A DNA stretch of 64,000 bases, taken from Candidatus Woesearchaeota archaeon. Lineage in GTDB: Archaea; Nanobdellota; Nanobdellia; Woesearchaeales; WJIZ01. The notes below the pieces were generated by a model. That model saw only the letters and a list, made by a program, of their open reading frames with translations, made no database searches and was not told where the DNA came from. Both the position numbers and the translations under genes were made by a program. Shown in pieces: positions 1-64,000 of this stretch. The stretch's first letter is position 1. Each line of letters begins with the position of its first letter. Location of the stretch: NCBI GenBank assembly GCA_018221205.1, contig JAAOYF010000046.1, forward strand, positions 1,999 through 65,998. Reading direction: 5' to 3'.

Positions 1-2
1 GA

Positions 3-1184
3 AAAGCAAAAGGATTCAATACTCTGCTTATCAATACCATAGAGCACTATTTCAATGGCCCAGCAAACTATGCTGGTGAAATCCCTTTTAATGACCCTAA
101 TGATTGGTCAACCATCAATGAAGCCTATTGGCAACATGCAGATTTCATCATTCAAGAAGCACTCGATAGAGACTTCTTATTGTTACTTACACCATCATAT
201 GTAGGATATAATTGTGGAAGTGAAGGATGGTGTGCAGAGATGAAAGCGCAAACCAATGCACAAATGTATGCCTATGGAGAATTCATCGCAAATCGATATA
301 AGGATTATCCGAATATCTTATGGGTTGCAGGAGGAGATGTAGGCTATGCCCCGATTATGGGGACAGCATATGAGAGGATGGACAATGTCATCTTAGGGAT
401 GGGGTCTATCGATAGCACCATACTCGTCACAGCTCACACCTCACGCAACCGTGAAGCAGCAGTGGATTATAATGAACCGTGGTTAGATGTTACTAACACA
501 TACACGGATTGTGATACTATAGAACGATTGACCAAATCAGATTATGATCGAACGACTGTACGGCCCTATTTTCATATAGAAGGATGGTATGAGGGCGAGC
601 ATAGTACGCCTCCTTCTTGCCTTGTTGGACAAGCTCTCTATCCTCTACTCGGCGGAGCAATAGGACATATGTTTGGCAACAACCCTATCTGGCCATTTAA
701 TAGTGGATGGGATGGAAGCAGCGGCATCGAAAGTCCTGGATCGTACATGATGGGGCATGTTGCTGATTTAATGAATTCTCGACAATGGGGAAGTTTTGTC
801 CCTGATTATAGCCACAGCATTGTCACGTCGGGAAATTTTGATATTAACGGCGATTATGTGGCTGCAGCGAGCAATGGAGAAACCGTCATGGTGTATACGC
901 CTAGCACTGCTTCCTTCACTGTCGATATGTCTCAGATCTCTGGGAGCACTGCTCAAGCATGGTGGTATGATCCCTGGACTGGGTCTGTTACTGATCTTGG
1001 AACTTTTTCAACTTCAGGCACGCAATCCTTTTCAGCACCACAAGGATCATTTGTCCTTGTTCTAGATGATGCAAGCAAAGGATTTGGTGCTCCTGGTTCA
1101 ATCCCTGATCGCGGCGCGATTACAGTAGATGCAGCACACCCTGAATGGTTTGTCTATGAAGATGGCAGTCCATTGTTCATCTGA
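3..1184 (+). CDS. DUF4038/GH140-like TIM-barrel glycoside-hydrolase-like protein, 5'-truncated by the window start; C-terminal beta-sandwich (putative collagenase-type binding domain)
   Basis: Frame 0 is open from nt 3 (KAKGFNTLLINTIEHYF...) to the TGA at 1182-1184, and the ORF-track M at 180 is internal. GFN/IWVAGGD-type TIM-barrel motifs are followed by a beta-rich C-terminus (FTVDMSQISGSTAQAWWYDPWTGSV). Confidence 0.5.
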   Translation, partial: KAKGFNTLLINTIEHYFNGPANYAGEIPFNDPNDWSTINEAYWQHADFIIQEALDRDFLLLLTPSYVGYNCGSEGWCAEMKAQTNAQMYAYGEFIANRYKDYPNILWVAGGDVGYAPIMGTAYERMDNVILGMGSIDSTILVTAHTSRNREAAVDYNEPWLDVTNTYTDCDTIERLTKSDYDRTTVRPYFHIEGWYEGEHSTPPSCLVGQALYPLLGGAIGHMFGNNPIWPFNSGWDGSSGIESPGSYMMGHVADLMNSRQWGSFVPDYSHSIVTSGNFDINGDYVAAASNGETVMVYTPSTASFTVDMSQISGSTAQAWWYDPWTGSVTDLGTFSTSGTQSFSAPQGSFVLVLDDASKGFGAPGSIPDRGAITVDAAHPEWFVYEDGSPLFI

Positions 1185-1304
1185 GGTGCAGGAGAGCCAG
1201 AAGATTTCTTATATCGGGGAACAAGAAATGCAGATGGCACCAGAACAGGAGATCAAATAGCTTTAATCAACAAAATTGCATCTACAGGTGCGAATAGCAT
1301 TTAC

Positions 1305-2297
1305 ATGCAAATGGTAAGGAGCCACGGAGGAGATGGCCCAGCAGACCATAATCCCTTCATCAATTCAGATCCAACTCAAGGACAGGATCAGGATATCTTG
1401 GATCAGTGGGAGATCTGGTTTGATGAGATGGATAAAAATGATATTGTTATTTACTTATTTTTCTATGACGACGATATGAATTCATGCAGTAGTGGGTTAG
1501 GATGGTGTATGCAAAATGGAGAATTGCATCCTACTGAAAAAGTGTTCATAGAGGAGATTGTCAACAGATATGAACACCACAAAAATATTATATGGATCAC
1601 GATGGAAGAATATCAAGAGGATAATAATGGGGATGATATTGCGCGCCATAGCAAATTAGCAGAAACAATCAGAAATGCTGATGACAATAACCATCCTATC
1701 GCTGTGCATCAATTATCTGGATTAACTTTTGATTTTCCAGATGACCCCAATGTTGATCAGTTTTCCATTCAATGGAAAAAAAGTACTCCCCAAGAGAATC
1801 ATAATGATATGGTAACTGCATGGAATAATGCTGCAGGAAGATTTAACCTTAATCTTGCTGAACCTATAAATACCTGGGGTACAGGAAAGGTTTCAAGAGA
1901 TAAATTATGGGCGATTGCAACTGGTGGTGCGTATGTCATGCCCATAGCTTGGGATATCGCTTCTACATCTGTTGCAGACTTGACTGATTGTGGTGTTTTG
2001 AAAGGATTCTTTGAATCTACAGATTTATTGAATCTTGCGCCGCATGATGAACTGGCTTTTGGCGGAACACAATGGGTATTGGCTAATCCTGGGAATTCCT
2101 ATATTGCATACACTAGTTCTTTGATTGGAGATATGGGCATTAGCGGAATGACTGCTGGAACATATGATTTCACCTGGCTGGATATCCCTTCTGGAGTAAA
2201 AGTTGAGCAGACTGGTGTCAGTGTAAGTGCTGGTGATCAGAGCCGGGTCAAGCCTTTTGGGATAGGGAATGAGTTGGCTGTGTATATCAGACGATAA
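1305..2297 (+). CDS. Second DUF4038/GH140-like glycosidase-like paralog. Its N-terminal segment (HPEWFVYEDGSPLFI*GAGEPEDFLYRG) lies in frame on both sides of the TGA at 1182-1184, so the gene is probably interrupted or was fused to the upstream ORF
   Basis: ORF-track 330 aa. FVYEDGSPLF-x-GAGEPEDF resembles the conserved N-terminus of DUF4038 domains (DG-PFF-LGDTAWEL). A TIM-barrel-like core runs NIIWITMEEYQ...HPIAVHQ. There is no in-frame start codon between 1185 and 1305. Confidence 0.45.
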   Translation: MQMVRSHGGDGPADHNPFINSDPTQGQDQDILDQWEIWFDEMDKNDIVIYLFFYDDDMNSCSSGLGWCMQNGELHPTEKVFIEEIVNRYEHHKNIIWITMEEYQEDNNGDDIARHSKLAETIRNADDNNHPIAVHQLSGLTFDFPDDPNVDQFSIQWKKSTPQENHNDMVTAWNNAAGRFNLNLAEPINTWGTGKVSRDKLWAIATGGAYVMPIAWDIASTSVADLTDCGVLKGFFESTDLLNLAPHDELAFGGTQWVLANPGNSYIAYTSSLIGDMGISGMTAGTYDFTWLDIPSGVKVEQTGVSVSAGDQSRVKPFGIGNELAVYIRR

Positions 2298-2302
2298 TTC
2301 TG
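2237..2302 (+). repeat. Left copy of a ~65-nt imperfect direct repeat, covering the 3' end of the glycosidase-like gene (KPFGIGNELAVYIRR*)
   Basis: gatcagagccgggtcaagccttttgggatagggaatgagttggctgtgtatatcagacgataattctg recurs at 3726-3795 with a few substitutions. Confidence 0.7.
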
Positions 2303-2387
2303 ACGACAGATTTTTCAATAGGGGTTATTATTATAAATCCTTTGAGAAATAGGAAGATTTAAATATAAGATATATTTACATTAATCT

Positions 2388-3008
2388 ATGAGAACTATAG
2401 TTTTACTTGATTTATTAAAAGGTATACATACAATTAAATCTATTATGGATATATTAAATATAAATAAAGAGGGGGCAATCTATTACGTTCATCGATTGCG
2501 AAAGAAGGGATATGTGAAGACTACGTATTTGAGAAACAAGACAAGAGTGTATCATATCTCCCCCGAAATCCGCCTTGGAGGGACAACGTATGAAGAAGCG
2601 CTAAATGCCCATTCACCGATAAAAGTAGCAACTACGACAGACTATCGTATTTTCGGAAAAAAACTCATGTCAGAGGATGTCCTCATTTATACTATACAAT
2701 CCCAAAGCGTGAGAAAAATTACAGCCGCATTGGCTTTATTCCGCAAGATTTCTGATTGGTCCTATCTCTATAGGTTAGCAAAATGCCATTCCCTTGAAAG
2801 GGAGGTTGGCGCCTTGTATGATGTATCAAGAATGATTATGCGAACAAGAAGAATGCCTAAACGATTCAGGAATCATGCATTACCAAAGAGATATAGTCGT
2901 TTCTCCGATATTGTTCCGAAATTACGATCCAAACATTTTAGAAACATTGAAGAAACCTGGAAAGTACACCTTCCATTCAATAAACAAGATCTTGAGGCAT
3001 ATACATGA
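2388..3008 (+). CDS. Winged-HTH protein, AbiEi-like antitoxin/regulator candidate
   Basis: ORF-track 206 aa with an N-terminal wHTH-like segment (IMDILNINKEGAIYYVHRLRKKGYV). Its stop overlaps the start of the downstream nucleotidyltransferase ORF (ATGA at 3005-3008). Confidence 0.4.
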   Translation: MRTIVLLDLLKGIHTIKSIMDILNINKEGAIYYVHRLRKKGYVKTTYLRNKTRVYHISPEIRLGGTTYEEALNAHSPIKVATTTDYRIFGKKLMSEDVLIYTIQSQSVRKITAALALFRKISDWSYLYRLAKCHSLEREVGALYDVSRMIMRTRRMPKRFRNHALPKRYSRFSDIVPKLRSKHFRNIEETWKVHLPFNKQDLEAYT

Positions 3009-3658
3009 TAACTGTCGAGGAACAGCAAGTACTGCTCATAAGCATAGCGAAAAGACTATCAAAACCCCTTATTGCTTATGCTATCGGAGGAACAGCAATG
3101 ATGTTTTTGGGCATAAAGGATACTACAAAGGACATTGATCTTGTGTTTGATCATAGGGCTGAACGGGAGATGTTTAAGAAAGCCATTTCTGAGTTGGGTT
3201 ATGAGAAAATTGATTCAAGAGCTGCCTATGGGGAGAAGAAGAACATTCCTGAGATGTTTTATCGAGACGATGAACGTTTTGATCTTTTTTTGAATGAAGT
3301 CATTTCATTCGTATTCTCAGATGAGATGAAAAAACGTGCGACAAAAACAATGCAGTTCTCTGATAATCTTATCATTAAGGTTGCAGATGTTCACGATCTT
3401 ATTCTTATGAAATGCTCTACTGACAGGGTGAAAGATCAGGATGATGCCCGAGCAATCATTGAACGATCTCCGATTGATTTTAAGATTTGTGTTCAGGAAG
3501 CGAAAGAACAAATTCAATTAGGCAAAGAGAAAGCAGCATTTGAGCTCGGTTGCTTTCTGGAGGATCTTAAGAATGAGCTTAATGTACCTGTGCCCCAAAG
3601 CGCTTTGGATGGTCTTTTCAGCATTGTTAAATCACAAGCTGCGAAGAAGATGAAATAA
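3005..3658 (+). CDS. Minimal nucleotidyltransferase, AbiEii/DUF6036-like toxin candidate
   Basis: AYAIGGTAMMFLGIKDTTKDIDLVF is the GGTA...R.S.DIDL nucleotidyltransferase signature of AbiEii-type proteins. The gene is translationally coupled to the upstream wHTH ORF. Confidence 0.5.
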   Translation: MITVEEQQVLLISIAKRLSKPLIAYAIGGTAMMFLGIKDTTKDIDLVFDHRAEREMFKKAISELGYEKIDSRAAYGEKKNIPEMFYRDDERFDLFLNEVISFVFSDEMKKRATKTMQFSDNLIIKVADVHDLILMKCSTDRVKDQDDARAIIERSPIDFKICVQEAKEQIQLGKEKAAFELGCFLEDLKNELNVPVPQSALDGLFSIVKSQAAKKMK

Positions 3659-3725
3659 GCCAAAGGTTCTACTATCTGGAACGTGGCACCAGCCATCTTA
3701 GAATGAGATATTATGGTTGAACGGT

Positions 3726-3795
3726 GCTTAGCGTTGGGTAAAGCCTGCAGGTATCGGGAATGAGTTGGCTGTGTATATCAGAAAATAATTTTGGA
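3726..3795 (+). repeat. Right copy of the direct repeat, a relic duplicate of the glycosidase gene 3' end (reads KPAGIGNELAVYIRK* in frame)
   Basis: ggtaaagcctgcaggtatcgggaatgagttggctgtgtatatcagaaaataattttgg matches 2237-2302 including the stop-codon context. The two copies bracket the AbiE-like pair. Confidence 0.7.
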
Positions 3796-3863
3796 AAGAT
3801 TTATATATACAATGTAGTTTATTATTAAAATGTATTGTATACTTAATAATCTGGGTGAGTAGA

Positions 3864-4139
3864 ATGGAAGTGGCTATAACAAAAATATCTCGAAATGGAC
3901 AAGTAGTCATCCCTTCTGAAGTCAGGAAGGATGCGGGAATAAAACCATCAACAAAATTCATTGTCTTTAATCAGGATGGAAATATCTTATTGAAGCAGCT
4001 TAGGAAGGAATCTTTAGGCAAAGATATGGAATTGATAGAGAAAGTAATGAGGAGCGAGGAGCAGATTAAGAAAGGCAAAGTCGTGAAGGCTAAAACCACT
4101 ATGAGTGATGCGGATATCGATGATCTTTTAATGACCTAA
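3864..4139 (+). CDS. AbrB/SpoVT (MazE-like) family antitoxin
   Basis: MEVAITKISRNGQVVIPSEVRKDAGIKPSTKFIV matches the swapped-hairpin AbrB consensus (ISSKGQVVIPKEIR..LGI). It sits immediately upstream of a RelE-like ORF. The ORF track starts 3 codons earlier, at 3855. Confidence 0.65.
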   Translation: MEVAITKISRNGQVVIPSEVRKDAGIKPSTKFIVFNQDGNILLKQLRKESLGKDMELIEKVMRSEEQIKKGKVVKAKTTMSDADIDDLLMT

Positions 4140-4140
4140 A

Positions 4141-4386
4141 ATGGAGATTATTTTTTCTGATGAATTCAAGAAAGATTTCAAGAAGATCAAAGATAAACAA
4201 ACCAGATTAAGATTAATCAAACATATCAAGAAATTAGCTTCTTTGCCTGAATCTGGAAAACCATTGAAATATGAGTTGAAGAATCATAGGGGTATAAAGA
4301 TTCCTCCATTTAGAATTATCTATCGCTTAGAGAAAGAGAGGATAGTAATCAATTGTTTTGATCATAGGAAGGATGTTTATAAGTAG
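4141..4386 (+). CDS. relE: RelE/ParE family toxin
   Basis: 81 aa ending PPFRIIYRLEKERIVINCFDHRKDVYK, which is the RelE/StbE signature (R.IY.i.de...V.Vl.IgHRkdvY). Its start is 2 nt after the stop of the AbrB-like ORF. Confidence 0.7.
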   Translation: MEIIFSDEFKKDFKKIKDKQTRLRLIKHIKKLASLPESGKPLKYELKNHRGIKIPPFRIIYRLEKERIVINCFDHRKDVYK

Positions 4387-4467
4387 CACTTTTTGAAACG
4401 TAATATTTATATAACAGTTGTGATATTTTTATTACATATGTTCCAAAAAAGTAACAGGTATAAGATT

Positions 4468-4971
4468 ATGCGGGTTTTCTTTGAAGATCCCTTAAGAAAA
4501 GATTTTCAGCTGAGAGAGATTAGTAGAAAAGTGAATATTGCTCCGACCTCTGTCAAGCGATACCTCCATGAACTTGAGAAAAGTCAACTTATTATCAGGG
4601 AAAAGCATAAGATACATGGCTATCCTATCTATCATGCTCATAGGGATAGCGAAGAATTTACCTTTCTTAAAAGAATAGATACGATGATAGCTCTCAAGGA
4701 GATAGGACTTATTCATTATCTTAGTGAGAAGTGTATGCCAGACGCCATCGTTCTCTTTGGCTCTGCTGCTTTGGGAGAGGACACTAGTGAAAGTGATATT
4801 GATTTATTTGTATTATCTCAAGAGGAGAAATTAGACCTTCGTCTTTATGAGAAAAGATTGAACCGGAAAATCCACGTTTTTTTTAGCGAAAGCCTTAATA
4901 GCCTGAGCAAGGAGCTCAAGAATAACATCCTTAATGGTATTGTACTTAAAGGATATGTCAAGGTTTTTTAG
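4468..4971 (+). CDS. Nucleotidyltransferase (MNT, Pol-beta superfamily) with an N-terminal HTH
   Basis: AIVLFGSAALGEDTSESDIDLFVL is the GS-x9-13-D-x-D nucleotidyltransferase motif. The N-terminal FQLREISRKVNIAPTSVKRYLHELEK is HTH-like. The ORF-track start at 4393 reads through an AT-rich promoter-like stretch, so the ATG at 4468 (MRVFFEDP) is preferred. Confidence 0.7.
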   Translation: MRVFFEDPLRKDFQLREISRKVNIAPTSVKRYLHELEKSQLIIREKHKIHGYPIYHAHRDSEEFTFLKRIDTMIALKEIGLIHYLSEKCMPDAIVLFGSAALGEDTSESDIDLFVLSQEEKLDLRLYEKRLNRKIHVFFSESLNSLSKELKNNILNGIVLKGYVKVF

Positions 4972-4972
4972 A

Positions 4973-5377
4973 ATGGAATTAGTAAGGATAACTCCCGACA
5001 GAGAAAAAGCTCGTGCAATCATGAAAATGGTTAGCTCTACTCTTTCCATGATTGCACAATTGGATATTTCTCAGTTTCCTTCCCATGCCACTAAAGAATA
5101 TTATGACGTGATCAGAGAACTTATCAGCGTCATTATACTTCTCGATGGATATAAGGCCAGGGGAGAAGGAGCGCACAAAAAACAAATTGAGTATCTTGAT
5201 CAGCATTACAAAGAAATCGATAAGTCTGAGATTGTCTTCACTGATGAGCTTCGCGTCATTAGAAACAGGATATCTTATGAGGGGTTCTTTGTTAAAGAAG
5301 GATATATTAAAAGAAATAAGAAGGTTATTACCAACTTTATTATGAAATTGAAGAGTATCATTCAGAAAAAACTATAG
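4973..5377 (+). CDS. HEPN-domain protein, partner of the preceding MNT
   Basis: All-helical 135-aa protein (MELVRITPDREKARAIMKMVSS...GEGAHKKQIEYL...RVIRNRISYEG) immediately downstream of an MNT, which is the classic archaeal MNT/HEPN arrangement. No strict Rx4-6H motif was found, so the assignment is tentative. The ORF-track start at 4934 would overlap the MNT gene. Confidence 0.45.
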   Translation: MELVRITPDREKARAIMKMVSSTLSMIAQLDISQFPSHATKEYYDVIRELISVIILLDGYKARGEGAHKKQIEYLDQHYKEIDKSEIVFTDELRVIRNRISYEGFFVKEGYIKRNKKVITNFIMKLKSIIQKKL

Positions 5378-5428
5378 ATGCAGCTATCTCTTACATTATA
5401 GGTAATTTCCTTGTTATTTCTTCTCTTT

Positions 5429-5613
5429 ATACTTACAAAATAGAATAGGGTTCTTGATAATACTTACAAATAGGAAAATTTCCAAAACATTTATATAGAG
5501 AGATTGCTAAAAGTACTTACAAAATAGGTTACTTAGTATAGTAATTCGTAGCTTACTTACAAATTAGGTAAAAAATGGAGAAGATTCATACTCAGATACT
5601 TACATATAGGGGG
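5429..5613 (+). promoter_or_regulatory. Array of 5 direct repeats of the motif (A)TACTTACA-N2-5-TAGG upstream of the cassette-1 regulator gene; a sixth degenerate copy, CTTACATTATAGG, lies upstream at 5391-5403
   Basis: Copies at about 5429-5449, 5461-5474, 5514-5536, 5554-5574 and 5597-5613. The same motif recurs upstream of the cassette-2 and cassette-3 regulator genes. Confidence 0.6.
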
Positions 5614-5658
5614 GAGTTAGAATAAGTAGAGGCACTATAGTTGGCTAAACGTAAGGGG

Positions 5659-6237
5659 ATGACAGAGAAAACTCCTGTCTTTGCTAATGAGAGTTCTGTT
5701 TTGCAATTAGTCAACTCTGAATCTGATTCTATTACTGAGTCTCTTGCGTTGATTGAGGAGATATCTAAGAAGCATGGAGTAGATATAGGGCATATCACTG
5801 AGATTCTTGAGCACAAGGACAAATACATTGTTCTTCCTGTAGGTTTGTTCAGGAGTAAACTTGGTCCTTTAGAAGCAGTTGTCGGGTATATGAAAGAAGT
5901 TTTGGACCTTAATCTTTCTCAGATTGCACGTTTATTGAACAGAGATGAGACCACCATATGGACAACCTATCAAAATTCTTGGAAAAAAGGGAAGATCATT
6001 GTTGATCTAGAGCTGAAGGATGTTGATTTTGGTGCTTTGAAGATCAAGAAAGAGAACTTTGTTGTTCCCTTATCTGTTTTTGCCAATAGAGAATTGTCTA
6101 TTCTTGAGGCTTTATGTGTGTACTTACGTGAGAATCATGGTCTGAATTATACTATGTTAGGGAAATTGCTAGAGAGAAATGAACGGACTATCTGGACGGT
6201 AGTCAGCAGAGCAAAGAAAAAGTGGACAGAGAGATAG
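5659..6237 (+). CDS. Cassette-1 regulator, a small protein with two tandem sigma-70 region-4 / HTH_10 (Bat-type)-like HTH units
   Basis: Two repeats match L..LE..V.yl.e..gLsy..iA.LL.RdeRTiWT...RAkKK (LGPLEAVVGYMKEVLDLNLSQIARLLNRDETTIWTTYQNSWKKGK and LSILEALCVYLRENHGLNYTMLGKLLERNERTIWTVVSRAKKKW). An AAGGGG motif sits 4 nt upstream of the ATG at 5659, and the ORF track uses a TTG at 5641. Paralogs lie at 36056 and 46478. Confidence 0.6.
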   Translation: MTEKTPVFANESSVLQLVNSESDSITESLALIEEISKKHGVDIGHITEILEHKDKYIVLPVGLFRSKLGPLEAVVGYMKEVLDLNLSQIARLLNRDETTIWTTYQNSWKKGKIIVDLELKDVDFGALKIKKENFVVPLSVFANRELSILEALCVYLRENHGLNYTMLGKLLERNERTIWTVVSRAKKKWTER

Positions 6238-9200
6238 TCAAGCGGATAGTGCAAGAGAGCAAAGAGATGCATGAATGCTCTCGCTCTAAAGTCAAGCTTA
6301 GCTCTAATCTTTTTGCCAATTATGCGAAGAAGAAGAAAGGAAAGATCTCTGAGGAGGAATATGTCGGCTACCTGAAGAAAAAGCATAACGGCCGCACACT
6401 GGATGAATGGATCACTGAAGCGCATAAGCATGGTGAAGAGACGAACAAAGTGTTCCATCAAGATTTCAATTCTTTGGTGAGTTCTTTATCCAGTCCTCGC
6501 TTCACTATGGCTGCGATTATCTTATTGGCCATCTTCTTCCTGCAGTTCTTCACTCCAGGCATCATTGGCTTTGTTACGTTAGAAGAGGCTAATGTGACGA
6601 TTGAGCAAGAGTTTACAGCAAATGCAACGTTTGTTCTTGACGTAAAGAATATCCGCTATCTTGGCTTGCAAGGATATGCAAGCAATGACTTTTCGGGAAG
6701 GGTTTATTTAGATGATGGTGTGCAGAGATATGTTCTTTTAGATTACCTGAGCAAAGAGCTTAGACAAACAGTTCCTGATGCTACAATTGATTTTGAACTG
6801 GTTAAAATAGATATCTCTGATGAAGTGAAGGGCATCGAAGTCCAGGCTGATTTTGATGATGATTCTTTGGCTTGTACAATTTATACCATCGAGAGTGATT
6901 CTGCGACCAATCTTTGTTATGGGTATTCAGGATGCTGCGCATTCATGAATGTTCCTCAGACTGAAGAGCAATGGGATGAGCCTTTGTATGTAAACAAAGG
7001 GAAGTTCGGTGCTGGAGACAGGAATCTGGTGAAAGCACAAGTCGTTTGGGCAAATTATAGTTTAGATCCAGAGAATGCTTATTTTGATCTTGAATATAGT
7101 GATATTATCGGAGTTCCAGTCAATGTCTATTCACAGCTTAGGTTTGTTGATGAATGTGGAGGTGCCTGTTTAATTCAATCTGCTAATCAAGACCATACTT
7201 TAGTTGTTGAAGTGCATTCAGGAAGTTTGTATCTGTCAAATTACAGCTTCAAAGTTGTCGATAAACCGAATAGTCCGCCAGTCTTTACTCCGGTTCCGAA
7301 TATTACTATCAGCCCTCCACGGCCTTTCATCCTGGATTTGAGAGAGTATCTCTCTGATACTGATGGGGATACCTTAAAATTGAGTTATTTCGATTCTCCT
7401 GGATTGATTATTGATTTTGTTGGTATGAATGCTGTCATCCGGGTTGATGATAACTTTACTGGTAGGACTTTTACTTTTTTCACTGCGAATGATTCTGAGT
7501 TGATCGCTATCTCGAATATCATTGAGATTAGTTTAAGTAAGAATGCGACTGTCATTGAGACTCCTAAAAAGGATATCTTTGTTTCTGGACAAGTTGAGAT
7601 CGGCAAGCCTGTTACCTGGAGCCGGAGAGTAGATGTTGCGGATATTTTTGGAGAGTTCAGAGTGAATATCTCTGGGGAAGCGTATAATGTCACGGTCAAG
7701 AAAGTGTTCAATGAGACTTTTGAAGAAGTCTCAGGGGCCAATTTAGAGGTTGTAGAGGATACATTACGTCGAAATATCGCCCGCTTTAAGGAGGATGTTG
7801 CTGATAGGAGGGTTGCTAAGGCATTTGAGAGGCAGCGAGGTATTTTTAGGGATGAACCTATTGATGATGTTGAACTTGTCGTTATGGACCTTTCTCCTGA
7901 GATTGAGATCAGTTTTGAGACTGATGGTCCAGAAGTTGTTGAGGAGATCATCAGTGAGAGTGTGAAGAGAGTTACCATCAGTTCAACTGTGCATTATACT
8001 GATATTCTTTCTTATGCTGATATCAAAGACAGCCCTCAAAGCAGGATTAAGCTCTATTGGTTGGTTAATGGAAGCAGGCAGATTGTTTCTGATGTTACGT
8101 ATGAGGACAGGAACAATAATTCCCTTATTGACAGGATTTATTGGACTGTCCCTTCTCTCAGTTCTCAGACGTATGAGATCATCTTGATCACAAAAGCAGA
8201 TCATCTGGATGCGAATAGGAGCTTTATTGCAGATATCTATGAGTATGTCAAGGAAAAAGATGGTAATTGGAGTTACGGAATCAATGATTCCCAATATGTA
8301 AGAGTGACTTTTGAGCAGGCCTTGGATAATTCCAAGGATATTACTTTATATGCTCGAAGTTTAGGCAGTTCTTCTGTTGAAGTCTATACAGAGAATAATG
8401 ATACTTTGATCACTTCCTTTACTGATATCTCCTCTGAAGACTGGTATAAAGTCTTTTTGACTGAATTAGAAGGAAGCCATGATGTGTTTGACCTTAGAGT
8501 TGTAGGGGATAGTGTTGAGTTCGATTATATTGTCGATCCGGTCGGGCAGGAGAATGTTTCACAGTGGAACAAGACATTCGATGGAACCGGTGGTAGTGAT
8601 ATGGCCAATTCTATCGCTATAGATTCTAACGATAACATCTATGTTGTCGGTGATGGGACTAATATTGTCAGTAGTACGAGCGAGGGTGATTGGTGGATCA
8701 AAAAATTCAACTCCTCAGGCAGCGAAGATACTACTAACTGGAACAAAAGTATTGATGGCGTAACTGGAAAAGATAGTCCCACATTTGTTGCCCTTGATTC
8801 ACAAGACAATGTCTATGTTGTTGGCTATGGTACTAATCTCTCTTCCAGCTCTTCTAATTGGGACTGGTGGATCAAAAAATTCAACTCCTCAGGTAGCGAA
8901 GATACCACCAATTGGAACAAGACGTTTGACGGAGCAGGAAAGGCTGACCAAGCCAGGATAGTTGTCATAGATTCTAATGATAATATGTATGTAGGTGGAA
9001 GTGGATTTAATATTACTGAATCAAATCAAAAAGATTGGTGGATCAAGAAATTCAATTCTTCAGGCAGCGAGGATACTACAAATTGGAACAAATCATTTGA
9101 AAGTTCTGCAGCAACTGATTATCTTCAATCTCTTGCGATAGATAGCAATAACAATCTCTATGCTGGGGGACAGTTTTCACTCGATTTGCTTATCAAAAAA

Positions 9201-12200
9201 TTCAACTCCTCAGGCAGCGAAGATGCTGTCAATTGGAACAAATCTATTGTGGCAGCTACAGGTTCAGCTTTTTACGGTCTGTTCACTGATTCCAACGACA
9301 ATGTCTATGCAGGAATGTCTTCAAATGTCGTCGGTGTCCAGAGCGAGGATGATTGGTGGATCAAGAAATTCAATTCTTCAGGCAGCGAAGATGTTGTTAA
9401 TTGGAACAAAAGCTTTGATGAGGGAACTGCTTGGGCATATGATTATCTTAACTTCATTGCTGTCGACGCAAATGATAATGTTTTCGCTGTTGGGGATATC
9501 GACACTGGCGCAGCAGGCTATAATGATTGGTGGATCAAAAAATTCAACTCCTCAGGCAGCGAAGATGCTGTCAATTGGAACAAGACTTTCAATGCGGGCA
9601 CGAATAAATATGACAGCGCAACAGGTGTTGCCTTTGACAGCTTGAACAATGTCTATGTTTCGGGCTATGGGCAGAATGTTATCAGCGGCACTTCCAGCTA
9701 TGATTGGTGGATCAAGAAGTTTGAAGGTCATCCCATACTTGATACTTCTGCTCCAACTATACTCTTTGTGAACAAGACTGAAGCGAATGGATCCACTATC
9801 ACTGTAAATTATGCTGAGATCAATGTAAGCATCACAGAACTCAATCTGGATGCATTTACCTGGAATTGGAACGGGACGAATTATACGATGTATGATGATA
9901 GCCTGGTGTTGATGCTCAATTTTGACAATGTCTCGGCTCTTGGTGAGAGCAATACATATGTTATTGATGCGAGCAAGCAAAACAATAATGGGCTAGTGTA
10001 TGGAAATGCCTATCCAAATTCTAGTGGAAAATACAGGGGATCATTCGAATTCGGAGGCAGCAGCTCAGATTTTATCAATTTCAGCTCAAATTCAAGCCTT
10101 GATGACCTCAATAACGGAGGATTGACCTTTTCCGCATGGTTATACTTCAGGTCCAGCGGAGGGTTAGACGTCATTTTCAGTAAAGATGCATGGACCAGCG
10201 GATTGATGACGTTTTATATTTCTGATGGAGGAGCCCGAACGCTCCGGTTTATCAAAGATTCTCCGGATCCAGACGTTCGCGCTGACTGGAGCGGAATTAT
10301 CGATCTCGATGAATGGGACCATTATGTGCTTACCTGGAACGGCAGCAACATATCAAGCTCGATTTCGCTCTACAAAAATGGAGCAGAGATTGCGCCATCA
10401 TCAGAGCAAAACGGAAGTGTTCAAACCTGGTCAGATGCAGAGACAGACTTTCTTCTGGGAAGACAGTTCGACGGATTTATGGACGATATCATGCTCTTCA
10501 ATACATCCCTCTCTGCTTCTAAGGCGAAGCAGCTCTATTACTCTAGCCTACAGAAATACGATGCAAACAAATGGGGTTTCTATTCCAATCAAAGCAGTTT
10601 AGCAGATGGCACTTATACTTATCAAGCATATGTGAATGATAGCTTCGGCAAGGCAAATGCTACTGAGTTAAGGACACTCTATGTCGAGGCAGAAGCTCCC
10701 TCAATCAAATTTGTCAATCTTACTGTCGCCAATGGGACTGTGCACATCAAACCACATATCGAGGCGAATGTCTCTATCATCGCAGACGATTTCAGTGATT
10801 TTATCTGGAACTGGAACGGGACCAATTATACGTTCTATGATGATTCATTATCCTTGATGCTCAATTTCGATAATGTTTCTGCTTTAGGAGAGAATGACAG
10901 CCTGGTTGTCGATACCTCTCCTTATGGTAAAAATGGCACTGCCTACGGCAATGCAACACCAAATGTTACTGGCAGGTTCGGAAGAGCATTTTCTTTTGAT
11001 GGTGATGGAGACTATGTTTCTATGGGAACATCGAGTGTCTATAATTTCACTAATGCATCCAATATCACGATTTTGGTATGGGTTTACGCTTATTCTTTGC
11101 CAAGCTATGGGGAGATCATCAACAAGGGCAATACAGAACCAGGCTCTACCAGACAGAATTATGCTATTCAGAGCCAGGATCAGAATATCTCTTTTTTCTA
11201 TCGAGATAGTGCTAATACTGCTTGGGTGGAATATGTGACAGATGCTAGTGTGCTCTCGACAGGATCTTGGCATCATATCGCCATCACTTACAAATTCGGC
11301 ACAGGAAGCTCTGCTAAGATATACGTCAATGGAGCTGAGACATCTGCAACCTGGAGTGGAGGAACAGGCAATGAGGATCCTATGCAAAATGATGAAGAGC
11401 TCTGGATTGGTGCAGTTGATAATGGTGGTGATGACGTGATAGATGAGGAGTGGACTGGGAGAATAGATGGGGTGCGTATGTATAACCGAAGCCTATCATC
11501 GTCAGAAGTCCAACAACATTATTTCTCTAATCTTCGGAAGTATGACACTGATAAATGGAGTTTCTATTCCAATCAGACCAACCTCACCTTAGGCACCTAT
11601 ACGTTCCAGGCATATGCGAATGATACGTATGATAATCCCAATGCGACTGAATTAAGGACGGTTGAGTATAGGGTGAATCCTTATTATGGGAAATTCAGCC
11701 TTCCTCCGACAACCCACTTTAATGTCTCTGCTGATCTTTCGAATATATGTAATGCCACTTTAGCCATCAATGCTATTGGCATGATTGAGTGGAATAATTG
11801 TGTTGATGCGCGGATTGCTAATTTTGATACGTATGTCAATCTTAGTTTCAACAAAGTAAGTGTTGATCCAGTTAATTTAGACTCAAGCTTCAATAGTTCT
11901 GCTAATATTACTCTCTTTTACGTTAATCTTACTAATCCTATCATCCAAAAAGATGGTGCCTATTGTCCTAGCTGTATCATCTTAAACAATGATGGAAATA
12001 ATATCACGTTCAATGCGAGTTCTTTCTCTTCTTATTCTGCTACTGAGAGAACTAATCTTTCAATCTGGGACCTTTCTGATTCACAGACAAGCTATGCTAA
12101 TTTCACCCAGTTCTATGCGAATTATACGAATGCATCAGGTACGATAATTACTACTGGCTATTGTGAGTTCAGACATAATAAGACAGGAAGATGGGCTGCT

Positions 12201-15200
12201 CTAGGGAATATGAGCCTTGGTCCTGGATTGTATAACTGGACTGGTGATTGCGGTTATACTGCAGGAAGGAGCTGCATGCCAGTAGGAAATTATTCTTTTA
12301 ATGTCTCTTGCTTTGATCCTTCTGGTAGTAATGATAACTTAAGTTCGGTTGATAACATTGTTGTTACTGATTATAGCACTTCTTTGGCTATTGAAAATGG
12401 GTCAAGCAGCTATAGCACTGCCCGGAGTGCATATTTCTATGCGAATTATACGACGAGCCATCAGTTCAGCCAAGGGTATGGTGCAGAGATCGGCAGAGTC
12501 ATGCTTAATGTGTCTGGCTTGACACAAGTTAGTACGGTGGATTTCTTCGACTGCCAGAACACTGGAAAAAGGGATTGCATGGTCATCTCTTATCCTTTCG
12601 GCAATGTGACTGTCTTCTATGCAAATGGGAGCCAATACTGGTCCTATCTCGTCACTGGCGGGCAGACTGATGGTGTCGGCAATGGCATTGCTATCGGAGA
12701 TTTGGATAGTGATGGGTATTTCAACGATATCGCTGCTCCCACTACTGATGGTCCGAATTTTATTGTCCTCAATGAGACCGGAGATCTTGTGTTCCAGAGC
12801 AGTTTCGGGGAAATAGCGCAAAATGCTCAGGTCATCGGCATCGGCGATCTGGATGGCGATGGTATAGATAATGATATAGTAGTAAATGCTGGGTCGGAAG
12901 AATTCGATGGCTTTGCAGCATTCAATACCTCTGATGGAAAAACGTGGAACAATAAGTGGAATTACACCGAAGGAGGTGGTTCTAGTTCTGCTGGTCGAAC
13001 GATCCTTATGTATGATTTTGCTGGCACAGCCCATGATGAGGTTGTCGCTAATTGGTTCTTGGGCAGTTGCTGTGAAGCAGATAATAAAGTGGTCTACGGC
13101 AATAATGGATCACTTTTCTTCAATCTTTCAGGTTTTCAAGTCCAAGCAACGAGTCTATTGACCATTGATGTCGATCACGATGGTAAGATGGAATTACTTC
13201 AGTCGGGCTACAATGAATTCAATGTCTGGCTAGCGAACAGTACTGAACTCTGGGATAAGTCTTTCTCAGGCTATTCGTATGATGCGCAGGTTGTTGATCA
13301 GGATAGTGAGGGGTGGGATGATGATATTATCCTTCCTCGTCGTGTGTACCAGCAGTCGGCACTGTTTTTTGAAGCGTATGATAATAGCAGCAATCTTGTC
13401 TGGAGCGTCCAGCTCTCTGATACTACTGATGATCTCTACTCTATAGCTGTTTCTGATATTGATGGGGACGGTATTGAAGAGATTCTTATGGGATCCAATC
13501 AAGGATGGCTCTATATGTTCAATCTCTCTGGTAATATGAGCTGGAGCGAAAATGCTAGCTTGGGCACTATCGGTTCTAAGAATGATCCTTCGCCTGGCAT
13601 TGATCCAGGAGACATCACTGGAGATGGACTGCCTGACTTCTTGGTCGGCTTTGGTGATGGTATCTTCAAAGTGTATCAGGATGTCGGCTGCACTATCGAG
13701 TATAATGACAGCACTGCAGACATGACCTGGAATGAGACGCTCAATAAATGGCAGGCGAGCCGCGTGTTTAGCTCTACTGGTACTTGGGAGTATAATATAA
13801 CATGCTCCAAAGGAGGATATACTAACCAGATTATCTCTTCCACAATTTCCATCAGGGATGAAGCTGCAATAATTAATGAAAACAATACACAGCCTTTGAT
13901 TCCAAACTACAACCAGAATGTAAGCATTTATGCAAATGTAACAGATGCCACCGACGATATCAGCTGGGTAAACTTCACATTGCAAAATCCATCAGGAACA
14001 AATGTAATCAGTTATGAAAACGGAACACAGACAGGAGATATCTGGAATTCAAGTTCTTATATTGTTGATGAAATTGGTACGTGGCTATGGTGGATTAATG
14101 CTTCTTCGTCAGACGGCACCAAAGCAAACAGCTCAGGCTCCTTTACTATCCCTGATGTAAATTTGACTTTTTATTCAAACGAAACCAATACAACTGCTTT
14201 CAGCTTCTTAAACGGCACCTTTACCAATATAAGCTATTCCACCAGTAATAAAGCCATTAGCTTGATTCCTGGCAGAAACAAAGGGAATTACCTCTCTGAT
14301 GTCTTCAACGCCTCTACAAATGCAACATGGGTAAATATTAGCTGGGTTAGCAACAATTTGGAAATTAATCCTAAGGAGCCCCTGGTCAAGGATATGGTGC
14401 TTCTCATGCATTTGAACAATGATTCAGGATTTGGGGAAAACAATAGTTATGTTAAGGACTTTTCTTCATATGGAAATGATGGAACGTGTTCAAATTGTCC
14501 TAAATTTGTCGGCACAGGCTATTTCCAAAAAGCTGCACAGTTTAATGATTCATCATCTAATCAGCTGAACATTCAGAATGACGACAGCATTAGCTTTGCC
14601 AGTGGAGAGACCATTGCAATCTCTTTTTGGGTGAATAAAACAAAGGAACAGGCAAATCAGGCAGTATTGGCTAAAGTAGGCAACAACAACAACGATTATT
14701 TCAATTACTATATTGGAGTAAAAAGTTCTACAGGGGCTTTCAGATTTCAGTACCATAATACTAGCGGAGATATTAATTCATGGAACGGTTCCTCGGGAGC
14801 CATGGCAATGTCATTAAATAAATGGGTTCATTTTGTCATGGTATATACTTATGGTGATGGTCCATCATTTCAGTTATTTAGAAATGGCATTAATGTAACC
14901 TCTCAGGGAGGATGGACATACGGAGACGGCTCAGGGGCGCCAAGTACCAATACAAACACACTCAAAATCGGCAGGGCAGGAAATTGGTGGGGGCACATGA
15001 ACCATGCCAAAATCGATGAACTAGTCATGTGGAACAGAACATTATCAAAAGAGGAAATCTATCAACTTTATTACCGTGGAGCACAAAGACTAAACCTCTC
15101 AATTAGAAGCTGCGACGACTCTGCCTGTTCAGGAGAATCATGGACAGCTATTGATGATTATTCTTCGCAATCAATTGGAATTGCAGACAACTACTATTTC

Positions 15201-18200
15201 CAGTACAATGCAAGCTTCAACACAACAAACATAACTTATTCTCCAAAACTCTATAATATCACAATCAACTATTATTCAGACCAGATACAGCCGGGAATCA
15301 CATTAATCTACCCGCAAAACGACAGCTCATTGAATACCAGCTCAATAAACTTCAACTGGACAACAGCAGACAATTACCATTCAACATTAACCTGCAACCT
15401 AACAATAAACAGTGCTGTAAATATTTCTAATATTATTGCCGGCACATCAACTTATACAAATTATACTGTCAATGGCTTTGCAGAAGGCACATATCTCTGG
15501 AATGTAACCTGCATAGACGGCTCCAGAAACTCAAACACCTCTTTGACTTACAATTTCACATATACTCCTCCTCCGGACTACTTCCCGGGCTACTGGAACA
15601 ATGCTACAAATTCACCGGACAAAATTCATCAGAATGTTTACTTCTGGTTTAACTGGAGCGACGATAATGGATTAAGCCACTACATCTTCTCATGGAACGG
15701 CACCAACGGAACATGGATGAACGATACATCTGTAGTATTTACAGGACTAGTTAATCAATCAAACACAAGCAAATTAATCAACCTATCTGGAGGAAATACA
15801 ATAGGCTGGAGATATTATGCAAATGACACAAGCAATCAATTTAATTTCACTCCAATATACACTTTTATAGTAAGCAATACAACAAACCTTACTATAACAG
15901 ATTTATCAGACACGCAGACAGTCTATGCAAATTTCACGCAGTTCTACGCTAATTATAGCCATGATGACATATCTATCTCTTCAAATGCCTATTGCGAATT
16001 CAGGCATAATAAGACAGGGGTCTGGAAAACGTTAGGCAACATGAGTTATGATTCTGGCAGTGGATTGTATAACTGGACAGGCGACTGCGGCTATTTGGCT
16101 GGACATTCTTGCATGCCAGTAGGAAATTATTCTTTTAATGTAAGCTGTTTTGATTTATCTGGGGGTTATGATAACCTGAGCAAAGTAGATAGTGTTGTTG
16201 TCACTGATTATCCAACTTCACTAATTCTTGAAAATGGCTCTGATAGTTATAATCTCCTTTCAGTAGCATACTTCTATGCGAATTATACAAGGGATAATGG
16301 TTTTGGAGTGAATGCCCCCCCGGGACAGGAGATAGGGAGGGTGTTCTGGCGCAGCAATGATTATGAGAAAAATGCGGGTGGTGGGGTTATTGCTGCTCTT
16401 GACCTTGATGAGGATGGAAAAAAGAATGATATTGCTGCTGCTATGAGCAGGACATTTGCTAAAGATGGACTCCTTGTTGCCTTCTACTCAAACACTACAG
16501 AGGCATGGAACTATACAAGCGGCATAAACATTGATGACTTGAAAACAACAGACCTTGACGGGGATGGGTATGCGACCAACCTCTTGTTCAATACTTATCT
16601 TGACAATTTCTTTGTGTTCAATAGTACAGGCATGCAGTATTGGAATGCTTCATTAGAGGAATCTGTATCAATCTCTAGTGTAGGGGATGTTGACGGAGAC
16701 GGAAACAATGATATCCTTGTCTGGCGGCGCAATAATCATAGTGCATATAATAAATCTGGTGATTTGATATGGATAAAGAATCATACTGCCGGAACAGTAG
16801 CAAGGGAAATCGCTTTCGGCGACCTTGATAACGACGGCAAATCAGACGAGTTTGCAGTAGCATGGGGCATTGCATCTATGATAGTCTTTAATGAATCAGG
16901 GGATGAAGTATGGAAAAAAAACACAGGAGGAAGTGGATTCAGTGTTGCATGGGGGGATTTTGACGGGGACGGCTATAAGGATGATATCGCACGGGGAGAT
17001 AATTATGGTGCACTCAGGTTCTATAATGCGAGCGGCGATGCAATTGATGTTGTCACAGGCAACAGGCCTTATGAATTAATTGTAGTTGATTATGACTCAG
17101 ATGCCATTGATGATATTATCGCAGGCGTGCAGTACGGCAATGTCACTCTCTACAATGGCACGCTCGATGCACAATGGGTGTTCGATACTGCACAAGATGT
17201 CTATCATGTGCTTGCCGAGGATGTAGACGGCGACGGCATTCAGGAAGTCATTGTAGGTGATGCAACTGGTATAGTTCATTTGCTTTCTTTTAATGGAAGC
17301 CATCGCTGGAGCCAAGGCACAATAGAGAGCGGAATGGGAACAAGTGATGAAGCAATGGCTGTTCTGGATTTCAACAATGACGGATTGCTTGATATAGGGA
17401 CTGTGTCATACTATGGATTCATCAATGTCTATCAGGATGTCTCCTGTGTTATGGCATTCAACGACTCCTCAAAATACAACATGACTTGGAATAATTCATT
17501 GAATAAATGGCAGGCGAACAGGACATTTAGCTCTTCTGCGACGTATGACTACAATATAACATGCTCCAAAGGAGGATATACACAGCAACTCGGCACTTCT
17601 CAAATCAAGATAGGCTCGATACCTGTCATTAATAAGAATTATACCATTCCTACGATGCCTTTCTATGGACAAAATGTCACTATACAAGCGAATGTAACTG
17701 ATGATAATAATAATATCCGCTCAGTCAACTTCAGTTTAGTCGGTCCTTCAGGAATATGGTATATCAACTATACAAACGGGACTAACTTCAACAATGATAT
17801 GTGGAATTCTTCTTTATTTGAGCTGGGTGAGTCCGGGACATGGAGCTGGTACATCAATGTCACTGATGATGATGGATATATCACCTCGAGTTATGGCAGT
17901 TTTGTTGTTTCGGAGAACCCACCGAATGTAACTTTGCTTTATCCATTGAATATCAATGTTAGCCATACTCGTATTATAGGCTTTGTCTATAATGTTTCCA
18001 GCCCGATAGATATTTCTTCATGTTCATTATATATCCATAATATCCTGAATGATACTGACAGTTCTGTAACTGAAAACATCAACCAGACTTTTATCAAAAC
18101 CCTTAATAATGGAATATATAACTGGACTGTCGGATGTATTGACAATACAGATCAAGCTGTGAATGCAACCTTTGGATTCTTTAATATCAGTGCAGATGTC

Positions 18201-21200
18201 CTTGTGAGTGAGAATTTAAATCCCTCAAGCATCTTTGAAAATACGCCAACTAATATCTCTGTTTCCGGACATATCAACCTGTCCAATGGGGAGAATGTGA
18301 GCAATGCGAACATCCTCATCTATTTCAATAGCTCGCTTATCAGCGTTGCGACAGGCCAGACCTATACAGATTGGATGAATTACAGTTATCATTACCGCAC
18401 ACTGATTAATGTTTCACAGGCAGCATCGGCAGACCTCAATAATACTCTCTATCTGCTGAACATCTCAACAGACAGATTTATTGCCGCCGGCCGGATGAAC
18501 TCTAACTGCAGTGATGTGAGATTCACGGATGTCAACGGCGCAAACCTCAGCTTTGTACTGGTGTATGGAACATGCAATACCACAAATACACATTTCTTTG
18601 TATGGTCCAACTTAACAGGAAATGCAAATACTTCTCTGTATATGTATTATAATAATCCAGGGGCTTCTTATGCCTCATTGAGTAATCCTGACCCTACTCT
18701 AAAAGCATGGTATCTTTTTGATAATGAGTCTACTTATGGGGAGAATAACACTCATATCTTTGATTTCAGTGGGTATGGTAATAATGCTAGTTGTTCAAGT
18801 ACTTGTCCTGGATATAATTCATCTGCACAATTTGGAGGTACGTTCAATTTTGCAGGCTTTGATACTTATTTTAATGCTTCTCATAGTGAAGCATTAGATA
18901 TCAATGGATCTGCTCTTACCATTACCGCTTGGCTCTACCTCCGACAGACTGGAGCGGATGATGCCATTATCGCTAAAGCTTGGGAAACTGGCGTAAGTGC
19001 TGGTTCAATCTATCAATATGCTGTTGAATGGGATTCTAGTCCAAATGGGATTGATTTCTTTATCGGCAGGCCGGGTGGTGCAGGCCTAACAGAAGTAACT
19101 ACGACAAGTGCACCTTGGGCGGATAAATGGTTGCATTTTGCAGGAACCTATAATGGAACTCATATGGCAATTTATGTAAACGGCATCTTGAATGCAACAA
19201 CTGCTTATACAGAAGGAATTGTGAATCGGACGACACCCTTGATTATTGGAGGAGATTATCAAGGAGAACAGAATTTTGATGGTATGATTGATGATTTGCG
19301 ATTATATAACAGAACATTAAGTGCTGATGAAATATATTCCTTTTTTGCTGATAAAACTCTTTATTATGTATCTAATAATAGTTATACAGCAACTGATTCT
19401 GATGGAAATTACAATTATACTTTTGCTGTTAACGCAGGAGCCGGTAGCTATCCTGTCACGGTGAATCTTACGTATCGGGGAATGATTGGGAACAATACAC
19501 AATATCTTACTGTCAGTGAGAATAGTATCAATCTGACAGAATCCTTGAATCCAAGCAGCATTGATGCTGATACGATGACGAATGTCTTTATCTCTGGCCA
19601 AGTTAACTGGACAAACAGGACTGCTGTCACCAACACCCCAATTGAGATCTGGTTCAATGGTTCTGCTTATTTCTATAATGAATCTGGATTATTGGGCAAT
19701 GAAAGTACATGGTGGGATACTGATTGGAAATATCGTGTGAAGATTGCGTATGAACTGAATGTTACTTCTAGTCTGACCGATACGATCATTCTTGTCAATG
19801 CTTCTACTGCCAGCTACATCTCCTCGGGAAAAATGAATTCAGATTGCAGCGATGCACGATTTGCAGATAGTCTTGGAAGAAAGCTACCTGCTACGGTTGA
19901 AACGTCTACGTGCAATTCTGCTGGAACAATCTTCTGGGCATGGGCAAATTTGAGTGCGAGTACAAACACAACGATGTATATGTACTTTGGCAATAGTGGG
20001 GCTTCATTAGATACAAGCTATACAGTGCCTGATTCTGATCTTCTTGTTTATTATCACTTTGATAATTCATCTGCTTATGGCGAGAATGATAGCATAGTGT
20101 ATGATTTTTCCAGGAATGGAAGAAACGGAACGTATTATGGCAATGCATTCAGTAATTCTACTGGTTATTATGGGGGGATGCTTCAAATGGATGGTGTAGG
20201 AGATTATGTCAATACTACTGATATCTCTTGGGCGCAGACTGACAGCTTCACGATGATGTTATGGTTCTATAAATATTCTGCAACTAATGGCGTATTGATC
20301 GGTAAACATCACACTGCCAGTCCATTTGAGTTTTCTTTCTATACTGGGACAAATAGTGTCGACTTTGCTGCATGGAGCAGTCCCGGTGACACTAGCCTCG
20401 CTTTCAATGGCCAGGTGAACATCTTTGCTAATACTTGGTATCACGTCGCAGTTACGTACAATGGTTCTGTAGGTAAGATGTATGTCAACGGCATGAATAG
20501 AAGCAACGACACTTCTGATAAAACAATCGGAGATGGCACCCTGAACTTGCAGGTCGGATCAGGGTATCATCCTACCACTGCCGGAGTTGCTTACTTGAAT
20601 GGCTCAGTTGACGAAGTCCGAATCTATAACAGAAGTCTTTCTCATGATGAAATCAAAGCAATTTATAATGCCACTAAAGGCTATTTCCTTGGCAACCAAA
20701 GTTTGACTGTAACTGATAGTCTTGGTAAATATAATTATACTCTTGCTGTCAATAAATTTGCAGGAACCTACCCTGTTAAAGTGAATATGACTTCTAATGG
20801 AAAGGTTGGCAACAATACCCAATATTTGACAGCGTCATATGTAACTACTGTAACGCTGAATAGTCCAGAGAACGATTATGTTGCGCAAGATAGTATTACG
20901 TTTAATTGTTCAGCTGTCAATCTTGGAGGATTGAACAATATCACGCTGTATTGGAACTATTCTGGCAATTTTGTGAGCAATGGGACAGTCAACATAAGCA
21001 GTACTGCGAATGGGACGACCTTTACTAGGCAGTTGCCTAATCCTCGGGAGAATGTCTTATGGAACTGCCTTGCCTATGGGACGCAATCGAACTCGTTTGC
21101 TTCTGCTAACAGAACATTCAATGCCCGTACCATAACTGTTACTGAAACATTATCGCCAAGTTCGTTCAATGAACTTACCTCTACTGATGTCTCTATAACG

Positions 21201-24200
21201 GGAAACATGAACTGGAGCAACAATACTCCTGTCAATAATATGCCTATAGAGATATGGTTCAATGGAAGCAGGTATTGGTACAATGAGTCTGGTGTCTTAG
21301 GAAATGAAAGTGAGTGGCTCAATGACAGCTGGAAGTATAGGTTGAAGGTGAACATCGATTCAGTCACTACTACTGATCTTAATGATACCCTTGTGCTGGT
21401 TAATGTAACTACTCTTGATTATATTGCTCAAGGAAAGATGCAGGATGACTGTTCTGATGCACGATTCGGAGATTCTTATGGCAATGAACTTGGATTCAGT
21501 GTGGAAACGTCTACCTGCAACACTTCTCTGACTCATTTCTGGGTATGGACCAATCTGACTGGCAGTGTGAATACGTCGATCTATCTTTATTTCGGGAATG
21601 TAGATGCTGGCTTTGATCTGGATTATACTAATCCTGATGATAGGCTGCTCATCTACTATCATTTTGATAATTCTTCGGCTTATGGCGAAAATGATGCTCT
21701 TGTGTATGATTTCAGCAGGCATGGAAATAATGGTACTATAGGTAGAGGAGATGAATTCATCAATACAAGTGGCAGATTCGGAGGGGCAATGCAGCTTGAT
21801 GGGGATCTTGATTATGTCAATACAACAGACCTCTCGTGGAAGACGAATGAGAGCTTCAGCATGCTGGCATGGTTTAAGGCTTTTGATAATACTGCGGGTG
21901 TGATCTTTGGAAAGCCAACGTTTGAATATTCACTCTATACTGAAGCCGATGGATCAATCATCTTTATCTATTGGAAATCATCTGGCTTAGAAGCGATAAC
22001 TTTAGCTGAATATAATGCAGGGATTGTTCCTTATCGATGGTATATGGCAGCAGTGACGTATAATGGATCTGAAGGAAGGCTTTATATCAATGGAACTTTG
22101 AGACAGACTGATAATGCTGTTACAGGAACACTTGAGAATAAGGCCAATAACTTGCTTATCGGCTCTGGTTATCATGGTGCCCTCGGCTCTACTGGAAACT
22201 TCATTGGATTGATCGATGAGGTTCGTGTCTATAATCGAAGCCTTTCTGAGGATGAAGTCATGGCGATCTATAATGCTACTCGTCGCTATTATCTCGGTAA
22301 CCAAAGCCTGACCATGACCGATTCAATCGGCAATTATGATTATACTCTTACTGTTAATATGCCAGCTGGTACTTATCCTGTCAAAGTGAATGTCAGTTCT
22401 GGTAGTGTTGTAGGGAATAATACAAAATATCTTACTCTTACTTCTATCCCTACTAATTTGAGCATCTCAGATCTGTCTGACAGCCAGACTGTGTATGTTA
22501 ATTATACGACTTTCAGTGCTAATTATTCGTATAATTCTGCAGCCATTATTGATGGTTATTGTGAATTCAGGCATAATGCAACTGTTAGTTGGAGTTCTGG
22601 ACGGAATATGACATATAGTCCTGTTACTAAGAAATATGAAATTATTGCAGATGGCAAATATGATTCAATGATGGAAAGCCAGGAGAGGTGGATACTAACG
22701 CCCAATCATACTGTGAATCTTCTAGCCGGAGATTATTCGTACAATATCAGCTGTTTCAGCGATTATGATAATATCAGCAAAGTAGATGCCCTTTCCATCA
22801 GCGATTATTCGACAACTATGATCCTTAACAAGAGCTCATCTAATGTTACAGTGAATGCTCAAGTTAGTATCTATGCTAATTATTCTGGGCCATGGAATGA
22901 GATAGGCAGGCAGATATGGAACTTCAGCATCGGAACCAACGCCCTTGCAATAGAGGCTGCAGATATTGATAATGACGGTCTGATGGAGGTTGTTGTCGGG
23001 GGAAATACAGGAAAAATTACCCTTTACAATCACACAGGTGGACAAGTACTTCCACTTACTGGCATAGGTGATGGTTCAGTAAGTGATATTGAGATTATGG
23101 ATTTAGATGGAGACGGAATCAAAGAGATTATATATGGCACTAATGCAAATATCACTATTGTCAATGCAAGTTTTGATATACTTGCTAATGCGTACATAGG
23201 AGGTACAGTCAACACTATAGAGATAGGAAATTTTATTAACTCTAGTTTTATAGGCATAGCTGTTGGAACACAATCTGGAACTGATGAATTGAGGATATTT
23301 AATTATTCTAATGGGGATATCACGAGTCTTTGGAACTTTAATTATGATGATGCTATCTATTACGCTGTAATCGATCTTGCGGATATCAATAATGATGGTA
23401 TCATGGAAATCATCGCAGGATCCACAGGAAGCAATCTTACAGCATTCCTCGGAAATGGAACAGTTCTCTGGAATATAGATACTGGGAATTCGGTTAATTC
23501 TGTCGAGGCAGCAGATATCAACAATGACGGCAAAGTGGAGATTGTTGTGGGCAAGCATGATGAAACTGTTTTGATCTATAATTCAAGTGGCGATCAGATC
23601 GATATCGTCACTAACGCAGGGAATAATTATCCCTATGATCTGGAAATCAATGATCTTGACAATGATGGCAAGATAGAAATTATTTATGGAGATAGTGCAG
23701 GTGTGCTAAATATATTCAATTCCACTCTTGATTCTCAAGATTCTTATTCTAACGGTATCGGAATCAATGAAATAATCATCGCTGATATCAATCATGACGG
23801 AGTAAAAGAAATCATTACAGGCCACAGTGTAGGGACCAATGAAACAAGAGTGTTCAATTATACCAATGGAACTTTGTCAACACTATGGACATATGATTTT
23901 GGTAATACAATATATCAACACGACATAGCAGTTGCTGATATCAACAATGATGGTATCTATGATATGGTGGTTGGTTCTTGGAATACCATTGTTAGGGCAT
24001 TCCAGGATGTACAATGTAATATTGATTTTGGTTCTGGATATATTCCTATGGAATGGGATCCAAATGAAAACAGATGGGAATATAATCGATCATTTGTTAG
24101 CTCAGGCACTAAGCATTATAATGTCAGCTGTTCAAAGAATGCGTATGAAGCGCAAACTTTCCGCAGTAATGTCAGCGTAGCACAGACTGCTGAGTATAAT

Positions 24201-27200
24201 CTCACTACTGTCACTACTGCTAATATCTTCAGTAATGAAACACTTTCTGTGGACATTAATGTCACGAATGATGGGGAACTTGGTGGCCAGATCAATGTCA
24301 CGTGTTATCTCGATAATGCTTTCTTTGATTCATATCTTACTACTATCACAACAGGCAGCTATAATTACTCTACCTGTACAAAATCCATCACGAATGAAGG
24401 AGGAACTAATCATAGTATCAGGGTTGCAATTGACCCTCTTGATCAAATTGTTGAATTTGTTGAAACTAATAATAATCAAACACTGAGTATTAATATCACC
24501 CAATTGACAGGATTTAATATTTCTTCAACAACTCCATACGTCGATAAACAAGTAACATTCTTCTTTAATTATACTCGAGATAATGATAATAGCAATCTAG
24601 GTCCTGCTCTAGCTGCACGATGGACTGCAAGCACTGGAACAGGCAACCTACTGTTTTCTGTCGCTATTGGAGACCCTAATAATGATAGTCTGATGGAAGT
24701 TGTTGTTGGAGATGCAGATAGAGATGTGTTCCTCTATAATTTTTCTGGATCGCAAATTGATTCAACAAGTTTTGGCTCTACGAATGATGTTAAAGGAATT
24801 GCTATCGAAGATTTAGACAATGATGGAAAAGACGAAATCATTTATGGGGATGACGGCTCAGGTCCATTGCTAAGGGTCATTAATGAGACTCTTGATGTAC
24901 TTGCAACAACATCAGGCCCCCAGGTTTGGAATATACAAATAGGGGATATCAACAATGACAGTATCAAGGAGATCATAGCGAGCGGTTCAGGAACTAACGA
25001 TACTAATGTTTATAACTACACTGGCAGCAGTCTAACTCATCTATGGGGGTGGGAATACGGTGGCATAGTACTTTATCATGCTGTAGACCTTAAGGATATT
25101 ACTGATGATGGAGTTCTAGATATCATTGTCGGCTCTCTAGGAAGCAACCTTACTGCATTCTATGGCAATGGGACCATAATATGGAATGTAGATACTGGGT
25201 TGGGAATCTATTCTGTTGAAGCAGGAGACATTGATGGAGATGATGATATTGAAATAGTGATCGGAGATGATGCTGGAGACGTTACTGTCTATAACTCCAC
25301 TGGAGGAGTAGAAGTTTCTACTACTTCTCTTGATGCTGGCGATGTTCAAGATATCGAAATCTCTGATTTGGACAATGATGGAACCAATGAGATCATTGTC
25401 TCCAGCCTATCAGAACTCTATATTCTGAATTCCAGCCTGGATACTTTAACATCAGTTCCCACTTCTTCAATTTTTTATAGTATCCACATCGCAGATGTCA
25501 CAGGAGATAGTCTGAAAGATATCATCGTTGGCATGTCTTCAACGACCAATGAGACAAGAGCATACACCTATTACCAAGGTTCACTAACAAATATCTGGAA
25601 CTATGATTTTGGTGGTGAAGTTCCGTATAAAGGAATTGCCTTAGCTGACGTTGATAATGACAGCTTATCAGATATTGCTGCGGCATCTAAAGGTGCTGGC
25701 ACCAATGTCATCCTCACCAAACTTGAGAACTGCGATATCTGGTTCAATGATACTAATGTATGGAAGCCTATGGGCTATAACTTTACTACACTTGAATATA
25801 ATTTCAACAGGACGTTCAGCCAATCAACGACTTATGCTTATAATATCTCATGCACGAGGAATTCGACAGCTCCCCTGTTATTCTTCGAAGCTCAGACATA
25901 TAGTTCTACTTTTGATGTCTTGGAGACTCCTATCAATCTATCAATCTCTGATCTTTCAGACAGCCAGACAACTTATGCAAACTTCACTCAGTTCTATGCT
26001 AACTATAGCTATGATGGCCTGCCTATCTCTTCGAATGCATACTGTGAATTTAGGCATAATAAGACAGGAATATGGAAATCATTAGGGAATATGACTTATA
26101 ATGGTGGAAGCAAGCTGTATAACTGGACTGGTGATTGCGGATATTTAGCAGGACATAGTTGTATGCCTGTGGGTAATTATTCATTTAATGTAAGCTGCTT
26201 TGATTTAAGCGGTAGCTATGATAATCTCTCTGCTGTTGATAGTGTTGTTGTTACGGATTATGCAACTACATTAGCTCTTGAGAATGGATCTGATTCATAT
26301 TCGACAACTGATGTTGCGTATTTCTATGCGAATTTTACAACGAGCCATCAGTTTAGTCAAGGATATGGTGCAGAGATCGGCAGAGTCATGTACAATAGGA
26401 CCACCTTGTCCAATGTGGGCACTGTTGATTTCTTCGATTGCCAGAATAAAGGCATCAATGATTGTATGGTCACCACATATCCAAATGGAAATATCACTGT
26501 CTACTATGCCGATGGGTCTCGCTATTGGTCATATCTCTATGCTGGATCACAGACTGATGGAGTTGGTAGTAATATCGCTATCGGTGATTTAGATGGTGAT
26601 GGCTATTTCAATGACATCGCTGCGCCAACAACAGATGGCCCCAATATCTTCGTCCTCAATGAGACTGGAGCGCTCGTCTTCGAGAGCAGCTTTGGCGAAA
26701 CAACTTATTTGGATGCTGTGGTCGGCATCGGCGATCTCGATGGAGACGGACTCAAGAACGATATTGTCAACAACCATGGAGGCGGTCAGTTCGACGGTTT
26801 TTCAGCATTTAATACTTCTGATGGGAAGACGTGGAACAGTAAATGGAATTATTCGGAGGGTGGCGCGTCGAGCAGCGTTGCAAGGACCATCTTGCTCTAC
26901 GATTTTGCTGGTACTGGGCATGATGAGGTCGTGGCTAACTGGTTCCTTGGCAGCTGCTGCGAACCAGATAACAAAGTGGTCTACGGCAATAACGGATCAC
27001 TCTTCTTCAATCTCTCAGGTGATCAAGTCCACGGAGCTAGTCTGCTGACCATAGACGTCAATCATGACGGAGTGATGGAACTCATCCAGGTCGGCTACAA
27101 TGACCTACGAGTCTTCAGGGCCAATAGCACACAGCTCTGGTCTGCATCCTTTTCAGGTCATTCCTTTGATGCCCAGATTGTTGATTATGATATTGATGGG

Positions 27201-30200
27201 TGGACTGATGATATCATCACGTCGAGGAGACCCTATAATCAAGATCCCTTGTACTTAGAGATGTATGATAACTCAAGCAACAATGTCTGGAGCGTGCTTC
27301 TTTCAGATACTCGAGATGATATCTATTCTCTTTCAGCTGCTGATATCGATGGAGATGGCGTTGACGAAATCTTTGCAGGATCTAATCAAGGGTGGCTCTA
27401 TATGTTCAATGTCTCAGGCAATATGAGCTGGAGCCAAAACGTGAGTCTTGGCTCTATCGGCACTGATAATGGCCAGATGCCAGGCATCGATGTCCATGAT
27501 ATCACCGGAGATGGATTGCTTGACTTCCTTGTCGGCTTCGATGACGGTGCTTTCAAAGTATATCAGGATGGCGGCTGCAGTATAGAGTATAATGATAGTA
27601 CAGTTGATATGACGTGGAACGAGACGTTGAATACATGGCAGACAAGTAGGACCTTTGCAGGCTCAGGAACATGGAATTATAATATCAGCTGTTCTAAAGG
27701 CGGCTATACTACTCAGACTGTTGTTTCGAACATTGAGGTGGGTGCTAAACCAGTCTTCAATATCAATTATACTATTCCAATCCCACCAGTATTCTTACAA
27801 GAAGTCACTATCCATGCGAATGTGACTGATCCCGACAATAACCTCCATTCTGTCAACTTTACTTTGCAGAGTCCTTCTGGATTCAATTATATCAACAATG
27901 TCAATGGTACGAATTTCAACAATGACCTCTGGAATTCCAGTGGTTTTACGTTGAATGAATCAGGAACATGGATCTGGACGATCAATGCGACAGATACAGA
28001 CGGCTTTACTGCAGCAAGCATGGGCAGTTTCCATGTCGCTGATTATAATGTAACGTTCTTTATTAATGAGACTCAGACACTTGGCTTTGGATTCATCAAT
28101 GGCTCTACGTATAATGTTACTTATAACCAGACGTTCTATGGTTATACATTGGATTCTGGCACCGGCCATTTCAGTTCTTTCATCTTCAATGCTTCTCCGA
28201 ATGCAAGCTGGGTGAATATCTCTTGGGTGAGCAATAATCTTGAGATTAATCCTGAAGAGCCATTGGCTGAAGATCTTGTCTTGTTGTTGCATTTCAATAA
28301 TGATTCGAGATATGGTGAGAATAGTACTTATGTGAGGGATTTCTCACCTTATGGATGGAATGCAACTTGTACCTCTGTATGTCCAGATAACCAAACTAAT
28401 GCTGGTAAATTCCAAGGAGCGTGGAACTATGCAGCTGATACAGGATTCTTCATAACAGATCCAGGAACTTCCTCATTGGACTTCGCAAACAGCTCTATAA
28501 TCACTATCTCTGCTTGGTTCAACTTCTCGGGTAATGATAATGTCTTAGTTACTAAAGGAGATGCTTCATCGATAAATGCAAACTATAAGATCGATATCGA
28601 CACTTCTGGTACAGATGTTGACTTCACTTATATTGATGAGAACTCACAGACACATTCTTGGCTAGGTGCATCTGGTTCTATGGTACAATTCAACATATAC
28701 CACCTTGTGTTCTCTTACACGTTTGGCGACAATGAATCAGTCAAAGTCTATGTAAATGGGGTGAATTATACAGGAAGCTGGACAACCGGGAATGGTTCAT
28801 CATCGCCTAGTACCATGAATGATCCGTTGACTATAGGTTATGCGGACTTTACTTCCGGCTACTTTAATGGATGGATTGATGAATTGGCTATCTGGAACCG
28901 ATCCTTGTCAGAAATAGAAATCCATGATCTTTATTATCGTGGAACACAGCGACTAAATATTTCTGCACGAAGCTGTGATGATTCAAGTTGTTCAGGAGAA
29001 AGCTGGACTGAGATAACTGATTACACTCCGCAAGACTTTAGTTTAGCGGATAATCCTTATTTCCAATATAATGTCAGTTTCTCAACGACTAATATAAGTT
29101 ACAAGCCTAAATTGTACAATGTTACTATTGGTTATTATCAAGATCTGACTCAACCTTCTGTCATCTTGAATTATCCAACGAATGGATTAGGAATATCGAG
29201 CTCAAGTGTCAATTTCAACTGGACCGCAACAGATAATGTGCATACTAATTTATTATGCAATCTCACTATCAATGGAAAGGTGAATGTTACTGCCAATGCA
29301 ACTTCGGGAGTGCATGAGAATTATCAAGTGAATAATCTTGCTGATGGCAGTTATGATTGGAATGTAACGTGTAAAGATGGATCGCAGAATGCGAATACTT
29401 CTCTTACGTATAGTTTTACTATAGATACGACTGCTACTTCTATCAGCTTTGCTGATCCTACTCCGTTGAATGCTACTTTTGTCAATGAGGATTATGCTAT
29501 TATTAATGTGTCTATCACTGAGGCTGATTTAGATAAACTTGTCTTCAATTGGAACGGGACTAACTTTACAATCTATAATGATTCTTTAGTCTTGATGTAT
29601 AATCTTGATAATGTCTCTGCTTTAGGTGAGAATGATACTCATGTTGTTGATATGAGCGGACACGGTTATAATGGCACTTCTTTGGTTAACAACAGCGACG
29701 GCAGTTTCAGGGGCCCAAATGCAACAGGAAGATATGGATCTGCATATGAATTTGATGGAATAGATGATTATATCAATCTTGGAGCGGTTGATGTATTTGA
29801 AGATTTGAGCCAGTTGAGTACCTGCTTATGGTTTAAAACAGCACATACAGGGACAAGCAGAGATATTTTCACACAGCAAGTTGACACCGTCTGGATTCAA
29901 ACTGGCCTTTCAGGGACAGTATTTGCTACAAGGGTAGCTACTTCCTCCTGGGTCAATGGTAATAAGATAGTCAATGATGGATTATGGCATCATGGATGTA
30001 TTACTTATAACGGATCAGATGTATTTCTGTATGTCGATGGAGCCCAGGATGCCAATGTATCGGACGCGAATTCAGCTACTGTAACCACTGGAGATTCTGT
30101 TTATGTCGGTGGTACTGCCACATACTTCAATGGCACTATAGATGAAATCATCGTATGGAACACGACTCTCGGAAGTGCAGAAATCAATCAACTCTATTTT

Positions 30201-33200
30201 ACCAATCTTCGGAAATATGATTCTAACAAATGGATTCTCTATATCAATCAATCTTATAATTCTTCCTTAGGACTTGATGAAGGAAGTTATACTTATCAAG
30301 CCTTTGCTTCAGATAGTACTGGCAATGGTGCGAATACTGATCAACGAGATCTAGAAGTTGATCTGACGAATCCAGGCATAGAGTTTGTGTTCCCGACAGC
30401 AGCTAATAATTCAGTGATCAACCAGAGTGCAATCTATATCAATCTCTCGACGAGTGATGATAATGAACATTATAGTTTTGTTGATATGGACAGTTCTTTA
30501 GTTGGTTGGTGGCGGTTTGATAATATTTCAGGAGGGCAAGTCATAGATGAATCAGGGTATGGTGGACATGGAACGATTGTGGATGCGATACCATCTGTAT
30601 CTGGGAGATATGGAGAGTCGATGAAGTTTGATGATGACCTTGATTATGTCAATATGACATACAATGAGGCATGGAATGTGAAGAACGATGAACTTACCAT
30701 CAGTTTCTGGCTACAATGGGATGGAACAGGAGTTGATGGAAGAGCAGTCTCTAAGACCGAGATTAACGGTACAGAATCTTATGGACTATATCCGATAAAT
30801 TCTGTAGGTTCTGAAGTACGATTTAGAATCAGAACAGGTGGCACTACTACTGGACTGATGTGTGACTATAATGCTGTTGCAGATAGTGGTTGGCATCATT
30901 GGATCGGTAGATATAATGGTACACATATGGCAGTCTTTATCGATACACAAAATTGTGGTACTCCAATAGCAAAGACAGGAACTCTCGATTATGGAACTTC
31001 AGCTAATGCTACCCTCTTATTCGGTGCTAATAAAAATCTTTATGGGGGAGGAGTTAGAAATCTTACTAGTGCAACTCTTGATGAAGTCATGATCTTTAAT
31101 CGAAGTCTCTCTTATGAAGAAATTCAATCTCTCTATAATGCTACCCTCTATCAATTCCAGAAAAACTTTACTGATTTATCGGATGGGGAACATACTTTTA
31201 CAGGATATGTTGTGGATAGGGCAGGAAATAGAAATGAAACTGAACAGAGGAATTATACTGTTCTAGGTGTGAATTATAATCTTACTTATTATAAGAATGA
31301 GACTGCAACAACTGTTAAAGGATTCAGAGATGCTACTTTAGTTAATGTAAGCTATAGTCTTGGAGATAAGGCTGTTACGTTGGATAATGGTGTTGGTTAT
31401 TATCTATCGAATGTCTTCAATGCGTCTTCGAATGTGAGTTGGGTGAATGTCTCCTTAGAAAATAATCTTGGCGAGCTAGACATTAACGCGCCTTACACGA
31501 GTACTTATGGTTTGATTGGGTTATGGCACTTTAACAATGATAGCAGGTATGAAAATGATTCATTTATCTATGATTTCAGCGGAACAGGTACTAATGGAAC
31601 GTGTACTAATTGCCCAACACTCACTTCAGATGCGAAATATGGCAATGCCTATGACTTTGATGGGGCTGATGATTTATGGACCATGTCCTCTCCAAGCCAT
31701 GTTGATGATCTTGATCAAAAAGGGGGCATGTCAGCATGCTGGTGGATGAATATTGAAGAGGATGCTTCACAAGCAGGTGTGCTGGGCAAGACACTTGCTG
31801 CTTCGAATGGGTATTGGACAGTTCAAATTGCAAGTGCCAGCAACAATCGATTGCTTTTTGAGAAAGATCTTCCGGGAGATAATACAGCCAAAAGCTGGGA
31901 TCAAGCTTATTCCATTGGTATATGGGAACATTTCTGTCTGACTTGGAACGGGGGAGCTCATCGTTTCAATGCCACTGAAGGAATACATCTCTATCGCAAC
32001 GGAACATTACTTCCATATCTAGCAGCAACCAATGGCTCTGGAACAGATAGATCTGATGCAAGCTTAGACTTCGAAATCGGAAGAAGCCAGTTTGTTCTGA
32101 ATGGGACGATTGATGAAGTGATGCTTTTCAACCGAAGCATATCTGCAAACGAAGTGCAGGAAATTTATGAGGGCGGCTTGCGTAAACTCAATCTTTCTAT
32201 CAGAAGCTGTGATGATTCTGCTTGTTCAGGAGAATCTTGGACCCAAGTTGATAATTATTCATTCCAATCACTTGGTGGAGTGAATAATACCTACTTCCAG
32301 TATAATGTTTCCTTCACTACTACTAATATGAGCTTTAAGCCACGGTTATATAATGCCACTGTGCATTATTATTCTGATCGAGGGCCTCCAAGTATAGACT
32401 TGCATGAACCTACTCCTGCTGCCTCTTTCTCCATCAATGATATTGAGTTCAACTGGACTGCTACTGATAATGTGCATGCTACGCTTACTTGTGACATTAT
32501 CATCAATGGTACAGTAAATGTCTCTGGTATCAGCTCAACATCGGGAATGTATACTAATTATTCTATCTATAATTTCGCTGATGGTTATTATCATTGGAAT
32601 GTCAGTTGCGCCGAGATCAGTCTTAATTCGAATACTTCTTTGACCAGAAACTTCACTGTCGATACATCTGGCAATCCGCCAGCATGGGATAATGTCACTT
32701 CAGATGTTCCAGGCAAAATAAATGAACAGAAATACTTCTTTGCCAACTGGACGGATGATATTGGATTAAGTGTGTATGTCTTTTCTTGGAACGGGACGAC
32801 TGGAACATGGGCTAATGATAGCTCAGTTGCAATGACTACAACGAGAAATGAAAGCAATATCACTAAAATCATCAATCTCACGAGAGGAAATGTCATCGGT
32901 TGGAGGATCTATGCACAAGATGTCGGCGGACAGTGGAACTGGACAAATCTTAATACCTTTACTGTTGAAAATACTCCTCCAACTGCTGTCAATCTCAGCT
33001 TGCCTGTCAATATGTCTACTATCTATGACAGAAGGCCATTCTTCAACTGGAGTCCAACACATGATGCTGATAATGACTCTATCACTTACACCATTGTGAT
33101 AGATGAGTGGGATGATTGCTCAGGAAACGGGCTGGAATGCATAACTTCTACCATCACCGACACAACCTCTGCAACGAATTATACACCATCACCATATCTT

Positions 33201-33725
33201 GGACTGGATACATTCTATAATTGGACTGTAAGAGCATATGACGGCTATAATTATTCTTCATGGGCAGGGCAGTTCAACTTCACTATCGCCAGCCTGATCA
33301 GCTTGACCTTAAGCTGTACAGGCTGCAATAATGTTGTTGAGTTCGGCACTGTCTATCATGGTCTTCCATATAACACAACGACCAACAGCCCATCTCCTTT
33401 GATCCTTGAGAATGACGGCAATGTGCTTGCTGATATCAGCATAAACGCCTCTACTGGATTATGGACACAACAAACCCTCAATACCATCTACTTCCAATTC
33501 AAAGCCGGCAATAGTTCTGAAACCAACTCATTCAACTGGACCAATAGCACGACAGCCTGGGCCAATATGAAGGCTAATTTCACTGATGTCATAGGCCAAC
33601 TGAACTTCACCAATGCTTCTGATAGGGCTGAGATTGAACTATTGGTAAGAGTGCCAAGTGATGAGCCTGCGGGCAATAAAGAATCTGATCTGACCATAGA
33701 GGCGAGATACTTTGCGAATGACTAA
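6222..33725 (+). CDS. Giant-1, a 9167-aa surface protein with an N-terminal signal anchor. From N to C it carries a conserved domain shared with giant-3, SBBP propeller repeats, about 10 LamG_3 domains, three DUF2341-LamG pairs, FG-GAP/VCBS propellers, CARDB and many Ig/FN3-like domains. It has no C-terminal anchor
   Basis: A 27.5-kb ORF with no internal stops. The start is a GTG at 6222 that overlaps the upstream regulator by 16 nt, and an alternative ATG lies at 6267. There is a hydrophobic helix at aa ~96-118. Extracellular-type repeats are saturated with N-x-S/T sequons, and domain motifs are readable by eye (see sub-features). Confidence 0.85.
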   Translation: MDREIVKRIVQESKEMHECSRSKVKLSSNLFANYAKKKKGKISEEEYVGYLKKKHNGRTLDEWITEAHKHGEETNKVFHQDFNSLVSSLSSPRFTMAAIILLAIFFLQFFTPGIIGFVTLEEANVTIEQEFTANATFVLDVKNIRYLGLQGYASNDFSGRVYLDDGVQRYVLLDYLSKELRQTVPDATIDFELVKIDISDEVKGIEVQADFDDDSLACTIYTIESDSATNLCYGYSGCCAFMNVPQTEEQWDEPLYVNKGKFGAGDRNLVKAQVVWANYSLDPENAYFDLEYSDIIGVPVNVYSQLRFVDECGGACLIQSANQDHTLVVEVHSGSLYLSNYSFKVVDKPNSPPVFTPVPNITISPPRPFILDLREYLSDTDGDTLKLSYFDSPGLIIDFVGMNAVIRVDDNFTGRTFTFFTANDSELIAISNIIEISLSKNATVIETPKKDIFVSGQVEIGKPVTWSRRVDVADIFGEFRVNISGEAYNVTVKKVFNETFEEVSGANLEVVEDTLRRNIARFKEDVADRRVAKAFERQRGIFRDEPIDDVELVVMDLSPEIEISFETDGPEVVEEIISESVKRVTISSTVHYTDILSYADIKDSPQSRIKLYWLVNGSRQIVSDVTYEDRNNNSLIDRIYWTVPSLSSQTYEIILITKADHLDANRSFIADIYEYVKEKDGNWSYGINDSQYVRVTFEQALDNSKDITLYARSLGSSSVEVYTENNDTLITSFTDISSEDWYKVFLTELEGSHDVFDLRVVGDSVEFDYIVDPVGQENVSQWNKTFDGTGGSDMANSIAIDSNDNIYVVGDGTNIVSSTSEGDWWIKKFNSSGSEDTTNWNKSIDGVTGKDSPTFVALDSQDNVYVVGYGTNLSSSSSNWDWWIKKFNSSGSEDTTNWNKTFDGAGKADQARIVVIDSNDNMYVGGSGFNITESNQKDWWIKKFNSSGSEDTTNWNKSFESSAATDYLQSLAIDSNNNLYAGGQFSLDLLIKKFNSSGSEDAVNWNKSIVAATGSAFYGLFTDSNDNVYAGMSSNVVGVQSEDDWWIKKFNSSGSEDVVNWNKSFDEGTAWAYDYLNFIAVDANDNVFAVGDIDTGAAGYNDWWIKKFNSSGSEDAVNWNKTFNAGTNKYDSATGVAFDSLNNVYVSGYGQNVISGTSSYDWWIKKFEGHPILDTSAPTILFVNKTEANGSTITVNYAEINVSITELNLDAFTWNWNGTNYTMYDDSLVLMLNFDNVSALGESNTYVIDASKQNNNGLVYGNAYPNSSGKYRGSFEFGGSSSDFINFSSNSSLDDLNNGGLTFSAWLYFRSSGGLDVIFSKDAWTSGLMTFYISDGGARTLRFIKDSPDPDVRADWSGIIDLDEWDHYVLTWNGSNISSSISLYKNGAEIAPSSEQNGSVQTWSDAETDFLLGRQFDGFMDDIMLFNTSLSASKAKQLYYSSLQKYDANKWGFYSNQSSLADGTYTYQAYVNDSFGKANATELRTLYVEAEAPSIKFVNLTVANGTVHIKPHIEANVSIIADDFSDFIWNWNGTNYTFYDDSLSLMLNFDNVSALGENDSLVVDTSPYGKNGTAYGNATPNVTGRFGRAFSFDGDGDYVSMGTSSVYNFTNASNITILVWVYAYSLPSYGEIINKGNTEPGSTRQNYAIQSQDQNISFFYRDSANTAWVEYVTDASVLSTGSWHHIAITYKFGTGSSAKIYVNGAETSATWSGGTGNEDPMQNDEELWIGAVDNGGDDVIDEEWTGRIDGVRMYNRSLSSSEVQQHYFSNLRKYDTDKWSFYSNQTNLTLGTYTFQAYANDTYDNPNATELRTVEYRVNPYYGKFSLPPTTHFNVSADLSNICNATLAINAIGMIEWNNCVDARIANFDTYVNLSFNKVSVDPVNLDSSFNSSANITLFYVNLTNPIIQKDGAYCPSCIILNNDGNNITFNASSFSSYSATERTNLSIWDLSDSQTSYANFTQFYANYTNASGTIITTGYCEFRHNKTGRWAALGNMSLGPGLYNWTGDCGYTAGRSCMPVGNYSFNVSCFDPSGSNDNLSSVDNIVVTDYSTSLAIENGSSSYSTARSAYFYANYTTSHQFSQGYGAEIGRVMLNVSGLTQVSTVDFFDCQNTGKRDCMVISYPFGNVTVFYANGSQYWSYLVTGGQTDGVGNGIAIGDLDSDGYFNDIAAPTTDGPNFIVLNETGDLVFQSSFGEIAQNAQVIGIGDLDGDGIDNDIVVNAGSEEFDGFAAFNTSDGKTWNNKWNYTEGGGSSSAGRTILMYDFAGTAHDEVVANWFLGSCCEADNKVVYGNNGSLFFNLSGFQVQATSLLTIDVDHDGKMELLQSGYNEFNVWLANSTELWDKSFSGYSYDAQVVDQDSEGWDDDIILPRRVYQQSALFFEAYDNSSNLVWSVQLSDTTDDLYSIAVSDIDGDGIEEILMGSNQGWLYMFNLSGNMSWSENASLGTIGSKNDPSPGIDPGDITGDGLPDFLVGFGDGIFKVYQDVGCTIEYNDSTADMTWNETLNKWQASRVFSSTGTWEYNITCSKGGYTNQIISSTISIRDEAAIINENNTQPLIPNYNQNVSIYANVTDATDDISWVNFTLQNPSGTNVISYENGTQTGDIWNSSSYIVDEIGTWLWWINASSSDGTKANSSGSFTIPDVNLTFYSNETNTTAFSFLNGTFTNISYSTSNKAISLIPGRNKGNYLSDVFNASTNATWVNISWVSNNLEINPKEPLVKDMVLLMHLNNDSGFGENNSYVKDFSSYGNDGTCSNCPKFVGTGYFQKAAQFNDSSSNQLNIQNDDSISFASGETIAISFWVNKTKEQANQAVLAKVGNNNNDYFNYYIGVKSSTGAFRFQYHNTSGDINSWNGSSGAMAMSLNKWVHFVMVYTYGDGPSFQLFRNGINVTSQGGWTYGDGSGAPSTNTNTLKIGRAGNWWGHMNHAKIDELVMWNRTLSKEEIYQLYYRGAQRLNLSIRSCDDSACSGESWTAIDDYSSQSIGIADNYYFQYNASFNTTNITYSPKLYNITINYYSDQIQPGITLIYPQNDSSLNTSSINFNWTTADNYHSTLTCNLTINSAVNISNIIAGTSTYTNYTVNGFAEGTYLWNVTCIDGSRNSNTSLTYNFTYTPPPDYFPGYWNNATNSPDKIHQNVYFWFNWSDDNGLSHYIFSWNGTNGTWMNDTSVVFTGLVNQSNTSKLINLSGGNTIGWRYYANDTSNQFNFTPIYTFIVSNTTNLTITDLSDTQTVYANFTQFYANYSHDDISISSNAYCEFRHNKTGVWKTLGNMSYDSGSGLYNWTGDCGYLAGHSCMPVGNYSFNVSCFDLSGGYDNLSKVDSVVVTDYPTSLILENGSDSYNLLSVAYFYANYTRDNGFGVNAPPGQEIGRVFWRSNDYEKNAGGGVIAALDLDEDGKKNDIAAAMSRTFAKDGLLVAFYSNTTEAWNYTSGINIDDLKTTDLDGDGYATNLLFNTYLDNFFVFNSTGMQYWNASLEESVSISSVGDVDGDGNNDILVWRRNNHSAYNKSGDLIWIKNHTAGTVAREIAFGDLDNDGKSDEFAVAWGIASMIVFNESGDEVWKKNTGGSGFSVAWGDFDGDGYKDDIARGDNYGALRFYNASGDAIDVVTGNRPYELIVVDYDSDAIDDIIAGVQYGNVTLYNGTLDAQWVFDTAQDVYHVLAEDVDGDGIQEVIVGDATGIVHLLSFNGSHRWSQGTIESGMGTSDEAMAVLDFNNDGLLDIGTVSYYGFINVYQDVSCVMAFNDSSKYNMTWNNSLNKWQANRTFSSSATYDYNITCSKGGYTQQLGTSQIKIGSIPVINKNYTIPTMPFYGQNVTIQANVTDDNNNIRSVNFSLVGPSGIWYINYTNGTNFNNDMWNSSLFELGESGTWSWYINVTDDDGYITSSYGSFVVSENPPNVTLLYPLNINVSHTRIIGFVYNVSSPIDISSCSLYIHNILNDTDSSVTENINQTFIKTLNNGIYNWTVGCIDNTDQAVNATFGFFNISADVLVSENLNPSSIFENTPTNISVSGHINLSNGENVSNANILIYFNSSLISVATGQTYTDWMNYSYHYRTLINVSQAASADLNNTLYLLNISTDRFIAAGRMNSNCSDVRFTDVNGANLSFVLVYGTCNTTNTHFFVWSNLTGNANTSLYMYYNNPGASYASLSNPDPTLKAWYLFDNESTYGENNTHIFDFSGYGNNASCSSTCPGYNSSAQFGGTFNFAGFDTYFNASHSEALDINGSALTITAWLYLRQTGADDAIIAKAWETGVSAGSIYQYAVEWDSSPNGIDFFIGRPGGAGLTEVTTTSAPWADKWLHFAGTYNGTHMAIYVNGILNATTAYTEGIVNRTTPLIIGGDYQGEQNFDGMIDDLRLYNRTLSADEIYSFFADKTLYYVSNNSYTATDSDGNYNYTFAVNAGAGSYPVTVNLTYRGMIGNNTQYLTVSENSINLTESLNPSSIDADTMTNVFISGQVNWTNRTAVTNTPIEIWFNGSAYFYNESGLLGNESTWWDTDWKYRVKIAYELNVTSSLTDTIILVNASTASYISSGKMNSDCSDARFADSLGRKLPATVETSTCNSAGTIFWAWANLSASTNTTMYMYFGNSGASLDTSYTVPDSDLLVYYHFDNSSAYGENDSIVYDFSRNGRNGTYYGNAFSNSTGYYGGMLQMDGVGDYVNTTDISWAQTDSFTMMLWFYKYSATNGVLIGKHHTASPFEFSFYTGTNSVDFAAWSSPGDTSLAFNGQVNIFANTWYHVAVTYNGSVGKMYVNGMNRSNDTSDKTIGDGTLNLQVGSGYHPTTAGVAYLNGSVDEVRIYNRSLSHDEIKAIYNATKGYFLGNQSLTVTDSLGKYNYTLAVNKFAGTYPVKVNMTSNGKVGNNTQYLTASYVTTVTLNSPENDYVAQDSITFNCSAVNLGGLNNITLYWNYSGNFVSNGTVNISSTANGTTFTRQLPNPRENVLWNCLAYGTQSNSFASANRTFNARTITVTETLSPSSFNELTSTDVSITGNMNWSNNTPVNNMPIEIWFNGSRYWYNESGVLGNESEWLNDSWKYRLKVNIDSVTTTDLNDTLVLVNVTTLDYIAQGKMQDDCSDARFGDSYGNELGFSVETSTCNTSLTHFWVWTNLTGSVNTSIYLYFGNVDAGFDLDYTNPDDRLLIYYHFDNSSAYGENDALVYDFSRHGNNGTIGRGDEFINTSGRFGGAMQLDGDLDYVNTTDLSWKTNESFSMLAWFKAFDNTAGVIFGKPTFEYSLYTEADGSIIFIYWKSSGLEAITLAEYNAGIVPYRWYMAAVTYNGSEGRLYINGTLRQTDNAVTGTLENKANNLLIGSGYHGALGSTGNFIGLIDEVRVYNRSLSEDEVMAIYNATRRYYLGNQSLTMTDSIGNYDYTLTVNMPAGTYPVKVNVSSGSVVGNNTKYLTLTSIPTNLSISDLSDSQTVYVNYTTFSANYSYNSAAIIDGYCEFRHNATVSWSSGRNMTYSPVTKKYEIIADGKYDSMMESQERWILTPNHTVNLLAGDYSYNISCFSDYDNISKVDALSISDYSTTMILNKSSSNVTVNAQVSIYANYSGPWNEIGRQIWNFSIGTNALAIEAADIDNDGLMEVVVGGNTGKITLYNHTGGQVLPLTGIGDGSVSDIEIMDLDGDGIKEIIYGTNANITIVNASFDILANAYIGGTVNTIEIGNFINSSFIGIAVGTQSGTDELRIFNYSNGDITSLWNFNYDDAIYYAVIDLADINNDGIMEIIAGSTGSNLTAFLGNGTVLWNIDTGNSVNSVEAADINNDGKVEIVVGKHDETVLIYNSSGDQIDIVTNAGNNYPYDLEINDLDNDGKIEIIYGDSAGVLNIFNSTLDSQDSYSNGIGINEIIIADINHDGVKEIITGHSVGTNETRVFNYTNGTLSTLWTYDFGNTIYQHDIAVADINNDGIYDMVVGSWNTIVRAFQDVQCNIDFGSGYIPMEWDPNENRWEYNRSFVSSGTKHYNVSCSKNAYEAQTFRSNVSVAQTAEYNLTTVTTANIFSNETLSVDINVTNDGELGGQINVTCYLDNAFFDSYLTTITTGSYNYSTCTKSITNEGGTNHSIRVAIDPLDQIVEFVETNNNQTLSINITQLTGFNISSTTPYVDKQVTFFFNYTRDNDNSNLGPALAARWTASTGTGNLLFSVAIGDPNNDSLMEVVVGDADRDVFLYNFSGSQIDSTSFGSTNDVKGIAIEDLDNDGKDEIIYGDDGSGPLLRVINETLDVLATTSGPQVWNIQIGDINNDSIKEIIASGSGTNDTNVYNYTGSSLTHLWGWEYGGIVLYHAVDLKDITDDGVLDIIVGSLGSNLTAFYGNGTIIWNVDTGLGIYSVEAGDIDGDDDIEIVIGDDAGDVTVYNSTGGVEVSTTSLDAGDVQDIEISDLDNDGTNEIIVSSLSELYILNSSLDTLTSVPTSSIFYSIHIADVTGDSLKDIIVGMSSTTNETRAYTYYQGSLTNIWNYDFGGEVPYKGIALADVDNDSLSDIAAASKGAGTNVILTKLENCDIWFNDTNVWKPMGYNFTTLEYNFNRTFSQSTTYAYNISCTRNSTAPLLFFEAQTYSSTFDVLETPINLSISDLSDSQTTYANFTQFYANYSYDGLPISSNAYCEFRHNKTGIWKSLGNMTYNGGSKLYNWTGDCGYLAGHSCMPVGNYSFNVSCFDLSGSYDNLSAVDSVVVTDYATTLALENGSDSYSTTDVAYFYANFTTSHQFSQGYGAEIGRVMYNRTTLSNVGTVDFFDCQNKGINDCMVTTYPNGNITVYYADGSRYWSYLYAGSQTDGVGSNIAIGDLDGDGYFNDIAAPTTDGPNIFVLNETGALVFESSFGETTYLDAVVGIGDLDGDGLKNDIVNNHGGGQFDGFSAFNTSDGKTWNSKWNYSEGGASSSVARTILLYDFAGTGHDEVVANWFLGSCCEPDNKVVYGNNGSLFFNLSGDQVHGASLLTIDVNHDGVMELIQVGYNDLRVFRANSTQLWSASFSGHSFDAQIVDYDIDGWTDDIITSRRPYNQDPLYLEMYDNSSNNVWSVLLSDTRDDIYSLSAADIDGDGVDEIFAGSNQGWLYMFNVSGNMSWSQNVSLGSIGTDNGQMPGIDVHDITGDGLLDFLVGFDDGAFKVYQDGGCSIEYNDSTVDMTWNETLNTWQTSRTFAGSGTWNYNISCSKGGYTTQTVVSNIEVGAKPVFNINYTIPIPPVFLQEVTIHANVTDPDNNLHSVNFTLQSPSGFNYINNVNGTNFNNDLWNSSGFTLNESGTWIWTINATDTDGFTAASMGSFHVADYNVTFFINETQTLGFGFINGSTYNVTYNQTFYGYTLDSGTGHFSSFIFNASPNASWVNISWVSNNLEINPEEPLAEDLVLLLHFNNDSRYGENSTYVRDFSPYGWNATCTSVCPDNQTNAGKFQGAWNYAADTGFFITDPGTSSLDFANSSIITISAWFNFSGNDNVLVTKGDASSINANYKIDIDTSGTDVDFTYIDENSQTHSWLGASGSMVQFNIYHLVFSYTFGDNESVKVYVNGVNYTGSWTTGNGSSSPSTMNDPLTIGYADFTSGYFNGWIDELAIWNRSLSEIEIHDLYYRGTQRLNISARSCDDSSCSGESWTEITDYTPQDFSLADNPYFQYNVSFSTTNISYKPKLYNVTIGYYQDLTQPSVILNYPTNGLGISSSSVNFNWTATDNVHTNLLCNLTINGKVNVTANATSGVHENYQVNNLADGSYDWNVTCKDGSQNANTSLTYSFTIDTTATSISFADPTPLNATFVNEDYAIINVSITEADLDKLVFNWNGTNFTIYNDSLVLMYNLDNVSALGENDTHVVDMSGHGYNGTSLVNNSDGSFRGPNATGRYGSAYEFDGIDDYINLGAVDVFEDLSQLSTCLWFKTAHTGTSRDIFTQQVDTVWIQTGLSGTVFATRVATSSWVNGNKIVNDGLWHHGCITYNGSDVFLYVDGAQDANVSDANSATVTTGDSVYVGGTATYFNGTIDEIIVWNTTLGSAEINQLYFTNLRKYDSNKWILYINQSYNSSLGLDEGSYTYQAFASDSTGNGANTDQRDLEVDLTNPGIEFVFPTAANNSVINQSAIYINLSTSDDNEHYSFVDMDSSLVGWWRFDNISGGQVIDESGYGGHGTIVDAIPSVSGRYGESMKFDDDLDYVNMTYNEAWNVKNDELTISFWLQWDGTGVDGRAVSKTEINGTESYGLYPINSVGSEVRFRIRTGGTTTGLMCDYNAVADSGWHHWIGRYNGTHMAVFIDTQNCGTPIAKTGTLDYGTSANATLLFGANKNLYGGGVRNLTSATLDEVMIFNRSLSYEEIQSLYNATLYQFQKNFTDLSDGEHTFTGYVVDRAGNRNETEQRNYTVLGVNYNLTYYKNETATTVKGFRDATLVNVSYSLGDKAVTLDNGVGYYLSNVFNASSNVSWVNVSLENNLGELDINAPYTSTYGLIGLWHFNNDSRYENDSFIYDFSGTGTNGTCTNCPTLTSDAKYGNAYDFDGADDLWTMSSPSHVDDLDQKGGMSACWWMNIEEDASQAGVLGKTLAASNGYWTVQIASASNNRLLFEKDLPGDNTAKSWDQAYSIGIWEHFCLTWNGGAHRFNATEGIHLYRNGTLLPYLAATNGSGTDRSDASLDFEIGRSQFVLNGTIDEVMLFNRSISANEVQEIYEGGLRKLNLSIRSCDDSACSGESWTQVDNYSFQSLGGVNNTYFQYNVSFTTTNMSFKPRLYNATVHYYSDRGPPSIDLHEPTPAASFSINDIEFNWTATDNVHATLTCDIIINGTVNVSGISSTSGMYTNYSIYNFADGYYHWNVSCAEISLNSNTSLTRNFTVDTSGNPPAWDNVTSDVPGKINEQKYFFANWTDDIGLSVYVFSWNGTTGTWANDSSVAMTTTRNESNITKIINLTRGNVIGWRIYAQDVGGQWNWTNLNTFTVENTPPTAVNLSLPVNMSTIYDRRPFFNWSPTHDADNDSITYTIVIDEWDDCSGNGLECITSTITDTTSATNYTPSPYLGLDTFYNWTVRAYDGYNYSSWAGQFNFTIASLISLTLSCTGCNNVVEFGTVYHGLPYNTTTNSPSPLILENDGNVLADISINASTGLWTQQTLNTIYFQFKAGNSSETNSFNWTNSTTAWANMKANFTDVIGQLNFTNASDRAEIELLVRVPSDEPAGNKESDLTIEARYFAND
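6507..6575 (+). other. Giant-1 N-terminal TM/signal-anchor helix (MAAIILLAIFFLQFFTPGIIGFV), followed by the conserved post-TM motif
   Basis: A ~22-residue hydrophobic stretch preceded by a Lys-rich, sequon-free, presumably cytoplasmic, ~95 aa. Giant-3 (LLGAMFLQPDITGLFTF) and the 46948 ORF (LFLNSDITGQITF) share the post-TM motif. Confidence 0.6.
6780..8200 (+). other. N-terminal domain block of giant-1, homologous to giant-3 residues encoded at ~50700-52280
   Basis: Collinear matches include CCAFMNVPQTEEQWDEPLYVNKGKFG...YSLDPENAYFD vs CCALLETLPENDEWDEPLFLSYGKHG...YNLDPENAYSE, NSPPVFTPVPNI..DGDTLKLSY vs NAPPLVRALPNI..ENDSLSYAI, and EIEISFETDGPEVVEEI...LIDRIYWTVPSLSSQTYEI vs EIEIEYYTEAPELIEEE...LIDKIEWIVPHLSNQTYEV. 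Confidence 0.7.
8560..9740 (+). repeat. Seven to eight tandem SBBP-type beta-propeller repeats (DWWIKKFNSSGSED..NWNK...DSNDNVYV.G), near-identical at the DNA level with a period of ~170-180 nt
   Basis: tggtggatcaa(a/g)aaattcaa(c/t)tc(c/t)tcaggcagcga(a/g)gat recurs at ~8689, 8866, 9040, 9190, 9350, 9526 and 9705. The protein motif matches the SBBP repeat pattern (D.F..K....G...W....G.....D.g..i..D..GN.YVtG). Confidence 0.65.
9890..11530 (+). other. Two LamG_3 (concanavalin A-like lectin) domains
   Basis: DDSLVLMLNFDNVSALGE...GNAYPNSSGKYRGSFEFGG...LTFSAWLY...DDIMLFNTSLSASKAKQLY and DDSLSLMLNFDNVSALGEN...GRFGRAFSFDGDGDYV...ITILVWVY...GVRMYNRSLSSSEVQQHY carry the LamG_3 hallmarks (LhfDe..G...DsSgngn.gt..Ga....Gk.G.A..FDG..dyv........s.t.s.Wv....dev.iynRaLs..EI..ly). 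Confidence 0.75.
12060..15560 (+). repeat. Copy A of a ~3.5-kb intragenic module: DLSDSQT..CEFRHNKTG..CMPVGNYSFNVSCFD module, FG-GAP propeller, GC(T/S)IEYNDS module, Ig-like, LamG, then SCDDSACSGESW plus an FN3-like domain
   Basis: Collinear with 25940-29430 at about 70-80% amino-acid identity (for example SQGYGAEIGRVMLNVSG...GIAIGDLDSDGYFNDIAAPTTDGPNFIVLNETGDLVFQSSFGE vs ...GIAIGDLDGDGYFNDIAAPTTDGPNIFVLNETGALVFESSFGE). Partial copies lie at 15899-17900, 22459-22900 and 31270-32660. Confidence 0.7.
18355..22275 (+). other. Three consecutive DUF2341 + LamG_3 domain pairs
   Basis: DUF2341-like segments occur at ~18355, ~19700 and ~21307 (W.DTDWKYRVKI...L.D......AS..YIS.GKM..DCSDARF.DS.G..L...VETSTCN......W.W.NLS...NT..YMYFGN). 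Each is followed by a LamG_3 domain (LLVYYHFDNSSAYGEND...DEVRIYNRSLSHDEIKAIY). Confidence 0.6.
22930..25700 (+). other. Two FG-GAP/VCBS-type beta-propellers flanking a CARDB domain (24190-24500)
   Basis: Repeated IDNDGxMEVVVG / DINNDGKVEIVVG / DLDNDGKIEIIYG blades. The CARDB-like segment is AEYNLTTVTTANIFSNETLSVDINVTNDGELGGQINVTCYLDNAFFDS...SIRVAIDPLDQIVEFVETNNNQTLSINI. Confidence 0.6.
25940..29430 (+). repeat. Copy B of the ~3.5-kb intragenic module (see 12060-15560)
   Basis: Same domain order and long stretches of near-identical residues, for example CEFRHNKTGIWKSLGNMTYNGGSKLYNWTGDCGYLAGHSCMPVGNYSFNVSCFDLSG. Confidence 0.7.
29580..32170 (+). other. Three further LamG_3 domains (~29580-30215, ~30500-31145, ~31510-32170)
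   Basis: DSLVLMYNLDNVSALGENDTHVVDMSGHGYNGT...IVWNTTLGSAEINQLY, WWRFDNISGGQVIDESGYGGHGT...VMIFNRSLSYEEIQSLY and GLWHFNNDSRYENDSFIYDFSGTGTNGT...VMLFNRSISANEVQEIY. Confidence 0.65.
32690..33722 (+). other. C-terminal FN3/Ig-like domains of giant-1, with no C-terminal TM segment
   Basis: Beta-sandwich-like repeats (PPTAVNLSLPVNMSTIYDRRPFFNWSPTHDADNDSITYTIVID...YNWTVRAYDGYNYSSW). The protein ends RYFAND with no hydrophobic tail. Confidence 0.5.
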
Positions 33726-33728
33726 ATA

Positions 33729-34142
33729 TCATAAAGAACGGAGCAAGCTTTGCACTATCTCTTTTGTAGAGAGAACTCTTACTAATGATTGTGCTTTCAT
33801 ATCTTTATCATTTGACCAGATAATCGAATTCTTAGCTAGAGCAAGGGCCAGATACGGAGAATCTTTCGGATCTGAGATTATGGCAAGTGCTTTCTTGAGG
33901 AAAGATTTGTACTCAGATAATCTCGCGAATTCAATCTGTTCAGATATCTCCATAAATCTTAACTGGAAGCCATGTTCAGATAATCTAGATTTCAGCAGGC
34001 ATTCTTCTTTATATTTGTTGAATTCAGAGAGAGCAAACTCGGGCGCAGAATATGTTGCCGATAGCACCGAGAAGACATATGACGTCACCGAAGATGGTTT
34101 CATAAGGGAAAAAAGAATATTGTTATCCAAAACGATTTTCAT
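33729..34142 (-). CDS. PIN-domain (VapC-like) ribonuclease toxin
   Basis: MKIVLDNNILFSLM...SDPKDSPYLALALAKNSIIWSNDKD gives the PIN acidic-residue pattern (D5, mid D, C-terminal D.D). It is convergent with and abuts the giant-1 stop, and it is the last gene of a 3-gene minus-strand operon. Confidence 0.7.
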   Translation of the reverse strand: MKIVLDNNILFSLMKPSSVTSYVFSVLSATYSAPEFALSEFNKYKEECLLKSRLSEHGFQLRFMEISEQIEFARLSEYKSFLKKALAIISDPKDSPYLALALAKNSIIWSNDKDMKAQSLVRVLSTKEIVQSLLRSL

Positions 34143-34145
34143 TGT

Positions 34146-34406
34146 TTATCCAAACAGTTCTTTCTTCTCTTTAGGAGAGGGTTTTGACTGCAATCGTTTG
34201 AATCTTCCTTTCTTGGATTTTCTCCCTAATTCTACAGCCCACTTCGTGAATTCTTTCTCTTCTTTGGAATCGAGCCTTTTCAATAATTGCTCTGCTGTTG
34301 CTCTTTTCAACACAGAACTTCTTGCTACTTCAGACCAATTTATCCATGATAATGTTTCCATCCTTGATTTCAATTTATCATCAATAGCGAATGTTATGCT
34401 TGCCAT
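34146..34406 (-). CDS. Ribbon-helix-helix (CopG/VapB-like) antitoxin-type protein
   Basis: MASITFAIDDKLKSRMETLSWINWSEVARSSVLKR fits the RHH beta-strand plus helix-A pattern. The C-terminal half is Lys-rich. Its start sits 1 nt after the stop of the upstream small RHH ORF. Confidence 0.5.
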   Translation of the reverse strand: MASITFAIDDKLKSRMETLSWINWSEVARSSVLKRATAEQLLKRLDSKEEKEFTKWAVELGRKSKKGRFKRLQSKPSPKEKKELFG

Positions 34407-34565
34407 TTATATCACTCCTTTACGTTTTAATTCCTCAAACTTCTCGATTTCAGTTACTTTGCGTACTATCTCTTCTCGGACAACAGCAGCCCAGTTTACA
34501 GCAGGAAACTGCTTCCTTACTTTATGCATCAATTCATCCGGTATATGTACAGTCATTCGTGGCAT
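34407..34565 (-). CDS. Small (52 aa) RHH-type putative antitoxin, absent from the ORF track because it is shorter than 60 aa
   Basis: Reverse-complement translation from ATG 34565-34563 gives MPRMTVHIPDELMHKVRKQFPAVNWAAVVREEIVRKVTEIEKFEELKRKGVI*, with a TAA at 34409-34407. MTVHIPDEL...AVNWAAVVREEI is RHH-like. It is tightly coupled to the two downstream ORFs. Confidence 0.5.
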   Translation of the reverse strand: MPRMTVHIPDELMHKVRKQFPAVNWAAVVREEIVRKVTEIEKFEELKRKGVI

Positions 34566-34663
34566 TTTATATGACCTCCCTTGTTTATATCGGAATAATT
34601 CCGATTCTGTTCATACAAGTAATTACTTTAGTACAAGTAATTACTTGAGTATATATAAATCTT

Positions 34664-35875
34664 GTGGTGAAGCATATGCGGCATAAGTTCATAGCATGGC
34701 TGTTGATGATTTTCATAGTCTCAAGTATGGCCTTTGCTATAGGAGTTTCTCCTGTCAGGAAAGTCATTGACTTTGAGCCCAATAAAGAAGTTGAATTGGA
34801 CCTTTTGATCAGGAATGATGCTGGATTCGATATCAAAGCATTAGTGTATGCACGAGGAGAATTAGCCGAGTATATCGGCATCAAAGACTCTCTTATGACT
34901 GTAACGAAGGAAGAGTCGCAGAAGAAAGCACGATATGTCATGAAGATGCCTGCTGCTTTTGAAAAACCAGGAGTGCATAAGACAGATCTTGTTGTTGTGG
35001 AGTATCCGAGTTCATTCGGCCAGGAAGGCGAGACTGCTGTTACTGCAACTGCCTCTGTGGTCACTGAGCTATGGGTCAGAGTGCCATTCCCAGGGAAATA
35101 TGCTGAAGCTGACCTCACGATCGACTCAAAAGAGGACAAGGTAGACTTCTACATCAATGTGCTGAACTTCGGCAAGGACGATATCAAAGAAGCAAAAGCT
35201 ACTATCAAGATATTAGGAGCGACGTATGAAGAGATCGCTGCTGTCGAAACACAAACAATCAGTATCAAAGCGCAGGATCAGGCACAATTGATCACTAGCT
35301 GGATCCCTAATGTCAATCCTGGAAGATATCATGCGATCGCTGAGATCGAGTATGACGGCAAGAAGATCATCTTAGAGAAGAACTTTGAGGTCGGGAAGCT
35401 GTATATCGAGATCAAGCGGATAGATGTCAAGGATTTCAATTTGGGAGATGTCGCTGTATTCGATATCCTCTTGTTGAGCCATTGGAACGAGATGATCCCT
35501 GATGTGTATGGCGAGATGACAGTCCTTGATGCAGACGGAACTGAATATACTAAATTCAAGACAGCCTCTGTTGATGTCGCTGCACAAGAAGAAGCCACTT
35601 TGAAAGCGTTCTGGGACACTGAAGGTATCACTGTCGGCACGTATACCTTACGGTTATTGATCCATTATGCTCAACGCGTTACAGAGAAATTGATTGATAC
35701 AGAAGTGAACATCGATTCTATCACCACTGAACTAGGTCCGACAGCCCAGGTTGTGGCTGAGGAAGGTATTGATCGAGATACTGTCCTCACTGTCCTGGTC
35801 ATCATCTTAGTTATCATCAATATTGTGTGGTTTGTGTACTTCATGAAATCAAAGAAGAAAGGTAAGAAAAAATGA
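34664..35875 (+). CDS. Secreted/membrane Ig-like beta-sandwich protein with a signal peptide and a C-terminal TM helix plus Lys-rich tail; paralogs at 43863 and 46948
   Basis: N-terminal IAWLLMIFIVSSMAFAIGVSP and C-terminal VLTVLVIILVIINIVWFVYFMKSKKKGKKK. Collinear similarity to 43863-45041 (RYHAIAEIEYDGKK...NWNEMIPDVYGEMTVLDADG vs IYRAEAEIDYGGKN...NWNEEIKNVYAELKVKQGEQ). Confidence 0.65.
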   Translation: MVKHMRHKFIAWLLMIFIVSSMAFAIGVSPVRKVIDFEPNKEVELDLLIRNDAGFDIKALVYARGELAEYIGIKDSLMTVTKEESQKKARYVMKMPAAFEKPGVHKTDLVVVEYPSSFGQEGETAVTATASVVTELWVRVPFPGKYAEADLTIDSKEDKVDFYINVLNFGKDDIKEAKATIKILGATYEEIAAVETQTISIKAQDQAQLITSWIPNVNPGRYHAIAEIEYDGKKIILEKNFEVGKLYIEIKRIDVKDFNLGDVAVFDILLLSHWNEMIPDVYGEMTVLDADGTEYTKFKTASVDVAAQEEATLKAFWDTEGITVGTYTLRLLIHYAQRVTEKLIDTEVNIDSITTELGPTAQVVAEEGIDRDTVLTVLVIILVIINIVWFVYFMKSKKKGKKK

Positions 35876-35884
35876 CAAATATAG

Positions 35885-36055
35885 ATACTTACATATCAGG
35901 AGAGATTTTTGCCCGTTCCCTACGGTCACTTAAAAATCTCGTAAAATGCACTCTAGTGAGACATCGCTATCGCGAGTCTCACGGACTAGATACTTACATA
36001 TTAGGTAGTCGAGGTGAGATTGTAAGAGTATCAGATAACTTACAAATTAGATAAT
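35885..36055 (+). promoter_or_regulatory. Three copies of the ATACTTACA-N-TAGG motif upstream of the cassette-2 regulator
   Basis: ATACTTACATATCAGG at 35885-35900, ATACTTACATATTAGGTAG at 35989-36008 and ATAACTTACAAATTAGATAAT at 36034-36055, the last abutting the ATG at 36056. Confidence 0.55.
35902..35949 (+). repeat. Conserved 48-nt palindromic intergenic element, copy 1 (GAGATTTTT-gcccgttccctacggtcactt-AAAAATCTC-GTAAAATGC), followed by a second hairpin at 35955-35981
   Basis: A near-identical block lies at 46310-46358. It has a perfect 9-nt inverted repeat (GAGATTTTT/AAAAATCTC) with inner CCGT/ACGG pairing. The downstream GTGAGAC-N13-GTCTCAC is another inverted repeat. Confidence 0.6.
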
Positions 36056-36610
36056 ATGTTAAAAGACTTGAAAGAGCAGAAAGAGAAGAGGCTTGGTAAA
36101 GTGTATCTGCAGGAAAAGTCCTCTTTAGTGAAGCTAGACAGCCTGTTCTCTGAACTCTCTCAAAAGTATGGCATGGATTATCAAAATGTCGCTCAATTAT
36201 TGAGAAGATTCCAGAGCTATCTCACTATCCCTGCTTCATTGTTCAAGACACGAGTGAGTCCTTTGGAAGCAGTTGTATTATTCTTACACCTTAAGTATAA
36301 GTGTACACAGACACAGATGGCTGAAATCCTTCATAGAGACCATACGACTATCTGGACTACGCTAGATAATGCCTGGAAGAAGACAACCAAAGCACAATTT
36401 CTGCAAAGCATTGAGGAAAGCGAGATATTGATCCCTGTCCACCTGTTATCAAATAGAAGATTGAGCATCTTAGAGGTTGTTGCCTCTTATATCAAAGATA
36501 AATATAGTCTGAAATATCGGGAGATTGCTACTTTATTAGATCGGGATGATCGGACTGTCTGGACTGTTATCGATAGAGCCAGAAAAAAGCTTATAAAGAA
36601 TAGACGATGA
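36056..36610 (+). CDS. Cassette-2 regulator with tandem sigma-70 r4 / HTH_10-like HTH units (paralog of 5659 and 46478)
   Basis: VSPLEAVVLFLHLKYKCTQTQMAEILHRDHTTIWTTLDNAWKK and LSILEVVASYIKDKYSLKYREIATLLDRDDRTVWTVIDRARKKL. There is an ATGA overlap with giant-2. Confidence 0.65.
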   Translation: MLKDLKEQKEKRLGKVYLQEKSSLVKLDSLFSELSQKYGMDYQNVAQLLRRFQSYLTIPASLFKTRVSPLEAVVLFLHLKYKCTQTQMAEILHRDHTTIWTTLDNAWKKTTKAQFLQSIEESEILIPVHLLSNRRLSILEVVASYIKDKYSLKYREIATLLDRDDRTVWTVIDRARKKLIKNRR

Positions 36611-39600
36611 GAATAAAGAATATGAAAAAATTTATGTATTCTCTAGTATTTTTGATATTAATCGGCTTTGTTTCTGCAACTCCTGTCGATGATGTCCGGA
36701 ATATGCCGGCTAATTCATGGATGGAAGTCCAGAATACGCTTCTTGATGATTTGCCTCTTCCTGTGCCTGAGCGCAGTCCACCAGGTGTGACCAATAGGCA
36801 AGCAGTCATAGATGCATGGAATAGCGGCGTCCTTACAGGCAATTATCTGCTGATCTGGGGAGGCGGGCATGGTGATTATAATGGTGACGAAGTATATGGA
36901 TTCAATCTACAGACAGGATCATTAGAACAGCTGAGCATACCTTCTTCTGATCCAATAATTGACGGAACAAACCCCAATAATGAGATGCAATATCCTGATG
37001 GGGGTCCTGTAGCTATGCATTCTTATGATAATATAGCCCATGATGGTAATGGTAATATGATACTGCTGCCTCAATCAGCAGGATGGAGAGGAGCTTTTGA
37101 AACTGATATTGTAATGAGATGGAATGTTGCTAAGAAAGGACAAGCCGGAAGTTCTTGGGATAGACTAGCAGATTCATCAAGTTATACAAGTTTTAATGAT
37201 AGGGCTCAAGACGCAGTAAGTGGTTTTGATGGTGACCATACCATATGGACCCATACTTCAGTGAGTGCAGGAAGATTAAGAAAATTCGATCTTTATGATA
37301 ACTCATGGACTGTCTATCGTAATGATGGAGCATGGCAAGGTGGTGATTCCGCGATAGGAACCATAGATACATTAAGAAACTTATTTGTTGTACATACAAC
37401 GGTAGGAATGTTTATTCAGGACTTATCAAGACCCAATGATCCTTTTATCAGACCCACTTCTGTCGGAGATACTAATCTATATCAAAATTATGGCATCGGT
37501 TTTGAATACAATCCTGATGATGGATTGATATATGCTTGGCGTGGAACAAATAATGTCTATCAATTAAGCATTTCTCAGGATTTACAAACAGTAACATGGA
37601 CTGAAGTTATAGGATCAGGTGATACGGCCCCAATTACCGGAACTAAAGATCCTAATGGGGATGATCGTTATATCGGCGGACGATTTAGGTATTGGCCTCA
37701 AGAAAAAGTTTTTGTATTATGGAATAACGCTTATGAAAATATTTATGTTTATAACCCACCCAGTATTATTGAAAAAGACCCAATAGATGCAATTATTAAT
37801 AATGCAGAACCTAATAGTTGGGTTAGACTTACTAATACTAAACTAAGTGATTATAATCCAGAAGATGATCCTAATACAAATCCTAATTTTCCAGATCTTG
37901 CTTCATGGCATGCTGTAAGTGGACAGAGAGGAATTTATGCTTATAGTGGAGCAACTTTTGCTCCTGATTATAATTACTTATTGGTTTTTGGAGGAGGACA
38001 TAATGATTATGCAGGTAATGAACTTTATGCTTTTGATGTTCTTAATATGAAATGGGAAAGACTTACAGATCCAGCAAATGCTTTGTATGATGCTATGCCT
38101 AGTTGCACTTATTATGATCCTTATGGACAAAGAAATATAACCTCTTCTTACAGACTTTTTGAATCATGCGGATATTATTCTAATGAAGCATTTGATGTTA
38201 CTTCAGTGCCTGATGAAGACAGAAATTTTAGGGAAACATGTCCTACAACACTGATTAGAGATAAATGTTTTGAAGAACCTTATGCTAGTTTACTTGATTT
38301 AGAAAATAATCCTCAACCTAGATCCCGTCATAGTAATGATTATCTGGTTTATTTACCTCAAATAAAAAGTTTTTGTTCTATAGGTGGAGGGGCTTTTTAT
38401 CAATATGCACATGGAGCTCCTTATATTGATTGTTATAGTTTAGAAACTAAAAAGTGGACTGCCAGAGCTTTTACTGATGTTCCTTATGGAAGTCATAATG
38501 CAGCTGTAGATTCAGAAGGAAATATTTGGACTCATGGAATAGGAACTAATGGAAGATTAGCAAAACTTGATACTTCAACTAATACTTGGACTCCACACAC
38601 AATTCACCCTTGGGGTTGGTGGAATTATGGAACTACTTTAAGAATTGACACTAATAATAATAATGCTTATTCTTTAGGGAGTGATCCTAGAAATAGTGGT
38701 AAAGCAATATTAGTAAAATGGGATCTTGATAATCCTAATAATCCTTTAGAAGAATTAGATTACACTTCACCTCCAGAAATGCCATTATTCAGTGCAGATA
38801 GTTTTGAATTTCATCCTGCTTCAGGAAAATTCTTCGCTTATGTAAATGGAAAAGATGTATATGTATTAGATGTAAATACTTTAGAATTCACAAAATATAT
38901 TGGCAGTGGAGAAGAACCAGCTATTGAAACAGATTATTATGGGAATAAATTCCCTGTATATGGAAGGTTTAGATATGTTCCTTCAAAAAACATTTTTGTA
39001 TTAGCAGGAGCAGTAACTGATGATGTATTTATTTATATTCCTCCAATAAATTTTGATCCACCACCATTACAATGCAATGATAATGATGTTAGACAGTGTG
39101 GAGTGACTGATATAGGACCTTGCCAGTATGGGACACAGACGTGTTCAAATGAGCAATGGGGGAGCTGTACTGGAGCAATCAATCCTGTTGCAGAGGTCTG
39201 TGATGATGGAGTGGATAATGATTGTGATACTGATACTGATAGTGCTGATTCTGATTGTCAAGTCTGCGAATGCTCTGATGCCCTTTGCGAGGCTGGAGAT
39301 ACTGGAATGGTTTGTGATGGATGTAATTATGTAGCTGCACCTCCTGAACTTTGTGATGATCAGCTTGATAATAACTGCGACGGCCAGACAGATGAAGGCT
39401 GCATTGCAGGCTGTTTTGCTGAGGATGTCGATCAGAATGGAAATGTAGGTATAGCTGATCTGCAGCAGATTGCACTTGCTTTTGGCACTTCTCCACCCTC
39501 AAATGTTCGAGCGGATATCAATGGAGATAATAAAGTCGGATTGCTTGATATCAGAGACGTTGTCATGAAATTCGGGCAAACAAGTAGCTGTGCACCTATT

Positions 39601-42600
39601 GATAATGATCAAGATGGTTATGCGAGCGATGTTGATTGCAATGATGACGATGATACAGTCTATCCTGGAGCACCTGAAATATGTAATGACGGCATTGACC
39701 AAGATTGTGATGGATCAGATGATATCTGCCCTGATCCAGGAGATCTCAATGCGCTGCTTGTTGTTGATGAGACTCTTCCTTGTATTCAAAGAGGTAATCG
39801 GGACTCAGAAGGACTTTGCATCGGAGGCACTGAAGCAGGCATCTCCAGGAGTGGAGAATTGGTGAGTTTCGGCGTGCCGTTGTATGATGAAGAAGGGATC
39901 ACTTCAGCAGACCAGCTCGGTCTTTTAGGAACATCCGCTTATCAAATCCATGAGCTTGAACGGTATGATTCTGGAAATCTTATGTGGGTATTAGTAAGTA
40001 CACTTGCTGATGTTCCTGCAGGTGGACAGACCAGTTTTACGTTGACAGGCGGCAGCGGCAAAGCAGGTGGAGCAGATCTTGCTATCGAGGGTGTCTCTAC
40101 TATCACCATCAATACGGGGACAGCACAATTTGTCCTCAATAAAGATCATTTCAATGTTCTTGATAGTGTTACAGTCAATGGGCAGAATCTTGTTTCTTCT
40201 GGACATGACAAAGGATTGGTCTTGGTAGATGGTACAGGCAAAGAATGGTGGGCGTATGATTCTGCAACAGAATTTACTATTATGGAGAATGGTCCTGTGA
40301 AGGCATTGATCAAGGCGAAAGGAAGATTTACTGATAATCAAGGAACACTTGGACCATTTGGCTGGACTTTATACATGACGTTCATCAAAGATTCCGGACA
40401 GGTGAAGATGAGTGCAGAATTGAGGAATGCCTATGAGGATGTCTGGGCCAATCAGCAGTTCCAATCATTTGAGATTATCCTACCGACGACTCTATCGGGC
40501 GCTTTAACCTACACCTTCCCGACGAATAGCGAGACCTATACGGGTACGGTGAACGGCAAAGCATACTTGTATCAGGGATTGTGCAATCTACACGCTGGAG
40601 GGGATGCTTGGCAGGTTCCGGGACACTATGCAGACAGTTCTGTCAATGAATCAACTGATCGTGGCACTAAAGTAGTCAATGGTGGAACCATCATCAAGGA
40701 CGTAACGGATGATCCTGAAGTCAGAACTGACTGCGTCACTGGTTGGGGCAGTTTTGAAGGGCAGAATGGAGGTATCACTGCTTCCTATCTTCATATGTAT
40801 GCTTATTTTCCTAGTGCATTTGAGTTTGCAGATGATGGGACTTTGACCATAGGCTTATTCTCATCGAGGATGATTGATAAGGATTATAATGTCTTTGATT
40901 GGGGTGTGCATGCTAATCGAGATATCCTTCTGGATTTCCATACTTCTCCTCAAGACAATGATGCTATTTGGGCAGCACTCAACAGGCCTCTCTTCGGAAG
41001 AGCACTCTGGGATCGATATAGTCTAAGCAGTGCTATCCTGGGTAAGAAGGGCTTTGCAAGCTCCCAGGAGCAAAAGGAAATCTTCGATGAGTATGGTTGG
41101 ACATTTTATGGAGATCCTGGATGGTATCGCGAGAATGATGATCTTTCAATCCTCAGATGGTATAGCCATAGCAAAGGAGGAGGAGACAATCAGAGAGATT
41201 CATCTTTTGCTGACTTTCTCGATTACTGGCGAACAGGTCATGGAGGCTATCTCTTGAATGGGTTGCAAAATTCTTTATTTAGATCTGATGAATACATGAG
41301 GCCTACCGATGGTTTTGATCCTCGATATAAATTCGAACCAGATCCTCAAAGCTGGCTGTACGATGATTATGATACTTCTGCAGGCAGGGCGATGAATGGG
41401 GGATATTATAATAAGATGGAGCGCGATAGTGAACATGGCCTGCGTTTCCAGAGCCTTGCTCTTGCGTATTATCTTACTGGCGACGAACGTTATTGGGAAG
41501 GATTGCTTGATGGCTTTGAAGGTTATTTCTCCTCTTCAGAATGGACTGATCATGGCATGAGCATCTGGAGCAGAAGCGGAGCATCTGCTGCGTATATCGG
41601 AGCATTAGCCCATGAGATCACTGGTGATAGCGCTTATCTTGACAGGCAAGTTAATCAGAGGATGAACGCTTTCTTGGGCAATGTCAATCAATATCCTGAG
41701 CTGCCTCGATGGGGATTCAGCAAACAACGAGGAAGCATGATTGCCAGTGGAGGAGATTATCCCCTTATCGAGAATCCTATTGAAGGATCGATGGAAGGAG
41801 ACATAGCTATTGATGATGGAACAGCACATCTTAAAGTAGAATGGTTCTCAAATACACCAGATACCTATTATAGTAGTTCATGGTTTGATTTTACTGTTAC
41901 GCTTAGTAATATCTCAGGTAATGCTACTGCTAATTTGACCTATCGTATTGAACGACCAGGGTTGGTCTTTGAAACTATTGATGATCCTCATGCACCTGGG
42001 GCAGATAGCTATGAAGTAAGGATCTATACTGATTCTGAACTAGATTTAGGGTCTTACACGTTTTCGGTCTTGAAAGAGGATATAGTAATCCTCAGCACAA
42101 CTCTTGATCTTGATGTGAAGCAGTATTCTCATGGGTTGTTCATCCATACCTATCATCCACCAGCTTTCCTAGAGGTGGTGAACAGGGTGCCTAAAGATTA
42201 TATCTTCATGCATGAGAAATACTATCCTGGACAGAGCCTTACACTTGAAGATGTGCGTGATACTGCTATTGGTATGGCCTACTATAACATCTTTGATGGT
42301 ATGGTATACCCTGAAGATGCTGACTTTGATCCGGGAGTGGCAAGAGGCCTTCCGTATGCCCGTAACACCAGATGGGTCTACGATTTCGCCGCTGCTCCAC
42401 TGCTTGCGTATACATATACTGGTGATACAGAATTCCTTGTCAGAGGGGCCAGGCTTGCTGTTGCATTAGCTAATGGTGATGGGGCACAGACATGGAGGAC
42501 GCATGCGAATCCTGACTTGCTCCAGCTTCTGTACTTAGTGAAACATCCTAATGAGGTAGTTGTTGGAGAAGTCGATCTTACTGTTCAGCAGAATGGAGGT

Positions 42601-42864
42601 AGTTATACTATGAGTTGGACCGCTCCAGCAGGTGCGAAGGAGTATCAACTCAAATATTATGATAGGCCATTGGTCGATAACCTTTATTATGATGCTGCAA
42701 CTGATAGTTATCAATATGACCCCAGCCAGTATTGGGCGTTCTGGGGAGCGTATAATACTGATCAGGAACCAATCCCAGCTGTAGCAGGCACTAGCCAACA
42801 AATCACTCTTTCAAATCTCGAATGTGGAAGCAGTTGCCATTTCATGATGAGATATTACGGATAA
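36607..42864 (+). CDS. Giant-2, a 2085-aa secreted protein with a signal peptide, two Kelch/galactose-oxidase-like beta-propellers, Cys-rich CxDxDxDG motifs flanking a dockerin module, a ~900-aa domain of unknown function and a C-terminal FN3-like domain
   Basis: MKKFMYSLVFLILIGFVSA signal peptide. GGGHGDYNGDEVYGFNLQTG and GGGHNDYAGNELYAFDVLNMKWERL are Kelch-like blades. CDDGVDNDCDTDTDSADSDC and CNDGIDQDCDGSDDICP are Cys-rich motifs. The dockerin runs 39421-39580. The true start may be the ATG at 36625. Confidence 0.85.
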   Translation: MRIKNMKKFMYSLVFLILIGFVSATPVDDVRNMPANSWMEVQNTLLDDLPLPVPERSPPGVTNRQAVIDAWNSGVLTGNYLLIWGGGHGDYNGDEVYGFNLQTGSLEQLSIPSSDPIIDGTNPNNEMQYPDGGPVAMHSYDNIAHDGNGNMILLPQSAGWRGAFETDIVMRWNVAKKGQAGSSWDRLADSSSYTSFNDRAQDAVSGFDGDHTIWTHTSVSAGRLRKFDLYDNSWTVYRNDGAWQGGDSAIGTIDTLRNLFVVHTTVGMFIQDLSRPNDPFIRPTSVGDTNLYQNYGIGFEYNPDDGLIYAWRGTNNVYQLSISQDLQTVTWTEVIGSGDTAPITGTKDPNGDDRYIGGRFRYWPQEKVFVLWNNAYENIYVYNPPSIIEKDPIDAIINNAEPNSWVRLTNTKLSDYNPEDDPNTNPNFPDLASWHAVSGQRGIYAYSGATFAPDYNYLLVFGGGHNDYAGNELYAFDVLNMKWERLTDPANALYDAMPSCTYYDPYGQRNITSSYRLFESCGYYSNEAFDVTSVPDEDRNFRETCPTTLIRDKCFEEPYASLLDLENNPQPRSRHSNDYLVYLPQIKSFCSIGGGAFYQYAHGAPYIDCYSLETKKWTARAFTDVPYGSHNAAVDSEGNIWTHGIGTNGRLAKLDTSTNTWTPHTIHPWGWWNYGTTLRIDTNNNNAYSLGSDPRNSGKAILVKWDLDNPNNPLEELDYTSPPEMPLFSADSFEFHPASGKFFAYVNGKDVYVLDVNTLEFTKYIGSGEEPAIETDYYGNKFPVYGRFRYVPSKNIFVLAGAVTDDVFIYIPPINFDPPPLQCNDNDVRQCGVTDIGPCQYGTQTCSNEQWGSCTGAINPVAEVCDDGVDNDCDTDTDSADSDCQVCECSDALCEAGDTGMVCDGCNYVAAPPELCDDQLDNNCDGQTDEGCIAGCFAEDVDQNGNVGIADLQQIALAFGTSPPSNVRADINGDNKVGLLDIRDVVMKFGQTSSCAPIDNDQDGYASDVDCNDDDDTVYPGAPEICNDGIDQDCDGSDDICPDPGDLNALLVVDETLPCIQRGNRDSEGLCIGGTEAGISRSGELVSFGVPLYDEEGITSADQLGLLGTSAYQIHELERYDSGNLMWVLVSTLADVPAGGQTSFTLTGGSGKAGGADLAIEGVSTITINTGTAQFVLNKDHFNVLDSVTVNGQNLVSSGHDKGLVLVDGTGKEWWAYDSATEFTIMENGPVKALIKAKGRFTDNQGTLGPFGWTLYMTFIKDSGQVKMSAELRNAYEDVWANQQFQSFEIILPTTLSGALTYTFPTNSETYTGTVNGKAYLYQGLCNLHAGGDAWQVPGHYADSSVNESTDRGTKVVNGGTIIKDVTDDPEVRTDCVTGWGSFEGQNGGITASYLHMYAYFPSAFEFADDGTLTIGLFSSRMIDKDYNVFDWGVHANRDILLDFHTSPQDNDAIWAALNRPLFGRALWDRYSLSSAILGKKGFASSQEQKEIFDEYGWTFYGDPGWYRENDDLSILRWYSHSKGGGDNQRDSSFADFLDYWRTGHGGYLLNGLQNSLFRSDEYMRPTDGFDPRYKFEPDPQSWLYDDYDTSAGRAMNGGYYNKMERDSEHGLRFQSLALAYYLTGDERYWEGLLDGFEGYFSSSEWTDHGMSIWSRSGASAAYIGALAHEITGDSAYLDRQVNQRMNAFLGNVNQYPELPRWGFSKQRGSMIASGGDYPLIENPIEGSMEGDIAIDDGTAHLKVEWFSNTPDTYYSSSWFDFTVTLSNISGNATANLTYRIERPGLVFETIDDPHAPGADSYEVRIYTDSELDLGSYTFSVLKEDIVILSTTLDLDVKQYSHGLFIHTYHPPAFLEVVNRVPKDYIFMHEKYYPGQSLTLEDVRDTAIGMAYYNIFDGMVYPEDADFDPGVARGLPYARNTRWVYDFAAAPLLAYTYTGDTEFLVRGARLAVALANGDGAQTWRTHANPDLLQLLYLVKHPNEVVVGEVDLTVQQNGGSYTMSWTAPAGAKEYQLKYYDRPLVDNLYYDAATDSYQYDPSQYWAFWGAYNTDQEPIPAVAGTSQQITLSNLECGSSCHFMMRYYG
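39421..39580 (+). other. Dockerin type-I-like module with two F-hand Ca-binding repeats
   Basis: DVDQNGNVGIADLQQIALAFG and DINGDNKVGLLDIRDVVMKFG each fit the 12-residue loop D1-x-[DN]3-x-[DN]5-G-x-V8-x-x-x-D12 followed by a helix. The repeats start 30 residues apart, as in canonical dockerins. Confidence 0.65.
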
Positions 42865-42970
42865 ATTCAATAAGAAATTTATCCCATTATAATACCATTC
42901 ATGAGTTATGAAATCGAAATCTTTATAAATGAAGCATACTGGAATTAAAATAATAAAAAAGGGATAAACT

Positions 42971-43192
42971 ATGGACGAAAATGTATCGAGGAAAGCAGTT
43001 CTTGTTCTTGTTATCATTGCAGTTGTGGTAAGCATATTCAGCACAACTCTCGTATTAAATGCAGTCTATGATTATCAACCACCTGCACAACAGGATTATG
43101 GCGCACCACTCGGTAGAGTAGTGCTTTCTGTGCCTGGTGATCCATCAGGCACGGGCAAGGTCGTGCTATCAGTTCCGGAGGAGGAAAAATGA
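42971..43192 (+). CDS. Small membrane-anchored protein (N-terminal TM)
   Basis: MDENVSRKAVLVLVIIAVVVSIFSTTLVLNA then GRVVLSVPGDPSGTGKVVLSVPEE. It shares the R-x-L-[ST]-V-P-G motif with the next ORF. Confidence 0.4.
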   Translation: MDENVSRKAVLVLVIIAVVVSIFSTTLVLNAVYDYQPPAQQDYGAPLGRVVLSVPGDPSGTGKVVLSVPEEEK

Positions 43193-43854
43193 GAGAACTT
43201 TCAAATTCAAGTTTAGCATTAATGGTTGTACTGGCAATTGTCATCTCAGCGTTCGGCACCTTCATGAGCATGAGCAAGCTCAGTGAGATAGGGGGAGCTG
43301 TCGGTTTGACAGGATTCGCGACAACCGATACAGGAAGAGCTAACCTGACTGTTCCAGGGGGAGCATTCATCGTTGTCTTTGATGATGAGATAGACCTTCA
43401 TGTAATCCAGATCAATAAGACCAATGCCAGCGGCTATGGTGTCAATTGGGTCGATGATTGGTGGAGAATACAGAATGATGGCGGAGTGAACTTCAGCGTC
43501 GAAGTCTATATCGATGTCGCAAGCGGTCAACTTTCAGGATCAGGTACTTATTCAGGACAGAGAGGATGGGGCCCATTCAATTCGACAACAAGTGTCGCTA
43601 CAGGATGTGTGGATCCAACCGAGGTTTTACATACTTGTTTCCGAGTCAAATGTAACAGCACAGACTCTGGTGATCAATGCAATAATACCTATTATTCAAT
43701 CTATAATAAATCAGGACAGGCTGTTTTGCTCAATGATCTGAGCTATATCGATGGGAGCGACATCGCCAGCTTCGGTATCAATGCGACTGTCCCTCCTGGC
43801 GAACCTGCAGGGACAAAAATCCAGTTTGTCACGTTCGAAGCAGCAGAATCATAA
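43189..43854 (+). CDS. Membrane-anchored secreted protein of unknown function (N-terminal TM)
   Basis: MRELSNSSLALMVVLAIVISAFGTF then GRANLTVPGGAFIVVFDD. Beta-rich with N-x-S/T sequons. Its start overlaps the stop of the previous ORF. Confidence 0.45.
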   Translation: MRELSNSSLALMVVLAIVISAFGTFMSMSKLSEIGGAVGLTGFATTDTGRANLTVPGGAFIVVFDDEIDLHVIQINKTNASGYGVNWVDDWWRIQNDGGVNFSVEVYIDVASGQLSGSGTYSGQRGWGPFNSTTSVATGCVDPTEVLHTCFRVKCNSTDSGDQCNNTYYSIYNKSGQAVLLNDLSYIDGSDIASFGINATVPPGEPAGTKIQFVTFEAAES

Positions 43855-43862
43855 AATGAAAA

Positions 43863-45041
43863 ATGAGGTATATCTTTTTTCTTCTTGCTTTAGTTCTTTT
43901 ATCTAGCCTTGTTTCTGCATCGTCTGCTATGGGAGTGGCTCCTTCTAGCCATAATCTTATCTATACTGGAGCGAAAATCATTGAAGGATCGTATTTTGTC
44001 TATCCTGACGAAGAAAAGAATGTCAGATCTTATGGTGTAGGGGATCTGAAAGAATATCTTACACTTAATGATGGGGAGACTGAAATCAGACAGCGCATAA
44101 GTGAACCTACTGAAATCAAGTATAGGTTGGAATTACCTGAGAACCTGAAGCCTAAAGACTACCGCTTAAAGATTGTCAATAGCCAATTCTTGTCTGATGA
44201 AGACAAGTTGGTAGGGGGGTTTGCCACTGCTTTTGCTGCGATGTCATTCGTAATCAATGTGAGGGTGCCCAATGAAGGTAAGTTCCTGGAAACAGGGATG
44301 TCGATCAAACCCGAAAAGATAACTGTAGGAGATAGCATTCTCTTTTCCGTATGGATGCTTAACTTCGGCACTGAGGATCTGACAGACCTGCAGACTGAGA
44401 TACGGGTGAGAGACCCTCAAGGGGTGCTCCTTGCACGACTGCCTACTTGGGACATAGCCCTGCTTGAGCCTGCGCAACGTACAGGCGTGAATGTACTATG
44501 GAAGTCTGAGGGCCATGGTTCGGGTATTTACCGCGCTGAAGCAGAGATCGATTATGGAGGAAAGAATCCTGCACTCACAACGACAGGATTTCGCATCGGA
44601 GACATCTTCATCGAAATTCTCAATATCACTTCTGAATTGAACAGCACCATCGCCAAGATTGATGTGCATGTCAGGAGCAACTGGAATGAAGAGATCAAGA
44701 ATGTCTATGCAGAGCTTAAAGTGAAGCAAGGCGAACAGATCTTTGATACGATACGGACAAGTTCAGTCAATCTGCCGGCGTGGGGAGAAGATGTCCTGAC
44801 AGGATTCTGGGAGCGCGGACAATTGAAATCAGGAGATTACCTTTTGGAGATATTCGTCTATTATTATGATAAATATACGCAAGAGACAAAATCAGTAACG
44901 CTTGATGCTCTTGGGCAACCACTCACCAAGGAGCAGAACAACAACTTCACCATCATCATCATAGTCTTCCTTGCCCTTATCCTGATCCTCAACATTCTTT
45001 GGTTCTTCCACAGCACAAGAAAAAAACACAAGAAACGATGA
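43863..45041 (+). CDS. Ig-like beta-sandwich surface protein with a signal peptide and a C-terminal TM helix plus basic tail (paralog of 34664)
   Basis: N-terminal MRYIFFLLALVLLSSLVSASSA and C-terminal FTIIIIVFLALILILNILWFFHSTRKKHKKR. Confidence 0.65.
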   Translation: MRYIFFLLALVLLSSLVSASSAMGVAPSSHNLIYTGAKIIEGSYFVYPDEEKNVRSYGVGDLKEYLTLNDGETEIRQRISEPTEIKYRLELPENLKPKDYRLKIVNSQFLSDEDKLVGGFATAFAAMSFVINVRVPNEGKFLETGMSIKPEKITVGDSILFSVWMLNFGTEDLTDLQTEIRVRDPQGVLLARLPTWDIALLEPAQRTGVNVLWKSEGHGSGIYRAEAEIDYGGKNPALTTTGFRIGDIFIEILNITSELNSTIAKIDVHVRSNWNEEIKNVYAELKVKQGEQIFDTIRTSSVNLPAWGEDVLTGFWERGQLKSGDYLLEIFVYYYDKYTQETKSVTLDALGQPLTKEQNNNFTIIIIVFLALILILNILWFFHSTRKKHKKR

Positions 45042-45451
45042 AAAAAAGGAATTTTTATGTGTTTATTGTGGTGATCATTGTTCTGGTAACTTTGACTACT
45101 CTCTTCTTCATGGAGAGCAACAGGATTATCCAAGTCACTAGATTCCCTATGGATGTGACCTTGACCCATAATGATATCATGGGCATCAATGCTGATCCAG
45201 GGGCATTCCATTTTGGATCTTTCAAACCCGGCCAGCATGCTGGGCGGAAACTTGAGATAAAAGATATCCACGAAGAGGTTACTGTAATCATCTCAACCAA
45301 GGGAGAGATGGGGAAATGGCTGACTTATGACAATAATTTTCCGATGCGAGAAGGGGATAGCAAAAACATTTCCCTTACACTTATCACTCCTTCACATGCA
45401 TCTCTAGGTAATTATTCGGGAGAAGTCATCATTGTATTGAGAAAGAGGTAA
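45038..45451 (+). CDS. Small membrane protein with an N-terminal TM helix and a beta-rich domain
   Basis: ATGA overlap with the upstream stop (45038-45041). MKKRNFYVFIVVIIVLVTLTTLFF then a beta-rich domain (GEVIIVL). The ORF-track start at 44999 would overlap the upstream gene. Confidence 0.45.
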   Translation: MKKRNFYVFIVVIIVLVTLTTLFFMESNRIIQVTRFPMDVTLTHNDIMGINADPGAFHFGSFKPGQHAGRKLEIKDIHEEVTVIISTKGEMGKWLTYDNNFPMREGDSKNISLTLITPSHASLGNYSGEVIIVLRKR

Positions 45452-45483
45452 TTTTATATATTTCTTCACCATCAGAGGAGATA

Positions 45484-46308
45484 ATGAAAAAGAGGTATTT
45501 GTTCATTTTTGCAGTATTATTAGTCATCATAGCATGTGAGGAGCAGGAAGAGTACTCCCTTTGCCCAGATGGCATCACTCAAGTCCTTGATCTCAATGAA
45601 TGTCCTTTGCCAAAGCCCCAATGCGGCAGCTGCGATGATGGAAATGAATGTACGAGGGATATCTGCAATGAAGGAACGAATTACAGCTGTACGTATGATC
45701 TCATCAAACCCTGTGTAGGCAATGGGATCTGCGAGTCTGGAGAGTATCCAGGGGGAATAGACTGCCCAAACAACTGTGAAGATACAGATTCATGCACTCT
45801 GGACAGCTTTGATTTCGCACAGCAGAAATGTATCCATAATTCCATCACCCCTTGCTGCGGGAATGATAAATGTGAAGCCGGTGAAACGTTTGTGTATTGC
45901 CCTGTCGACTGTGAACAGAGGCTTTCTCTTAAAATAACCAATTTTGACCGAAGACAATATGTTTCAGGAGCGTTTATCGATCTGACAGGTACAGACCGCA
46001 CCTATCTTATTGTCACCTTCAAGATCCACAATATCAATATTGATGAAGAAGAAGAGCTTAACTTTGATGTAAAAAATGGCTTTTTGTACGATCCTTTCAA
46101 GATGAGGATAGAAGACGAAAACCAGAGATATTATGATGTCGAGTATGACTCAAATCTTTTGCCAGGGTACTTAGATTATATCATCATCCAAAGGGGCGGG
46201 ACAAAGGGCGCTTCTTTGATGTTTACCATACCTCTTTCTGCACAGCATGTCAGGATGATCGCGTATGATAGATTTGGAAGCAGACTGGACACTGCTGATC
46301 TTTATTAA
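45484..46308 (+). CDS. Secreted Cys-rich protein with a C-terminal DUF4352-like beta-sandwich
   Basis: Signal/lipobox-like MKKRYLFIFAVLLVIIAC. A ~110-aa region holds about 20 Cys (CGSCDDGNECTRDICNEGTNYSCTYD...CCGNDKCEAGETFVYCPVDCE). The C-terminal TYLIVTFKIHN...GASLMFTIPLSAQHVRMIAYD resembles DUF4352. Confidence 0.5.
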   Translation: MKKRYLFIFAVLLVIIACEEQEEYSLCPDGITQVLDLNECPLPKPQCGSCDDGNECTRDICNEGTNYSCTYDLIKPCVGNGICESGEYPGGIDCPNNCEDTDSCTLDSFDFAQQKCIHNSITPCCGNDKCEAGETFVYCPVDCEQRLSLKITNFDRRQYVSGAFIDLTGTDRTYLIVTFKIHNINIDEEEELNFDVKNGFLYDPFKMRIEDENQRYYDVEYDSNLLPGYLDYIIIQRGGTKGASLMFTIPLSAQHVRMIAYDRFGSRLDTADLY

Positions 46309-46309
46309 G

Positions 46310-46358
46310 GAGATTTTTGCCCGCTCACTTCGTTCACTCTAAAAATCTCGTAAAATGC
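46310..46358 (+). repeat. Conserved palindromic intergenic element, copy 2 (GAGATTTTT-gcccgctcacttcgttcactct-AAAAATCTC-GTAAAATGC), followed by a GGAGC-tac-GCTCC hairpin
   Basis: Starts 2 nt after the stop of the 45484 ORF. Aligns with 35902-35949 over ~48 nt, and the 9-nt inverted repeat is perfectly conserved. Confidence 0.6.
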
Positions 46359-46411
46359 GGGGGACATTCGGAGCTACGCTCCTCAATTCCCCTACCGCTG
46401 TTTCTGGTATT

Positions 46412-46484
46412 GTTTACTCATATATATTTACTTTAGGGTAATATTTATAAATAGATATACTTATATGTATATACTAGATGCCTA
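46412..46484 (+). promoter_or_regulatory. Degenerate TACTTA...TAGG motif copies upstream of, and overlapping, the cassette-3 regulator start
   Basis: TTTACTCATATATATTTACTTTAGGGTAATA and ATACTTATATGTATATACTAGATGCCTAGG, the latter spanning the ATG at 46478. Confidence 0.45.
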
Positions 46485-46951
46485 GGAATCTGAGAAAAGA
46501 CAAGCGTTTTCTGCAAATTAGAGAGCTTTTAGAGCAGCTTGAGAAGGATTATGGGATAAGTAAAAAGGAGATTCTTGAGATTTCTGAAGACATCCTGATT
46601 CCGGTCTCGCTTTATTCTTCTGGATTGAGCTCTCTGGAGATCATTGTCAAATATCTGAAGGAGGGCAAGCAGTTTTCTCTTTCAACAATCGCGAAGCTTA
46701 CTGGTAGAAGCAAGCAAGGAGTATGGCAGTCTCTTTCACATGCCCGTAAGAAGCATCCTAAAGCATTCGTTTCTGATGCATCGCCTTATGATTTTCCTGT
46801 TTCCATAATCTCAGACAAGAAACACTCTGTTCTTGAGTCTATTGTCGTGCACCTCAAGGAAGCACATAGCTTGAGCTATGCACAGATTGCTAGACTGTTG
46901 AACAGGGATCAACGAACAGTGTGGACTGTATACAACAAAGTGAAGAAATGA
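46478..46951 (+). CDS. Cassette-3 regulator with tandem sigma-70 r4 / HTH_10-like HTH units
   Basis: LSSLEIIVKYLKEGKQFSLSTIAKLTGRSKQGVWQSLSHARKK and HSVLESIVVHLKEAHSLSYAQIARLLNRDQRTVWTVYNKVKK. Confidence 0.65.
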   Translation: MPRNLRKDKRFLQIRELLEQLEKDYGISKKEILEISEDILIPVSLYSSGLSSLEIIVKYLKEGKQFSLSTIAKLTGRSKQGVWQSLSHARKKHPKAFVSDASPYDFPVSIISDKKHSVLESIVVHLKEAHSLSYAQIARLLNRDQRTVWTVYNKVKK

Positions 46952-48075
46952 GCTCAACTGAAAGATTGCGGACGGAGAAAGAGCAGCTGCAAGAGAGCAT
47001 CATGAAGTGTGAACAATATCTCACTCAACTGGATCAGCGGCTCAATACCCTCACCAAGCAACTCGAGAATAAAGAGATAGATGAGCTTAGCTATACCATG
47101 CTCACCTCTACTTCACTAGGTGGACGGTCGTTCGGGCACTATATCTATCACTATGAAGACCTTATCAAGGGCTATCAGGAAAGGATAGCTAAGATAGATA
47201 AGAAGGTCAAGCATAAAAATACGACAGTCATCAGTGTTGCGGCTATCTTTGTTGCTATCATGCTCTCGAGCCTCTTCCTTAATTCAGATATCACTGGCCA
47301 GATCACTTTCAGCGTCATCGAGGCGCTTTCAGATCCTATCGAAAGGGAGTTCAATGAGAGTGTGAGAGTACCCTTAGATAATACGCAGGCCCTGAATACG
47401 TTCACCATGACCGGAAAGTATAATGGAACAGGGTTCTTGCGTATCTATCTTGATTCTCCGCGACAGTCTTACTTAGTGTACGGTACAGATGATCCTTCAA
47501 CATTCAAGGATGAATGCGGACAGGCCTGTTATCTGCAGCCCGAGGACAACTATACGCTGAGGATACAGCTTTCAGGACAAGGAAGCGTAAAAATTGAGAA
47601 AGTTACGTATCTCTTCTCTGAATTGAGAGAATTCACTCTCGAGCCAGAGGTGGCGATCCATAATCTGACAGACAATAGGTTCATCAAGGGCAGCTTTGAC
47701 CTTGTATCAAAGAGGGGAAGAGACTTCAGTGTTGCGCTCTATGGTGAGGGGCAGTTAGCAGATTATCTCACCCTCTACACTTCTTATGCAGACTTCAGGT
47801 CAAGTCCAGAACAGAAGATATCCTATGATCTTGATCTGCCGCTGCAGATGGCACCAGGTACGTATACCAGCAAGATTATCGTCAAATACCTGCCAAAAGA
47901 CAAGTTCTCTGGCAAGACTCCTGAAGAGGTGCATGATATTGTCGTCAATATAAGGGGGAGGGAAGAAGCAGCAGAGGAAGGCTCCTACCTCTCCATACTC
48001 TTCACTATCCTTATCGCTCTTTTCGGTATCAATCTGATCTATTTCCTCTATCGGAAGCTCTTTCTTAAAAAATAG
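46948..48075 (+). CDS. Ig-like membrane protein with a cytoplasmic coiled-coil N-terminus, an N-terminal TM with post-TM DITG motif, and a C-terminal TM plus basic tail (paralog of 34664 and 43863)
   Basis: ATGA overlap with the regulator stop (46948-46951), and the ORF track starts at 46921. VISVAAIFVAIMLSSLFLNSDITGQITF, GQLADYLTLYTSYADF (cf. GELAEYIGIKDSLMTV in the 34664 ORF) and C-terminal SILFTILIALFGINLIYFLYRKLFLKK. Confidence 0.6.
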   Translation: MSSTERLRTEKEQLQESIMKCEQYLTQLDQRLNTLTKQLENKEIDELSYTMLTSTSLGGRSFGHYIYHYEDLIKGYQERIAKIDKKVKHKNTTVISVAAIFVAIMLSSLFLNSDITGQITFSVIEALSDPIEREFNESVRVPLDNTQALNTFTMTGKYNGTGFLRIYLDSPRQSYLVYGTDDPSTFKDECGQACYLQPEDNYTLRIQLSGQGSVKIEKVTYLFSELREFTLEPEVAIHNLTDNRFIKGSFDLVSKRGRDFSVALYGEGQLADYLTLYTSYADFRSSPEQKISYDLDLPLQMAPGTYTSKIIVKYLPKDKFSGKTPEEVHDIVVNIRGREEAAEEGSYLSILFTILIALFGINLIYFLYRKLFLKK

Positions 48076-48094
48076 TAATATTTTTAAAGGAAAG

Positions 48095-48132
48095 GTATCA
48101 AAATGATATATAAAGTATATCAAAATGATATA
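48095..48132 (+). promoter_or_regulatory. Direct repeat (TATCAAAATGATATA x2) in the promoter region of the RHH gene
   Basis: gtatcaaaatgatata at 48095-48110 and gtatatcaaaatgatata at 48115-48132, ending 14 nt upstream of the ATG at 48146. Confidence 0.4.
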
Positions 48133-48145
48133 CTAGTATGCATAG

Positions 48146-48328
48146 ATGAAGAAAAGCGACTTGCTCCACATCCGTGTGGGCAAAGAGATGAAGAAGCAGA
48201 TACAGAAGCTGATAGAGATAGGGCTGTTTTCTACTGAAGCTGAAATCGCACGCGAAGGCATACGAAGCATTCTCCTGAAATATCTGAAAGAGGCTGGTCT
48301 CGAAAAGAAGAATGATAAAAAGAAATAG
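48146..48328 (+). CDS. CopG-family ribbon-helix-helix DNA-binding protein
   Basis: MKKSDLLHIRVGKEMKKQIQKLIEIGLFSTEAEIAREGIRSILLKY matches the CopG pattern (beta-strand; ..ekid.lve.G.f.sRSEaIReAir..l). Confidence 0.55.
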   Translation: MKKSDLLHIRVGKEMKKQIQKLIEIGLFSTEAEIAREGIRSILLKYLKEAGLEKKNDKKK

Positions 48329-51300
48329 GGCTAAGAAGTTCGTCGAAGAAGCTTTAGATAGAGGCCACTCTCTCAAAGATATCAAACTAGTGATGGATAA
48401 GAGAGGATACTCGCGGCAGGAAATCAAACAGGTTGTGCAAGAGTATGAGCATCCGTGGAAAATATCAAACAATACTCTTGCAGTCTTTGTCATTGTGCTA
48501 GCGCTCGGCTCTCTTCTGGGGAATTATTATCTTCTACAATCAATGGAAGCTCCTGAGCCAGAGGTAACAGCTATGGTCAGCATAGCCCGCGCCACTTTCT
48601 GCGTGAATGCGGGACCTACCATCAATACATCAGACTGCAATGCTACTGCCTCAGTCAATACTCCTTATGACTGTGAAATAAATGCCACTGATACAGATAT
48701 CGGAACAGCGTATAATTTTACTGACAATACAACCCTTTTTGATATCAATTCAACAACAGGAGAGATCAATTTCACCCCCACAATCGGAGATATCGGCAGT
48801 TATCACATCAATTTCAGTGTTTTTGACGGCAGCGGCTGCAGCAATGAGTATATATCGAGCATATTCAACCTGACCATCTCGTTGGATTGCGGCAGCAAAC
48901 AAGCCCCTCAATTCACTGACCTTGGAACAACATATAATTTCTCAAGAAAGGAGAATCTCTCGCTCTATATCAACGCAAGTGATCCTGATAATGATAGCAT
49001 CACTATCAATGCCGAATTAGTGAGTTCCAACGCTTACACACCGTTCAATGTCTCGGAAATCCTCAATGGCAACTGGATCAATTTCACTCCCACCATAGCA
49101 CATGTCGGCTGGCACCTGTTCAATATCTCGGTAACAGATAACAGCAGCTGCCAGAATGACACGAGCTGGCAGCTTGTCAATGTCACTGTCTGGGCCAATA
49201 ATTCCGCTCCTCAATATATCGGCTCATCAGGAGATCTAGATTATACGCTGAATGAAGATACCACTGTCAATAATGTCTATAATCTAGACGACTATTTCAA
49301 CGATTCAGATGGAGACTGCCTGAAATATGAGATATCCTATTCAGTAGCCAACCCAATCCTCAATATCGTTGTCAACAACAATGATGATCCACGCGACCTG
49401 AGCAGCTGCCCTTCAGACCATCTGGTGACGCTTATACCTTCTCCAAATCAATTCGGCACTGTGATAGCATTCATCATCGCCAATGACACGTTAAATGTCT
49501 CTGAAATTGTCACGGTCACCTTCACTATCCTCAATGTGGCTGAAGTGATCAGCTTACCTACTCCTAGCAGCGGAGGCGGTGGAGGAGGACCGACGCTGAA
49601 CTTATGTAACGAGCGATGGACCTGTACACCATGGAACCAGAGCGAATGCGTCAATGGATTCATGACCAGGGAATGTGATGATCTCAATGACTGCCACACC
49701 ACGAAGTTCCAGCCGAATGAGACAAAGATATGCCAATATATCGACCACTGCAGTGATGGTGTGAAGAATTTTGATGAGGATGGAGTGGACTGCGGCGGGT
49801 CATGTCAGGCAAGCTGCTCGACCTGTTTCGATGCAGTCATGAACTGCCATAAATTAGTGAATGGAACACAGATCTGTGAAGAAGGTGTGGACTGTGGCGG
49901 ACTTTGTCAGGCCTGTTCATTAGCAGATCTAGTGGGCAAGATCGATCTGGAAAAGGAGCCTTTGAGCCCGACCCAGCAGACCTTCAGATGGCTCATGTTT
50001 TGGATCCTCCTTTTCATCGTATTGGCAATTCTCACCTATTGGACTATCAAGAAGATGCAGCCGCCGAAAAAGAAGAGCGAGCAAGAAGAGGTCAAGAAAT
50101 TCAGCGCACTCTGGTGGCTGAGACTGATACAGCGCCATAGACAGGATGTACGGACGACCCAGCTTGAGCTTATGGCAAGACCGAGCAAACTCACCCTGTT
50201 CTGGGAGAAGGCTACCTTCTTCTGGCCGCGGAAGGCACCGGATTACATCCCAAACCTTGATCAGAAAATCAAAACTCTGCGGAAGAAGGTGAGCAAGAAT
50301 GATAATGAGCATGTCGCCAAGAAGCTTGGAGAGTACATGAAGCTCTGGCTTGCCCATGACTTCAACATAGAATATTCAGCAACTTATGAAGAATTGAGCC
50401 AGGAGATGAGAGAACGGAAGAAGAAAGAGCTTATCCATGGCAAGATTGAACCGTTCTTCGATGATCTGGTGAAAGCAGAGTTCAGCGGACGGCAGATAGC
50501 TGACAAGAAGATGAGAAGTCTTATCACCACCGCCTTGTCTATCATGACCTTCAGGCCCAAGCCGAGGAGGCAGACCCCTGTTGTCGCGAGCATCGTGGTC
50601 ATCCTTGCTTTATTGGGAGCTATGTTCCTGCAGCCTGATATCACTGGATTATTCACGTTTACCCAAGAGCAAAGCATCGATGTCTTTATGCAATTCAATG
50701 CATCTGGCACGCTGCCATTGGATATTATCGGTGCTGACAGCATCAGCATAGACGGCTGGATATCGCAGGATGCAGAGATATATATCTACGCCGGAGACAG
50801 CATTGTCCTGGACAGCTCGTTGCTGAAAAAAGGAAAGACACCGACCAGAACCGATGTCAAGATCCCCTTTACAGAAGGAATAAAGCAGATAGATGCGAAG
50901 ATCGATTATGGGGACAGTGCATGGGATCCTGACAATGACGGCGTGGAACCTATTGAAAATGCTGTCGATGTCAGTGTCAAAGGAAGCCTGTTCAACGGAA
51001 TCGATGATAAGGGCAAGCTCTGTACCTTATGGGAGATCGAGAATGATGCAAAAAGCTTCATCTGCAACGGCAATGTTGACTGCTGCGCACTTCTTGAGAC
51101 CCTTCCTGAAAACGATGAGTGGGACGAGCCTTTATTCTTGAGTTATGGCAAACACGGCGCGAAAGAGGAAAACATTGTCTGGGCAAGGATATATTATATA
51201 AATTACAACCTTGATCCAGAAAATGCCTATTCAGAGATTGTCGAGTCTGAACAGGAATCTATCAGCGTCTACTTCGAGCCCTCAACTATAGGCTTCGAGA

Positions 51301-54300
51301 AAGAATGCGTCGAAAGCTGCTCTTTCACCTTTGATCGGAAAGAGTTGAAGATAGAACTCATGAAAGGAGAGCTATTCATCGAAAAAGTCCATTATGGCAA
51401 GCGTATAAATGCACCTCCCCTGGTAAGGGCACTTCCGAATATCAGCTCTGACATCAACAAGGAGATCATCATCAATCTCAAGGATTACATAGAAGATGCT
51501 GAGAACGATTCTTTGAGCTATGCGATAACAGGCCTCAGAGATTTCATCATCGCCTATGAAGGAGATCTTCTGCGTATCACTCCTCCTGAGGATTATGAAG
51601 GACAATCTACAGTATTCATCATCGCCAATGACTCTACTTCTATCGGTGTCTCTAATCTCTTTGATATCACTGTAAGGAAGATCTTGGAGGAAACTGTCCA
51701 AGAGAAAGCTGAAGTCGGCAAGCCGGTGAAATGGATCAAGAAAGTGCATGCTTACAACAAGTCAATCATCAAGCTTGATCACGTCCCCATGAACGTCACT
51801 GTACAAGGCATTGAAGGCCTCTCAAAGAGGACACTGCACAAGATCACTGTCAAAGACCAAGATCGATTCATCCCGCTCCAAAATTATCTGCGAGCACCTC
51901 AAGTTGTCGGTGTGGCAGCTGCTGAGGATGACCTCCTCCCTGCTGAACTCATGATAGATGAAGATATCCAAGAAATCGAGATAGAGTATTATACAGAAGC
52001 GCCTGAATTGATCGAAGAAGAAGTGACGACATCACTCAAGAAAGTGGTCATCAGTTCTCCTGTCCATTATGAGAACATCACTGCCTTTACTGCTATCGAT
52101 GACAAGCCTCGTTCTGCCATCCATCTCTTCAGGACAACTGACGGCATACGGGAGAAAGTCAGTTTCGAGGCATTTGATGAGAATGCCAACGGTCTGATCG
52201 ATAAGATAGAATGGATTGTCCCGCACCTGAGCAACCAGACTTATGAAGTGGAGATCTCGGTATTGAATGTGCAGAGCTATCCTACTGTCGGAGGGATATG
52301 GGAGGTACGATTCAACACCACAGGCAAGGCAAACCTGACGATAAGCGCGATCAATAACACACTCTACGGAAGCTCGTTGCCGAATGATCTCCTCCCTGAT
52401 GAGCTGCAATGCGGCTTCACTGATCTGAACTATACATGGGAGGGCAATGATGTCACCTACAATGATTATGAATGCAACCAGACAGGATATTGGAAGGTCA
52501 TTGTTCTGACTGAAGGGGTCCATAACCAGCAGTTCACTTTCGGTGATGCTGTCGCGTATGCAAACAATCTCGCAAGCGTGAACGGCACAGGCGGGAATCT
52601 GACTGTCTGGGACGACTCCGACTTAGGAGAGGTCTTTGCTACAGACAATGTCACGTTCTCTGTCAACTATACCAACGGATTCCAGATATCAAATGGCACA
52701 TGCGAAGTCGAGTTCAATCTCACCGGCAGCTATCAGAACAAGACGAATATGACCTATAATGGGGTAGCGTCTCCCTGGACCTACAACAGAAGTATCCCTT
52801 ACAAAGGCACGAGCTATTTCCATGTCATCTGCCAGAATGCGACCATGCCGACACTCAATGTGACAGACAGTGTCTACATCAACAATACCTCACCTACCTT
52901 CAATAAATCCGCAGGCAAGCTTCCTTCTCTCGTTTGTGTCGAGGATACACCCTGCGAATACAATATGAGCAAATATGTCATCGATCCAGACCTTAATGAT
53001 GATTTCACTTTTGACTACGGTGCTTTATCGATACGAAACCTTACCGAGCATCCGGACTGCAGCAATTGCTGGGTATTCAATTTCGATCATGGTAAGTTTA
53101 TCGTCAATGTCACCACCTCTGACCATGCTAATCAGACGCCTTGGAGCCCTGTCGTGAGTGTCCTTGATTCTGATGGGGGCTCTGATTCTGCTACTGTTGA
53201 TATCTCAATGAGTGAGGTGAATGATTATCCAGTCTTCACTAATCCATCTGGGATAAGCCTCACTGATGCGACTGCAGAATCTGTCTATAATTATGATGTC
53301 GATGCGACAGATGAAGAAGATATCACGACAACAGATTATAATTTCACCATACTCAGCTGCCAGCAGGTGTATCTTTCAGACTGCTCTGCACTGAACGTCA
53401 GCATCAACAGGACAACAGGCATTATCTCAGGAACGCCCGGAACGTTTGATCCCGGTAACTATACACTTAATCTGAGCACCACTGATAATGATACTGCTAT
53501 AACCTGGAAGCTAGTCAATCTGTCTGTCATCGATGTCAATAACGCGCCTGTCTTTGATCTTGTCTGCGCCGGCTCCCGGTCTGCCCTTGAAGACAGCGCA
53601 TTCAATTGCACGATCAATGCATCTGACGCTGATGCCGATCCTTTGACCTTCGGTTCCAATTACAGTTGGTTCACTCTTGATAGCACTGGAGCGAGAAGCG
53701 TCTTAGCGAACTTCACCCCGACCAATGCAGAAGTCGGCAATTATACCATCAAGCTGAATGTGACTGACGGATTGCTGACAACAAGCACGTTCATCAATTT
53801 CTCGGTGAACAATACAAATGATGTCCCTTATATGCTTAACATCACCAATCAGCTGGCTGTTGTCAACATCGACTTCAGGAGGAATGTAAGCGGGCATGAC
53901 GATGACCTGTATCAGCCCTATAATATCTTCAACGCAGTCGGGGATACGTTGAGCTTCACCATCAACCTCAGTTTTATGAGCATCACGAAAATCAACGCTA
54001 CTTCGGCGACGATGAATTTCACTCCAGCATCAGGCCAGGAAGGGAACTACTCTGTCCTGGTCAATGTCTCAGACAACGCAGGAACGTATGGCATCACCAC
54101 ATTCAATCTGACCATCAGGAACAACACTGCCCCTATCATCAAATGGATCTGTGACAATGACAGGATCATCCAGGAGGAGGAAGTATTCAAATGCTGGGTG
54201 AATGCCACTGATATCGATGGAGACAATTTCACGTTCTCGACGAACGGCACGTGGTTCAATATCAATGCAACATCTGGAAATGTCAGTATGATCCTCAATG

Positions 54301-57300
54301 ACAGCGATGTGGGCAATTACACCATCAGGTTCACGGCGACAGATTCCTGGGGAAGCTCAAGCCTCAACGACACCAATTTCACTGTCAATAACACACCTGA
54401 ATTCCCCTATATGTTCATCCCAAACATCAATGCGACACAGAACGAGACCTTGCTGTATAATCTCAGCGCAAATGTGACAGATGAGGACCAGAATACGATC
54501 TTCGGTGATATACTCCATTTCTATTCAAATGGAAGCTTCTCGGGGAACTTCTCTGTTAATGAATTGACTGGCTTGATGAATTTCACCCCTGACGGGTCAG
54601 ATGGAGGAATTTTCTATCTGAACATCACAGTAAATGACAGCGCGGGATTAATAAGCACACAGACGATCATCCTCACTGTCGAATTGATCAATTACCCACC
54701 TGAACTGGACACTATCTGCGACAACCTGACCAGCGCCAGGGAAGATGTATTCTTCAGCTGCACAGTCAATGCTACAGATGCCAACCCTAGCGATAATCTC
54801 ACTTTCAATGTGAGCATCATCGGAGGAGGCAGTTGGTTCAACATCAATGCATCAGGATATGTGAACTTCACCCCGATTAATGCGAATGTCGGCAACCATA
54901 CCCTCAACTTCACTGTCTATGATGGAGTGCTCTGGGATTATCGACTCATCAATTTCTCAGTGAACAACACAAATGACGCCCCTGTGTTTGATGCCAATCC
55001 GAATCTTAATGGGACAGAAGACATTCTTTTCAACTATACGCTGAATGTGAGCGATGACGATTTATCAGTGCCTGTAGGTGAGAACCTTTCCTATTTCTCG
55101 AACAGCACGTTCTTTACTGTCAATCAATCTACCGGACAGATTGTTTTCATACCGAACAGCAGCCAGGTCGGGAATTATTCTATCAAGTTCAATGTCTCAG
55201 ACCTGAACGGAAGCTTTGATACCCTTATCAGAAACTTCACCATCAGTTTCTATGATGACTTCCCTGTATTGCAATTCATACCCAATCTCATCGTCGAGGA
55301 ATTATCGCAGCTGTATCATGACGTCAACGCGACTGACGAGGAAGATGCTGAAAACCTGCTGAGATTCAGGACCAACGCCTCTGCTGCCCTTTTTGTCATC
55401 AATGTGCTTACTGGAGAGATCAATTTCACTGCGAATGCATCACAGGCAGGCATACATCATATCAACTTAACGGTCAACGATACTATAGGCAGAGAGACCT
55501 CTCAAGTGTTCAACCTGACGGTCACCTTATTCAATTTCGATCCCAATATCACTACAGTCTATCCTTATGGAACCCCTAAAGTGAGCTATACTGAATTCTC
55601 GTTCGCCAACAGATCAGATTTTCCGACCAATATCACCTCGATCAACCTTGCGGAAAATAATACCTATCTCTTCAATGTCTCTATCCAAGACGGCAATGGC
55701 GATAACATCAACTACAGTTGGTATAAGAATGGGACGCTTGTCTACAGTTCGAACGAAACATCGAGCTTCAACTATTCAGTGGGCCTGACAGATGAGGGAT
55801 TGCGGAACATCACCGTGATCATCTCAGACGGTCGTGGAGGCACTGACAGATTCAGCTGGAATGCGACAGTGAACAATTCAAACAGAAAGCCCTTATTCGG
55901 TGTGAAGGAATATGATGAAGAATCAGAGTTTTCCGGAACAGAGAATGACACCAATGTCACATCTGGAGGCATCATCCTTGCTGTCAACGGCAGCGTATTC
56001 GCCAATGCCGGCGATTATGTCTCCCTATCTATCGATATGGGTGCATTGGTGAGCAGTTTCTATAATCCTATCGGCTATACGACGATTGAGTGGGTCGCAA
56101 CCACCCCCGCAGACACGAGTGTCACAGCACAGACACGGACTTCTGACAATGGTGTGAGCTGGGGCAACTGGAGTTCCCCTTACAGCTCGGGATCGAGGAT
56201 CACCTCAACGAACACGACTTATATCCAGTATAAGCTGAATTACCAGACGAACAATACTGCTTCAACTCCAAATGTCACGACTGTACGCATCAGACATATC
56301 ATCCCTGATCTGCTCGCTGACCAGGGAGATACCAATCCAAACTGGATTGACCTTGATGATTATTTCATTGATATCGATACTGAAGATACACTACAATTCA
56401 CAGTGACGGGCTACACCAATATCCAATTTTCTATCAGCAGCAGTACCCATGTCGTCGGTATCACCATCCCCAACACGGCGACAGGCGAAGAGGTCATCTA
56501 TTTCACTGTAAATGACTCGTATGATACTGAAGTGAGCAATAATATCACGATAACCATCAATGAAACACCCCAGCAATCTGCTGTTGAAATCGTGACTGTC
56601 ACCACCACTAAGAGCAAGACCGTCATTAAATTCAGGCCTCGGGATGTTGAAGTGTATGAACCACTGCAGATCCTTGTGCCTCAGCATCTGACGAGTTTTG
56701 ATGATGAGACCATGGTGGCTCCGATCAAGCTTTCGAATATGGGGGAATCACTGCTGACCGGCATAACTTTATCTGCCGGTACCAATGCTGAAGGAGTGGA
56801 ATTATGGTTCAGCCGGAATACCTTCGACAGTCTCAGTCCAGGAACAGAATTTGAAACTGACCTTTTCATGAGATGGACAGGCCTTATTGCAGAATTTGAC
56901 GTCATCGTCAATGCAACCTCGATTGACCCTGTCTTCACTGATTCTGCCATTGTCTCGGTAACAGGCATCAAGCGTGTCGAGAGCAACCGCAGTATCGTCG
57001 AGGACCATATCTCTTTTGTTCGCGATCTCCTTGCGAATAATCCACGCTGTCTGGAGTTGAATGAGCTGGTTGAAGAATCAGAGAAGGCATTAGCGGCAGG
57101 CGACCTGACGAAAGCACGGAACCTCTGGAACTTTGTGATCAATGGTTGCCGAACCTTATTGGAATCTGTGCAGGACGTTGAACAATCCACACCCATTCAG
57201 CAGAGAGAAGGAGATTTGTTCAAGATCGTCTCAGGAGTACTGCTCTTGCTGCTGTTCATCACTGCAATCATCATCCTGGCACTTGCAAGAAGAAAGAAAT

Positions 57301-57308
57301 CAATGTAA
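48312..57308 (+). CDS. Giant-3, a 2998-aa polytopic surface protein built as two modules, [TM1, cadherin-like Ig domains, Cys-rich, TM2] and [sequon-free loop, TM3 + DITG motif, giant-1-like N-domain, ~9 cadherin-like (He_PIG/CADG-type) repeats, C-terminal domain, TM4 + RRKK]
   Basis: Continuous 9-kb ORF. Hydrophobic helices at nt ~48481-48531, 49989-50045, 50581-50631 and 57226-57288. Repeats bounded by N-[DNT]-[AY]-P-[VEIY]-[FM] run 53170-55800. The 50700-52280 block is homologous to giant-1 6780-8200. Protein ends ...ILALARRKKSM. Confidence 0.85.
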   Translation: MIKRNRAKKFVEEALDRGHSLKDIKLVMDKRGYSRQEIKQVVQEYEHPWKISNNTLAVFVIVLALGSLLGNYYLLQSMEAPEPEVTAMVSIARATFCVNAGPTINTSDCNATASVNTPYDCEINATDTDIGTAYNFTDNTTLFDINSTTGEINFTPTIGDIGSYHINFSVFDGSGCSNEYISSIFNLTISLDCGSKQAPQFTDLGTTYNFSRKENLSLYINASDPDNDSITINAELVSSNAYTPFNVSEILNGNWINFTPTIAHVGWHLFNISVTDNSSCQNDTSWQLVNVTVWANNSAPQYIGSSGDLDYTLNEDTTVNNVYNLDDYFNDSDGDCLKYEISYSVANPILNIVVNNNDDPRDLSSCPSDHLVTLIPSPNQFGTVIAFIIANDTLNVSEIVTVTFTILNVAEVISLPTPSSGGGGGGPTLNLCNERWTCTPWNQSECVNGFMTRECDDLNDCHTTKFQPNETKICQYIDHCSDGVKNFDEDGVDCGGSCQASCSTCFDAVMNCHKLVNGTQICEEGVDCGGLCQACSLADLVGKIDLEKEPLSPTQQTFRWLMFWILLFIVLAILTYWTIKKMQPPKKKSEQEEVKKFSALWWLRLIQRHRQDVRTTQLELMARPSKLTLFWEKATFFWPRKAPDYIPNLDQKIKTLRKKVSKNDNEHVAKKLGEYMKLWLAHDFNIEYSATYEELSQEMRERKKKELIHGKIEPFFDDLVKAEFSGRQIADKKMRSLITTALSIMTFRPKPRRQTPVVASIVVILALLGAMFLQPDITGLFTFTQEQSIDVFMQFNASGTLPLDIIGADSISIDGWISQDAEIYIYAGDSIVLDSSLLKKGKTPTRTDVKIPFTEGIKQIDAKIDYGDSAWDPDNDGVEPIENAVDVSVKGSLFNGIDDKGKLCTLWEIENDAKSFICNGNVDCCALLETLPENDEWDEPLFLSYGKHGAKEENIVWARIYYINYNLDPENAYSEIVESEQESISVYFEPSTIGFEKECVESCSFTFDRKELKIELMKGELFIEKVHYGKRINAPPLVRALPNISSDINKEIIINLKDYIEDAENDSLSYAITGLRDFIIAYEGDLLRITPPEDYEGQSTVFIIANDSTSIGVSNLFDITVRKILEETVQEKAEVGKPVKWIKKVHAYNKSIIKLDHVPMNVTVQGIEGLSKRTLHKITVKDQDRFIPLQNYLRAPQVVGVAAAEDDLLPAELMIDEDIQEIEIEYYTEAPELIEEEVTTSLKKVVISSPVHYENITAFTAIDDKPRSAIHLFRTTDGIREKVSFEAFDENANGLIDKIEWIVPHLSNQTYEVEISVLNVQSYPTVGGIWEVRFNTTGKANLTISAINNTLYGSSLPNDLLPDELQCGFTDLNYTWEGNDVTYNDYECNQTGYWKVIVLTEGVHNQQFTFGDAVAYANNLASVNGTGGNLTVWDDSDLGEVFATDNVTFSVNYTNGFQISNGTCEVEFNLTGSYQNKTNMTYNGVASPWTYNRSIPYKGTSYFHVICQNATMPTLNVTDSVYINNTSPTFNKSAGKLPSLVCVEDTPCEYNMSKYVIDPDLNDDFTFDYGALSIRNLTEHPDCSNCWVFNFDHGKFIVNVTTSDHANQTPWSPVVSVLDSDGGSDSATVDISMSEVNDYPVFTNPSGISLTDATAESVYNYDVDATDEEDITTTDYNFTILSCQQVYLSDCSALNVSINRTTGIISGTPGTFDPGNYTLNLSTTDNDTAITWKLVNLSVIDVNNAPVFDLVCAGSRSALEDSAFNCTINASDADADPLTFGSNYSWFTLDSTGARSVLANFTPTNAEVGNYTIKLNVTDGLLTTSTFINFSVNNTNDVPYMLNITNQLAVVNIDFRRNVSGHDDDLYQPYNIFNAVGDTLSFTINLSFMSITKINATSATMNFTPASGQEGNYSVLVNVSDNAGTYGITTFNLTIRNNTAPIIKWICDNDRIIQEEEVFKCWVNATDIDGDNFTFSTNGTWFNINATSGNVSMILNDSDVGNYTIRFTATDSWGSSSLNDTNFTVNNTPEFPYMFIPNINATQNETLLYNLSANVTDEDQNTIFGDILHFYSNGSFSGNFSVNELTGLMNFTPDGSDGGIFYLNITVNDSAGLISTQTIILTVELINYPPELDTICDNLTSAREDVFFSCTVNATDANPSDNLTFNVSIIGGGSWFNINASGYVNFTPINANVGNHTLNFTVYDGVLWDYRLINFSVNNTNDAPVFDANPNLNGTEDILFNYTLNVSDDDLSVPVGENLSYFSNSTFFTVNQSTGQIVFIPNSSQVGNYSIKFNVSDLNGSFDTLIRNFTISFYDDFPVLQFIPNLIVEELSQLYHDVNATDEEDAENLLRFRTNASAALFVINVLTGEINFTANASQAGIHHINLTVNDTIGRETSQVFNLTVTLFNFDPNITTVYPYGTPKVSYTEFSFANRSDFPTNITSINLAENNTYLFNVSIQDGNGDNINYSWYKNGTLVYSSNETSSFNYSVGLTDEGLRNITVIISDGRGGTDRFSWNATVNNSNRKPLFGVKEYDEESEFSGTENDTNVTSGGIILAVNGSVFANAGDYVSLSIDMGALVSSFYNPIGYTTIEWVATTPADTSVTAQTRTSDNGVSWGNWSSPYSSGSRITSTNTTYIQYKLNYQTNNTASTPNVTTVRIRHIIPDLLADQGDTNPNWIDLDDYFIDIDTEDTLQFTVTGYTNIQFSISSSTHVVGITIPNTATGEEVIYFTVNDSYDTEVSNNITITINETPQQSAVEIVTVTTTKSKTVIKFRPRDVEVYEPLQILVPQHLTSFDDETMVAPIKLSNMGESLLTGITLSAGTNAEGVELWFSRNTFDSLSPGTEFETDLFMRWTGLIAEFDVIVNATSIDPVFTDSAIVSVTGIKRVESNRSIVEDHISFVRDLLANNPRCLELNELVEESEKALAAGDLTKARNLWNFVINGCRTLLESVQDVEQSTPIQQREGDLFKIVSGVLLLLLFITAIIILALARRKKSM

Positions 57309-57908
57309 TGTCTTCATGACATCATTTATCTTTTCCCGATGAAAACCTAGGGCATGCAATTCTGTCCGTAGTTGGGAACGGCTTATGCCCAGTTCGTGGC
57401 TCACCAGAGCATATCGCTGCATATAATCAAATTCCTTGTCCTGCATATGATCAATGAGATCCAGGACTTCTTCTTTAGTCTCTTTTTCGACGGCCTCTTT
57501 ACCTTCTTTCACCTTTTGCTTCTTATGCAGTTGGTTCTTCTTTTCTTTCTCTGCTTTTTCTGCTTTATTCATTAAAGTGCCTAAGAAAGATCTGTCCTCG
57601 ACATGCGTGGCTATCAAATCCCTAATGATGGTCCTGATCTCTTCATGCATGATGTCCATCTCCACTTTAGAAGACTTTTTTTGGCTGTATTCAAGATCCT
57701 GGAAGCGTTGGCAGAGCATCTGGACAGCAGACTTGACTTCTGGAACGAGCTTTCTCTTCTTGATCACCGTTTTCAGCTCTTCAAACGTATATTGATAGCG
57801 GATGCCCATCACATCCCTCAGAATCTCTCTCAGCAGCGCTGCTAAACTGTCAATAGAATGGGCTTGAGCCAGCTTTCTCAGGTACTTTTCCCTATGTAAT
57901 CCTGCCAT
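57300..57908 (-). CDS. Hypothetical helical protein convergent on the giant-3 stop
   Basis: ORF-track 202 aa, Lys/Glu-rich with a coiled-coil-like middle. No motif recognised. Confidence 0.4.
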   Translation of the reverse strand: MAGLHREKYLRKLAQAHSIDSLAALLREILRDVMGIRYQYTFEELKTVIKKRKLVPEVKSAVQMLCQRFQDLEYSQKKSSKVEMDIMHEEIRTIIRDLIATHVEDRSFLGTLMNKAEKAEKEKKNQLHKKQKVKEGKEAVEKETKEEVLDLIDHMQDKEFDYMQRYALVSHELGISRSQLRTELHALGFHREKINDVMKTLH

Positions 57909-58004
57909 AGATGAAAAAGGCTTTTGAATCTATATAAAAGTTTGTCTTCACTCTTTTATAGTGGGACAATAAAGTATATATAGGATAAAATAAGAAAGGG
58001 TAAT

Positions 58005-59291
58005 ATGCCTAGGCTGAAGACTAAAAAAAGGGGTAAAGCTGATAGAATCGACCGGCTGAGAGCAAAGCTGGAGAGGGATCAGTCTCGACTCAATCGACGA
58101 GGCCCCAAACATATGGCTGATGTCGAAGAACAGATTAAACAGATTTCTAAACAAGGATCTAAACAAACTGAACCAGAACCAGAACATGAGCCAAGATCAA
58201 CAGCTGCGACAGTACGGGCGGATGAAACACAAGATGCAGTAGATAGGATCGTCAATTCTGTCAAGGACCAGGCACAGGAGCCGACAGACCAACTGCAGAA
58301 ATTTTTGCTGAGCAAGACGTATGCCAACAGGTTAAAGGCATATGTCAAGGTCTTTGCAGATGTCAGAAAAGAGATCGCTAAACTTGTCGTCGGGCAGGAT
58401 GAGATAGTAACTGCACTTCTTCGTGCGTTGGTCTCTGACGGCCACGTCTTGATAGAGGGCGTCCCGGGAATCGCAAAAACAACCTTGATCAGGGCCCTCT
58501 CTAAAACTCTTGACTGCTCTTTTGCGCGAATCCAGTTCACTCCCGATCTTCTGCCGAGCGATATCATCGGCATCAGCACCTATCAGGAAGGAAGAGGATT
58601 CTATACTTTAAAAGGACCTATCTTCAATAATTTTATCCTGGCAGATGAGATCAACAGGGCGCCGCCTAAAGTACAGAGTGCGCTGCTCGAGAGCATGGCA
58701 GAGAAACAGGCCACTATCGCCAAGGAGACCTTTCCTGTTCCGCTACCCTTTTTCACCATGGCAACACAGAATCCCTTAGAGAGCATGGGGACCTATACCT
58801 TGCCAGAAGCACAGATCGACAGATTCCTGTTCAAGCTCTATATGGGCTATCCTAATATTGAAGATGAGCAGCTGATTCTCCGCTCGAACATCAATGAGCA
58901 GCTCTTTGATACGTATGAGATAAAGCCCATACTCAATCCAGAGACCCTTCTCGATATCCAGGCCGATTCAAAGAAGATATATGTCGCAAAGAAAGTGGAG
59001 AAGTATATCGTGCGCATCGTCGATGCGACACGAAATCCGAAGAAGTACGGCGTTTCACTGGGCAAATATATCGACTATGGAGGCTCACCTCGAGCATCTA
59101 TCGGCATCTTCAAAGCTGCCAGATCTGATGCGATGATCCATGGGCAGAATTTTGTCACTCCACACCATGTCAAGGCAGTCACGAAGGATGTCTTGAGGCA
59201 TCGACTGCTGATGAGTTATGAAGGGCAGGCAGAGAATATCAAATCAGAAGATATCATCGATGAAATCCTGAAAAAGGTTCCTGTTCCATGA
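58005..59291 (+). CDS. MoxR-family AAA+ ATPase
   Basis: VGQDEIVTALLRALVSDGHVLIEGVPGIAKTTLIRALSK (Walker A) and FILADEINRAPPKVQSALLESMAE (Walker B/sensor) are typical of MoxR. Confidence 0.9.
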   Translation: MPRLKTKKRGKADRIDRLRAKLERDQSRLNRRGPKHMADVEEQIKQISKQGSKQTEPEPEHEPRSTAATVRADETQDAVDRIVNSVKDQAQEPTDQLQKFLLSKTYANRLKAYVKVFADVRKEIAKLVVGQDEIVTALLRALVSDGHVLIEGVPGIAKTTLIRALSKTLDCSFARIQFTPDLLPSDIIGISTYQEGRGFYTLKGPIFNNFILADEINRAPPKVQSALLESMAEKQATIAKETFPVPLPFFTMATQNPLESMGTYTLPEAQIDRFLFKLYMGYPNIEDEQLILRSNINEQLFDTYEIKPILNPETLLDIQADSKKIYVAKKVEKYIVRIVDATRNPKKYGVSLGKYIDYGGSPRASIGIFKAARSDAMIHGQNFVTPHHVKAVTKDVLRHRLLMSYEGQAENIKSEDIIDEILKKVPVP

Positions 59292-60181
59292 AAGAGATTA
59301 AGTTAGACATTCTTCCCCTCATCAAGAAGCTTGAAACGTTTTTGAAGAAAGGATTCTCTCATGATTTGATGGCAGGCAACTATCTTTCTGTGTATAAAGG
59401 GAAAGGCATGGAATTCGTCGGATTTCGAGAATATTCTCCGAGCGATGATGCTATGCTCATAGACTGGAAAGCTTCTTTGCGAGCGCATAAACCGATGGTA
59501 AGGGTACTGCAAGAGGAAAGAAATCTGACTGTGTTTTTTCTCATGGACGTTTCAGACAGCATGCTGACTGGCTCACACAGCAAATTGAAATGCGAGTATG
59601 CCGCTGAGATGATCGCTACACTCAGCTACGCCATCCAACAGGTAGGCGACAATGTAGGCATTGCGATGTTCAACGATAAGGTAGTAGATTTCATCCCTCC
59701 TTCTCCTGGAAGGCATCAGTTCTATCAGATTGTGAGAAGCCTGAAGAATCCAGAACACTATGGCGGCAAATTCGACATATCCTATGCACTGGAGTACTTG
59801 GTTACGTTGGGTTTCCTGGAAAAGGATTCTATCGTGTTCCTTATCAGCGATTTCATCGGCATGAAACCAGGATGGGACCATACCTTGAAGTTAGCAGGCC
59901 TGAAGTATGACCTGACGGCAATCGTTGTGCGCGATCCGGTAGATCTACGCATGCCTTCCATACCTGGAGAATTCGAATTACGAGATCCCCTGTCAGGGAA
60001 TCAATTGCTCATCAATCCTGTCGAAGCCAAAGAAGGGTATGAGCGCGAGGTAAAGAAACAGTTGGCAGTACTGCAGAGTGAGCTTAAAAAGACTGCCTCG
60101 AATTATCTCTTATTAGAGACAGACCAGGAGTTTGTCAACGACATCATCACGTTTTTCAGGAGGAGACTCAGAACACATTAG
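59288..60181 (+). CDS. DUF58-domain protein, MoxR operon partner
   Basis: GMEFVGFREYSPSDDAMLIDWKASLRA is the DUF58 hallmark. It overlaps the MoxR stop by 4 nt. Confidence 0.8.
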   Translation: MKEIKLDILPLIKKLETFLKKGFSHDLMAGNYLSVYKGKGMEFVGFREYSPSDDAMLIDWKASLRAHKPMVRVLQEERNLTVFFLMDVSDSMLTGSHSKLKCEYAAEMIATLSYAIQQVGDNVGIAMFNDKVVDFIPPSPGRHQFYQIVRSLKNPEHYGGKFDISYALEYLVTLGFLEKDSIVFLISDFIGMKPGWDHTLKLAGLKYDLTAIVVRDPVDLRMPSIPGEFELRDPLSGNQLLINPVEAKEGYEREVKKQLAVLQSELKKTASNYLLLETDQEFVNDIITFFRRRLRTH

Positions 60182-60182
60182 C

Positions 60183-61118
60183 ATGGTAGAAGTAACTTTT
60201 GTGAACGCCCAGTACCTTTGGCTACTTTTCATCATCCCTTTCCTCATCCTTACCCATTTCTATGGATTGAGATTCTCGAGGAAGAAAGCGATGCGCTTCG
60301 CCAACCTTGAAGCTTTAGCACGAGTGAGCGGCGGCCGAAAACTTTCGATGAACCTTCCCCTGCTTTTCCTGCGTTTCTTCACTCTGCTGTTCCTTATTTT
60401 TGCGTTATCACAGCCCATCTTCTGGTATATCGGAGAGGGAAGCGATTTCAATTTTCTTATCGCAATCGACAGTTCAGGGAGCATGTTGGCGGATGATTTC
60501 CCTCCCAATAGGCTAGAGGCAGCCAAGACCGCAGCCAAGGAGTTCATCAACACTGTCCCCAAAGATGCGAAGGTCGGCCTGATGAGTTTTTCGGGAACAC
60601 AATTCATCAAACAGGTGATGACTGAAGATTTTGAGGCAGTTGAGCTTGCTATTGACGGAGTGAACGTCGAATACAGCTCGGGAACCGCAGTCGGCGACGC
60701 TATCATAGCCGGAAGCAATATGATTATCAGCGAGGAGAAAGGAAGGGTCATCGTGCTGCTGACAGACGGACAGAGCAATGCAGGTACGGTTCTTGAGAAG
60801 GCCATCAATTATGCCAACGATAATTTTATCACGGTGTATACCATCGGCATGGCGACTGCTGAAGGGGGCAGATTCCAGGGCATCGAGGCGTTGTCTACCA
60901 TCGATGATAGCTCTTTGGAAATGATAGCGAAAAATACAGGCGGCGCATTTTATCGTGCTGTCAACACGAATGAACTGATTGAGGCTTACCGAGAGATTGC
61001 GCAGACATCGAAGAAGAAAGTCCCTATCAGGTTGGCCATCTGGTTCACCATCCTTGCCTTCCTTGCCCTTACAAGTGAATGGGTCATCGTAAATACAAAA
61101 TTCCGTTCAGTGCCATAA
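60183..61118 (+). CDS. von Willebrand factor A (BatA-like) membrane protein
   Basis: Two N-terminal TM helices, then FLIAIDSSGSMLADDFPPNRLEAAKTAAKEFI (VWA MIDAS DxSxS motif), then a C-terminal TM. The ORF-track start at 60132 overlaps DUF58, so the ATG at 60183 (MVEVTF) is preferred. Confidence 0.8.
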   Translation: MVEVTFVNAQYLWLLFIIPFLILTHFYGLRFSRKKAMRFANLEALARVSGGRKLSMNLPLLFLRFFTLLFLIFALSQPIFWYIGEGSDFNFLIAIDSSGSMLADDFPPNRLEAAKTAAKEFINTVPKDAKVGLMSFSGTQFIKQVMTEDFEAVELAIDGVNVEYSSGTAVGDAIIAGSNMIISEEKGRVIVLLTDGQSNAGTVLEKAINYANDNFITVYTIGMATAEGGRFQGIEALSTIDDSSLEMIAKNTGGAFYRAVNTNELIEAYREIAQTSKKKVPIRLAIWFTILAFLALTSEWVIVNTKFRSVP

Positions 61119-61151
61119 CGACTGGTTACATGTCGGAAATCAAGAATTTCC

Positions 61152-61178
61152 GAGCACATTCAGCATAGCTGAATGCTC
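61152..61178 (+). other. Strong hairpin (GAGCaCATTCAGC-ata-GCTGAATG-GCTC), a terminator-like or regulatory stem-loop after the VWA gene
   Basis: An 8-bp perfect stem (CATTCAGC/GCTGAATG) with a 3-nt loop, extended by GAGC/GCTC with one bulged base. No downstream T-tract. Confidence 0.35.
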
Positions 61179-61242
61179 AGTCGATATCTATGATAACCAC
61201 GATTCAAAATGTTTTTAAAACGAGACATAATCTAGTGTGTAG

Positions 61243-61479
61243 GTGATACTCATGGCTAAAACAAACAAAGATGAACAAATCGGATTTCACAAAGGTGCAT
61301 TGAGCACGCTTGCCAAAGAGCGAGAGGAAATGCTGCGTATTCTTCAGATTGTTGAGCAGCTTATGCAGATGCATGTCAAAGGCCTCAAAGACTTAGGGGT
61401 AGATCTGGAAGCTGCTGCGAAAGCCAGCAAAGGCAAGAATAAGAAAAAAGCCAAGCCTATCGAAGATATGCTGCGATAA
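61243..61479 (+). CDS. Small hypothetical protein (78 aa; Lys-rich C-terminus)
   Basis: ORF track only; helical with no recognisable motif. It overlaps the 3' end of the minus-strand VKOR-like gene by 23 nt. Confidence 0.3.
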   Translation: MILMAKTNKDEQIGFHKGALSTLAKEREEMLRILQIVEQLMQMHVKGLKDLGVDLEAAAKASKGKNKKKAKPIEDMLR

Positions 61480-61822
61480 AGAGCAGGATATTGATTACAT
61501 AGGTAAGAGAGCAGATAACACAGAAATTCTTCTGTCTTATATATGAGATATAGGCAAGATAGAGAGAGATAGCAACTCCTAGCGCAGTGAGATAAAGGAG
61601 ATATTCTTGGAAGAGGAAGAGCGAGGAGTAGAACGCTATCCCATAGATCGGATTAGGAATATTGAAATGCTTCCCATACTTGCTTGAGAACGCTTTTGTG
61701 CAGGAGATGTTTTCTGATATGTCACATATGGGTCTGAATGGTTTTTTTGCGTATCTTCTTTCTACGTAGAGGGAATAGAGTGAAAGGATCAGTCCGATCA
61801 ATGCCAGTATCTTCTCAATCAT
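61457..61822 (-). CDS. VKOR/DsbB-like integral membrane thiol-disulfide oxidoreductase
   Basis: 121 aa with about 4 TM helices, a loop Cys pair (CDISENISC) and a CxxC (CVIC) at the start of the last helix, which is the layout of vitamin K epoxide reductase-family proteins. Confidence 0.45.
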   Translation of the reverse strand: MIEKILALIGLILSLYSLYVERRYAKKPFRPICDISENISCTKAFSSKYGKHFNIPNPIYGIAFYSSLFLFQEYLLYLTALGVAISLYLAYISYIRQKNFCVICSLTYVINILLFIAAYLR

Positions 61823-62733
61823 GACATCACCTTGATGATCTCTTCAGTTGTCCTGCACTGAGAGAGTTTCAGGCGCAATTTAGCCGCATCTTTAATGCCT
61901 CTTGTGAAATTCATCGCGTGATTCTTCAATTGAGAATAAGAGATTTTATATTTTTCTGCTAAAAGAGCATATTCCCTGAATAAGTCCATCCCAGATCTCT
62001 TTTCGTATTCTCCTTTCTTAAGAAAATCATCAATCTGCTGGAAAATAAAGGGGTTGCCCATCGCTCCTCTGGCTACCATGATGTAATCAACACGACTTAA
62101 CTCGAGTCTTTCCTTGAAATCTTCTGGAGAAAAGACATCCCCGTTGCCGATTACAGGAATATTGACAGATTCTTTTACTTTTTTTATGATATTCCAATCA
62201 CTTTTTCCAGTATACCCTTGTTTTTGTGTCCGACCGTGGATGGCAATCGCTGCTGCACCAGCATCTTCTGCTTTTTTTGCTATCTCGACAGCGTTTATGG
62301 ATCTTTCATCTATCCCAGACCTTATTTTTAGCGTTACGGGGCTGTTGACTGCTGATGAAAGCTTAGAGATGAAGTCTGCGATGCCTTCTGGCTTTTTCAA
62401 TAGCTCTGAGCCAGCCCCTGTCTTGATGACTTTCCAGGCAGGGCAGCCGCAGTTGACGTCGATGATGTCGAATCTATCCTCGATCATCTTTGCTGCTTCA
62501 ACGACTTCTTTGATTGAACTGCCGAACAATTGGACTGCTACCGGTCTTTCAGAAGGATCTGTCTGGAGCATCTCAAGGGTTTTTTCATTCTCTCTTGTTA
62601 TCGCAATAGAATTGACAAATTCAGTATAGGTCAGAGCAGCGCCGTATCTTTTCGCTAAAGCTCGAAAAGCGACATCAGTTACGCCTGCCATCGGGCTTAA
62701 GAGCGCTTTTCCTTTCAACTTTGGGAAATCCAT
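61819..62733 (-). CDS. dus: tRNA-dihydrouridine synthase (Dus)
   Basis: LSPMAGVTDVAFRALAKRYGAALTYTEFV...VAVQLFG...IDVNCGCPAWKVIKTGAGSELLKKPE...VTLKIRSG. The ORF-track N-terminus at 62907 adds 58 low-complexity residues, so the ATG at 62733 (MDFPKLKGK) is preferred. Confidence 0.85.
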   Translation of the reverse strand: MDFPKLKGKALLSPMAGVTDVAFRALAKRYGAALTYTEFVNSIAITRENEKTLEMLQTDPSERPVAVQLFGSSIKEVVEAAKMIEDRFDIIDVNCGCPAWKVIKTGAGSELLKKPEGIADFISKLSSAVNSPVTLKIRSGIDERSINAVEIAKKAEDAGAAAIAIHGRTQKQGYTGKSDWNIIKKVKESVNIPVIGNGDVFSPEDFKERLELSRVDYIMVARGAMGNPFIFQQIDDFLKKGEYEKRSGMDLFREYALLAEKYKISYSQLKNHAMNFTRGIKDAAKLRLKLSQCRTTEEIIKVMS

Positions 62734-62806
62734 ATCGATAGTGAGTAGATTGTGACTTAAAAACCTTGCCAAAAGAATTTTATAATGCAAGTTTTTCTTT
62801 GATGCT

Positions 62807-63205
62807 ATGAAGTTTTTTTGCAAAGGACATGAGAATCTTCTCGGAACGCATAAAAATACGATTGAATTCACGAAAGATAAGCATTTGACTATGGACGGTG
62901 ACTGCATTGTCGGTGTGGAAGCTGATTTTGACTATGGAAAACTGATGAATTTCATCAAAAATAAGGAAAAGATCCATGTCAGACTTTCGGTTGGAGAGAT
63001 ATCTGATGAATTCTCTTTTGTTGTTAGTCATGATTTCGATGATAAGCATGAAATTGTCATCAGACGGAGCTATTTTAACAGCAAAAGGACATTGGGTTTC
63101 CGTACTACTAAAGCTGCGATAGACATCAAGAGGGACTTAATCGATACATTAAAGAATCCTGAATCAACATTAACGGTGGAGTTCAATGAAGACATTAAGC
63201 AATAA
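62807..63205 (+). CDS. Conserved hypothetical small protein (possibly a DUF371-type archaeal protein) upstream of the PUA protein
   Basis: ORF-track 132 aa, overlapping the next gene by 20 nt. No confident motif. Confidence 0.35.
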   Translation: MKFFCKGHENLLGTHKNTIEFTKDKHLTMDGDCIVGVEADFDYGKLMNFIKNKEKIHVRLSVGEISDEFSFVVSHDFDDKHEIVIRRSYFNSKRTLGFRTTKAAIDIKRDLIDTLKNPESTLTVEFNEDIKQ

Positions 63206-63629
63206 AGAGATCCGGCAGCTCAATCTGACCATCGAGCACTTCGGTTATGAGATCCCTAAGAAAAGCAAAGTTATTGAAGACGACAAATTGACTAAAGTAG
63301 ATGGCGAGACGCTTTTTTTCTTTAAAGATAAGGTATTGCTGCCTAGCCTTAAGTTATTGGTCAAAGAGACATTGACAATCAAGCATGTTGTTGTTGATAT
63401 GGGGGCTGTGAAATTTGTCGTCAATGGCGCAGACATCATGCGGCCAGGCATCACCCATATCGATGAAGGAATCGAAAAAGACGATTTTGTTGTCATAGTC
63501 GATGAGAACAACAAGAAACCTTTGGCTGTCGGGCAGGCATTGCTAGATGCTGAGGATATGACGAAAGCAGAGAAAGGGAAGGTTGTCAAGAGCATACATC
63601 ATGTCGGCGATGAGGTCTGGAATGCGTAA
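63186..63629 (+). CDS. Stand-alone PUA-domain RNA-binding protein (archaeal type)
   Basis: MGAVKFVVNGADIMRPGITHIDEGIEKDDFVVIVDENNKKPLAVGQALLDAEDMTKAEKGKVVKSIHHVGDEVWN matches the PUA fold signature (GA.lm.PGv.....i..gD.V.v.de.g..lAvG.al.s.eem....kGk.vk..hhvgD.lW). Confidence 0.7.
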   Translation: MKTLSNKEIRQLNLTIEHFGYEIPKKSKVIEDDKLTKVDGETLFFFKDKVLLPSLKLLVKETLTIKHVVVDMGAVKFVVNGADIMRPGITHIDEGIEKDDFVVIVDENNKKPLAVGQALLDAEDMTKAEKGKVVKSIHHVGDEVWNA

Positions 63630-63661
63630 ACTATTTATATCAATGTATGTAGAGTTCTTTT

Positions 63662-63841
63662 ATGGCCACCGAAACCCAGGTGATGAAGAAATTTCAGAAA
63701 TTTTCTAAGGCACTTGATGAATATCTTCATTCTACTCTTACCTTAGCACATCTCATGCATCCGAAAAAAGCTCATACTATCCATAAACACATCAAGGCCG
63801 TAGCGCAACAGCATGATAAGATAGTGGAGAAAATAAAATGA
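63662..63841 (+). CDS. Small hypothetical protein (59 aa; His/Lys-rich)
   Basis: ATG at 63662 (MATETQVMKKFQKFSKALDEYLHSTLTLAHLMHPKKAHTIHKHIKAVAQQHDKIVEKIK*). The stop overlaps the next ATG (ATGA at 63838-63841). Absent from the ORF track because it is shorter than 60 aa. Confidence 0.3.
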   Translation: MATETQVMKKFQKFSKALDEYLHSTLTLAHLMHPKKAHTIHKHIKAVAQQHDKIVEKIK

Positions 63842-64000
63842 TTCGTAAGATTAGCAGTAAACTCTTTAAGATTATGTTAGAAAAGAGGAAAAACAAAAGA
63901 GCGGCCGCAAAAGGACTCTTTCTCACCACTACTTCAGTCAAGGAATTTGAAGAAATTGCAAGAGACCTTGTCGCTCGTCAAAAACGCATCATCGGCAACC
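63838..64000 (+). CDS. Small ORF truncated by the window end (MIRKISSKLFKIMLEKRKNKRAAAKGLFLTTTSVKEFEEIARDLVARQKRIIGN...)
   Basis: Open frame to the window edge, translationally coupled to the preceding small ORF. Function unknown. Confidence 0.25.
   Translation, partial: MIRKISSKLFKIMLEKRKNKRAAAKGLFLTTTSVKEFEEIARDLVARQKRIIGN

What the first reader, a model, noticed from the sequence alone, without database searches (positions are those of the whole stretch)
6222..33725. 27.5-kb single ORF encoding a 9167-aa multidomain surface protein
This is among the largest prokaryotic ORFs. It has a cytoplasmic Lys-rich N-terminus, one signal-anchor helix, and then more than 9000 residues of extracellular-type domains. 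These include an N-domain shared with giant-3, SBBP propeller repeats, about 10 LamG_3 domains, 3 DUF2341-LamG pairs, FG-GAP/VCBS propellers, CARDB and Ig/FN3-like domains, with no C-terminal anchor. LamG, propeller and CARDB content points to carbohydrate or host-surface binding, for example attachment of an episymbiont to its host or a glycan-binding S-layer-like coat.
Basis: partly seen in the sequence, partly recalled or inferred. Interest (0 to 1): 0.75.

Follow-up and report, generated by a model that had tools for sequence, protein, structure and literature searches.

The report
Giant Woesearchaeota surface protein with regulator
The 27.5-kb ORF is a real gene for a 1-megadalton, membrane-anchored, probably heavily glycosylated surface protein of a tiny DPANN (Woesearchaeota) archaeon; proteins of this kind are already known, but it sits in a conserved two-gene unit with its own DNA-binding protein and a repeated DNA motif, which I did not find described.

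Summary
ORF 6222-33725 (+) has a GTG start, encodes 9167 aa and has no internal stop (chance about 1e-260). Recognisable domains lie in this frame along its length.
- a helical, Lys-rich cytoplasmic tail of about 95 aa
- one TM helix (aa 96-118)
- 10 LamG_3 domains, with 3 DUF2341-LamG pairs
- one 7-blade SBBP propeller and five FG-GAP propellers
- one CARDB domain and three Big_13 domains
- no C-terminal anchor

The source is a Candidatus Woesearchaeota MAG. N-x-S/T sequons are 2.7-fold enriched in the ectodomain (475 against 175±12) and absent from the tail. Internal DNA repeats are at most 83% identical, so repeat collapse is unlikely. A related locus carries a 9553-aa gene.

New here:
- The first 773 aa form a conserved base module. 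It is found in many DPANN proteins whose distal parts vary.
- The gene start overlaps a tandem sigma4-like HTH gene.
- Upstream of that HTH gene lies an array of TACTTACAWA motifs that is conserved across genomes.

Best reading: an autoregulated giant lectin-like adhesin or tether. Function is inferred. I rate it a new variant of a known kind.

The parts
5430..5611 (+). Array of five direct copies of TACTTACAWA (extended consensus about aTACTTACAWAWTAGGTw, an imperfect palindrome TACTTA-n5-TAGGTA). Candidate operator array of the operon.
   Evidence: The window holds 7 exact copies against 0.29 expected, and 0 of 100 shuffles reach 7. All are on the + strand and all lie upstream of HTH1 or HTH2. 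The same 10-mer forms arrays upstream of the HTH gene in six other sets of loci, with a conserved spacing pattern.
5641..6237 (+). HTH1: a 198-aa protein with two sigma-70 region-4-like HTH units. Its end overlaps the giant's start by 16 nt.
   Evidence: Pfam Sigma70_r4_2. A profile of the family gives a weak match to sigma-H region 4. It is 100% identical to a Ca. Woesearchaeota protein. Family members sit directly upstream of base-module or other surface-protein genes in every locus looked up.
6222..33725 (+). Giant gene, 9167 aa, 1.01 MDa, pI 4.2.
6222..6506 (+). Cytoplasmic tail, aa 1-95: K-rich, predicted as three helices, no sequons.
   Evidence: AF2 model helices 3-38, 44-52 and 60-88. 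Conserved in relatives. No sequons in aa 1-118.
6507..6575 (+). Single TM helix (signal anchor), aa 96-118.
6576..8540 (+). Conserved extracellular base or stalk, aa 119-773. It has four beta-sandwich domains: 120-346 (Cys-containing jelly-roll), 350-440 (Big_9/cadherin-like), 450-655 and 690-771.
8544..9806 (+). Seven-blade SBBP beta-propeller, aa 775-1195.
   Evidence: DNA repeat family D1
9819..11666 (+). Two Ig-LamG_3 units (LamG at aa 1279-1436 and 1593-1764).
12009..15881 (+). Super-module copy 1, aa 1930-3220: Cys-containing unannotated domain, FG-GAP propeller (aa ~2160-2464), LamG (2776-2947), Big_13 (3043-3115).
15840..17921 (+). Unannotated Cys domain plus FG-GAP propeller 2 (aa ~3394-3716).
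18189..22481 (+). Three tandem Ig-DUF2341-LamG_3 units (DUF2341 at aa 4095, 4541 and 5076; LamG at 4211, 4657 and 5193).
22428..25841 (+). FG-GAP propellers 3 and 4 (aa ~5581-5906 and 6151-6476) flanking a CARDB domain (aa 5996-6087).
25884..29660 (+). Super-module copy 2, aa 6555-7813. It duplicates aa 1930-3220 (73% falling to 45% aa identity) and contains propeller 5 (~6789-7093), LamG 7405-7568 and Big_13 7664-7736.
29754..32666 (+). Three LamG_3 domains (aa 7845, 8137, 8480) and Big_13 (aa 8742-8815).
32931..33722 (+). C-terminal distal tip module of about 260 aa (FN3-like domain plus an unannotated beta domain). No hydrophobic anchor.
   Evidence: The same module ends the 3276-aa protein P0145 (score 163) and a 988-aa LamG-neighbourhood protein in L023 (34% identity). 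The structure model failed.
33729..34142 (-). Convergent PIN-domain gene. It marks the 3' boundary of the HTH-giant transcription unit.
   Evidence: PF10130, E = 1e-18. The + strand ORF 33712-34686 is its antisense artefact.
35886..42864 (+). Paralogous cassette 2: the same motif (35886, 35991, near-copy 36037), HTH2 (36056-36610) and giant-2 (36607-42864; 2085 aa; Kelch and MopE motifs).
46478..57308 (+). Paralogous cassette 3: HTH3 (46478-46951), a 384-aa membrane protein (46921-48075) and giant-3 (48312-57308). Giant-3 carries the base N-domain at aa 743-1313.

Best explanation
This is one intact gene of a DPANN archaeon (Candidatus Woesearchaeota). It encodes a 1.01-MDa type-II membrane protein.

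Shown:
- A conserved, helical cytoplasmic tail of about 95 aa and a single TM helix hold the protein in the membrane.
- A conserved 650-aa stalk of four beta-sandwich domains follows the TM helix.
- Beyond the stalk lie about 8400 aa of lectin-type and Ca-loop-type binding domains: 10 LamG_3 (3 of them paired with DUF2341), 6 beta-propellers, and CARDB, Big_13 and other Ig-like domains. The chain ends in a conserved tip module with no anchor.
- The distal part grew by internal duplication and differs between relatives, while the base is conserved.
- The ectodomain carries 475 N-x-S/T sequons and the tail carries none.

Inferred:
- The ectodomain is exported through Sec and heavily N-glycosylated.
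- It forms a filament on the order of 200 nm that binds glycans or surface proteins of a partner or host cell, or of particulate substrate. That would make it a giant multivalent adhesin or tether.
- The gene is co-transcribed and translationally coupled with the overlapping upstream gene for a tandem sigma4-like HTH protein.
- That HTH protein binds the array of TACTTACAWAWTAGGT sites in front of the operon, and in front of the paralogous giant-2 operon. The unit would therefore be autoregulated.
For: Real gene: plus domains in this frame along its length.

Against misassembly:
- No N in the window.
- Internal DNA repeats are at most 77% identical over 300 nt and at most 83% over 40 nt.
- G+C is even along the gene.
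- A relative preceded by the same HTH gene is called at 9553 aa in both an NCBI MAG and a Logan assembly.
- Most other family members run off their contigs or loci at more than 3800 aa.

Organism: (100% identity to a Ca. Woesearchaeota protein).

Topology and glycosylation:
- TM helix and AF2 model.
- Sequons 475 against 175±12, z = 24.6. The reversed control motif gives 166. There are none in aa 1-118.

Conserved base with variable distal part.

Binding-type folds only and no enzyme domain.

Precedent: LamG surface proteins of DPANN are proposed host-recognition factors, and giant membrane-anchored proteins are known in Nanohaloarchaeota (PMC10266531). Laminin_G_3 is the commonest domain in archaeal proteins of 5000 aa or more (PMC11573180).

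HTH coupling:
- The genes overlap or abut in 10 loci.
- All 11 base-module genes with an upstream HTH of this family have a cytoplasmic tail of at least about 50 aa. Only 3 of 10 without one do (Fisher p about 0.001, my arithmetic; the loci are not phylogenetically independent).

Operator:
-.
- Motif arrays go with the 'TTIWT[TS]' recognition helix of HTH unit 1. This includes the distant paralogue HTH2.
Against: - No expression, protein, glycan or binding data exist.
- Ligand and partner are unknown. LamG, FG-GAP and Ig folds also occur in enzymes' accessory modules and in purely structural coats.
- About half of the protein matches no Pfam model, so a cryptic catalytic domain is not strictly excluded.
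- The tip model failed.
- Read-level support for the assembly could not be checked.
- The two assemblies of the 9553-aa relative may derive from the same reads.
- The motif array could be a promoter or other element unrelated to the HTH protein. It is absent from the more distant family loci (HTH3, L007, L008, L022, L023).
- A scan of metagenome contigs for triple motifs returned only unrelated DNA.
Confidence: 0.6

Rival explanations
1. It is a structural glycocalyx or S-layer-like coat, comparable to halomucin. The glycosylated giant would mainly shield or hydrate the cell and would have no specific binding partner.
Against: It is held by one N-terminal helix with a conserved cytoplasmic tail and has a dedicated regulator. 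That is unlike constitutive lattice proteins. The distal architecture is highly variable between relatives while only the base is conserved, which is typical of partner-recognition proteins. Lectin-type domains and Ca-loop propellers dominate the chain.
Confidence: 0.17
2. It is a polysaccharide-capture scaffold for nutrition. The LamG and CBM-like modules would bind plant, algal or microbial polysaccharides for the glycoside hydrolases encoded nearby.
Against: The giant has no hydrolase domain. The hydrolase genes are separated from it by toxin-antitoxin and nucleotidyltransferase genes. Related loci do not show a hydrolase gene directly beside the HTH-giant pair; the nearest there are glycosyltransferase, ABC transporter, GTPase and DUF87 genes, and the one Glyco_hydro_57 gene in L021 lies about 7 kb upstream.
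Confidence: 0.1
3. It is the sensor arm of a transmembrane signalling pair, analogous to anti-sigma and ECF sigma factors. The cytoplasmic tail would hold the co-translated HTH protein at the membrane. Engagement or shedding of the ectodomain would release the HTH protein to act on the motif arrays.
For: The topology matches class-I anti-sigma factors: an N-terminal helical cytoplasmic domain of about 90 aa, one TM helix and an outside domain. The genes overlap. The HTH units are sigma4-like. Tail presence tracks HTH presence. A conserved candidate operator exists.
Against: No sequence similarity between the tail and any anti-sigma domain was found: no Pfam or NCBIfam hit and no PDB hit. Archaea have no sigma factors. 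Three tail-bearing relatives lack this HTH gene. No interaction was tested.
Confidence: 0.12
4. It is an assembly artefact or a pseudogene, that is, several genes concatenated or a collapsed repeat.
For: It comes from a metagenome-assembled genome, and the gene is internally repetitive at the protein level.
Against: The frame is uninterrupted (p about 1e-260). Repeats are diverged to 83% DNA identity or less. Composition is uniform. There is a single TM helix and a single start that matches homologues. A conserved C-terminal tip module sits exactly at the end, as in P0145 and L023. A relative has a 9553-aa gene.
Confidence: 0.03

Closest known systems
Giant membrane-anchored 'SPEARE' proteins of Nanohaloarchaeota (e.g. 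SVXNc_0300, 9409 aa; BNXNv_0298, 8880 aa; PMC10266531)
   Same: DPANN archaea. Single genes of about 9000 aa. Ectodomains of tandem Ig-like or adhesion domains. Proposed role in host contact.
   Different: Those proteins have an N-terminal Sec signal and a C-terminal membrane region with a VirB4/TraG-like ATPase, and a second ATPase gene lies downstream. Here the anchor is an N-terminal signal-anchor helix with a cytoplasmic tail. There is no ATPase domain and no C-terminal TM, and the downstream gene is a convergent PIN toxin gene. LamG and FG-GAP domains dominate, and the partner gene is an HTH protein.
Archaeal 'huge proteins' rich in Laminin_G_3 (survey PMC11573180)
   Same: Archaeal, 5000 aa or more, with Laminin_G_3 as the hallmark domain. 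Function is described there as not understood.
   Different: That survey describes a domain class, not a defined family. It does not describe the conserved base module, the HTH partner or the motif array.
Halomucin of Haloquadratum walsbyi (cited through Bolhuis et al. 2006; details from my own knowledge)
   Same: A very large archaeal extracellular glycoprotein of almost identical length (9159 aa, from memory).
   Different: Halomucin is a secreted, mucin-like protective protein of a free-living haloarchaeon. Homology was not tested here, and the architecture described for it is different.
LamG-domain surface proteins of DPANN proposed as host-recognition factors (Castelle 2015/2018 and Golyshina 2017, as cited in PMC10266531)
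   Same: Multiple concanavalin-like LamG domains on secreted or membrane-bound DPANN proteins.
   Different: Those carry up to about five LamG domains and reach a few thousand aa at most. This one has 10 LamG domains plus 6 propellers in a single chain.
Bacterial ECF sigma / anti-sigma pairs (functional analogy only; my knowledge)
   Same: The two genes are co-transcribed and overlap. One product carries sigma region-4-like HTH units. The other is a single-pass membrane protein with a helical N-terminal cytoplasmic domain of about 90 aa and an outside domain.
   Different: The HTH protein has no sigma2 domain, and archaea use TBP/TFB. The tail shows no detectable homology to anti-sigma domains. 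The outside domain is a 9000-aa adhesin-like array.
Giant bacterial adhesins (Ebh/Embp, SraP, SiiE, Mobiluncus 7651-aa adhesin)
   Same: Megadalton chains of beta-sandwich modules that project binding domains far from the cell. SraP cadherin-like modules are structural matches to the base.
   Different: The anchoring chemistry differs: those use sortase/LPXTG, type I secretion retention or a C-terminal TM, and this one uses an N-terminal signal anchor. The domain of life differs. N-glycosylation sequon enrichment is a feature here.

Membership tests
Archaeal Laminin_G_3-rich huge proteins (>=5000 aa) | Encoded by an archaeon | tested here: met
   The overlapping upstream gene product is 100% identical to a Candidatus Woesearchaeota protein. 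All relatives lie in archaeal MAGs.
Archaeal Laminin_G_3-rich huge proteins (>=5000 aa) | Length of 5000 aa or more in one ORF | tested here: met
   9167 aa
Archaeal Laminin_G_3-rich huge proteins (>=5000 aa) | One or more Laminin_G_3 (PF13385) domains | tested here: met
   10 copies, with Pfam E-values down to 3e-50
SPEARE / nanohaloarchaeal giant proteins | C-terminal membrane region with a VirB4/TraG-like ATPase domain | tested here: not met
   No AAA or VirB4 hit in any tile. No TM segment after aa 120.
SPEARE / nanohaloarchaeal giant proteins | VirB4/TraG-family ATPase gene immediately downstream | tested here: not met
   The downstream neighbour is a convergent PIN-domain gene.
SPEARE / nanohaloarchaeal giant proteins | N-terminal cleavable Sec signal peptide | tested here: not met
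   A 95-aa hydrophilic tail precedes the only hydrophobic helix, which therefore acts as a signal anchor.
DPANN 'base-module' surface proteins (uncharacterised family delimited here) | TM helix followed by a jelly-roll N-domain with conserved C218, C232-x-G234, C238-C239, C312 and C316, then a Big_9-like domain | tested here: met
   These columns are invariant or nearly so in alignments of 4, 18 and 30 sequences. 81 of the top 150 hits in the cluster-representative library share the full domain after a TM helix.
DPANN 'base-module' surface proteins (uncharacterised family delimited here) | Whole 773-aa base (tail, TM and four beta domains) conserved as a block | tested here: met
   46% identity over 1-775 with L020, 39% with L016 and 32% with L025
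ECF sigma / anti-sigma pair | Partner protein is a sigma factor with sigma2 and sigma4 domains | tested here: not met
   Only two region-4-like HTH units are present and there is no sigma2 hit.
ECF sigma / anti-sigma pair | Membrane partner has a recognisable anti-sigma domain | tested here: not met
   No Pfam, NCBIfam or PDB sequence match for aa 1-95. Only the topology and helical character agree.
ECF sigma / anti-sigma pair | Adjacent, co-oriented, overlapping genes | tested here: met
   A 16-nt overlap here, and overlaps of 4-32 nt or direct abutment in the relatives
Integrin-alpha-type FG-GAP beta-propeller (domain level) | About seven FG-GAP blades with DxDxDG Ca-binding loops | tested here: met
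   Five clusters of 5-8 DxDxDG loops coincide with the FG-GAP and FG-GAP_3 hits.
S-layer protein | Self-assembles into a 2-D lattice that covers the cell | not testable with these tools
   The only link is a weak structural resemblance of the base domains to Sap domains.
Halomucin | Sequence homology to Haloquadratum Hmu | not tested
   No halomucin sequence was available. None appeared among the hits.

The most novel reading that the evidence does not exclude
The giant may be more than an adhesin. It could be the outside arm of an archaeal contact-sensing switch built like a bacterial anti-sigma/sigma pair. In this reading its conserved 95-aa helical cytoplasmic tail sequesters the translationally coupled tandem sigma4-like HTH protein. 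Engagement, tension or proteolytic shedding of the 9000-aa ectodomain on host contact then frees the HTH protein. The freed protein acts on the conserved TACTTACAWAWTAGGT arrays in front of the giant-1 and giant-2 operons.
Probability: 0.12. Interest if true: 0.85.

Novelty: new variant of a known kind. Interest (0 to 1): 0.55.

Why it matters
DPANN archaea have genomes of about 1 Mb (general knowledge; this genome's size was not available). Even so, this organism spends 27.5 kb on one gene and about 43 kb on three giants in a single region. Proteins of this kind are the prime candidates for how these cells recognise and hold their hosts, a question still open for the uncultivated Woesearchaeota. 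The analysis turns an anonymous 'hypothetical protein' into a defined family with three handles for experiments:
- A conserved base module that can serve as a search key for such proteins in fragmented metagenomes, where the genes usually break contigs.
- A variable distal lectin and propeller array, whose turnover could track host range.
- A dedicated HTH protein with a 17-nt candidate operator, testable directly by EMSA, DAP-seq or reporter assays without cultivating the organism.

If the tail-HTH coupling proves to be a signalling device, it would be a new type of archaeal transmembrane signal transduction.

Tried and rejected
1. Exact look-ups of window proteins failed: MoxR, Dus, the 392-aa surface protein, and P0010 itself are not on record. 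The source contig could therefore not be read, and genome size and host are unknown.

2. Word-index protein searches with the base module gave only 3 and 10 hits, swamped by Big_9 'tandem-95' repeat proteins. The exhaustive HMMER search was needed.

It was redone with proteins from the cluster-representative search.

4. AF2 of the C-terminal tip with a 4-sequence alignment gave pLDDT 33, which is unusable.

5. Sequence searches of PDB and NCBIfam with the base module, tip, Cys domain and small neighbours found nothing meaningful.

6. Low-stringency Pfam on nine inter-domain segments found nothing above threshold.

7. A metagenome scan for three spaced TACTTACA motifs returned 120 loci, and none encodes the HTH or base module. 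This is uninformative, not negative.

8. ORF 33712-34686 (+), which seemed to overlap the giant's end, is rejected as an antisense artefact of a PIN toxin gene and small antitoxin-like genes.

9. No tRNA or Rfam family is present in the window.

10. I considered and rejected that giant-3's internal base domain means a wrong start or a fusion artefact. The same four-TM architecture recurs in P0065, P0071 and P0108.
Full report
OBSERVATION

The ORF is exactly as stated: 6222..33725 on the + strand, GTG start, 9167 codons. The window contains no N, and the translation has only its terminal stop. With this window's base composition a stop is expected about every 16 codons. The chance of 9167 open codons is about 1e-260, and the other five frames of the same DNA hold 313-1047 stops.

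The start is supported independently. The first residues (MDREIVKRIV...) align from position 1-2 with the N-termini of homologues from other genomes. The protein is 1.01 MDa with pI 4.2.

ANATOMY

A K-rich stretch of 95 aa precedes the only hydrophobic helix (aa 96-118). Nothing hydrophobic follows, so there is no C-terminal anchor.

Pfam on two offset sets of 917-aa tiles gives hits above the gathering score for SBBP, Laminin_G_3, DUF2341, FG-GAP/FG-GAP_3, CARDB and Big_13. No catalytic family appears. HMMs iterated on the protein itself count:
- 10 LamG domains
- 3 DUF2341 domains, each directly before a LamG
- 1 CARDB domain
- 3 Big_13 domains

Motif counting shows 7 SBBP blades and five FG-GAP propellers with 5-8 DxDxDG loops each.

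About half of the chain consists of inter-domain Ig-like stretches and a recurrent Cys-containing domain that precedes four of the five FG-GAP propellers. This half has no Pfam or NCBIfam model.

The protein grew by internal duplication. Residues 1930-3220 and 6555-7813 are one duplicated super-module (73% falling to 45% identity), and there are three tandem Ig-DUF2341-LamG units.

IS IT AN ASSEMBLY ARTEFACT?

At the DNA level the internal repeats are at most 77% identical over 300 nt and at most 83% over 40 nt. This is too diverged to cause repeat collapse or false joins in assembly. G+C is even along the gene.

A related locus with the same upstream gene carries a gene called at 9553 aa, both in an NCBI MAG and in a Logan assembly. 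With the conserved tail restored it is about 9660 aa. Most other family members simply run off their contigs or loci at more than 3800 aa. The chain also ends in a module that is C-terminal in other proteins too. I rate misassembly at about 3%. Read-level confirmation was not possible.

ORGANISM

The overlapping upstream gene product is 100% identical to 'hypothetical protein GOV09_05715 [Candidatus Woesearchaeota archaeon]' on a 75-kb contig. The 14 related loci found among GTDB species-representative genomes are all from MAGs labelled Woesearchaeota, Nanoarchaeota/Nanoarchaeia or 'Methanosarcinales', and one Woesearchaeota genome holds five paralogues.

GLYCOSYLATION SIGNAL

N-x-S/T sequons number 475 in the ectodomain against 175±12 in shuffles (z = 24.6). 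The reversed control motif gives 166. There are none in aa 1-118. This fits an N-in, C-out topology and heavy archaeal N-glycosylation, which is inferred and not shown. Giant-3 is similarly enriched. Giant-2 is depleted, with 5 against 17 expected.

A CONSERVED BASE WITH A VARIABLE DISTAL PART

Residues 84-653 match giant-3 aa 743-1313. Against relatives, the whole first 773 aa (tail, TM and stalk) is conserved as a block:
- 46% identity with L020
- 39% with L016
- 33-51% with L018
- 32% with L025

Beyond that point only generic LamG-array similarity remains.

An exhaustive HMMER search of 1.84 billion cluster representatives gave 732 hits below 1e-30. Many of these are only Big_9 repeat proteins, but 81 of the top 150 have the full N-domain right after a TM helix, with lengths up to 5598 aa.

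THE PARTNER GENE AND A CIS-ELEMENT (NOT IN THE FINDING)

ORF 5641-6237 encodes a 198-aa protein with two sigma-70 region-4-like HTH units. Its end overlaps the giant's start by 16 nt.

Paralogues (30-35% identity) sit in the same position before giant-2 and before the 384-aa protein plus giant-3 pair. Members of this HTH family lie directly upstream of a base-module gene, overlapping or abutting it, in L001, L007, L008, L011, L012, L016, L018, L020, L022 and L025. In L023 the family member precedes other surface-protein genes. Some base-module genes without this HTH instead follow an ArsR-like, wHTH or RHH gene.

All 11 base-module genes with the HTH have a cytoplasmic tail of at least about 50 aa, against 3 of 10 without it.

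Upstream of HTH1 lie five direct copies of TACTTACAWA, and upstream of HTH2 two exact copies and one near copy. That makes 7 exact copies in the window against 0.29 expected, all on the + strand. The same 10-mer forms arrays of 2-7 copies upstream of the HTH gene in L001, L016, L018, L020 and L024, with one copy in L011.

The extended consensus is aTACTTACAWAWTAGGTw, an imperfect palindrome, and the spacing pattern is conserved. Of the 31 exact matches in the window plus the 25 loci held at that point, 30 lie within 600 nt upstream of an HTH gene of this family.

Arrays go with a 'TTIWT[TS]' recognition helix in HTH unit 1, including the distant paralogue HTH2. They are missing where that helix differs. 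This is a phylogenetic footprint of a multi-site regulatory region, most simply the operator of the HTH protein. Binding itself is untested.

The 3' end of the unit is set by a convergent PIN-toxin gene 4 nt after the stop. The apparent + strand ORF 33712-34686 is its antisense artefact.

MECHANISM

Shown:
- topology features
- domain content
- duplication history
- conserved base against a variable distal array
- sequon bias
- gene overlap with the HTH gene
- the conserved motif array

Inferred:
- Co-translational Sec export of an N-anchored chain, followed by N-glycosylation.
- An extended filament. Some 50 or more beta modules at about 4 nm each give on the order of 200 nm. This is my estimate.
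- Multivalent, partly Ca-dependent binding of glycans or surface proteins on a partner cell or on particles.
- Autoregulated co-expression with the HTH protein, and probable co-regulation of giant-1 and giant-2 through the shared motif.

Rivals:
- A passive glycocalyx or S-layer-like coat (0.17).
- A polysaccharide-capture scaffold (0.10). Hydrolase genes at 180-2297 are nearby, but none lies directly beside the HTH-giant pair in relatives.
- An anti-sigma-like contact sensor (0.12). The topology, gene overlap and tail-HTH association fit, but there is no homology and no interaction data.
- An assembly artefact (0.03).

COMPARISON WITH WHAT IS KNOWN

Giant surface proteins of DPANN are established for Nanohaloarchaeota (SPEARE; 8880 and 9409 aa). 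LamG proteins are standard candidate host-recognition factors there (PMC10266531). Laminin_G_3 is reported as the commonest domain of archaeal proteins of 5000 aa or more, with function 'not understood' (PMC11573180).

This protein belongs to that broad kind. It fails the defining SPEARE features tested: there is no C-terminal TM or VirB4-like ATPase, no downstream ATPase gene and no cleavable signal peptide. Far larger prokaryotic genes exist.

My paper searches did not turn up the base-module family, the coupled tandem-HTH gene or the TACTTACAWA array. These were keyword searches of a limited library, so this is absence of evidence only.

VERDICT

I rate it a new variant of a known kind, with interest 0.55.

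Noticed in passing
window 5430-5611 and 35886-36051; also L001 14-67, L016 9442-9646, L018 9644-10000, L020 6908-7113, L024 8919-9096: Arrays of the 10-mer TACTTACAWA (17-nt imperfect palindrome aTACTTACAWAWTAGGTw) lie upstream of the HTH-giant operons. The arrays and their spacing are conserved across genomes. This is a candidate operator.
   Followed up: yes
window 33729-34565 (-): A PIN-domain toxin gene (33729-34142; PF10130, E = 1e-18) and two small antitoxin-like genes (34146-34406 and 34407-34565) run convergent to the giant. The 324-aa + strand ORF 33712-34686 is their antisense artefact.
   Followed up: yes
window 48312-57308 (giant-3): Giant-3 has four TM segments (aa 51-76, 556-581, 753-781, 2966-2995). 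It reads like a small surface protein fused to a base-module protein. The same architecture recurs in P0065, P0071 and P0108, so it appears genuine.
   Followed up: partly
window 36607-42864 (giant-2): Giant-2 (2085 aa; Kelch and MopE-type Cu-binding motifs) shares the upstream motif and an HTH paralogue with giant-1. Unlike giants 1 and 3, it is depleted in N-x-S/T sequons (5 against 17 expected).
   Followed up: partly
window 34664-35875, 43863-45041, 46921-48075: Three paralogous proteins of about 390 aa, each with an N-terminal signal or TM segment, a CARDB-like body and a C-terminal TM followed by a poly-Lys tail. One accompanies each giant cassette. A similar 382-396-aa gene follows the HTH-linked genes in L022 and L023.
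   Followed up: partly
window 35902-35950 and 46310-46360: A hairpin-like element of about 50 nt, GAGATTTTTGCCCGYTC...AAAAATCTCGTAAAATGC, occurs twice. Each copy lies just after the last gene of a cassette and before the next HTH promoter region. It could be a terminator or a small repeat element.
   Followed up: partly
window 3855-4386 and 3005-5377: A MazE/AbrB-like antitoxin plus ParE/RelE-like toxin pair (3855-4139 and 4141-4386), and nucleotidyltransferase genes (DUF2204 at 3005-3658; Polbeta/NTP_transf_2 at 4393-4971, with an unannotated partner ORF at 4934-5377). Together they form a dense block of toxin-antitoxin-like genes between the glycosidase genes and the giant operon.
   Followed up: partly
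window 180-2297: Two apiosidase-like (PF13204) glycoside hydrolase genes. The first also carries a Collagen_bind_2 domain. They are not linked to the giant in related loci.
   Followed up: partly
window 58005-61118; L022 1-6528: A MoxR (AAA_3), DUF58 and VWA/BatA gene cluster lies downstream of the giants. A similar BatA/VWA, MoxR and DUF58 cluster lies next to an HTH plus base-module cassette in a Nanoarchaeia genome (L022). This may be conserved neighbourhood.
   Followed up: no
L003, L010, L013, L015 (upstream of base-module genes): Where the sigma4-like HTH gene is absent, a different small DNA-binding gene often sits directly upstream and overlaps the start of the base-module gene: ArsR-like in L003, wHTH in L010, ribbon-helix-helix in L013 and L015. 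These assignments are by eye and were not run through Pfam.
   Followed up: partly

What the first reader, a model, noticed from the sequence alone, without database searches (positions are those of the whole stretch)
6780..8200. Novel conserved N-terminal domain block and post-TM D-I-T-G motif shared by giant-1, giant-3 and a 384-aa paralog
About 450 aa following the signal-anchor helix are collinear between giant-1 (6780-8200) and giant-3 (50700-52280). The shared block includes a Cys-pair motif CCAFMNVPQ/CCALLETLP, WDEPL(Y/F) and YxLDPENAY. In all three proteins (giant-1, giant-3 and the 46948 ORF) the TM helix is followed within ~5 residues by (P/S)(D/G)I(T/I)G.(I/F)TF. This may be a family-specific membrane-proximal stalk or a processing/sorting signal. 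It is not a class-III (pilin-like) signal, because the hydrophobic segment precedes rather than follows the motif.
Basis: seen in the sequence. Interest (0 to 1): 0.55.

Follow-up and report, generated by a model that had tools for sequence, protein, structure and literature searches.

The report
Membrane-proximal base of archaeal giant proteins
Two giant surface proteins and a small paralog of an uncultured Woesearchaeota (DPANN) archaeon share a real, unannotated membrane-proximal domain block, and the short I-T-G-F/Y motif after their membrane helix proves to be a lineage-wide motif of secreted proteins whose function is unknown and may be processing or docking.

Summary
Giant-1 and giant-3 align over about 740 columns (27% identity, E=7e-67). 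Profiles extend the shared block to about 750 aa.

The block is a chain of beta-sandwich domains. D1 carries a nested insert (D2) with six invariant cysteines. Then come a cadherin/Big_9-like Ig domain and three more modules. Only the Ig part matches Pfam. NCBIfam, PDB sequences and Foldseek against the PDB find nothing specific.

The block is not an orphan. An exhaustive profile search finds 393 cluster representatives at E<=1e-30, and every named one is Woesearchaeota, Nanoarchaeia or 'archaeon'.

The motif is [ILF]-[TIV]-G-[FY]-[AVI]-[TVI], with G in 95% of members. It sits 6 residues after a ~17-residue hydrophobic helix, in a segment AlphaFold2 leaves unstructured. It is not family-specific:
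- It follows both outward-directed helices of giant-3-like proteins.
- It recurs up to three more times in interdomain linkers of relatives.
- It occurs in unrelated secreted proteins.

I read it as an extracellular linear recognition motif, most likely a cleavage site (about 0.4). An uncleaved hinge (about 0.3) and a docking strand remain open. A paralogous double-HTH regulator gene precedes these genes.

The parts
5641..6237 (+). Double-HTH (sigma-70 region-4-like) regulator gene. It overlaps the start of giant-1 by 16 nt.
   Evidence: Pfam Sigma70_r4_2 at 1.4e-6. Paralogs lie at 36056-36610 and 46478-46951, and upstream of relatives in L001, L002 and L007.
6222..6500 (+). Giant-1 N-terminal cytoplasmic domain (aa 1-93) with the conserved motif GKIS...Y...L.....GR...EWI.
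   Evidence: Shared with P0001, P0003, P0039, P0151, P0152, P0013, P0031, P0058 and the 384-aa ORF. No Pfam hit.
6501..6551 (+). Giant-1 hydrophobic export helix (aa 94-110).
   Evidence: AF2 predicts a helix at block residues 3-20. The family hydrophobic run has a median of 17 aa.
6552..6578 (+). Giant-1 post-helix motif T-P-G-I-I-G-F-V-T (family consensus P-x-[ILF]-[TIV]-G-[FY]-[VIA]-[TVI]).
   Evidence: Logo over 93 members: P 73%, T 71%, G 95%, F/Y 83%. pLDDT is below 50 at block residues 22-28.
6573..6767 (+). Module 1, the N-terminal strands of beta-sandwich D1.
   Evidence: AF2 pLDDT 93.7 and pTM 0.84 for D1+D2. Also present in the 384-aa ORF.
6780..7124 (+). D2, a disulfide-rich domain nested in D1. 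It holds the motifs LC.G..(D/G)CC, WDEPLY and Y.LDPENAY. Boundaries are approximate.
   Evidence: Invariant C129, C143, G145, C149, C150 and N179. D2 is absent from the 384-aa ORF and from P0152. Best Foldseek PDB hit E=0.047.
7134..7268 (+). Closing strands of D1, including F.DECGGAC.
   Evidence: C223 and C227 are invariant or nearly so. Aligns with the 384-aa ORF FKDECGQAC.
7272..7538 (+). Cadherin/Big_9-like Ig domain.
   Evidence: Profile positions ~250-360 match tandem Ig repeats in other proteins. Big_9 or Cadherin_5 hits occur in 9 and 4 of 39 members.
7566..7775 (+). Module 3, a beta-sandwich that starts with EIGKPV.W.
   Evidence: AF2 strands at block residues 362-429. Conserved G372 K373 P374 V375 W377.
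7776..7868 (+). Variable helical linker. In most relatives this position carries two further ITGYAV copies around an amphipathic helix LLTRFFEWLF. Both copies are lost in giant-1.
   Evidence: AF2 helix at block residues 430-449. Linker copies in relatives.
7869..8201 (+). Module 4, a beta-sandwich with ISS.VHY...LID.I.W.VP.LS.QTYE.
8202..8798 (+).
   Evidence: The A3 profile aligns giant-1 aa 103-859 and giant-3 aa 762-1494.
46478..46951 (+). HTH regulator paralog upstream of the 384-aa ORF.
46921..48075 (+). 384-aa paralog. In order: cytoplasmic coiled-coil, helix (47227-47280), motif NSDITGQIT (47281-47307), D1 without D2, a second beta domain, and a C-terminal membrane helix (47986-48051).
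48474..48581 (+). Giant-3 first membrane helix (aa 55-75), followed by the degenerate motif copy PEVTAMVS (aa 83-90).
   Evidence: Orthologs P0005, P0007 and P0017 carry AITGKAS, QVTGMAT and AVTGMNS at this place.
50577..50657 (+). Giant-3 third membrane helix (aa 756-773) and motif QPDITGLFT (aa 774-782).
50595..52793 (+). Giant-3 copy of the block (aa 762-1494).
57225..57284 (+). Giant-3 C-terminal membrane anchor, followed by RRKKSM.
   Evidence: The same feature is in P0005, P0007 and P0017.
43189..43854 (+). Unrelated 221-aa secreted or membrane protein. It has an N-terminal helix, a spacer and the same motif, GLTGFATTDTG (LTGFAT at 43306-43323).
   Evidence: The motif is conserved in homologs P0158 and P0159 and in a paralog in L008.

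Best explanation
Shown (about 0.9): the block is the conserved membrane-proximal base of a large, unannotated family of Woesearchaeota/Nanoarchaeia (DPANN) surface proteins. An export-initiating hydrophobic helix of about 17 residues, with its N-terminus inside the cell, is followed by a 6-9 residue motif. After the motif comes a rigid chain of beta-sandwich domains. D1 carries a nested insert (D2) with six invariant cysteines. A cadherin/Big_9-like Ig domain and three more modules follow. Lineage-specific adhesive arrays (LamG domains, beta-helices, propeller-like repeats, Ig domains) are grafted onto this base.

Inferred: the base acts as a stalk that holds the variable part away from the membrane.

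Inferred (about 0.6 for any recognition role): the motif x-[ILF]-[TIV]-G-[FY]-[AVI]-[TVI] is not part of the fold. It is an extracellular linear recognition motif common to secreted proteins of this lineage.

The single mechanism I consider most likely (about 0.4) is endoproteolytic maturation, with G at P1, an aromatic residue at P1' and a beta-branched residue at P2. Either a dedicated peptidase acts at all copies, or a Sec11-type signal peptidase acts at the post-helix copy only. Cleavage would free the ectodomain from the helix and nick long proteins at domain boundaries.

A translationally coupled double-HTH gene upstream probably controls transcription of each cassette.
For: Family and architecture:
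- Pairwise E=7e-67.
- The profile search finds 4268, 2095 and 393 cluster representatives at E<=1e-3, 1e-10 and 1e-30.
- The modules appear in the same order in relatives.
- AF2 gives mean pLDDT 84.8 for 571 aa, and 93.7 with pTM 0.84 for D1+D2.
- Named members are all Woesearchaeota, Nanoarchaeia or 'archaeon'.
- No Pfam, NCBIfam or PDB match exists beyond Ig-like.

Motif as a recognition element:
- G is kept in 95% of 93 members of a family with about 25% overall identity, and the only replacements are S and A.
- AF2 leaves the motif unstructured (pLDDT below 50) between a confident helix and a confident first strand.
- It occurs 271 times in 154 family proteins, against 35 in shuffled sequences.
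- Extra copies lie after module 1 (40 of 90 members) and in the linker before module 4 (two copies in 26 of 53, one in 14 of 53). These copies are flanked by polar low-complexity sequence.
- Both outward-going helices of giant-3-like proteins carry the motif, and the inward-going helix does not.
- It is present in unrelated secreted proteins: the 221-aa family, a 305-aa protein in L005, and a LamG giant in L004 with no block hit.

Geometry compatible with cleavage: basic residues precede the helix, the helix is 15-18 residues long, Pro sits at -5, a hydrophobic residue at -3, and G/S/A at -1, 6 residues after the helix.

HTH linkage.
Against: - There is no direct evidence of cleavage.
- Giant-1 has no other membrane anchor, and only 4 of 90 representatives end in a membrane helix. 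Constitutive cleavage would therefore release most of these proteins. Many representatives are truncated at contig ends, so this count is soft.
- Conserved cytoplasmic domains precede the helix in many members. This is easier to explain if the helix stays attached.
- Internal copies B and C are not next to a hydrophobic helix. In the small proteins the motif lies 11-14 residues beyond the helix. The L005 protein has a canonical ISA|G site upstream of the motif. Signal peptidase I therefore cannot explain all copies.
- F or Y occupies -3 in about 19% of members, which is atypical for signal peptidase I.
- No peptidase gene is linked to the cassettes in the loci examined.
- The beta-branched/Gly/aromatic pattern is also what a short beta-strand after a helix cap would look like.
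Confidence: 0.45

Rival explanations
1. Uncleaved signal anchor with a structural junction. The helix stays as the only membrane anchor. The motif is a helix-terminating Gly hinge plus the start of a beta-strand at the membrane surface. Internal copies are the same 'helix stop, strand start' element reused at other helix-to-domain junctions. Nothing recognises it.
For: - Every copy follows a helix or closes a domain.
- T is freely replaced by I, V or L, and the pattern is beta-strand-like.
- Giant-1 and most members have no other anchor.
- Conserved cytoplasmic domains are fused to the helix.
- No unknown enzyme is required.
Against: - AF2 does not place the motif in the fold (pLDDT below 50).
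- The same six-residue motif occurs in unrelated families and inside disordered polar linkers. This is unusual for a purely structural element.
- Copy B follows a loop, not a helix.
- The hydrophobic run (median 17 residues) is short for a stable anchor.
Confidence: 0.3
2. Docking strand. The motif is a short beta-strand that pairs by beta-augmentation. The partner is either another copy in the same protein (A with B around module 1, C with D around the amphipathic helix) or a common partner such as an S-layer protein or a fibre subunit of the 221-aa family (donor-strand-like).
For: - The copies come in bracketing pairs.
- The 221-aa proteins carry a single copy at the start of a beta-rich domain. 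They sit in a conserved operon with a signal-peptide plus C-terminal-anchor protein.
- The motif is a hydrophobic island within polar linkers.
Against: - The giant-1/giant-3 clade keeps only copy A, so intramolecular pairing cannot be essential.
- No partner has been identified.
Confidence: 0.15
3. Ordinary Sec signal peptide. The post-helix copy is simply the c-region of a cleavable signal, cut by Sec11-type signal peptidase I after I-T-G. The other copies are coincidental.
For: - Basic n-region, a helix of 15-18 residues, Pro at -5, and G/S/A at -1 exactly 6 residues after the helix.
- The giant-3 first helix has A in place of G.
- Giant-3 and the 384-aa ORF have C-terminal anchors, like type I membrane proteins.
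- A Sec11-like peptidase gene is present in a related genome (L004 3703-4308).
Against: - Conservation extends to +1 through +3, and the same six-residue motif recurs where no membrane helix is present.
- The motif is 11-14 residues from the helix in the small proteins, and lies downstream of a canonical ISA|G site in L005.
- Classical A-x-A-type signals coexist in the same genomes.
- In giant-1 93 residues precede the helix, and in giant-3 755 residues.
- An aromatic residue sits at -3 in about 19% of members.
Confidence: 0.15

Closest known systems
Sec-type cleavable signal peptide / archaeal Sec11 (SipW-like) signal peptidase I site
   Same: Basic residues, then a hydrophobic helix of 15-18 residues, then a 6-residue c-region with Pro at -5 and a small residue (G, S or A) at -1.
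   Different: The motif is conserved through +3 and has a large hydrophobic or aromatic residue at -3. It can lie hundreds of residues into the protein. It also recurs in linkers with no membrane helix. Canonical A-x-A signals coexist in the same genomes.
Bacterial lipobox [LVI][ASTVI][GAS]|C
   Same: Positions -3 to -1 ([ILF]-[TIV]-[GSA]) fit the lipobox pattern, at the same distance from the helix.
   Different: Position +1 is F or Y and never Cys, so lipid modification of Cys is impossible.
LPXTG/sortase and PGF-CTERM/archaeosortase sorting signals
   Same: A short lineage-wide motif containing T-G or G-F, next to a membrane helix and basic residues, shared by unrelated surface proteins.
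   Different: Those signals are C-terminal, with the motif before the helix. Here the order is reversed and N-terminal or internal. The spacing is P-x-x-T-G rather than P-x-T-G, and T is replaced by I, V or L in about 29% of members.
SipW-cognate signal of TasA/camelysin-like proteins (TIGR04088; recalled from memory)
   Same: The small 221-aa proteins read h-region...TGFAT(T/N)DTG..N.TV. This loosely resembles h-region...GT.A.FSDTE..N.F.
   Different: No NCBIfam hit at E<=1. The order of T and G differs. Relatedness is untested.
ECF sigma / anti-sigma gene pairs
   Same: A small sigma-70 region-4-like HTH gene is translationally coupled to a downstream gene. That gene encodes a protein with a cytoplasmic N-domain, one helix and a large outside domain.
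   Different: The HTH protein has two region-4-like repeats and no region 2. Archaea do not use sigma factors. The same HTH also precedes giant-2 and P0011, which have no cytoplasmic domain.
Ig-like domain arrays of giant adhesins (Big_9, cadherin-like); dystroglycan juxtamembrane Ig + SEA-like module
   Same: One domain of the block is Big_9/cadherin-like. The best Foldseek matches of the whole block are multi-Ig ectodomains, and dystroglycan matches at probability 1.0 over 116-172 columns.
   Different: TM-scores are 0.1-0.2. D1/D2 have no match at E<0.04. There is no G|S/T/C autoproteolysis motif.

Membership tests
Cleavable Sec signal peptide (signal peptidase I substrate) | Basic n-region, hydrophobic h-region, and a c-region of about 5-7 residues. 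| tested here: met
   The hydrophobic run has a median of 17 residues (IQR 15-18). The conserved G lies 6 residues after its end, and K/R residues lie upstream.
Cleavable Sec signal peptide (signal peptidase I substrate) | Small uncharged residues at both -1 and -3. | tested here: inconclusive
   Position -1 is G 88, S 4 and A 1 of 93. Position -3 is I 46, L 11, F 11, Y 7 and M 4, so it is aliphatic or aromatic rather than small.
Cleavable Sec signal peptide (signal peptidase I substrate) | Located at the N-terminus of the precursor. | tested here: not met
   The helix starts at aa 94 in giant-1, aa 756 in giant-3 and aa 103 in the 384-aa ORF. It is N-terminal in many relatives.
Cleavable Sec signal peptide (signal peptidase I substrate) | Actual cleavage. 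| not testable with these tools
   Needs N-terminal proteomics.
Class III (type IV pilin-like) signal peptide | A [KR]-[GAS] cleavage site directly before the hydrophobic helix. | tested here: not met
   The motif follows the helix. The residues before the helix are SPR-F, RRQT-P and KNTT-V.
Lipoprotein lipobox | Invariant Cys at +1. | tested here: not met
   Position +1 is F 50, Y 27, L 8 and V 4, with no C.
LPXTG sortase signal | L-P-x-T-G followed by a C-terminal hydrophobic helix and a basic tail, with T essential. | tested here: not met
   The order is reversed, the spacing is P-x-x-T-G, and T is present in only 71% of members.
PGF-CTERM / archaeosortase signal | C-terminal P-G-F, then a helix, then a basic tail. 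| tested here: not met
   The motif is N-terminal or internal and follows the helix. The giant-3 C-terminus has no PGF.
SEA/GAIN-type autoproteolytic juxtamembrane module | Cleavage before a Ser, Thr or Cys nucleophile within a folded domain. | tested here: not met
   The residue after G is aromatic. The T before G is replaced by I, V or L in about 29% of members. The motif lies outside the fold in the AF2 models.
Pfam Big_9 / Cadherin_5 Ig-like domain (block residues ~262-350) | A match to the Pfam model at or above the gathering score. | tested here: inconclusive
   No hit for the window's copy. Nine and four of 39 relatives hit at E<=0.01. The fold is Ig-like by AF2 and Foldseek.
Any Pfam-A / NCBIfam family for D1, D2 and modules 3-5 | A sequence match at E<=0.01-0.1. 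| tested here: not met
   A profile search of PDB sequences gave a best E of 0.22.
ECF sigma / anti-sigma pair | A sigma factor with regions 2 and 4, and an anti-sigma domain in the cytoplasmic part of the partner. | tested here: not met
   Only region-4-like HTH hits, present twice per protein. No anti-sigma domain hit.
SipW-cognate signal (TIGR04088), for the 221-aa ORF | A match to the NCBIfam model. | tested here: not met
   No hit at E<=1. Short models are easily lost by HMMER's filters, so this is a weak negative.

The most novel reading that the evidence does not exclude
The motif x-[ILF]-[TIV]-G-[FY]-[AV]-[TVI] is a previously undescribed sorting or processing signal of Woesearchaeota/Nanoarchaeia. 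An as yet unknown extracellular or membrane-bound peptidase or transpeptidase would read it. It would mark the exoplasmic end of every export helix and several interdomain linkers. Giant surface proteins would then be matured like polyproteins, and small subunits released from their N-terminal helices. In cassettes that have a cytoplasmic domain and an HTH partner, cleavage could be regulated and couple host attachment to transcription.
Probability: 0.25. Interest if true: 0.8.

Novelty: new variant of a known kind. Interest (0 to 1): 0.5.

Why it matters
DPANN archaea such as Woesearchaeota are uncultured, probably host-dependent cells. Their giant surface proteins are the main candidates for host attachment, yet almost none of their sequence is annotated.

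This work defines a common ~750-aa base with a confident AF2 model, a nested insert with six invariant cysteines, and a dedicated HTH partner gene. That gives a handle for classifying hundreds of these genes.

A six-residue motif shared by unrelated secreted proteins of the lineage is the kind of signature that has in other lineages revealed sorting machineries, such as the lipobox, LPXTG and PGF-CTERM. It makes a concrete prediction that existing metaproteomes can test, namely neo-N-termini that begin right after I-T-G.

Tried and rejected
Searches that led nowhere:
- The word-indexed homolog search found only 1 relative with the block as query and 6 with the 22-sequence alignment A3. This would wrongly suggest an orphan. 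The exhaustive profile search corrected it.
- Pfam, NCBIfam and PDB sequence searches found no assignment beyond Ig-like.
- Foldseek against the PDB gave only generic multi-Ig matches for the 571-aa model (TM-score 0.1-0.2). For D1+D2 nothing scored below E=0.047.
- tRNA and Rfam scans of the window were empty.
- A full-text search for the motif strings and three topic searches found no description.
- The genome-collection scan with the 22-sequence alignment failed for lack of conserved stretches. With the 3-sequence alignment it gave two archaeal MAGs.
- An exact look-up of the window's MoxR protein found no record.

Ideas rejected:
- Class III signal: the order of motif and helix is wrong.
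- Lipobox: there is no Cys.
- Sortase or archaeosortase signals: the order and spacing are wrong, and T is not essential.
- SEA/GAIN-like autoproteolysis: there is no nucleophile at +1.
- Rhomboid recognition motif: P4 is not hydrophobic.
- The HTH as a sequestered anti-sigma-type partner in general: it also precedes giant-2 and P0011, which lack a cytoplasmic domain.
Full report
WHAT IS IN THE WINDOW

The window carries three very large plus-strand ORFs:
- giant-1, 6222-33725, 9167 aa
- giant-2, 36607-42864, 2085 aa
- giant-3, 48312-57308, 2998 aa

It also carries a 384-aa ORF at 46921-48075. A 221-aa ORF at 43189-43854 is 100% identical to 'hypothetical protein GOV09_05760 [Candidatus Woesearchaeota archaeon]' on a 75-kb NCBI contig. 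The giant-3 ortholog P0005, from a Woesearchaeota MAG, has the same downstream genes: a 202-aa minus-strand ORF, then MoxR, DUF58 and VWA/BatA. The window is therefore DPANN archaeal DNA.

CHECK OF THE OBSERVATION

BLASTP aligns giant-1 aa 99-792 with giant-3 aa ~811-1480 at E=7e-67, with 27% identity over 739 columns. All the quoted strings are present: CCAFMNVPQ/CCALLETLP, WDEPL[YF] and Y.LDPENAY. So is the motif after the hydrophobic helix: PGIIGFVTL in giant-1, PDITGLFTF in giant-3 and SDITGQITF in the 384-aa ORF.

The 384-aa ORF matches pairwise only weakly (E=1e-5 and 2e-4). It matches a 22-sequence family profile at E=3.4e-15, through module 1 and the closing strands F.DECG.AC.

Four corrections are needed:
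- The helix and motif lie at 6501-6578, upstream of the stated start.
- The shared block runs for about 750 aa, to about nt 8798 in giant-1 and 52793 in giant-3.
- In giant-3 the helix is the third membrane helix, at aa 756-773. It follows an N-terminal cytoplasmic stretch, a first helix (aa 55-75), a ~480-aa Ig-like and Cys-rich ectodomain, a second helix (aa 562-579) and a K/R-rich cytoplasmic loop.

ANATOMY OF THE BLOCK

AlphaFold2 on giant-1 aa 90-660 with 22 homologs gives mean pLDDT 84.8. The model shows:
- a helix at block residues 3-20
- an unstructured segment at residues 22-28, which is the motif, with pLDDT below 50
- a chain of beta-sandwich domains, interrupted by one long helix at residues 430-449

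A second model of residues 25-262 with 39 homologs gives pLDDT 93.7 and pTM 0.84.

Comparison with relatives shows that D1 is discontinuous. It consists of module 1 plus the closing strands. The Cys-rich D2 is nested inside it, because the 384-aa ORF and P0152 have D1 without D2. Six cysteines are invariant or nearly so in 22-39 members: C129, C143, C149, C150, C223 and C227 in block numbering.

After D1/D2 come a cadherin/Big_9-like Ig domain (profile positions ~250-360, which occurs in tandem in other proteins), module 3 (EIGKPV.W...), a variable linker, module 4 (ISS.VHY...LID.I.W.VP.LS.QTYE) and module 5.

IS IT A KNOWN DOMAIN?

- Pfam found nothing for either copy of the block, apart from one sub-threshold chance hit (Tea_mid, E=0.0013) on giant-1. 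Across 39 relatives it found only Big_9 or Cadherin_5 on the Ig part.
- NCBIfam found nothing.
- A profile search of PDB sequences gave a best E of 0.22.
- Foldseek against the PDB gave generic multi-Ig ectodomains for the whole block (E~1e-4, TM-score 0.1-0.2), with dystroglycan's juxtamembrane Ig/SEA-like module at probability 1.0.
- For D1+D2 the best Foldseek hit had E=0.047.

IS IT AN ORPHAN?

No. The word-indexed search found one relative. The exhaustive profile search found 4268, 2095 and 393 cluster representatives at E<=1e-3, 1e-10 and 1e-30. Of the best 150, 90 start with helix, motif and module 1. Some of the remainder match only through Ig repeats.

Every member that carries a name is from Woesearchaeota, Nanoarchaeota/Nanoarchaeia or 'archaeon', and is labelled hypothetical or LamG-domain protein. 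One genome hit is labelled Methanosarcinales MAG. Downstream of the block the proteins diverge into LamG domains, beta-helices and Ig arrays. The block is therefore the constant base of a variable family.

THE MOTIF

Aligned over 93 members, the region reads as follows:
- a hydrophobic run, median 17 residues (IQR 15-18)
- [KENG]
- P (73%)
- [SAG]
- [ILF]
- T (71%, otherwise I, V or L)
- G (95%, otherwise S or A)
- [FY] (83%)
- [VIA]
- [TVI]

The G lies 6 residues after the hydrophobic run. It is one of the most conserved positions in a family whose mean identity is about 25%. Yet it sits in the one segment that AF2 cannot place.

(i) Relatives carry extra copies. One lies after module 1, in an insertion followed by polar low-complexity linker (...YLIFDS..L...G...ITGLAV; 40 of 90 members). 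This insertion is absent from the giant-1 clade. Two more lie in the linker before module 4...INKELLELQNERNkLTGYAV, then 6-8 residues, then kGlLTRFFEWLFnvEITGYAV.E. Both are present in 26 of 53 members, one in 14 and none in 13. Giant-1 has lost them. Giant-3 keeps a remnant, QVVGVAAAED. Overall the motif occurs 271 times in 154 family proteins, against 35 in shuffled sequences.

(ii) In giant-3-like proteins both outward-directed helices are followed by the motif. The inward-directed helix is followed by K/R residues:
- P0005: AITGKAS and PEITGLL
- P0007: QVTGMAT and PEITGRF
- P0017: AVTGMNS and APLTGFL
- window giant-3: PEVTAMV and PDITGLF

(iii) The motif occurs in unrelated secreted proteins:
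- The window's 221-aa ORF has helix, spacer and GLTGFATTDTG. Its homologs keep it at 47-51% identity: GITGFATT, VFTGFATNDTG and QITGFATNDTG.
- A 305-aa protein in L005 reads ISAGFFDEIYSKITGKATSD.
- A LamG giant in L004 reads GPRILGFVTL and has no block hit.

Proteins with classical A-x-A-type signals coexist in the same loci, including giant-2.

WHAT THE MOTIF IS NOT

- It is not a class III signal, because the order of motif and helix is wrong.
- It is not a lipobox. Positions -3 to -1 fit, but +1 is never Cys.
- It is not an LPXTG or PGF-CTERM signal. The order is reversed, the spacing differs, and T is dispensable.
- It is not an SEA/GAIN-type autoproteolysis site, because there is no nucleophile after G.

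The free exchange of T for I, V or L also argues against T being a modified or catalytic residue.

WHAT THE MOTIF MOST LIKELY IS

One function should explain all of the contexts. The motif is always extracellular. It usually follows a helix (membrane-spanning, amphipathic or polar). It lies in flexible or polar surroundings, and it occurs across unrelated families.

My ranking is:
- Linear recognition motif: about 0.6.
- Proteolytic maturation, within that: about 0.4. This is the single most likely mechanism. G would be P1, the aromatic residue P1' and the beta-branched residue P2.
- Uncleaved structural hinge: about 0.3.
- Docking strand that binds by beta-augmentation: about 0.15.

The post-helix copy has textbook signal-peptide geometry: a basic n-region, a short h-region, Pro at -5 and a small residue at -1. 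Signal peptidase I alone (about 0.15) cannot account for three things:
- the conservation of +1 to +3
- the linker copies
- the 11-14-residue spacing in the small proteins, one of which has a canonical site upstream of the motif

Against any constitutive cleavage:
- Giant-1 has no other anchor.
- Only 4 of 90 representatives end in a membrane helix. Many are truncated, so the count is soft.
- Conserved cytoplasmic domains are fused to the helix in many members.

Giant-3 and the 384-aa ORF do have C-terminal anchors.

None of this is direct evidence. The question can be settled by N-terminal proteomics.

GENE CONTEXT

Giant-1, giant-2 and the 384-aa ORF are each preceded by a paralogous protein of 157-198 aa. 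It is built of two sigma-70 region-4-like HTH repeats, and its gene overlaps the start of the downstream gene.

The same gene precedes relatives in L001, L002 and L007, as a single repeat in L007. In L005 it lies at the C-terminal end of the P0152 ORF, directly before the 305-aa motif protein. It is absent upstream of the block genes in L003, L004 and L006.

Because it also precedes genes that have no cytoplasmic domain, I read it as a dedicated transcription factor rather than an anti-sigma-type partner.

VERDICT

The block is a real, confidently folding, unannotated base module of a large Woesearchaeal surface-protein family. That makes it a new domain family within a known kind of protein.

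The motif is the more interesting part. It is a lineage-wide extracellular signature of unknown function. I found no description of it in the full-text library searched.

Noticed in passing
window 5641-6237, 36056-36610, 46478-46951; L001 587-1180; L002 3896-4447; L007 2018-2308; L005 within 2533-8241 (aa 1778-1898 of P0152): A family of small proteins built of two sigma-70 region-4-like HTH repeats (one repeat in L007). The gene is translationally coupled to the start of large surface-protein genes, including giant-2, which lacks the block.
   Followed up: partly
window 43189-46308; L008 9986-13001: A conserved operon. It encodes a 221-237-aa protein with an N-terminal helix (AIVIS..GTF, pilin-like in appearance) and a TGFAT(T/N)DTG motif. 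Next come a ~390-aa protein with a classical signal peptide (…IGISP/GVAPS…) and a C-terminal anchor, a 137-aa membrane protein, and in L008 a second TGFAT paralog and a SpoIIM-like gene. It could be a fibre or pilus-like assembly system.
   Followed up: partly
window 57300-57908 (-); L006 11500-12108 (-): A 202-aa cytoplasmic helical protein, conserved next to giant-3 orthologs. It shares the segment (I/V)RYQYTFEEL...LEYS with the cytoplasmic loop of giant-3-like proteins, and it ends in a G(F/Y)...EKI...L motif like the extreme N-terminus of giant-3. MoxR, DUF58 and VWA/BatA follow in both loci.
   Followed up: partly
window 6222-6500 and 46921-47226; P0001, P0151, P0152 N-termini: A conserved cytoplasmic motif, GKIS...Y...L.....GR...EWI..Y, lies upstream of the export helix in many family members. 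A second class (..YI.E.L..GYSL..IKK.L...G) occurs in others and at the N-terminus of giant-3. Neither has a Pfam match.
   Followed up: partly
L001 3039-3041: P0001 ends at an in-frame stop inside the variable linker. Module 4 continues in the same frame after it, so this is a sequencing error, a pseudogene or a split gene.
   Followed up: no
window 33712-34686: A 324-aa ORF that overlaps the end of giant-1. It has an odd Ser/Leu/Phe/Asn-rich composition and no family hit, so it is probably not a real gene. The next ORF, 34664-35875, has a signal peptide, a CARDB-like region and a C-terminal anchor, and resembles the ORF at 43863-45041.
   Followed up: no
window 45484-46308: A 274-aa protein with a lipobox-like N-terminus (LLVIIAC) and a Cys-rich region. 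This is notable because the enzymes that make archaeal lipoproteins are poorly known.
   Followed up: no
window ~8600-9221 and beyond (giant-1 aa ~790 onward): Tandem repeats of about 55 aa (..WNK.FDG....D.A..I.IDS.DN.YV.G.......S...DWWIKKFNSSGSEDTT) that look like beta-propeller blades begin right after the block.
   Followed up: no
window 180-4971: Two apiosidase-like glycoside hydrolase ORFs (180-2297), then nucleotidyltransferase ORFs at 3005-3658 and 4393-4971. A wHTH is fused to the latter, and a separate weak wHTH ORF lies at 2388-3008. Similar NTase/HEPN pairs flank the family gene in L004.
   Followed up: no
[not shown]
   Followed up: yes

What the first reader, a model, noticed from the sequence alone, without database searches (positions are those of the whole stretch)
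12060..29430. Large internal segmental duplication (~3.5 kb x2, plus partial copies) inside giant-1
Segments 12060-15560 and 25940-29430 encode the same about eight-domain super-module at ~70-80% amino-acid identity. Shorter related copies occur at 15899-17900 (DLSDTQT..CEFRHNKTG module plus diverged propeller), 22459-22900 (degenerate) and 31270-32660 (LamG plus SCDDSACSGESW plus FN3). Long near-identical intragenic repeats are substrates for homologous recombination, which could expand or contract the protein and shuffle LamG specificities as a variation mechanism. They are also an assembly hazard.
Basis: seen in the sequence. Interest (0 to 1): 0.6.

Follow-up and report, generated by a model that had tools for sequence, protein, structure and literature searches.

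The report
Old internal duplication in giant archaeal adhesin
A 9,167-residue surface protein of a tiny Woesearchaeota archaeon contains two copies of a nine-domain block of about 3.5 kb, but the copies are old and well diverged, so this is ordinary growth of a modular adhesin by duplication and not an active recombination switch or an assembly problem.

Summary
The duplication is real. Copy A (12051-15563) and copy B (25926-29423) lie inside one uninterrupted ORF (6222-33725, 9,167 aa). They align colinearly over 1,172 codons with only 19 gap columns.

It is not "near-identical". Amino-acid identity is 62% overall: 73-74% in the first 1.75 kb and 50% in the second. DNA identity is 63% overall and 71.5% over the best 1.8 kb. 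Synonymous sites are at or near saturation. The longest shared exact word is 27 nt, which codon shuffles reach by chance.

Both copies are under purifying selection (pN 0.18-0.35, against 0.71 for unrelated codon pairs).

The block is: two beta-sandwich "head" domains (CEFRHNKTG motif, no Pfam family), an FG-GAP beta-propeller, Ig, Ig, a small beta domain, LamG, a Cys module and Ig. LamG is the most diverged domain.

The partial copies C, D and E are confirmed. Copy C carries a head 70-80% identical to A and B but a propeller only 26-27% identical, so past domain-level recombination is inferred. D is an older paralogue with an orthologue in another archaeon.

Its reading as a present-day recombination substrate and assembly hazard is not supported. 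Interest is low.

The parts
6222..33725 (+). Giant gene (9,167 aa) with a signal-anchor-like N-terminus: about 95 cytoplasmic residues, then the hydrophobic stretch FTMAAIILLAIFFLQFFTPGIIGFV. The rest is a chain of beta-rich adhesin-type domains.
   Evidence: ORF list and translation without stops. Pfam hits: LamG_3, FG-GAP, SBBP, DUF2341, CARDB, Big_13. 475 N-X-S/T sequons.
12051..15563 (+). Copy A of the nine-domain cassette
   Evidence: Colinear blastp chain to copy B. Per-domain table.
25926..29423 (+). Copy B of the nine-domain cassette
12051..12529 (+). Copy A head: two beta-sandwich domains with the DLSDSQT...YANY...CEFRHNKTG motif and no Pfam family. The B counterpart is 25926-26417, 75% aa identical.
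   Evidence: No Pfam hit at E<=1. AF2 model shows beta-sandwiches at residues 15-150. Motif found 4 times in the gene. Family of 196 representatives.
12530..13649 (+). Copy A FG-GAP beta-propeller. The B counterpart is 26418-27536: 73% aa identity, no gaps, pN/pS 0.25.
   Evidence: Pfam FG-GAP and FG-GAP_3. AF2 model. Foldseek top hits are BamB, BBSome propellers, Bap1 and integrin alphaV..
13650..14393 (+). Copy A Ig1 (13650-13799, 76% to B), Ig2 (13800-14153, 49%) and a small beta domain X (14154-14393, 55%). The B counterpart is 27537-28274.
   Evidence: AF2 models. Identities.
14394..15092 (+). Copy A LamG / ConA-like lectin domain. The B counterpart is 28275-28955. This is the most diverged domain: 43% aa identity, or 38% on trimmed columns.
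   Evidence: Pfam Laminin_G_3 at 1.6e-17 (A) and 2.6e-17 (B). A and B LamG are sisters with bootstrap 0.995..
15093..15563 (+). Copy A Cys module SCDDSACSGESW...YFQYN (15093-15293, 69% to B) plus an Ig / Big_13-like domain (15294-15563, 54%). The B counterpart is 28956-29423.
   Evidence: Motif search. Big_13 hit in B at 5.2e-06..
15564..15881 (+). Beta domain that follows copy A. It is not shared with copy B. It is homologous to the end of copy E (32319-32975, 51%).
   Evidence: the 'after' segment: 31% identity with 43 gap columns against B.
15885..17999 (+). Partial copy C. Its head is 70-80% identical to A and B. Its propeller is only 26-27% identical to A and B. Its Ig1/Ig2 tail is 56-68% identical to B.
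22449..25931 (+). Older cassette D (head plus propeller, 22449-24290) and a second propeller D2 (about 24609-25901). Each propeller is positionally orthologous to one in P0009, a protein of another archaeon.
   Evidence: P0009 aligns at 44% over 1,230 aa. D to P0009 is 46%, D2 to P0009 is 44.5%, D to D2 is 39%. D+P0009 clade has bootstrap 1.0.
31269..32975 (+). Partial copy E: domain X, LamG, Cys module, Ig and a terminal beta domain. It is 41-51% identical to the second halves of A and B.

Best explanation
The feature is an ancient intragenic segmental duplication that helped build a giant, N-terminally anchored, heavily glycosylated surface adhesin of a Woesearchaeota (DPANN) archaeon.

A nine-domain cassette was copied once within the gene: head1, head2, FG-GAP propeller, Ig, Ig, a small beta domain, LamG lectin, a Cys module and Ig. 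The breakpoints fall at domain boundaries and the copy is in frame. Both copies have since been kept intact under purifying selection while synonymous sites ran to saturation.

The duplication therefore acts today as fixed protein architecture. It gives two propeller+lectin 'stations' about 4,600 residues apart on an extracellular chain of beta-rich domains. The structural domains are conserved and the LamG domains have diverged, presumably towards different ligands.

It is not a present-day recombination or phase-variation device.

Shown: the duplication, its age relative to other copies, the selection regime and the domain content. Inferred: adhesion or glycan binding as the function, divergence of LamG specificity, and past domain swapping.
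For: Colinearity and identity.
- 1,172 aligned codons with 19 gap columns; 62% aa and 63% nt identity.
- No stop codon in 27.5 kb.

Age and selection.
- pS is 0.69 [0.64-0.76] in the first half and 0.81 [0.75-0.87] in the second. The no-homology reference is 0.77.
- pN is 0.18 and 0.35, against 0.71 for the reference.
- Fourfold-site identity is 0.44 in the first half and 0.30 in the second, against a chance level of 0.26.
- The longest exact run, 27 nt, is within the codon-shuffle expectation. Tandem Repeats Finder finds nothing.

Relationships.
- A and B are each other's closest relatives. The best outside homologue among 5.8 billion proteins is 37% identical, so the duplication is lineage-specific.
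- It is younger than the D/D2 duplication, which is shared with P0009.

Domain content.

LamG domains.
- Ten LamG domains lie in the protein, 21-52% identical to one another.
- A and B LamG are sisters at only 38% identity.

Family pattern.
- Other giants with the same head domain carry comparable old multi-domain duplications. Examples: P0141, about 600 aa at 53-57% identity and 3,100 aa apart; P0223; P0178.
- Their copies mostly have positional orthologues in other proteins (26 of 38 heads have their nearest match in another protein). That indicates long-term retention.

Source and context.
- DusB in the window is 100% identical to MBR9699951.1 of a Candidatus Woesearchaeota MAG.
- Giant LamG/Ig surface proteins are described for DPANN and are proposed to mediate attachment to the host (PMC10266531, PMC7414124).
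Against: - No reads or population data were available, so copy-number heterogeneity cannot be excluded directly.
- Some archaea are reported to recombine across short or diverged homology. This is my own knowledge and was not tested here. Rare A/B recombination is therefore not impossible.
- The first half is less synonymously diverged than the second (fourfold identity 0.44 against 0.30, roughly p = 0.02 by my own calculation from the counts). A single clean duplication event does not explain this unless codon constraint differs between the halves.
- Function is inferred from domain types only. The second-half AF2 model is poor (pLDDT 47).
Confidence: 0.85

Rival explanations
1. One reading: the two copies are active substrates for homologous recombination that expands or contracts the protein and shuffles LamG specificities as a variation mechanism. 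They also endanger assembly.
For: The copies are direct repeats within one gene. Two exact words of 25 and 27 nt are shared in register, at 12229 and 12477. Discordant segment trees suggest that recombination among cassettes happened in the past.
Against: - DNA identity is 71.5% at best, and about 55% in the LamG-bearing half.
- Synonymous sites are saturated.
- The 27-nt run is not longer than codon shuffles give.
- No k-mer of 28 nt or longer is shared.
- Both copies are under purifying selection with almost no indels.
- From established knowledge, not tested here: recombination frequency falls steeply with divergence and needs tens of bases of perfect identity.
Confidence: 0.05
2. A two-layer history. 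An older duplication of the whole cassette, still visible in the second half, was followed much later by gene conversion. Alternatively, a second, partial duplication homogenised head2, the propeller and Ig1 between A and B. Copy C was assembled as a chimera: a B-like head and Ig tail around an unrelated propeller.
For: - aa identity drops sharply at about 13800, from 76% to 49%.
- Fourfold-site identity is 0.44 in the first half and 0.30 in the second.
- Informative sites switch between segments. In 12040-12360: AB 3, BC 15. In 12360-13800: AB 185, BC 26. In 13800-14240: AB 10, BC 25. The AB/BC ratio differs between adjacent segments (Fisher p = 1e-7 and 7e-5).
- C's head is 70-80% identical to A and B but its propeller only 26-27%. 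In the three pairs of relatives compared, head and propeller identities lie within about 15 points of each other (59/62, 41/47 and 56/42%).
Against: - By my visual comparison with the outgroup rows of alignment A1, several BC|A sites in head1 look like changes unique to A. Faster evolution of A could mimic the BC grouping.
- Synonymous sites do not show B-C to be younger than A-B in the head.
- Bootstrap intervals for pS overlap between most domains.
- Stronger protein and codon constraint on the propeller could explain part of the contrast.
Confidence: 0.3
3. Copy B (or copy A) did not arise by intragenic duplication. It was imported by recombination from a paralogous or foreign giant gene that carried a similar cassette.
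For: The cassette type occurs in other archaeal giant proteins. The window holds two further giant surface genes.
Against: A and B are far closer to each other (62-74%) than to any of the sampled homologues (37% or less). The other giants in the window share no such cassette. Composition across the gene is uniform, GC 0.38-0.44.
Confidence: 0.07
4. Assembly artefact: the second copy comes from misassembly, or from collapse or expansion of strain variants.
For: The source is a metagenome-assembled genome. No reads were available to check.
Against: - The copies differ at 37% of nucleotides and share no long k-mers, so an assembler has no reason to confuse them.
- The frame is kept through every junction of a 27.5-kb ORF.
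- Both copies show purifying selection, and the flanks differ.
Confidence: 0.02

Closest known systems
Giant membrane-anchored surface proteins of DPANN archaea: the nanohaloarchaeal 'SPEARE' proteins, SVXNc_0300 (9,409 aa) and BNXNv_0298 (8,880 aa) (PMC10266531; Hamm et al. 2019, PMC6642349)
   Same: The size class is about 9,000 aa. The host is a DPANN archaeon with a small genome. There is an N-terminal export or anchor signal. The extracellular chain is long and built of Ig-like, lectin-type adhesion domains. The two nanohaloarchaeal proteins differ from each other by a block of tandem Ig/fibronectin-like domains.
   Different: Pfam found no VirB4/TraG-like ATPase or protease domain in this protein. 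No secretion ATPase gene was detected immediately downstream in the Pfam scans. The repertoire here is FG-GAP propellers, 10 LamG domains, DUF2341, SBBP and a head domain with no family. The phylum differs (Woesearchaeota).
LamG / concanavalin-A-like multi-domain surface proteins of DPANN (arCOG07813-type), proposed as host-attachment adhesins (PMC7414124, PMC10266531, PMC5498576)
   Same: Multiple Laminin_G_3 domains lie in a secreted or anchored protein. The inferred role is glycan or glycoprotein binding.
   Different: Those proteins carry up to about five LamG domains. This one has ten, embedded in repeated multi-domain cassettes with propellers.
Repeat-built giant bacterial adhesins, including RTX/Bap-type and the 'large adhesion protein' extender repeats (for example PDB 6xi3), and Vibrio Bap1
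   Same: Growth by duplication of beta-sandwich modules. The propeller model resembles the Bap1 and integrin-alpha propellers.
   Different: Bacterial extender repeats are often many near-identical tandem units and can vary in number (my own knowledge). Here there are only two dispersed copies, 13.9 kb apart and about 63% identical in DNA.
Recombination-driven antigenic or phase-variation cassettes: contingency loci and silent-cassette gene conversion systems
   Same: Repeated coding cassettes of related sequence in one locus.
   Different: Those systems depend on long tracts of near-identity or dedicated recombinases. Neither is present here.

Membership tests
Recombinogenic near-identical intragenic repeats (contingency / copy-number-variable repeats) | Long tracts (hundreds of bp) of near-identical DNA between the copies | tested here: not met
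   71.5% identity over the best 1.8 kb and 63% overall. The longest exact word is 27 nt.
Recombinogenic near-identical intragenic repeats (contingency / copy-number-variable repeats) | Signs of concerted evolution or recent conversion: low synonymous divergence, or identity runs longer than chance | tested here: not met
   pS is 0.69-0.81 against 0.77 for the no-homology reference. The identity run is within the codon-shuffle distribution.
Recombinogenic near-identical intragenic repeats (contingency / copy-number-variable repeats) | Copy-number or junction heterogeneity in the population | not testable with these tools
   No reads were available. Exact look-ups of two window proteins (giant 2 and DusB) found no contig on record.
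Intragenic segmental duplication of a multi-domain cassette | Colinear, in-frame homology across several consecutive domains, with the copies closest to each other | tested here: met
   1,172 codons aligned with 19 gap columns. A and B are sisters in the propeller, Ig1 and LamG trees. Outside homologues are 37% identical or less.
Laminin_G_3 / ConA-like lectin domain (PF13385) | A match above the Pfam gathering score in both copies | tested here: met
   64.5 and 63.8 bits against a cutoff of 27.6. Ten copies lie in the protein.
FG-GAP beta-propeller (PF01839 / PF13517) | FG-GAP repeats above the cutoff, and a propeller fold | tested here: met
   Pfam hits in both copies. The AF2 model has pTM 0.66 and a beta-propeller at residues 165-555. 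Foldseek matches BamB, BBS, Bap1 and integrin alphaV propellers with probability 1.0.
Nanohaloarchaeal SPEARE-type giant proteins | Giant size, an N-terminal export signal and an Ig/lectin ectodomain | tested here: met
   9,167 aa, a hydrophobic N-terminal anchor, and LamG/Ig domains.
Nanohaloarchaeal SPEARE-type giant proteins | A VirB4/TraG-like ATPase domain in the protein and an adjacent secretion ATPase gene (PMC10266531) | tested here: not met
   No ATPase family appears among the Pfam hits for the giant or for the two downstream ORFs. The MoxR AAA at 58005-59291 is 24 kb away and of a different type.
Diversity-generating retroelement target | A reverse transcriptase plus a template/variable repeat pair with adenine-specific mismatches | tested here: not met
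   No RT appears among the Pfam hits of the 24 ORFs scanned, which are all the long non-nested ORFs of the window. The repeats differ at all base types, at 29-45% of sites. The mismatch spectrum was not analysed formally.

The most novel reading that the evidence does not exclude
The cassette copies record recombination at domain resolution inside a DPANN giant adhesin. Two events are proposed: a later gene-conversion tract (about 12360-13800) that re-homogenised head2, propeller and Ig1 between A and B, and an in-register propeller replacement in copy C. On this reading, paralogous cassettes within (and perhaps between) giant genes serve as a slow, evolutionary-timescale reservoir for re-assorting propeller and lectin modules. 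That would be a diversification route for host-attachment proteins in genome-reduced symbionts.
Probability: 0.25. Interest if true: 0.4.

Novelty: new member of a known kind. Interest (0 to 1): 0.22.

Why it matters
As found, it matters little. Modular giant adhesins are known to grow by internal duplication, and this pair is old and stable.

It is still useful in three ways.
- It clears the locus of suspicion as a misassembly or a hypervariable switch.
- It gives a domain-by-domain rate map. The propeller and head are conserved and LamG evolves fast. That points to the LamG domains as the likely specificity determinants of a Woesearchaeota attachment protein.
- It documents an undescribed, rare head domain (CEFRHNKTG motif) that travels with FG-GAP propellers in archaeal giant proteins.

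At 9,167 aa the protein is in the same size class as the largest archaeal proteins reported (9,409 aa, PMC10266531).

Tried and rejected
- Tandem Repeats Finder on 6000-34000 returned nothing. The copies are dispersed and too diverged.
- tRNA and Rfam scans of the window were empty.
- Plain self-blastp returned only the identity hit. I switched to overlapping 300-aa chunks.
- The genome-contig scan with the cassette alignment was swamped by the generic FG-GAP pattern. It returned only weak bacterial propeller hits and gave no orthologue.
- The metagenome-contig scan with the head motif gave only two short loci, L006 and L007. I did not pursue them.
- Exact look-ups of window proteins (giant 2 and DusB) found no contig on record. 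No alternative assemblies or population variants could be compared.
- The AF2 model of the second half of copy A was poor (pLDDT 47). I used it only for rough domain boundaries and did not send it to fold search.
- The Biopython bootstrap consensus gave odd groupings, such as P0002+P0003 against the distance matrix. I replaced it with my own split-counting bootstrap.
- dN/dS ratios could not be computed for most windows because dS is saturated. I report pN and pS against a shuffled reference instead.
- A 'B-C recent duplication of the head' was considered. It is left open because, by my visual comparison with the outgroup rows of alignment A1, several BC|A sites look like changes unique to A, and synonymous sites do not support it.
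- A DGR or other targeted-mutation explanation was considered and dropped. No RT was found and the mismatches are not base-specific.

Full report
**What is there.** The window carries one uninterrupted ORF, 6222-33725 on the + strand, encoding 9,167 aa. Its start overlaps the end of a small helix-turn-helix gene. The N-terminus has about 95 polar residues followed by a 25-residue hydrophobic stretch. There is no C-terminal anchor. The rest is made of beta-rich extracellular domain types: SBBP repeats, FG-GAP propellers, Laminin_G_3, DUF2341, CARDB and Big_13. It contains 475 N-X-S/T sequons. A DusB gene in the window is 100% identical to MBR9699951.1 of a Candidatus Woesearchaeota MAG, on a contig of 75,366 bp. 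Relatives of the giant occur in Pacearchaeota and other 'archaeon' MAGs. The gene is therefore a giant surface protein of a DPANN archaeon.

**Checking the observation.** Overlapping 300-aa chunks blasted against the whole protein give a single colinear chain: aa 1930-3113 against 6555-7733, which is nt 12009-15560 against 25884-29420. Chunk E-values reach 1e-148. A global alignment has 1,172 aligned codons and only 19 gap columns. The duplication and its coordinates are confirmed.

The identity claim is only half right. The first 1.75 kb is 73-74% identical in protein, the second 1.75 kb is 50%, and the whole is 61.9%. At the DNA level blastn detects only 12054-13830 against 25935-27717, at 71.5%, plus one 227-nt piece. 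Overall codon-aligned identity is 63.1%.

**Domain anatomy.** Pfam on sub-segments and two AF2 models give nine shared domains. The first-half model has pLDDT 69 and pTM 0.66. The second-half model has pLDDT 47 and was used for boundaries only. The table gives copy A coordinates and the A/B statistics.

| Domain | Copy A coordinates | aa identity to B | pN | pS |
|---|---|---|---|---|
| head1 | 12051-12359 | 75% | 0.20 | 0.73 |
| head2 | 12360-12529 | 75% | 0.21 | 0.53 |
| FG-GAP propeller | 12530-13649 | 73% (no gaps) | 0.18 | 0.70 |
| Ig1 | 13650-13799 | 76% | 0.16 | 0.80 |
| Ig2 | 13800-14153 | 49% | 0.35 | 0.73 |
| small beta domain X | 14154-14393 | 55% | 0.31 | 0.79 |
| LamG | 14394-15092 | 43% | 0.40 | 0.77 |
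| Cys module (SCDDSxCSGESW...YFQYN) | 15093-15293 | 69% | 0.22 | 0.99 |
| Ig3 / Big_13-like | 15294-15563 | 54% | 0.34 | 0.88 |

The two head domains are beta-sandwiches. They carry the DLSDSQT...YANY...CEFRHNKTG motif and have no Pfam family. Foldseek matches the propeller to BamB, BBSome, Bap1 and integrin-alphaV propellers. Homology to B ends at about 15563 / 29423. The next domain of A (15564-15881) matches the end of copy E instead. Both ends of the duplicated block fall at domain boundaries.

**Age and selection.** For non-homologous (shuffled) codon pairs from the same region, pS is 0.77 and pN is 0.71. The A/B pair has pS 0.69 [0.64-0.76] in the first half and 0.81 [0.75-0.87] in the second. 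Its pN is only 0.18 and 0.35. Identity at fourfold-degenerate sites is 0.44 in the first half and 0.30 in the second, against a chance level of 0.26. Synonymous sites are thus at or near saturation while replacement sites remain strongly constrained in every domain. The duplication is old, and both copies have been maintained as functional protein.

The longest in-register exact match is 27 nt. Codon-column shuffles give a median of 18-21 nt and a 95th percentile of 25-30 nt. There is therefore no sign of a recent conversion tract. A and B share no k-mer of 28 nt or longer.

The longest exact repeats in the gene lie elsewhere, in the SBBP repeat region: 50 and 43 nt at 8687-9583.

**Relative dating from other sequences.** A search of 5.8 billion proteins with copy A found only 16 relatives, and the best is 37% identical. 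The head+propeller unit of about 620 aa occurs four times in the giant (A, B, C, D) and also in P0001-P0004, P0009 and P0010.

Domain trees show the following.
- A and B are sisters: bootstrap 1.0 for the propeller and 0.93 for Ig1.
- D groups with P0009 from another archaeon (bootstrap 1.0).
- D and the following propeller D2 each have their own orthologue in P0009 (46% and 44.5%). They are only 39% identical to each other.

So the D/D2 duplication predates that species split. The A/B duplication is younger and lineage-specific as far as sampling shows.

**Mosaic relationships among the copies.** Copy C (15885-17999) has a head 70-80% identical to A and B, but a propeller only 26-27% identical. 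That is no closer than propellers from other organisms. In the three pairs of relatives compared, head and propeller identities lie within about 15 points of each other: 59/62%, 41/47% and 56/42%.

Three-way informative sites switch twice along the alignment.

| Segment | AB\|C | BC\|A | AC\|B |
|---|---|---|---|
| 12040-12360 | 3 | 15 | 2 |
| 12360-13800 | 185 | 26 | 19 |
| 13800-14240 | 10 | 25 | 8 |

On the domain segmentation, the AB/BC ratio differs between head and propeller (Fisher p = 1e-7) and between Ig1 and Ig2 (p = 7e-5).

The propeller discordance is robust. It is best explained by a chimeric cassette or an in-register propeller swap. The BC groupings in head1 and Ig2 are weaker. 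By my visual comparison with the outgroup rows of alignment A1, several of those sites look like changes unique to A, and synonymous sites do not make B-C younger. I therefore treat 'later gene conversion between A and B over about 12360-13800' as a secondary hypothesis (about 0.3) and not as a result.

**LamG domains.** An HMM built from the gene's own LamG copies finds ten LamG domains. They are 21-52% identical to one another. A and B LamG are sisters (bootstrap 0.995) but only 38% identical on trimmed columns. LamG is thus the fastest-evolving part of the duplicated block, while the neighbouring Cys module is 69% identical. This fits divergence of binding specificity after duplication. With dS saturated, positive selection cannot be separated from relaxed constraint.

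**Family context.** A profile of the head domain finds 196 representatives (E <= 1e-3) among 1.84 billion clusters. Many are in proteins of 2,000-7,500 aa, often with several copies per protein.
- Of 38 heads in multi-copy proteins, 26 have their nearest match in another protein. These are positional orthologues, which means old, retained duplications. The other 12 have their nearest match in the same protein.
- Other giants show comparable old multi-domain duplications. P0141 has about 600 aa at 53-57% identity, 3,100 aa apart. P0223 has a tandem of about 580 aa at 50-72%. P0178 has eight tandem 318-aa units at 63-84%.

Growth by cassette duplication followed by long retention is the norm in this family.

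**Mechanism proposed.** The protein is anchored by its N-terminal helix. It extends a very long, glycosylated chain of beta-sandwich, propeller and lectin domains from the cell. The duplication added a second propeller+LamG station about 4,600 residues from the first, increasing reach and valency. The LamG domains then diverged.

This is inference from domain types and from published proposals that LamG/Ig giant proteins mediate DPANN-host attachment (PMC10266531, PMC7414124). Unlike the nanohaloarchaeal SPEARE-type giants, Pfam found no VirB4-like ATPase domain. I therefore do not file it in that family.

**Verdict.** This is a real, ancient, selectively maintained intragenic duplication in a giant DPANN adhesin, and a new member of a known kind. 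The recombination-switch and assembly-hazard reading is not supported. The only remnant of it is historical domain shuffling, best seen in copy C. Direct population data were not available. Long-read mapping is the decisive test.

Noticed in passing
5641-6237, 36056-36610, 46478-46951 (+): Three paralogous small proteins, 30-35% identical to one another. Each has two internal HTH repeats (Sigma70_r4_2-like, with the motif ...LSxLEAVVxYLK...IAxLLNRDxxTIWT...). Each sits upstream of one of the three giant surface-protein genes (6222, 36607, 48312), the third with one 384-aa ORF (46921-48075) in between. The first overlaps the giant's start by 16 nt. They may be dedicated regulators of giant adhesin genes.
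   Followed up: partly
8544-9800 (+): An SBBP beta-propeller repeat region of about 57-aa units. It holds the longest exact DNA repeats in the gene: 50 nt at 9192/9534, 43 nt at 8687/9524 and 38 nt at 9033/9351. If any part of the gene is recombination-prone or risky for small-k assembly, it is this part and not the A/B pair.
   Followed up: partly
12051-12529, 15885-16370, 22449-22900, 25926-26417 (+): The 'head' double beta-sandwich with the conserved motif DLSDSQTVYANY..FYANY..CEFRHNKTG has no Pfam family. It is rare: 196 cluster representatives among 1.84 billion proteins and only 2 loci in JGI metagenomes. It almost always precedes an FG-GAP propeller in very large archaeal proteins.
   Followed up: partly
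18198-22469 (+): Three tandem copies of a unit of about 440-535 aa containing DUF2341 and LamG (aa 3993-4432, 4430-4965, 4965-5416). The last two are 50-57% identical. This is a second, separate internal duplication series in the same gene.
   Followed up: no
22416-25925 (+) and L009: This 1,230-aa stretch (head D, propeller D, propeller D2) is 44% identical and colinear with P0009 (NOQ38374.1, 'archaeon', a partial protein on a 5.4-kb contig). It is the only part of the giant with a clear positional orthologue elsewhere.
   Followed up: partly
34664-35875 and 43863-45041 (+); L008 5545-6756 and 7792-8940: A 403-aa protein with a weak CARDB hit lies just downstream of the giant. It has a paralogue at 43863-45041. 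It is conserved (32% identity) downstream of the related giant fragment P0003 in an ENA contig. That contig's giant also shares the C-terminal 260 aa with this one (38.5%). This suggests a conserved giant-plus-accessory gene pair.
   Followed up: partly
36607-42864 and 48312-57308 (+): Two further large surface proteins. The first is 2,085 aa with Kelch and MopE-like metal-binding motifs. The second is 2,998 aa with Big_9, cadherin-like and PKD domains and with both N- and C-terminal TM segments. About 67% of the 64-kb window encodes three surface proteins. Giant 3 (aa 743-1313) is 29% identical to giant 1 (aa 84-653).
   Followed up: partly
12273-12304 vs 16110-16141 (+): A 32-nt exact match between copies A and C, encoding CMPVGNYSFNV. 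It exceeds the maximum of 500 codon shuffles (31 nt). It may be a tiny conversion tract or nucleotide-level constraint. After correction for multiple tests it is marginal.
   Followed up: no
58005-61118 (+): A MoxR AAA ATPase, a DUF58 protein and a VWA/BatA-like protein sit in a row, directly after giant 3. This is the usual MoxR-VWA chaperone-type operon.
   Followed up: no
180-2297 and 3005-4971 (+): Two adjacent apiosidase-like (PF13204) glycoside hydrolase ORFs, the first with a collagen-binding-like domain. They are followed by two nucleotidyltransferase-fold ORFs (DUF2204, and Pol-beta NTase fused to a wHTH).
   Followed up: no
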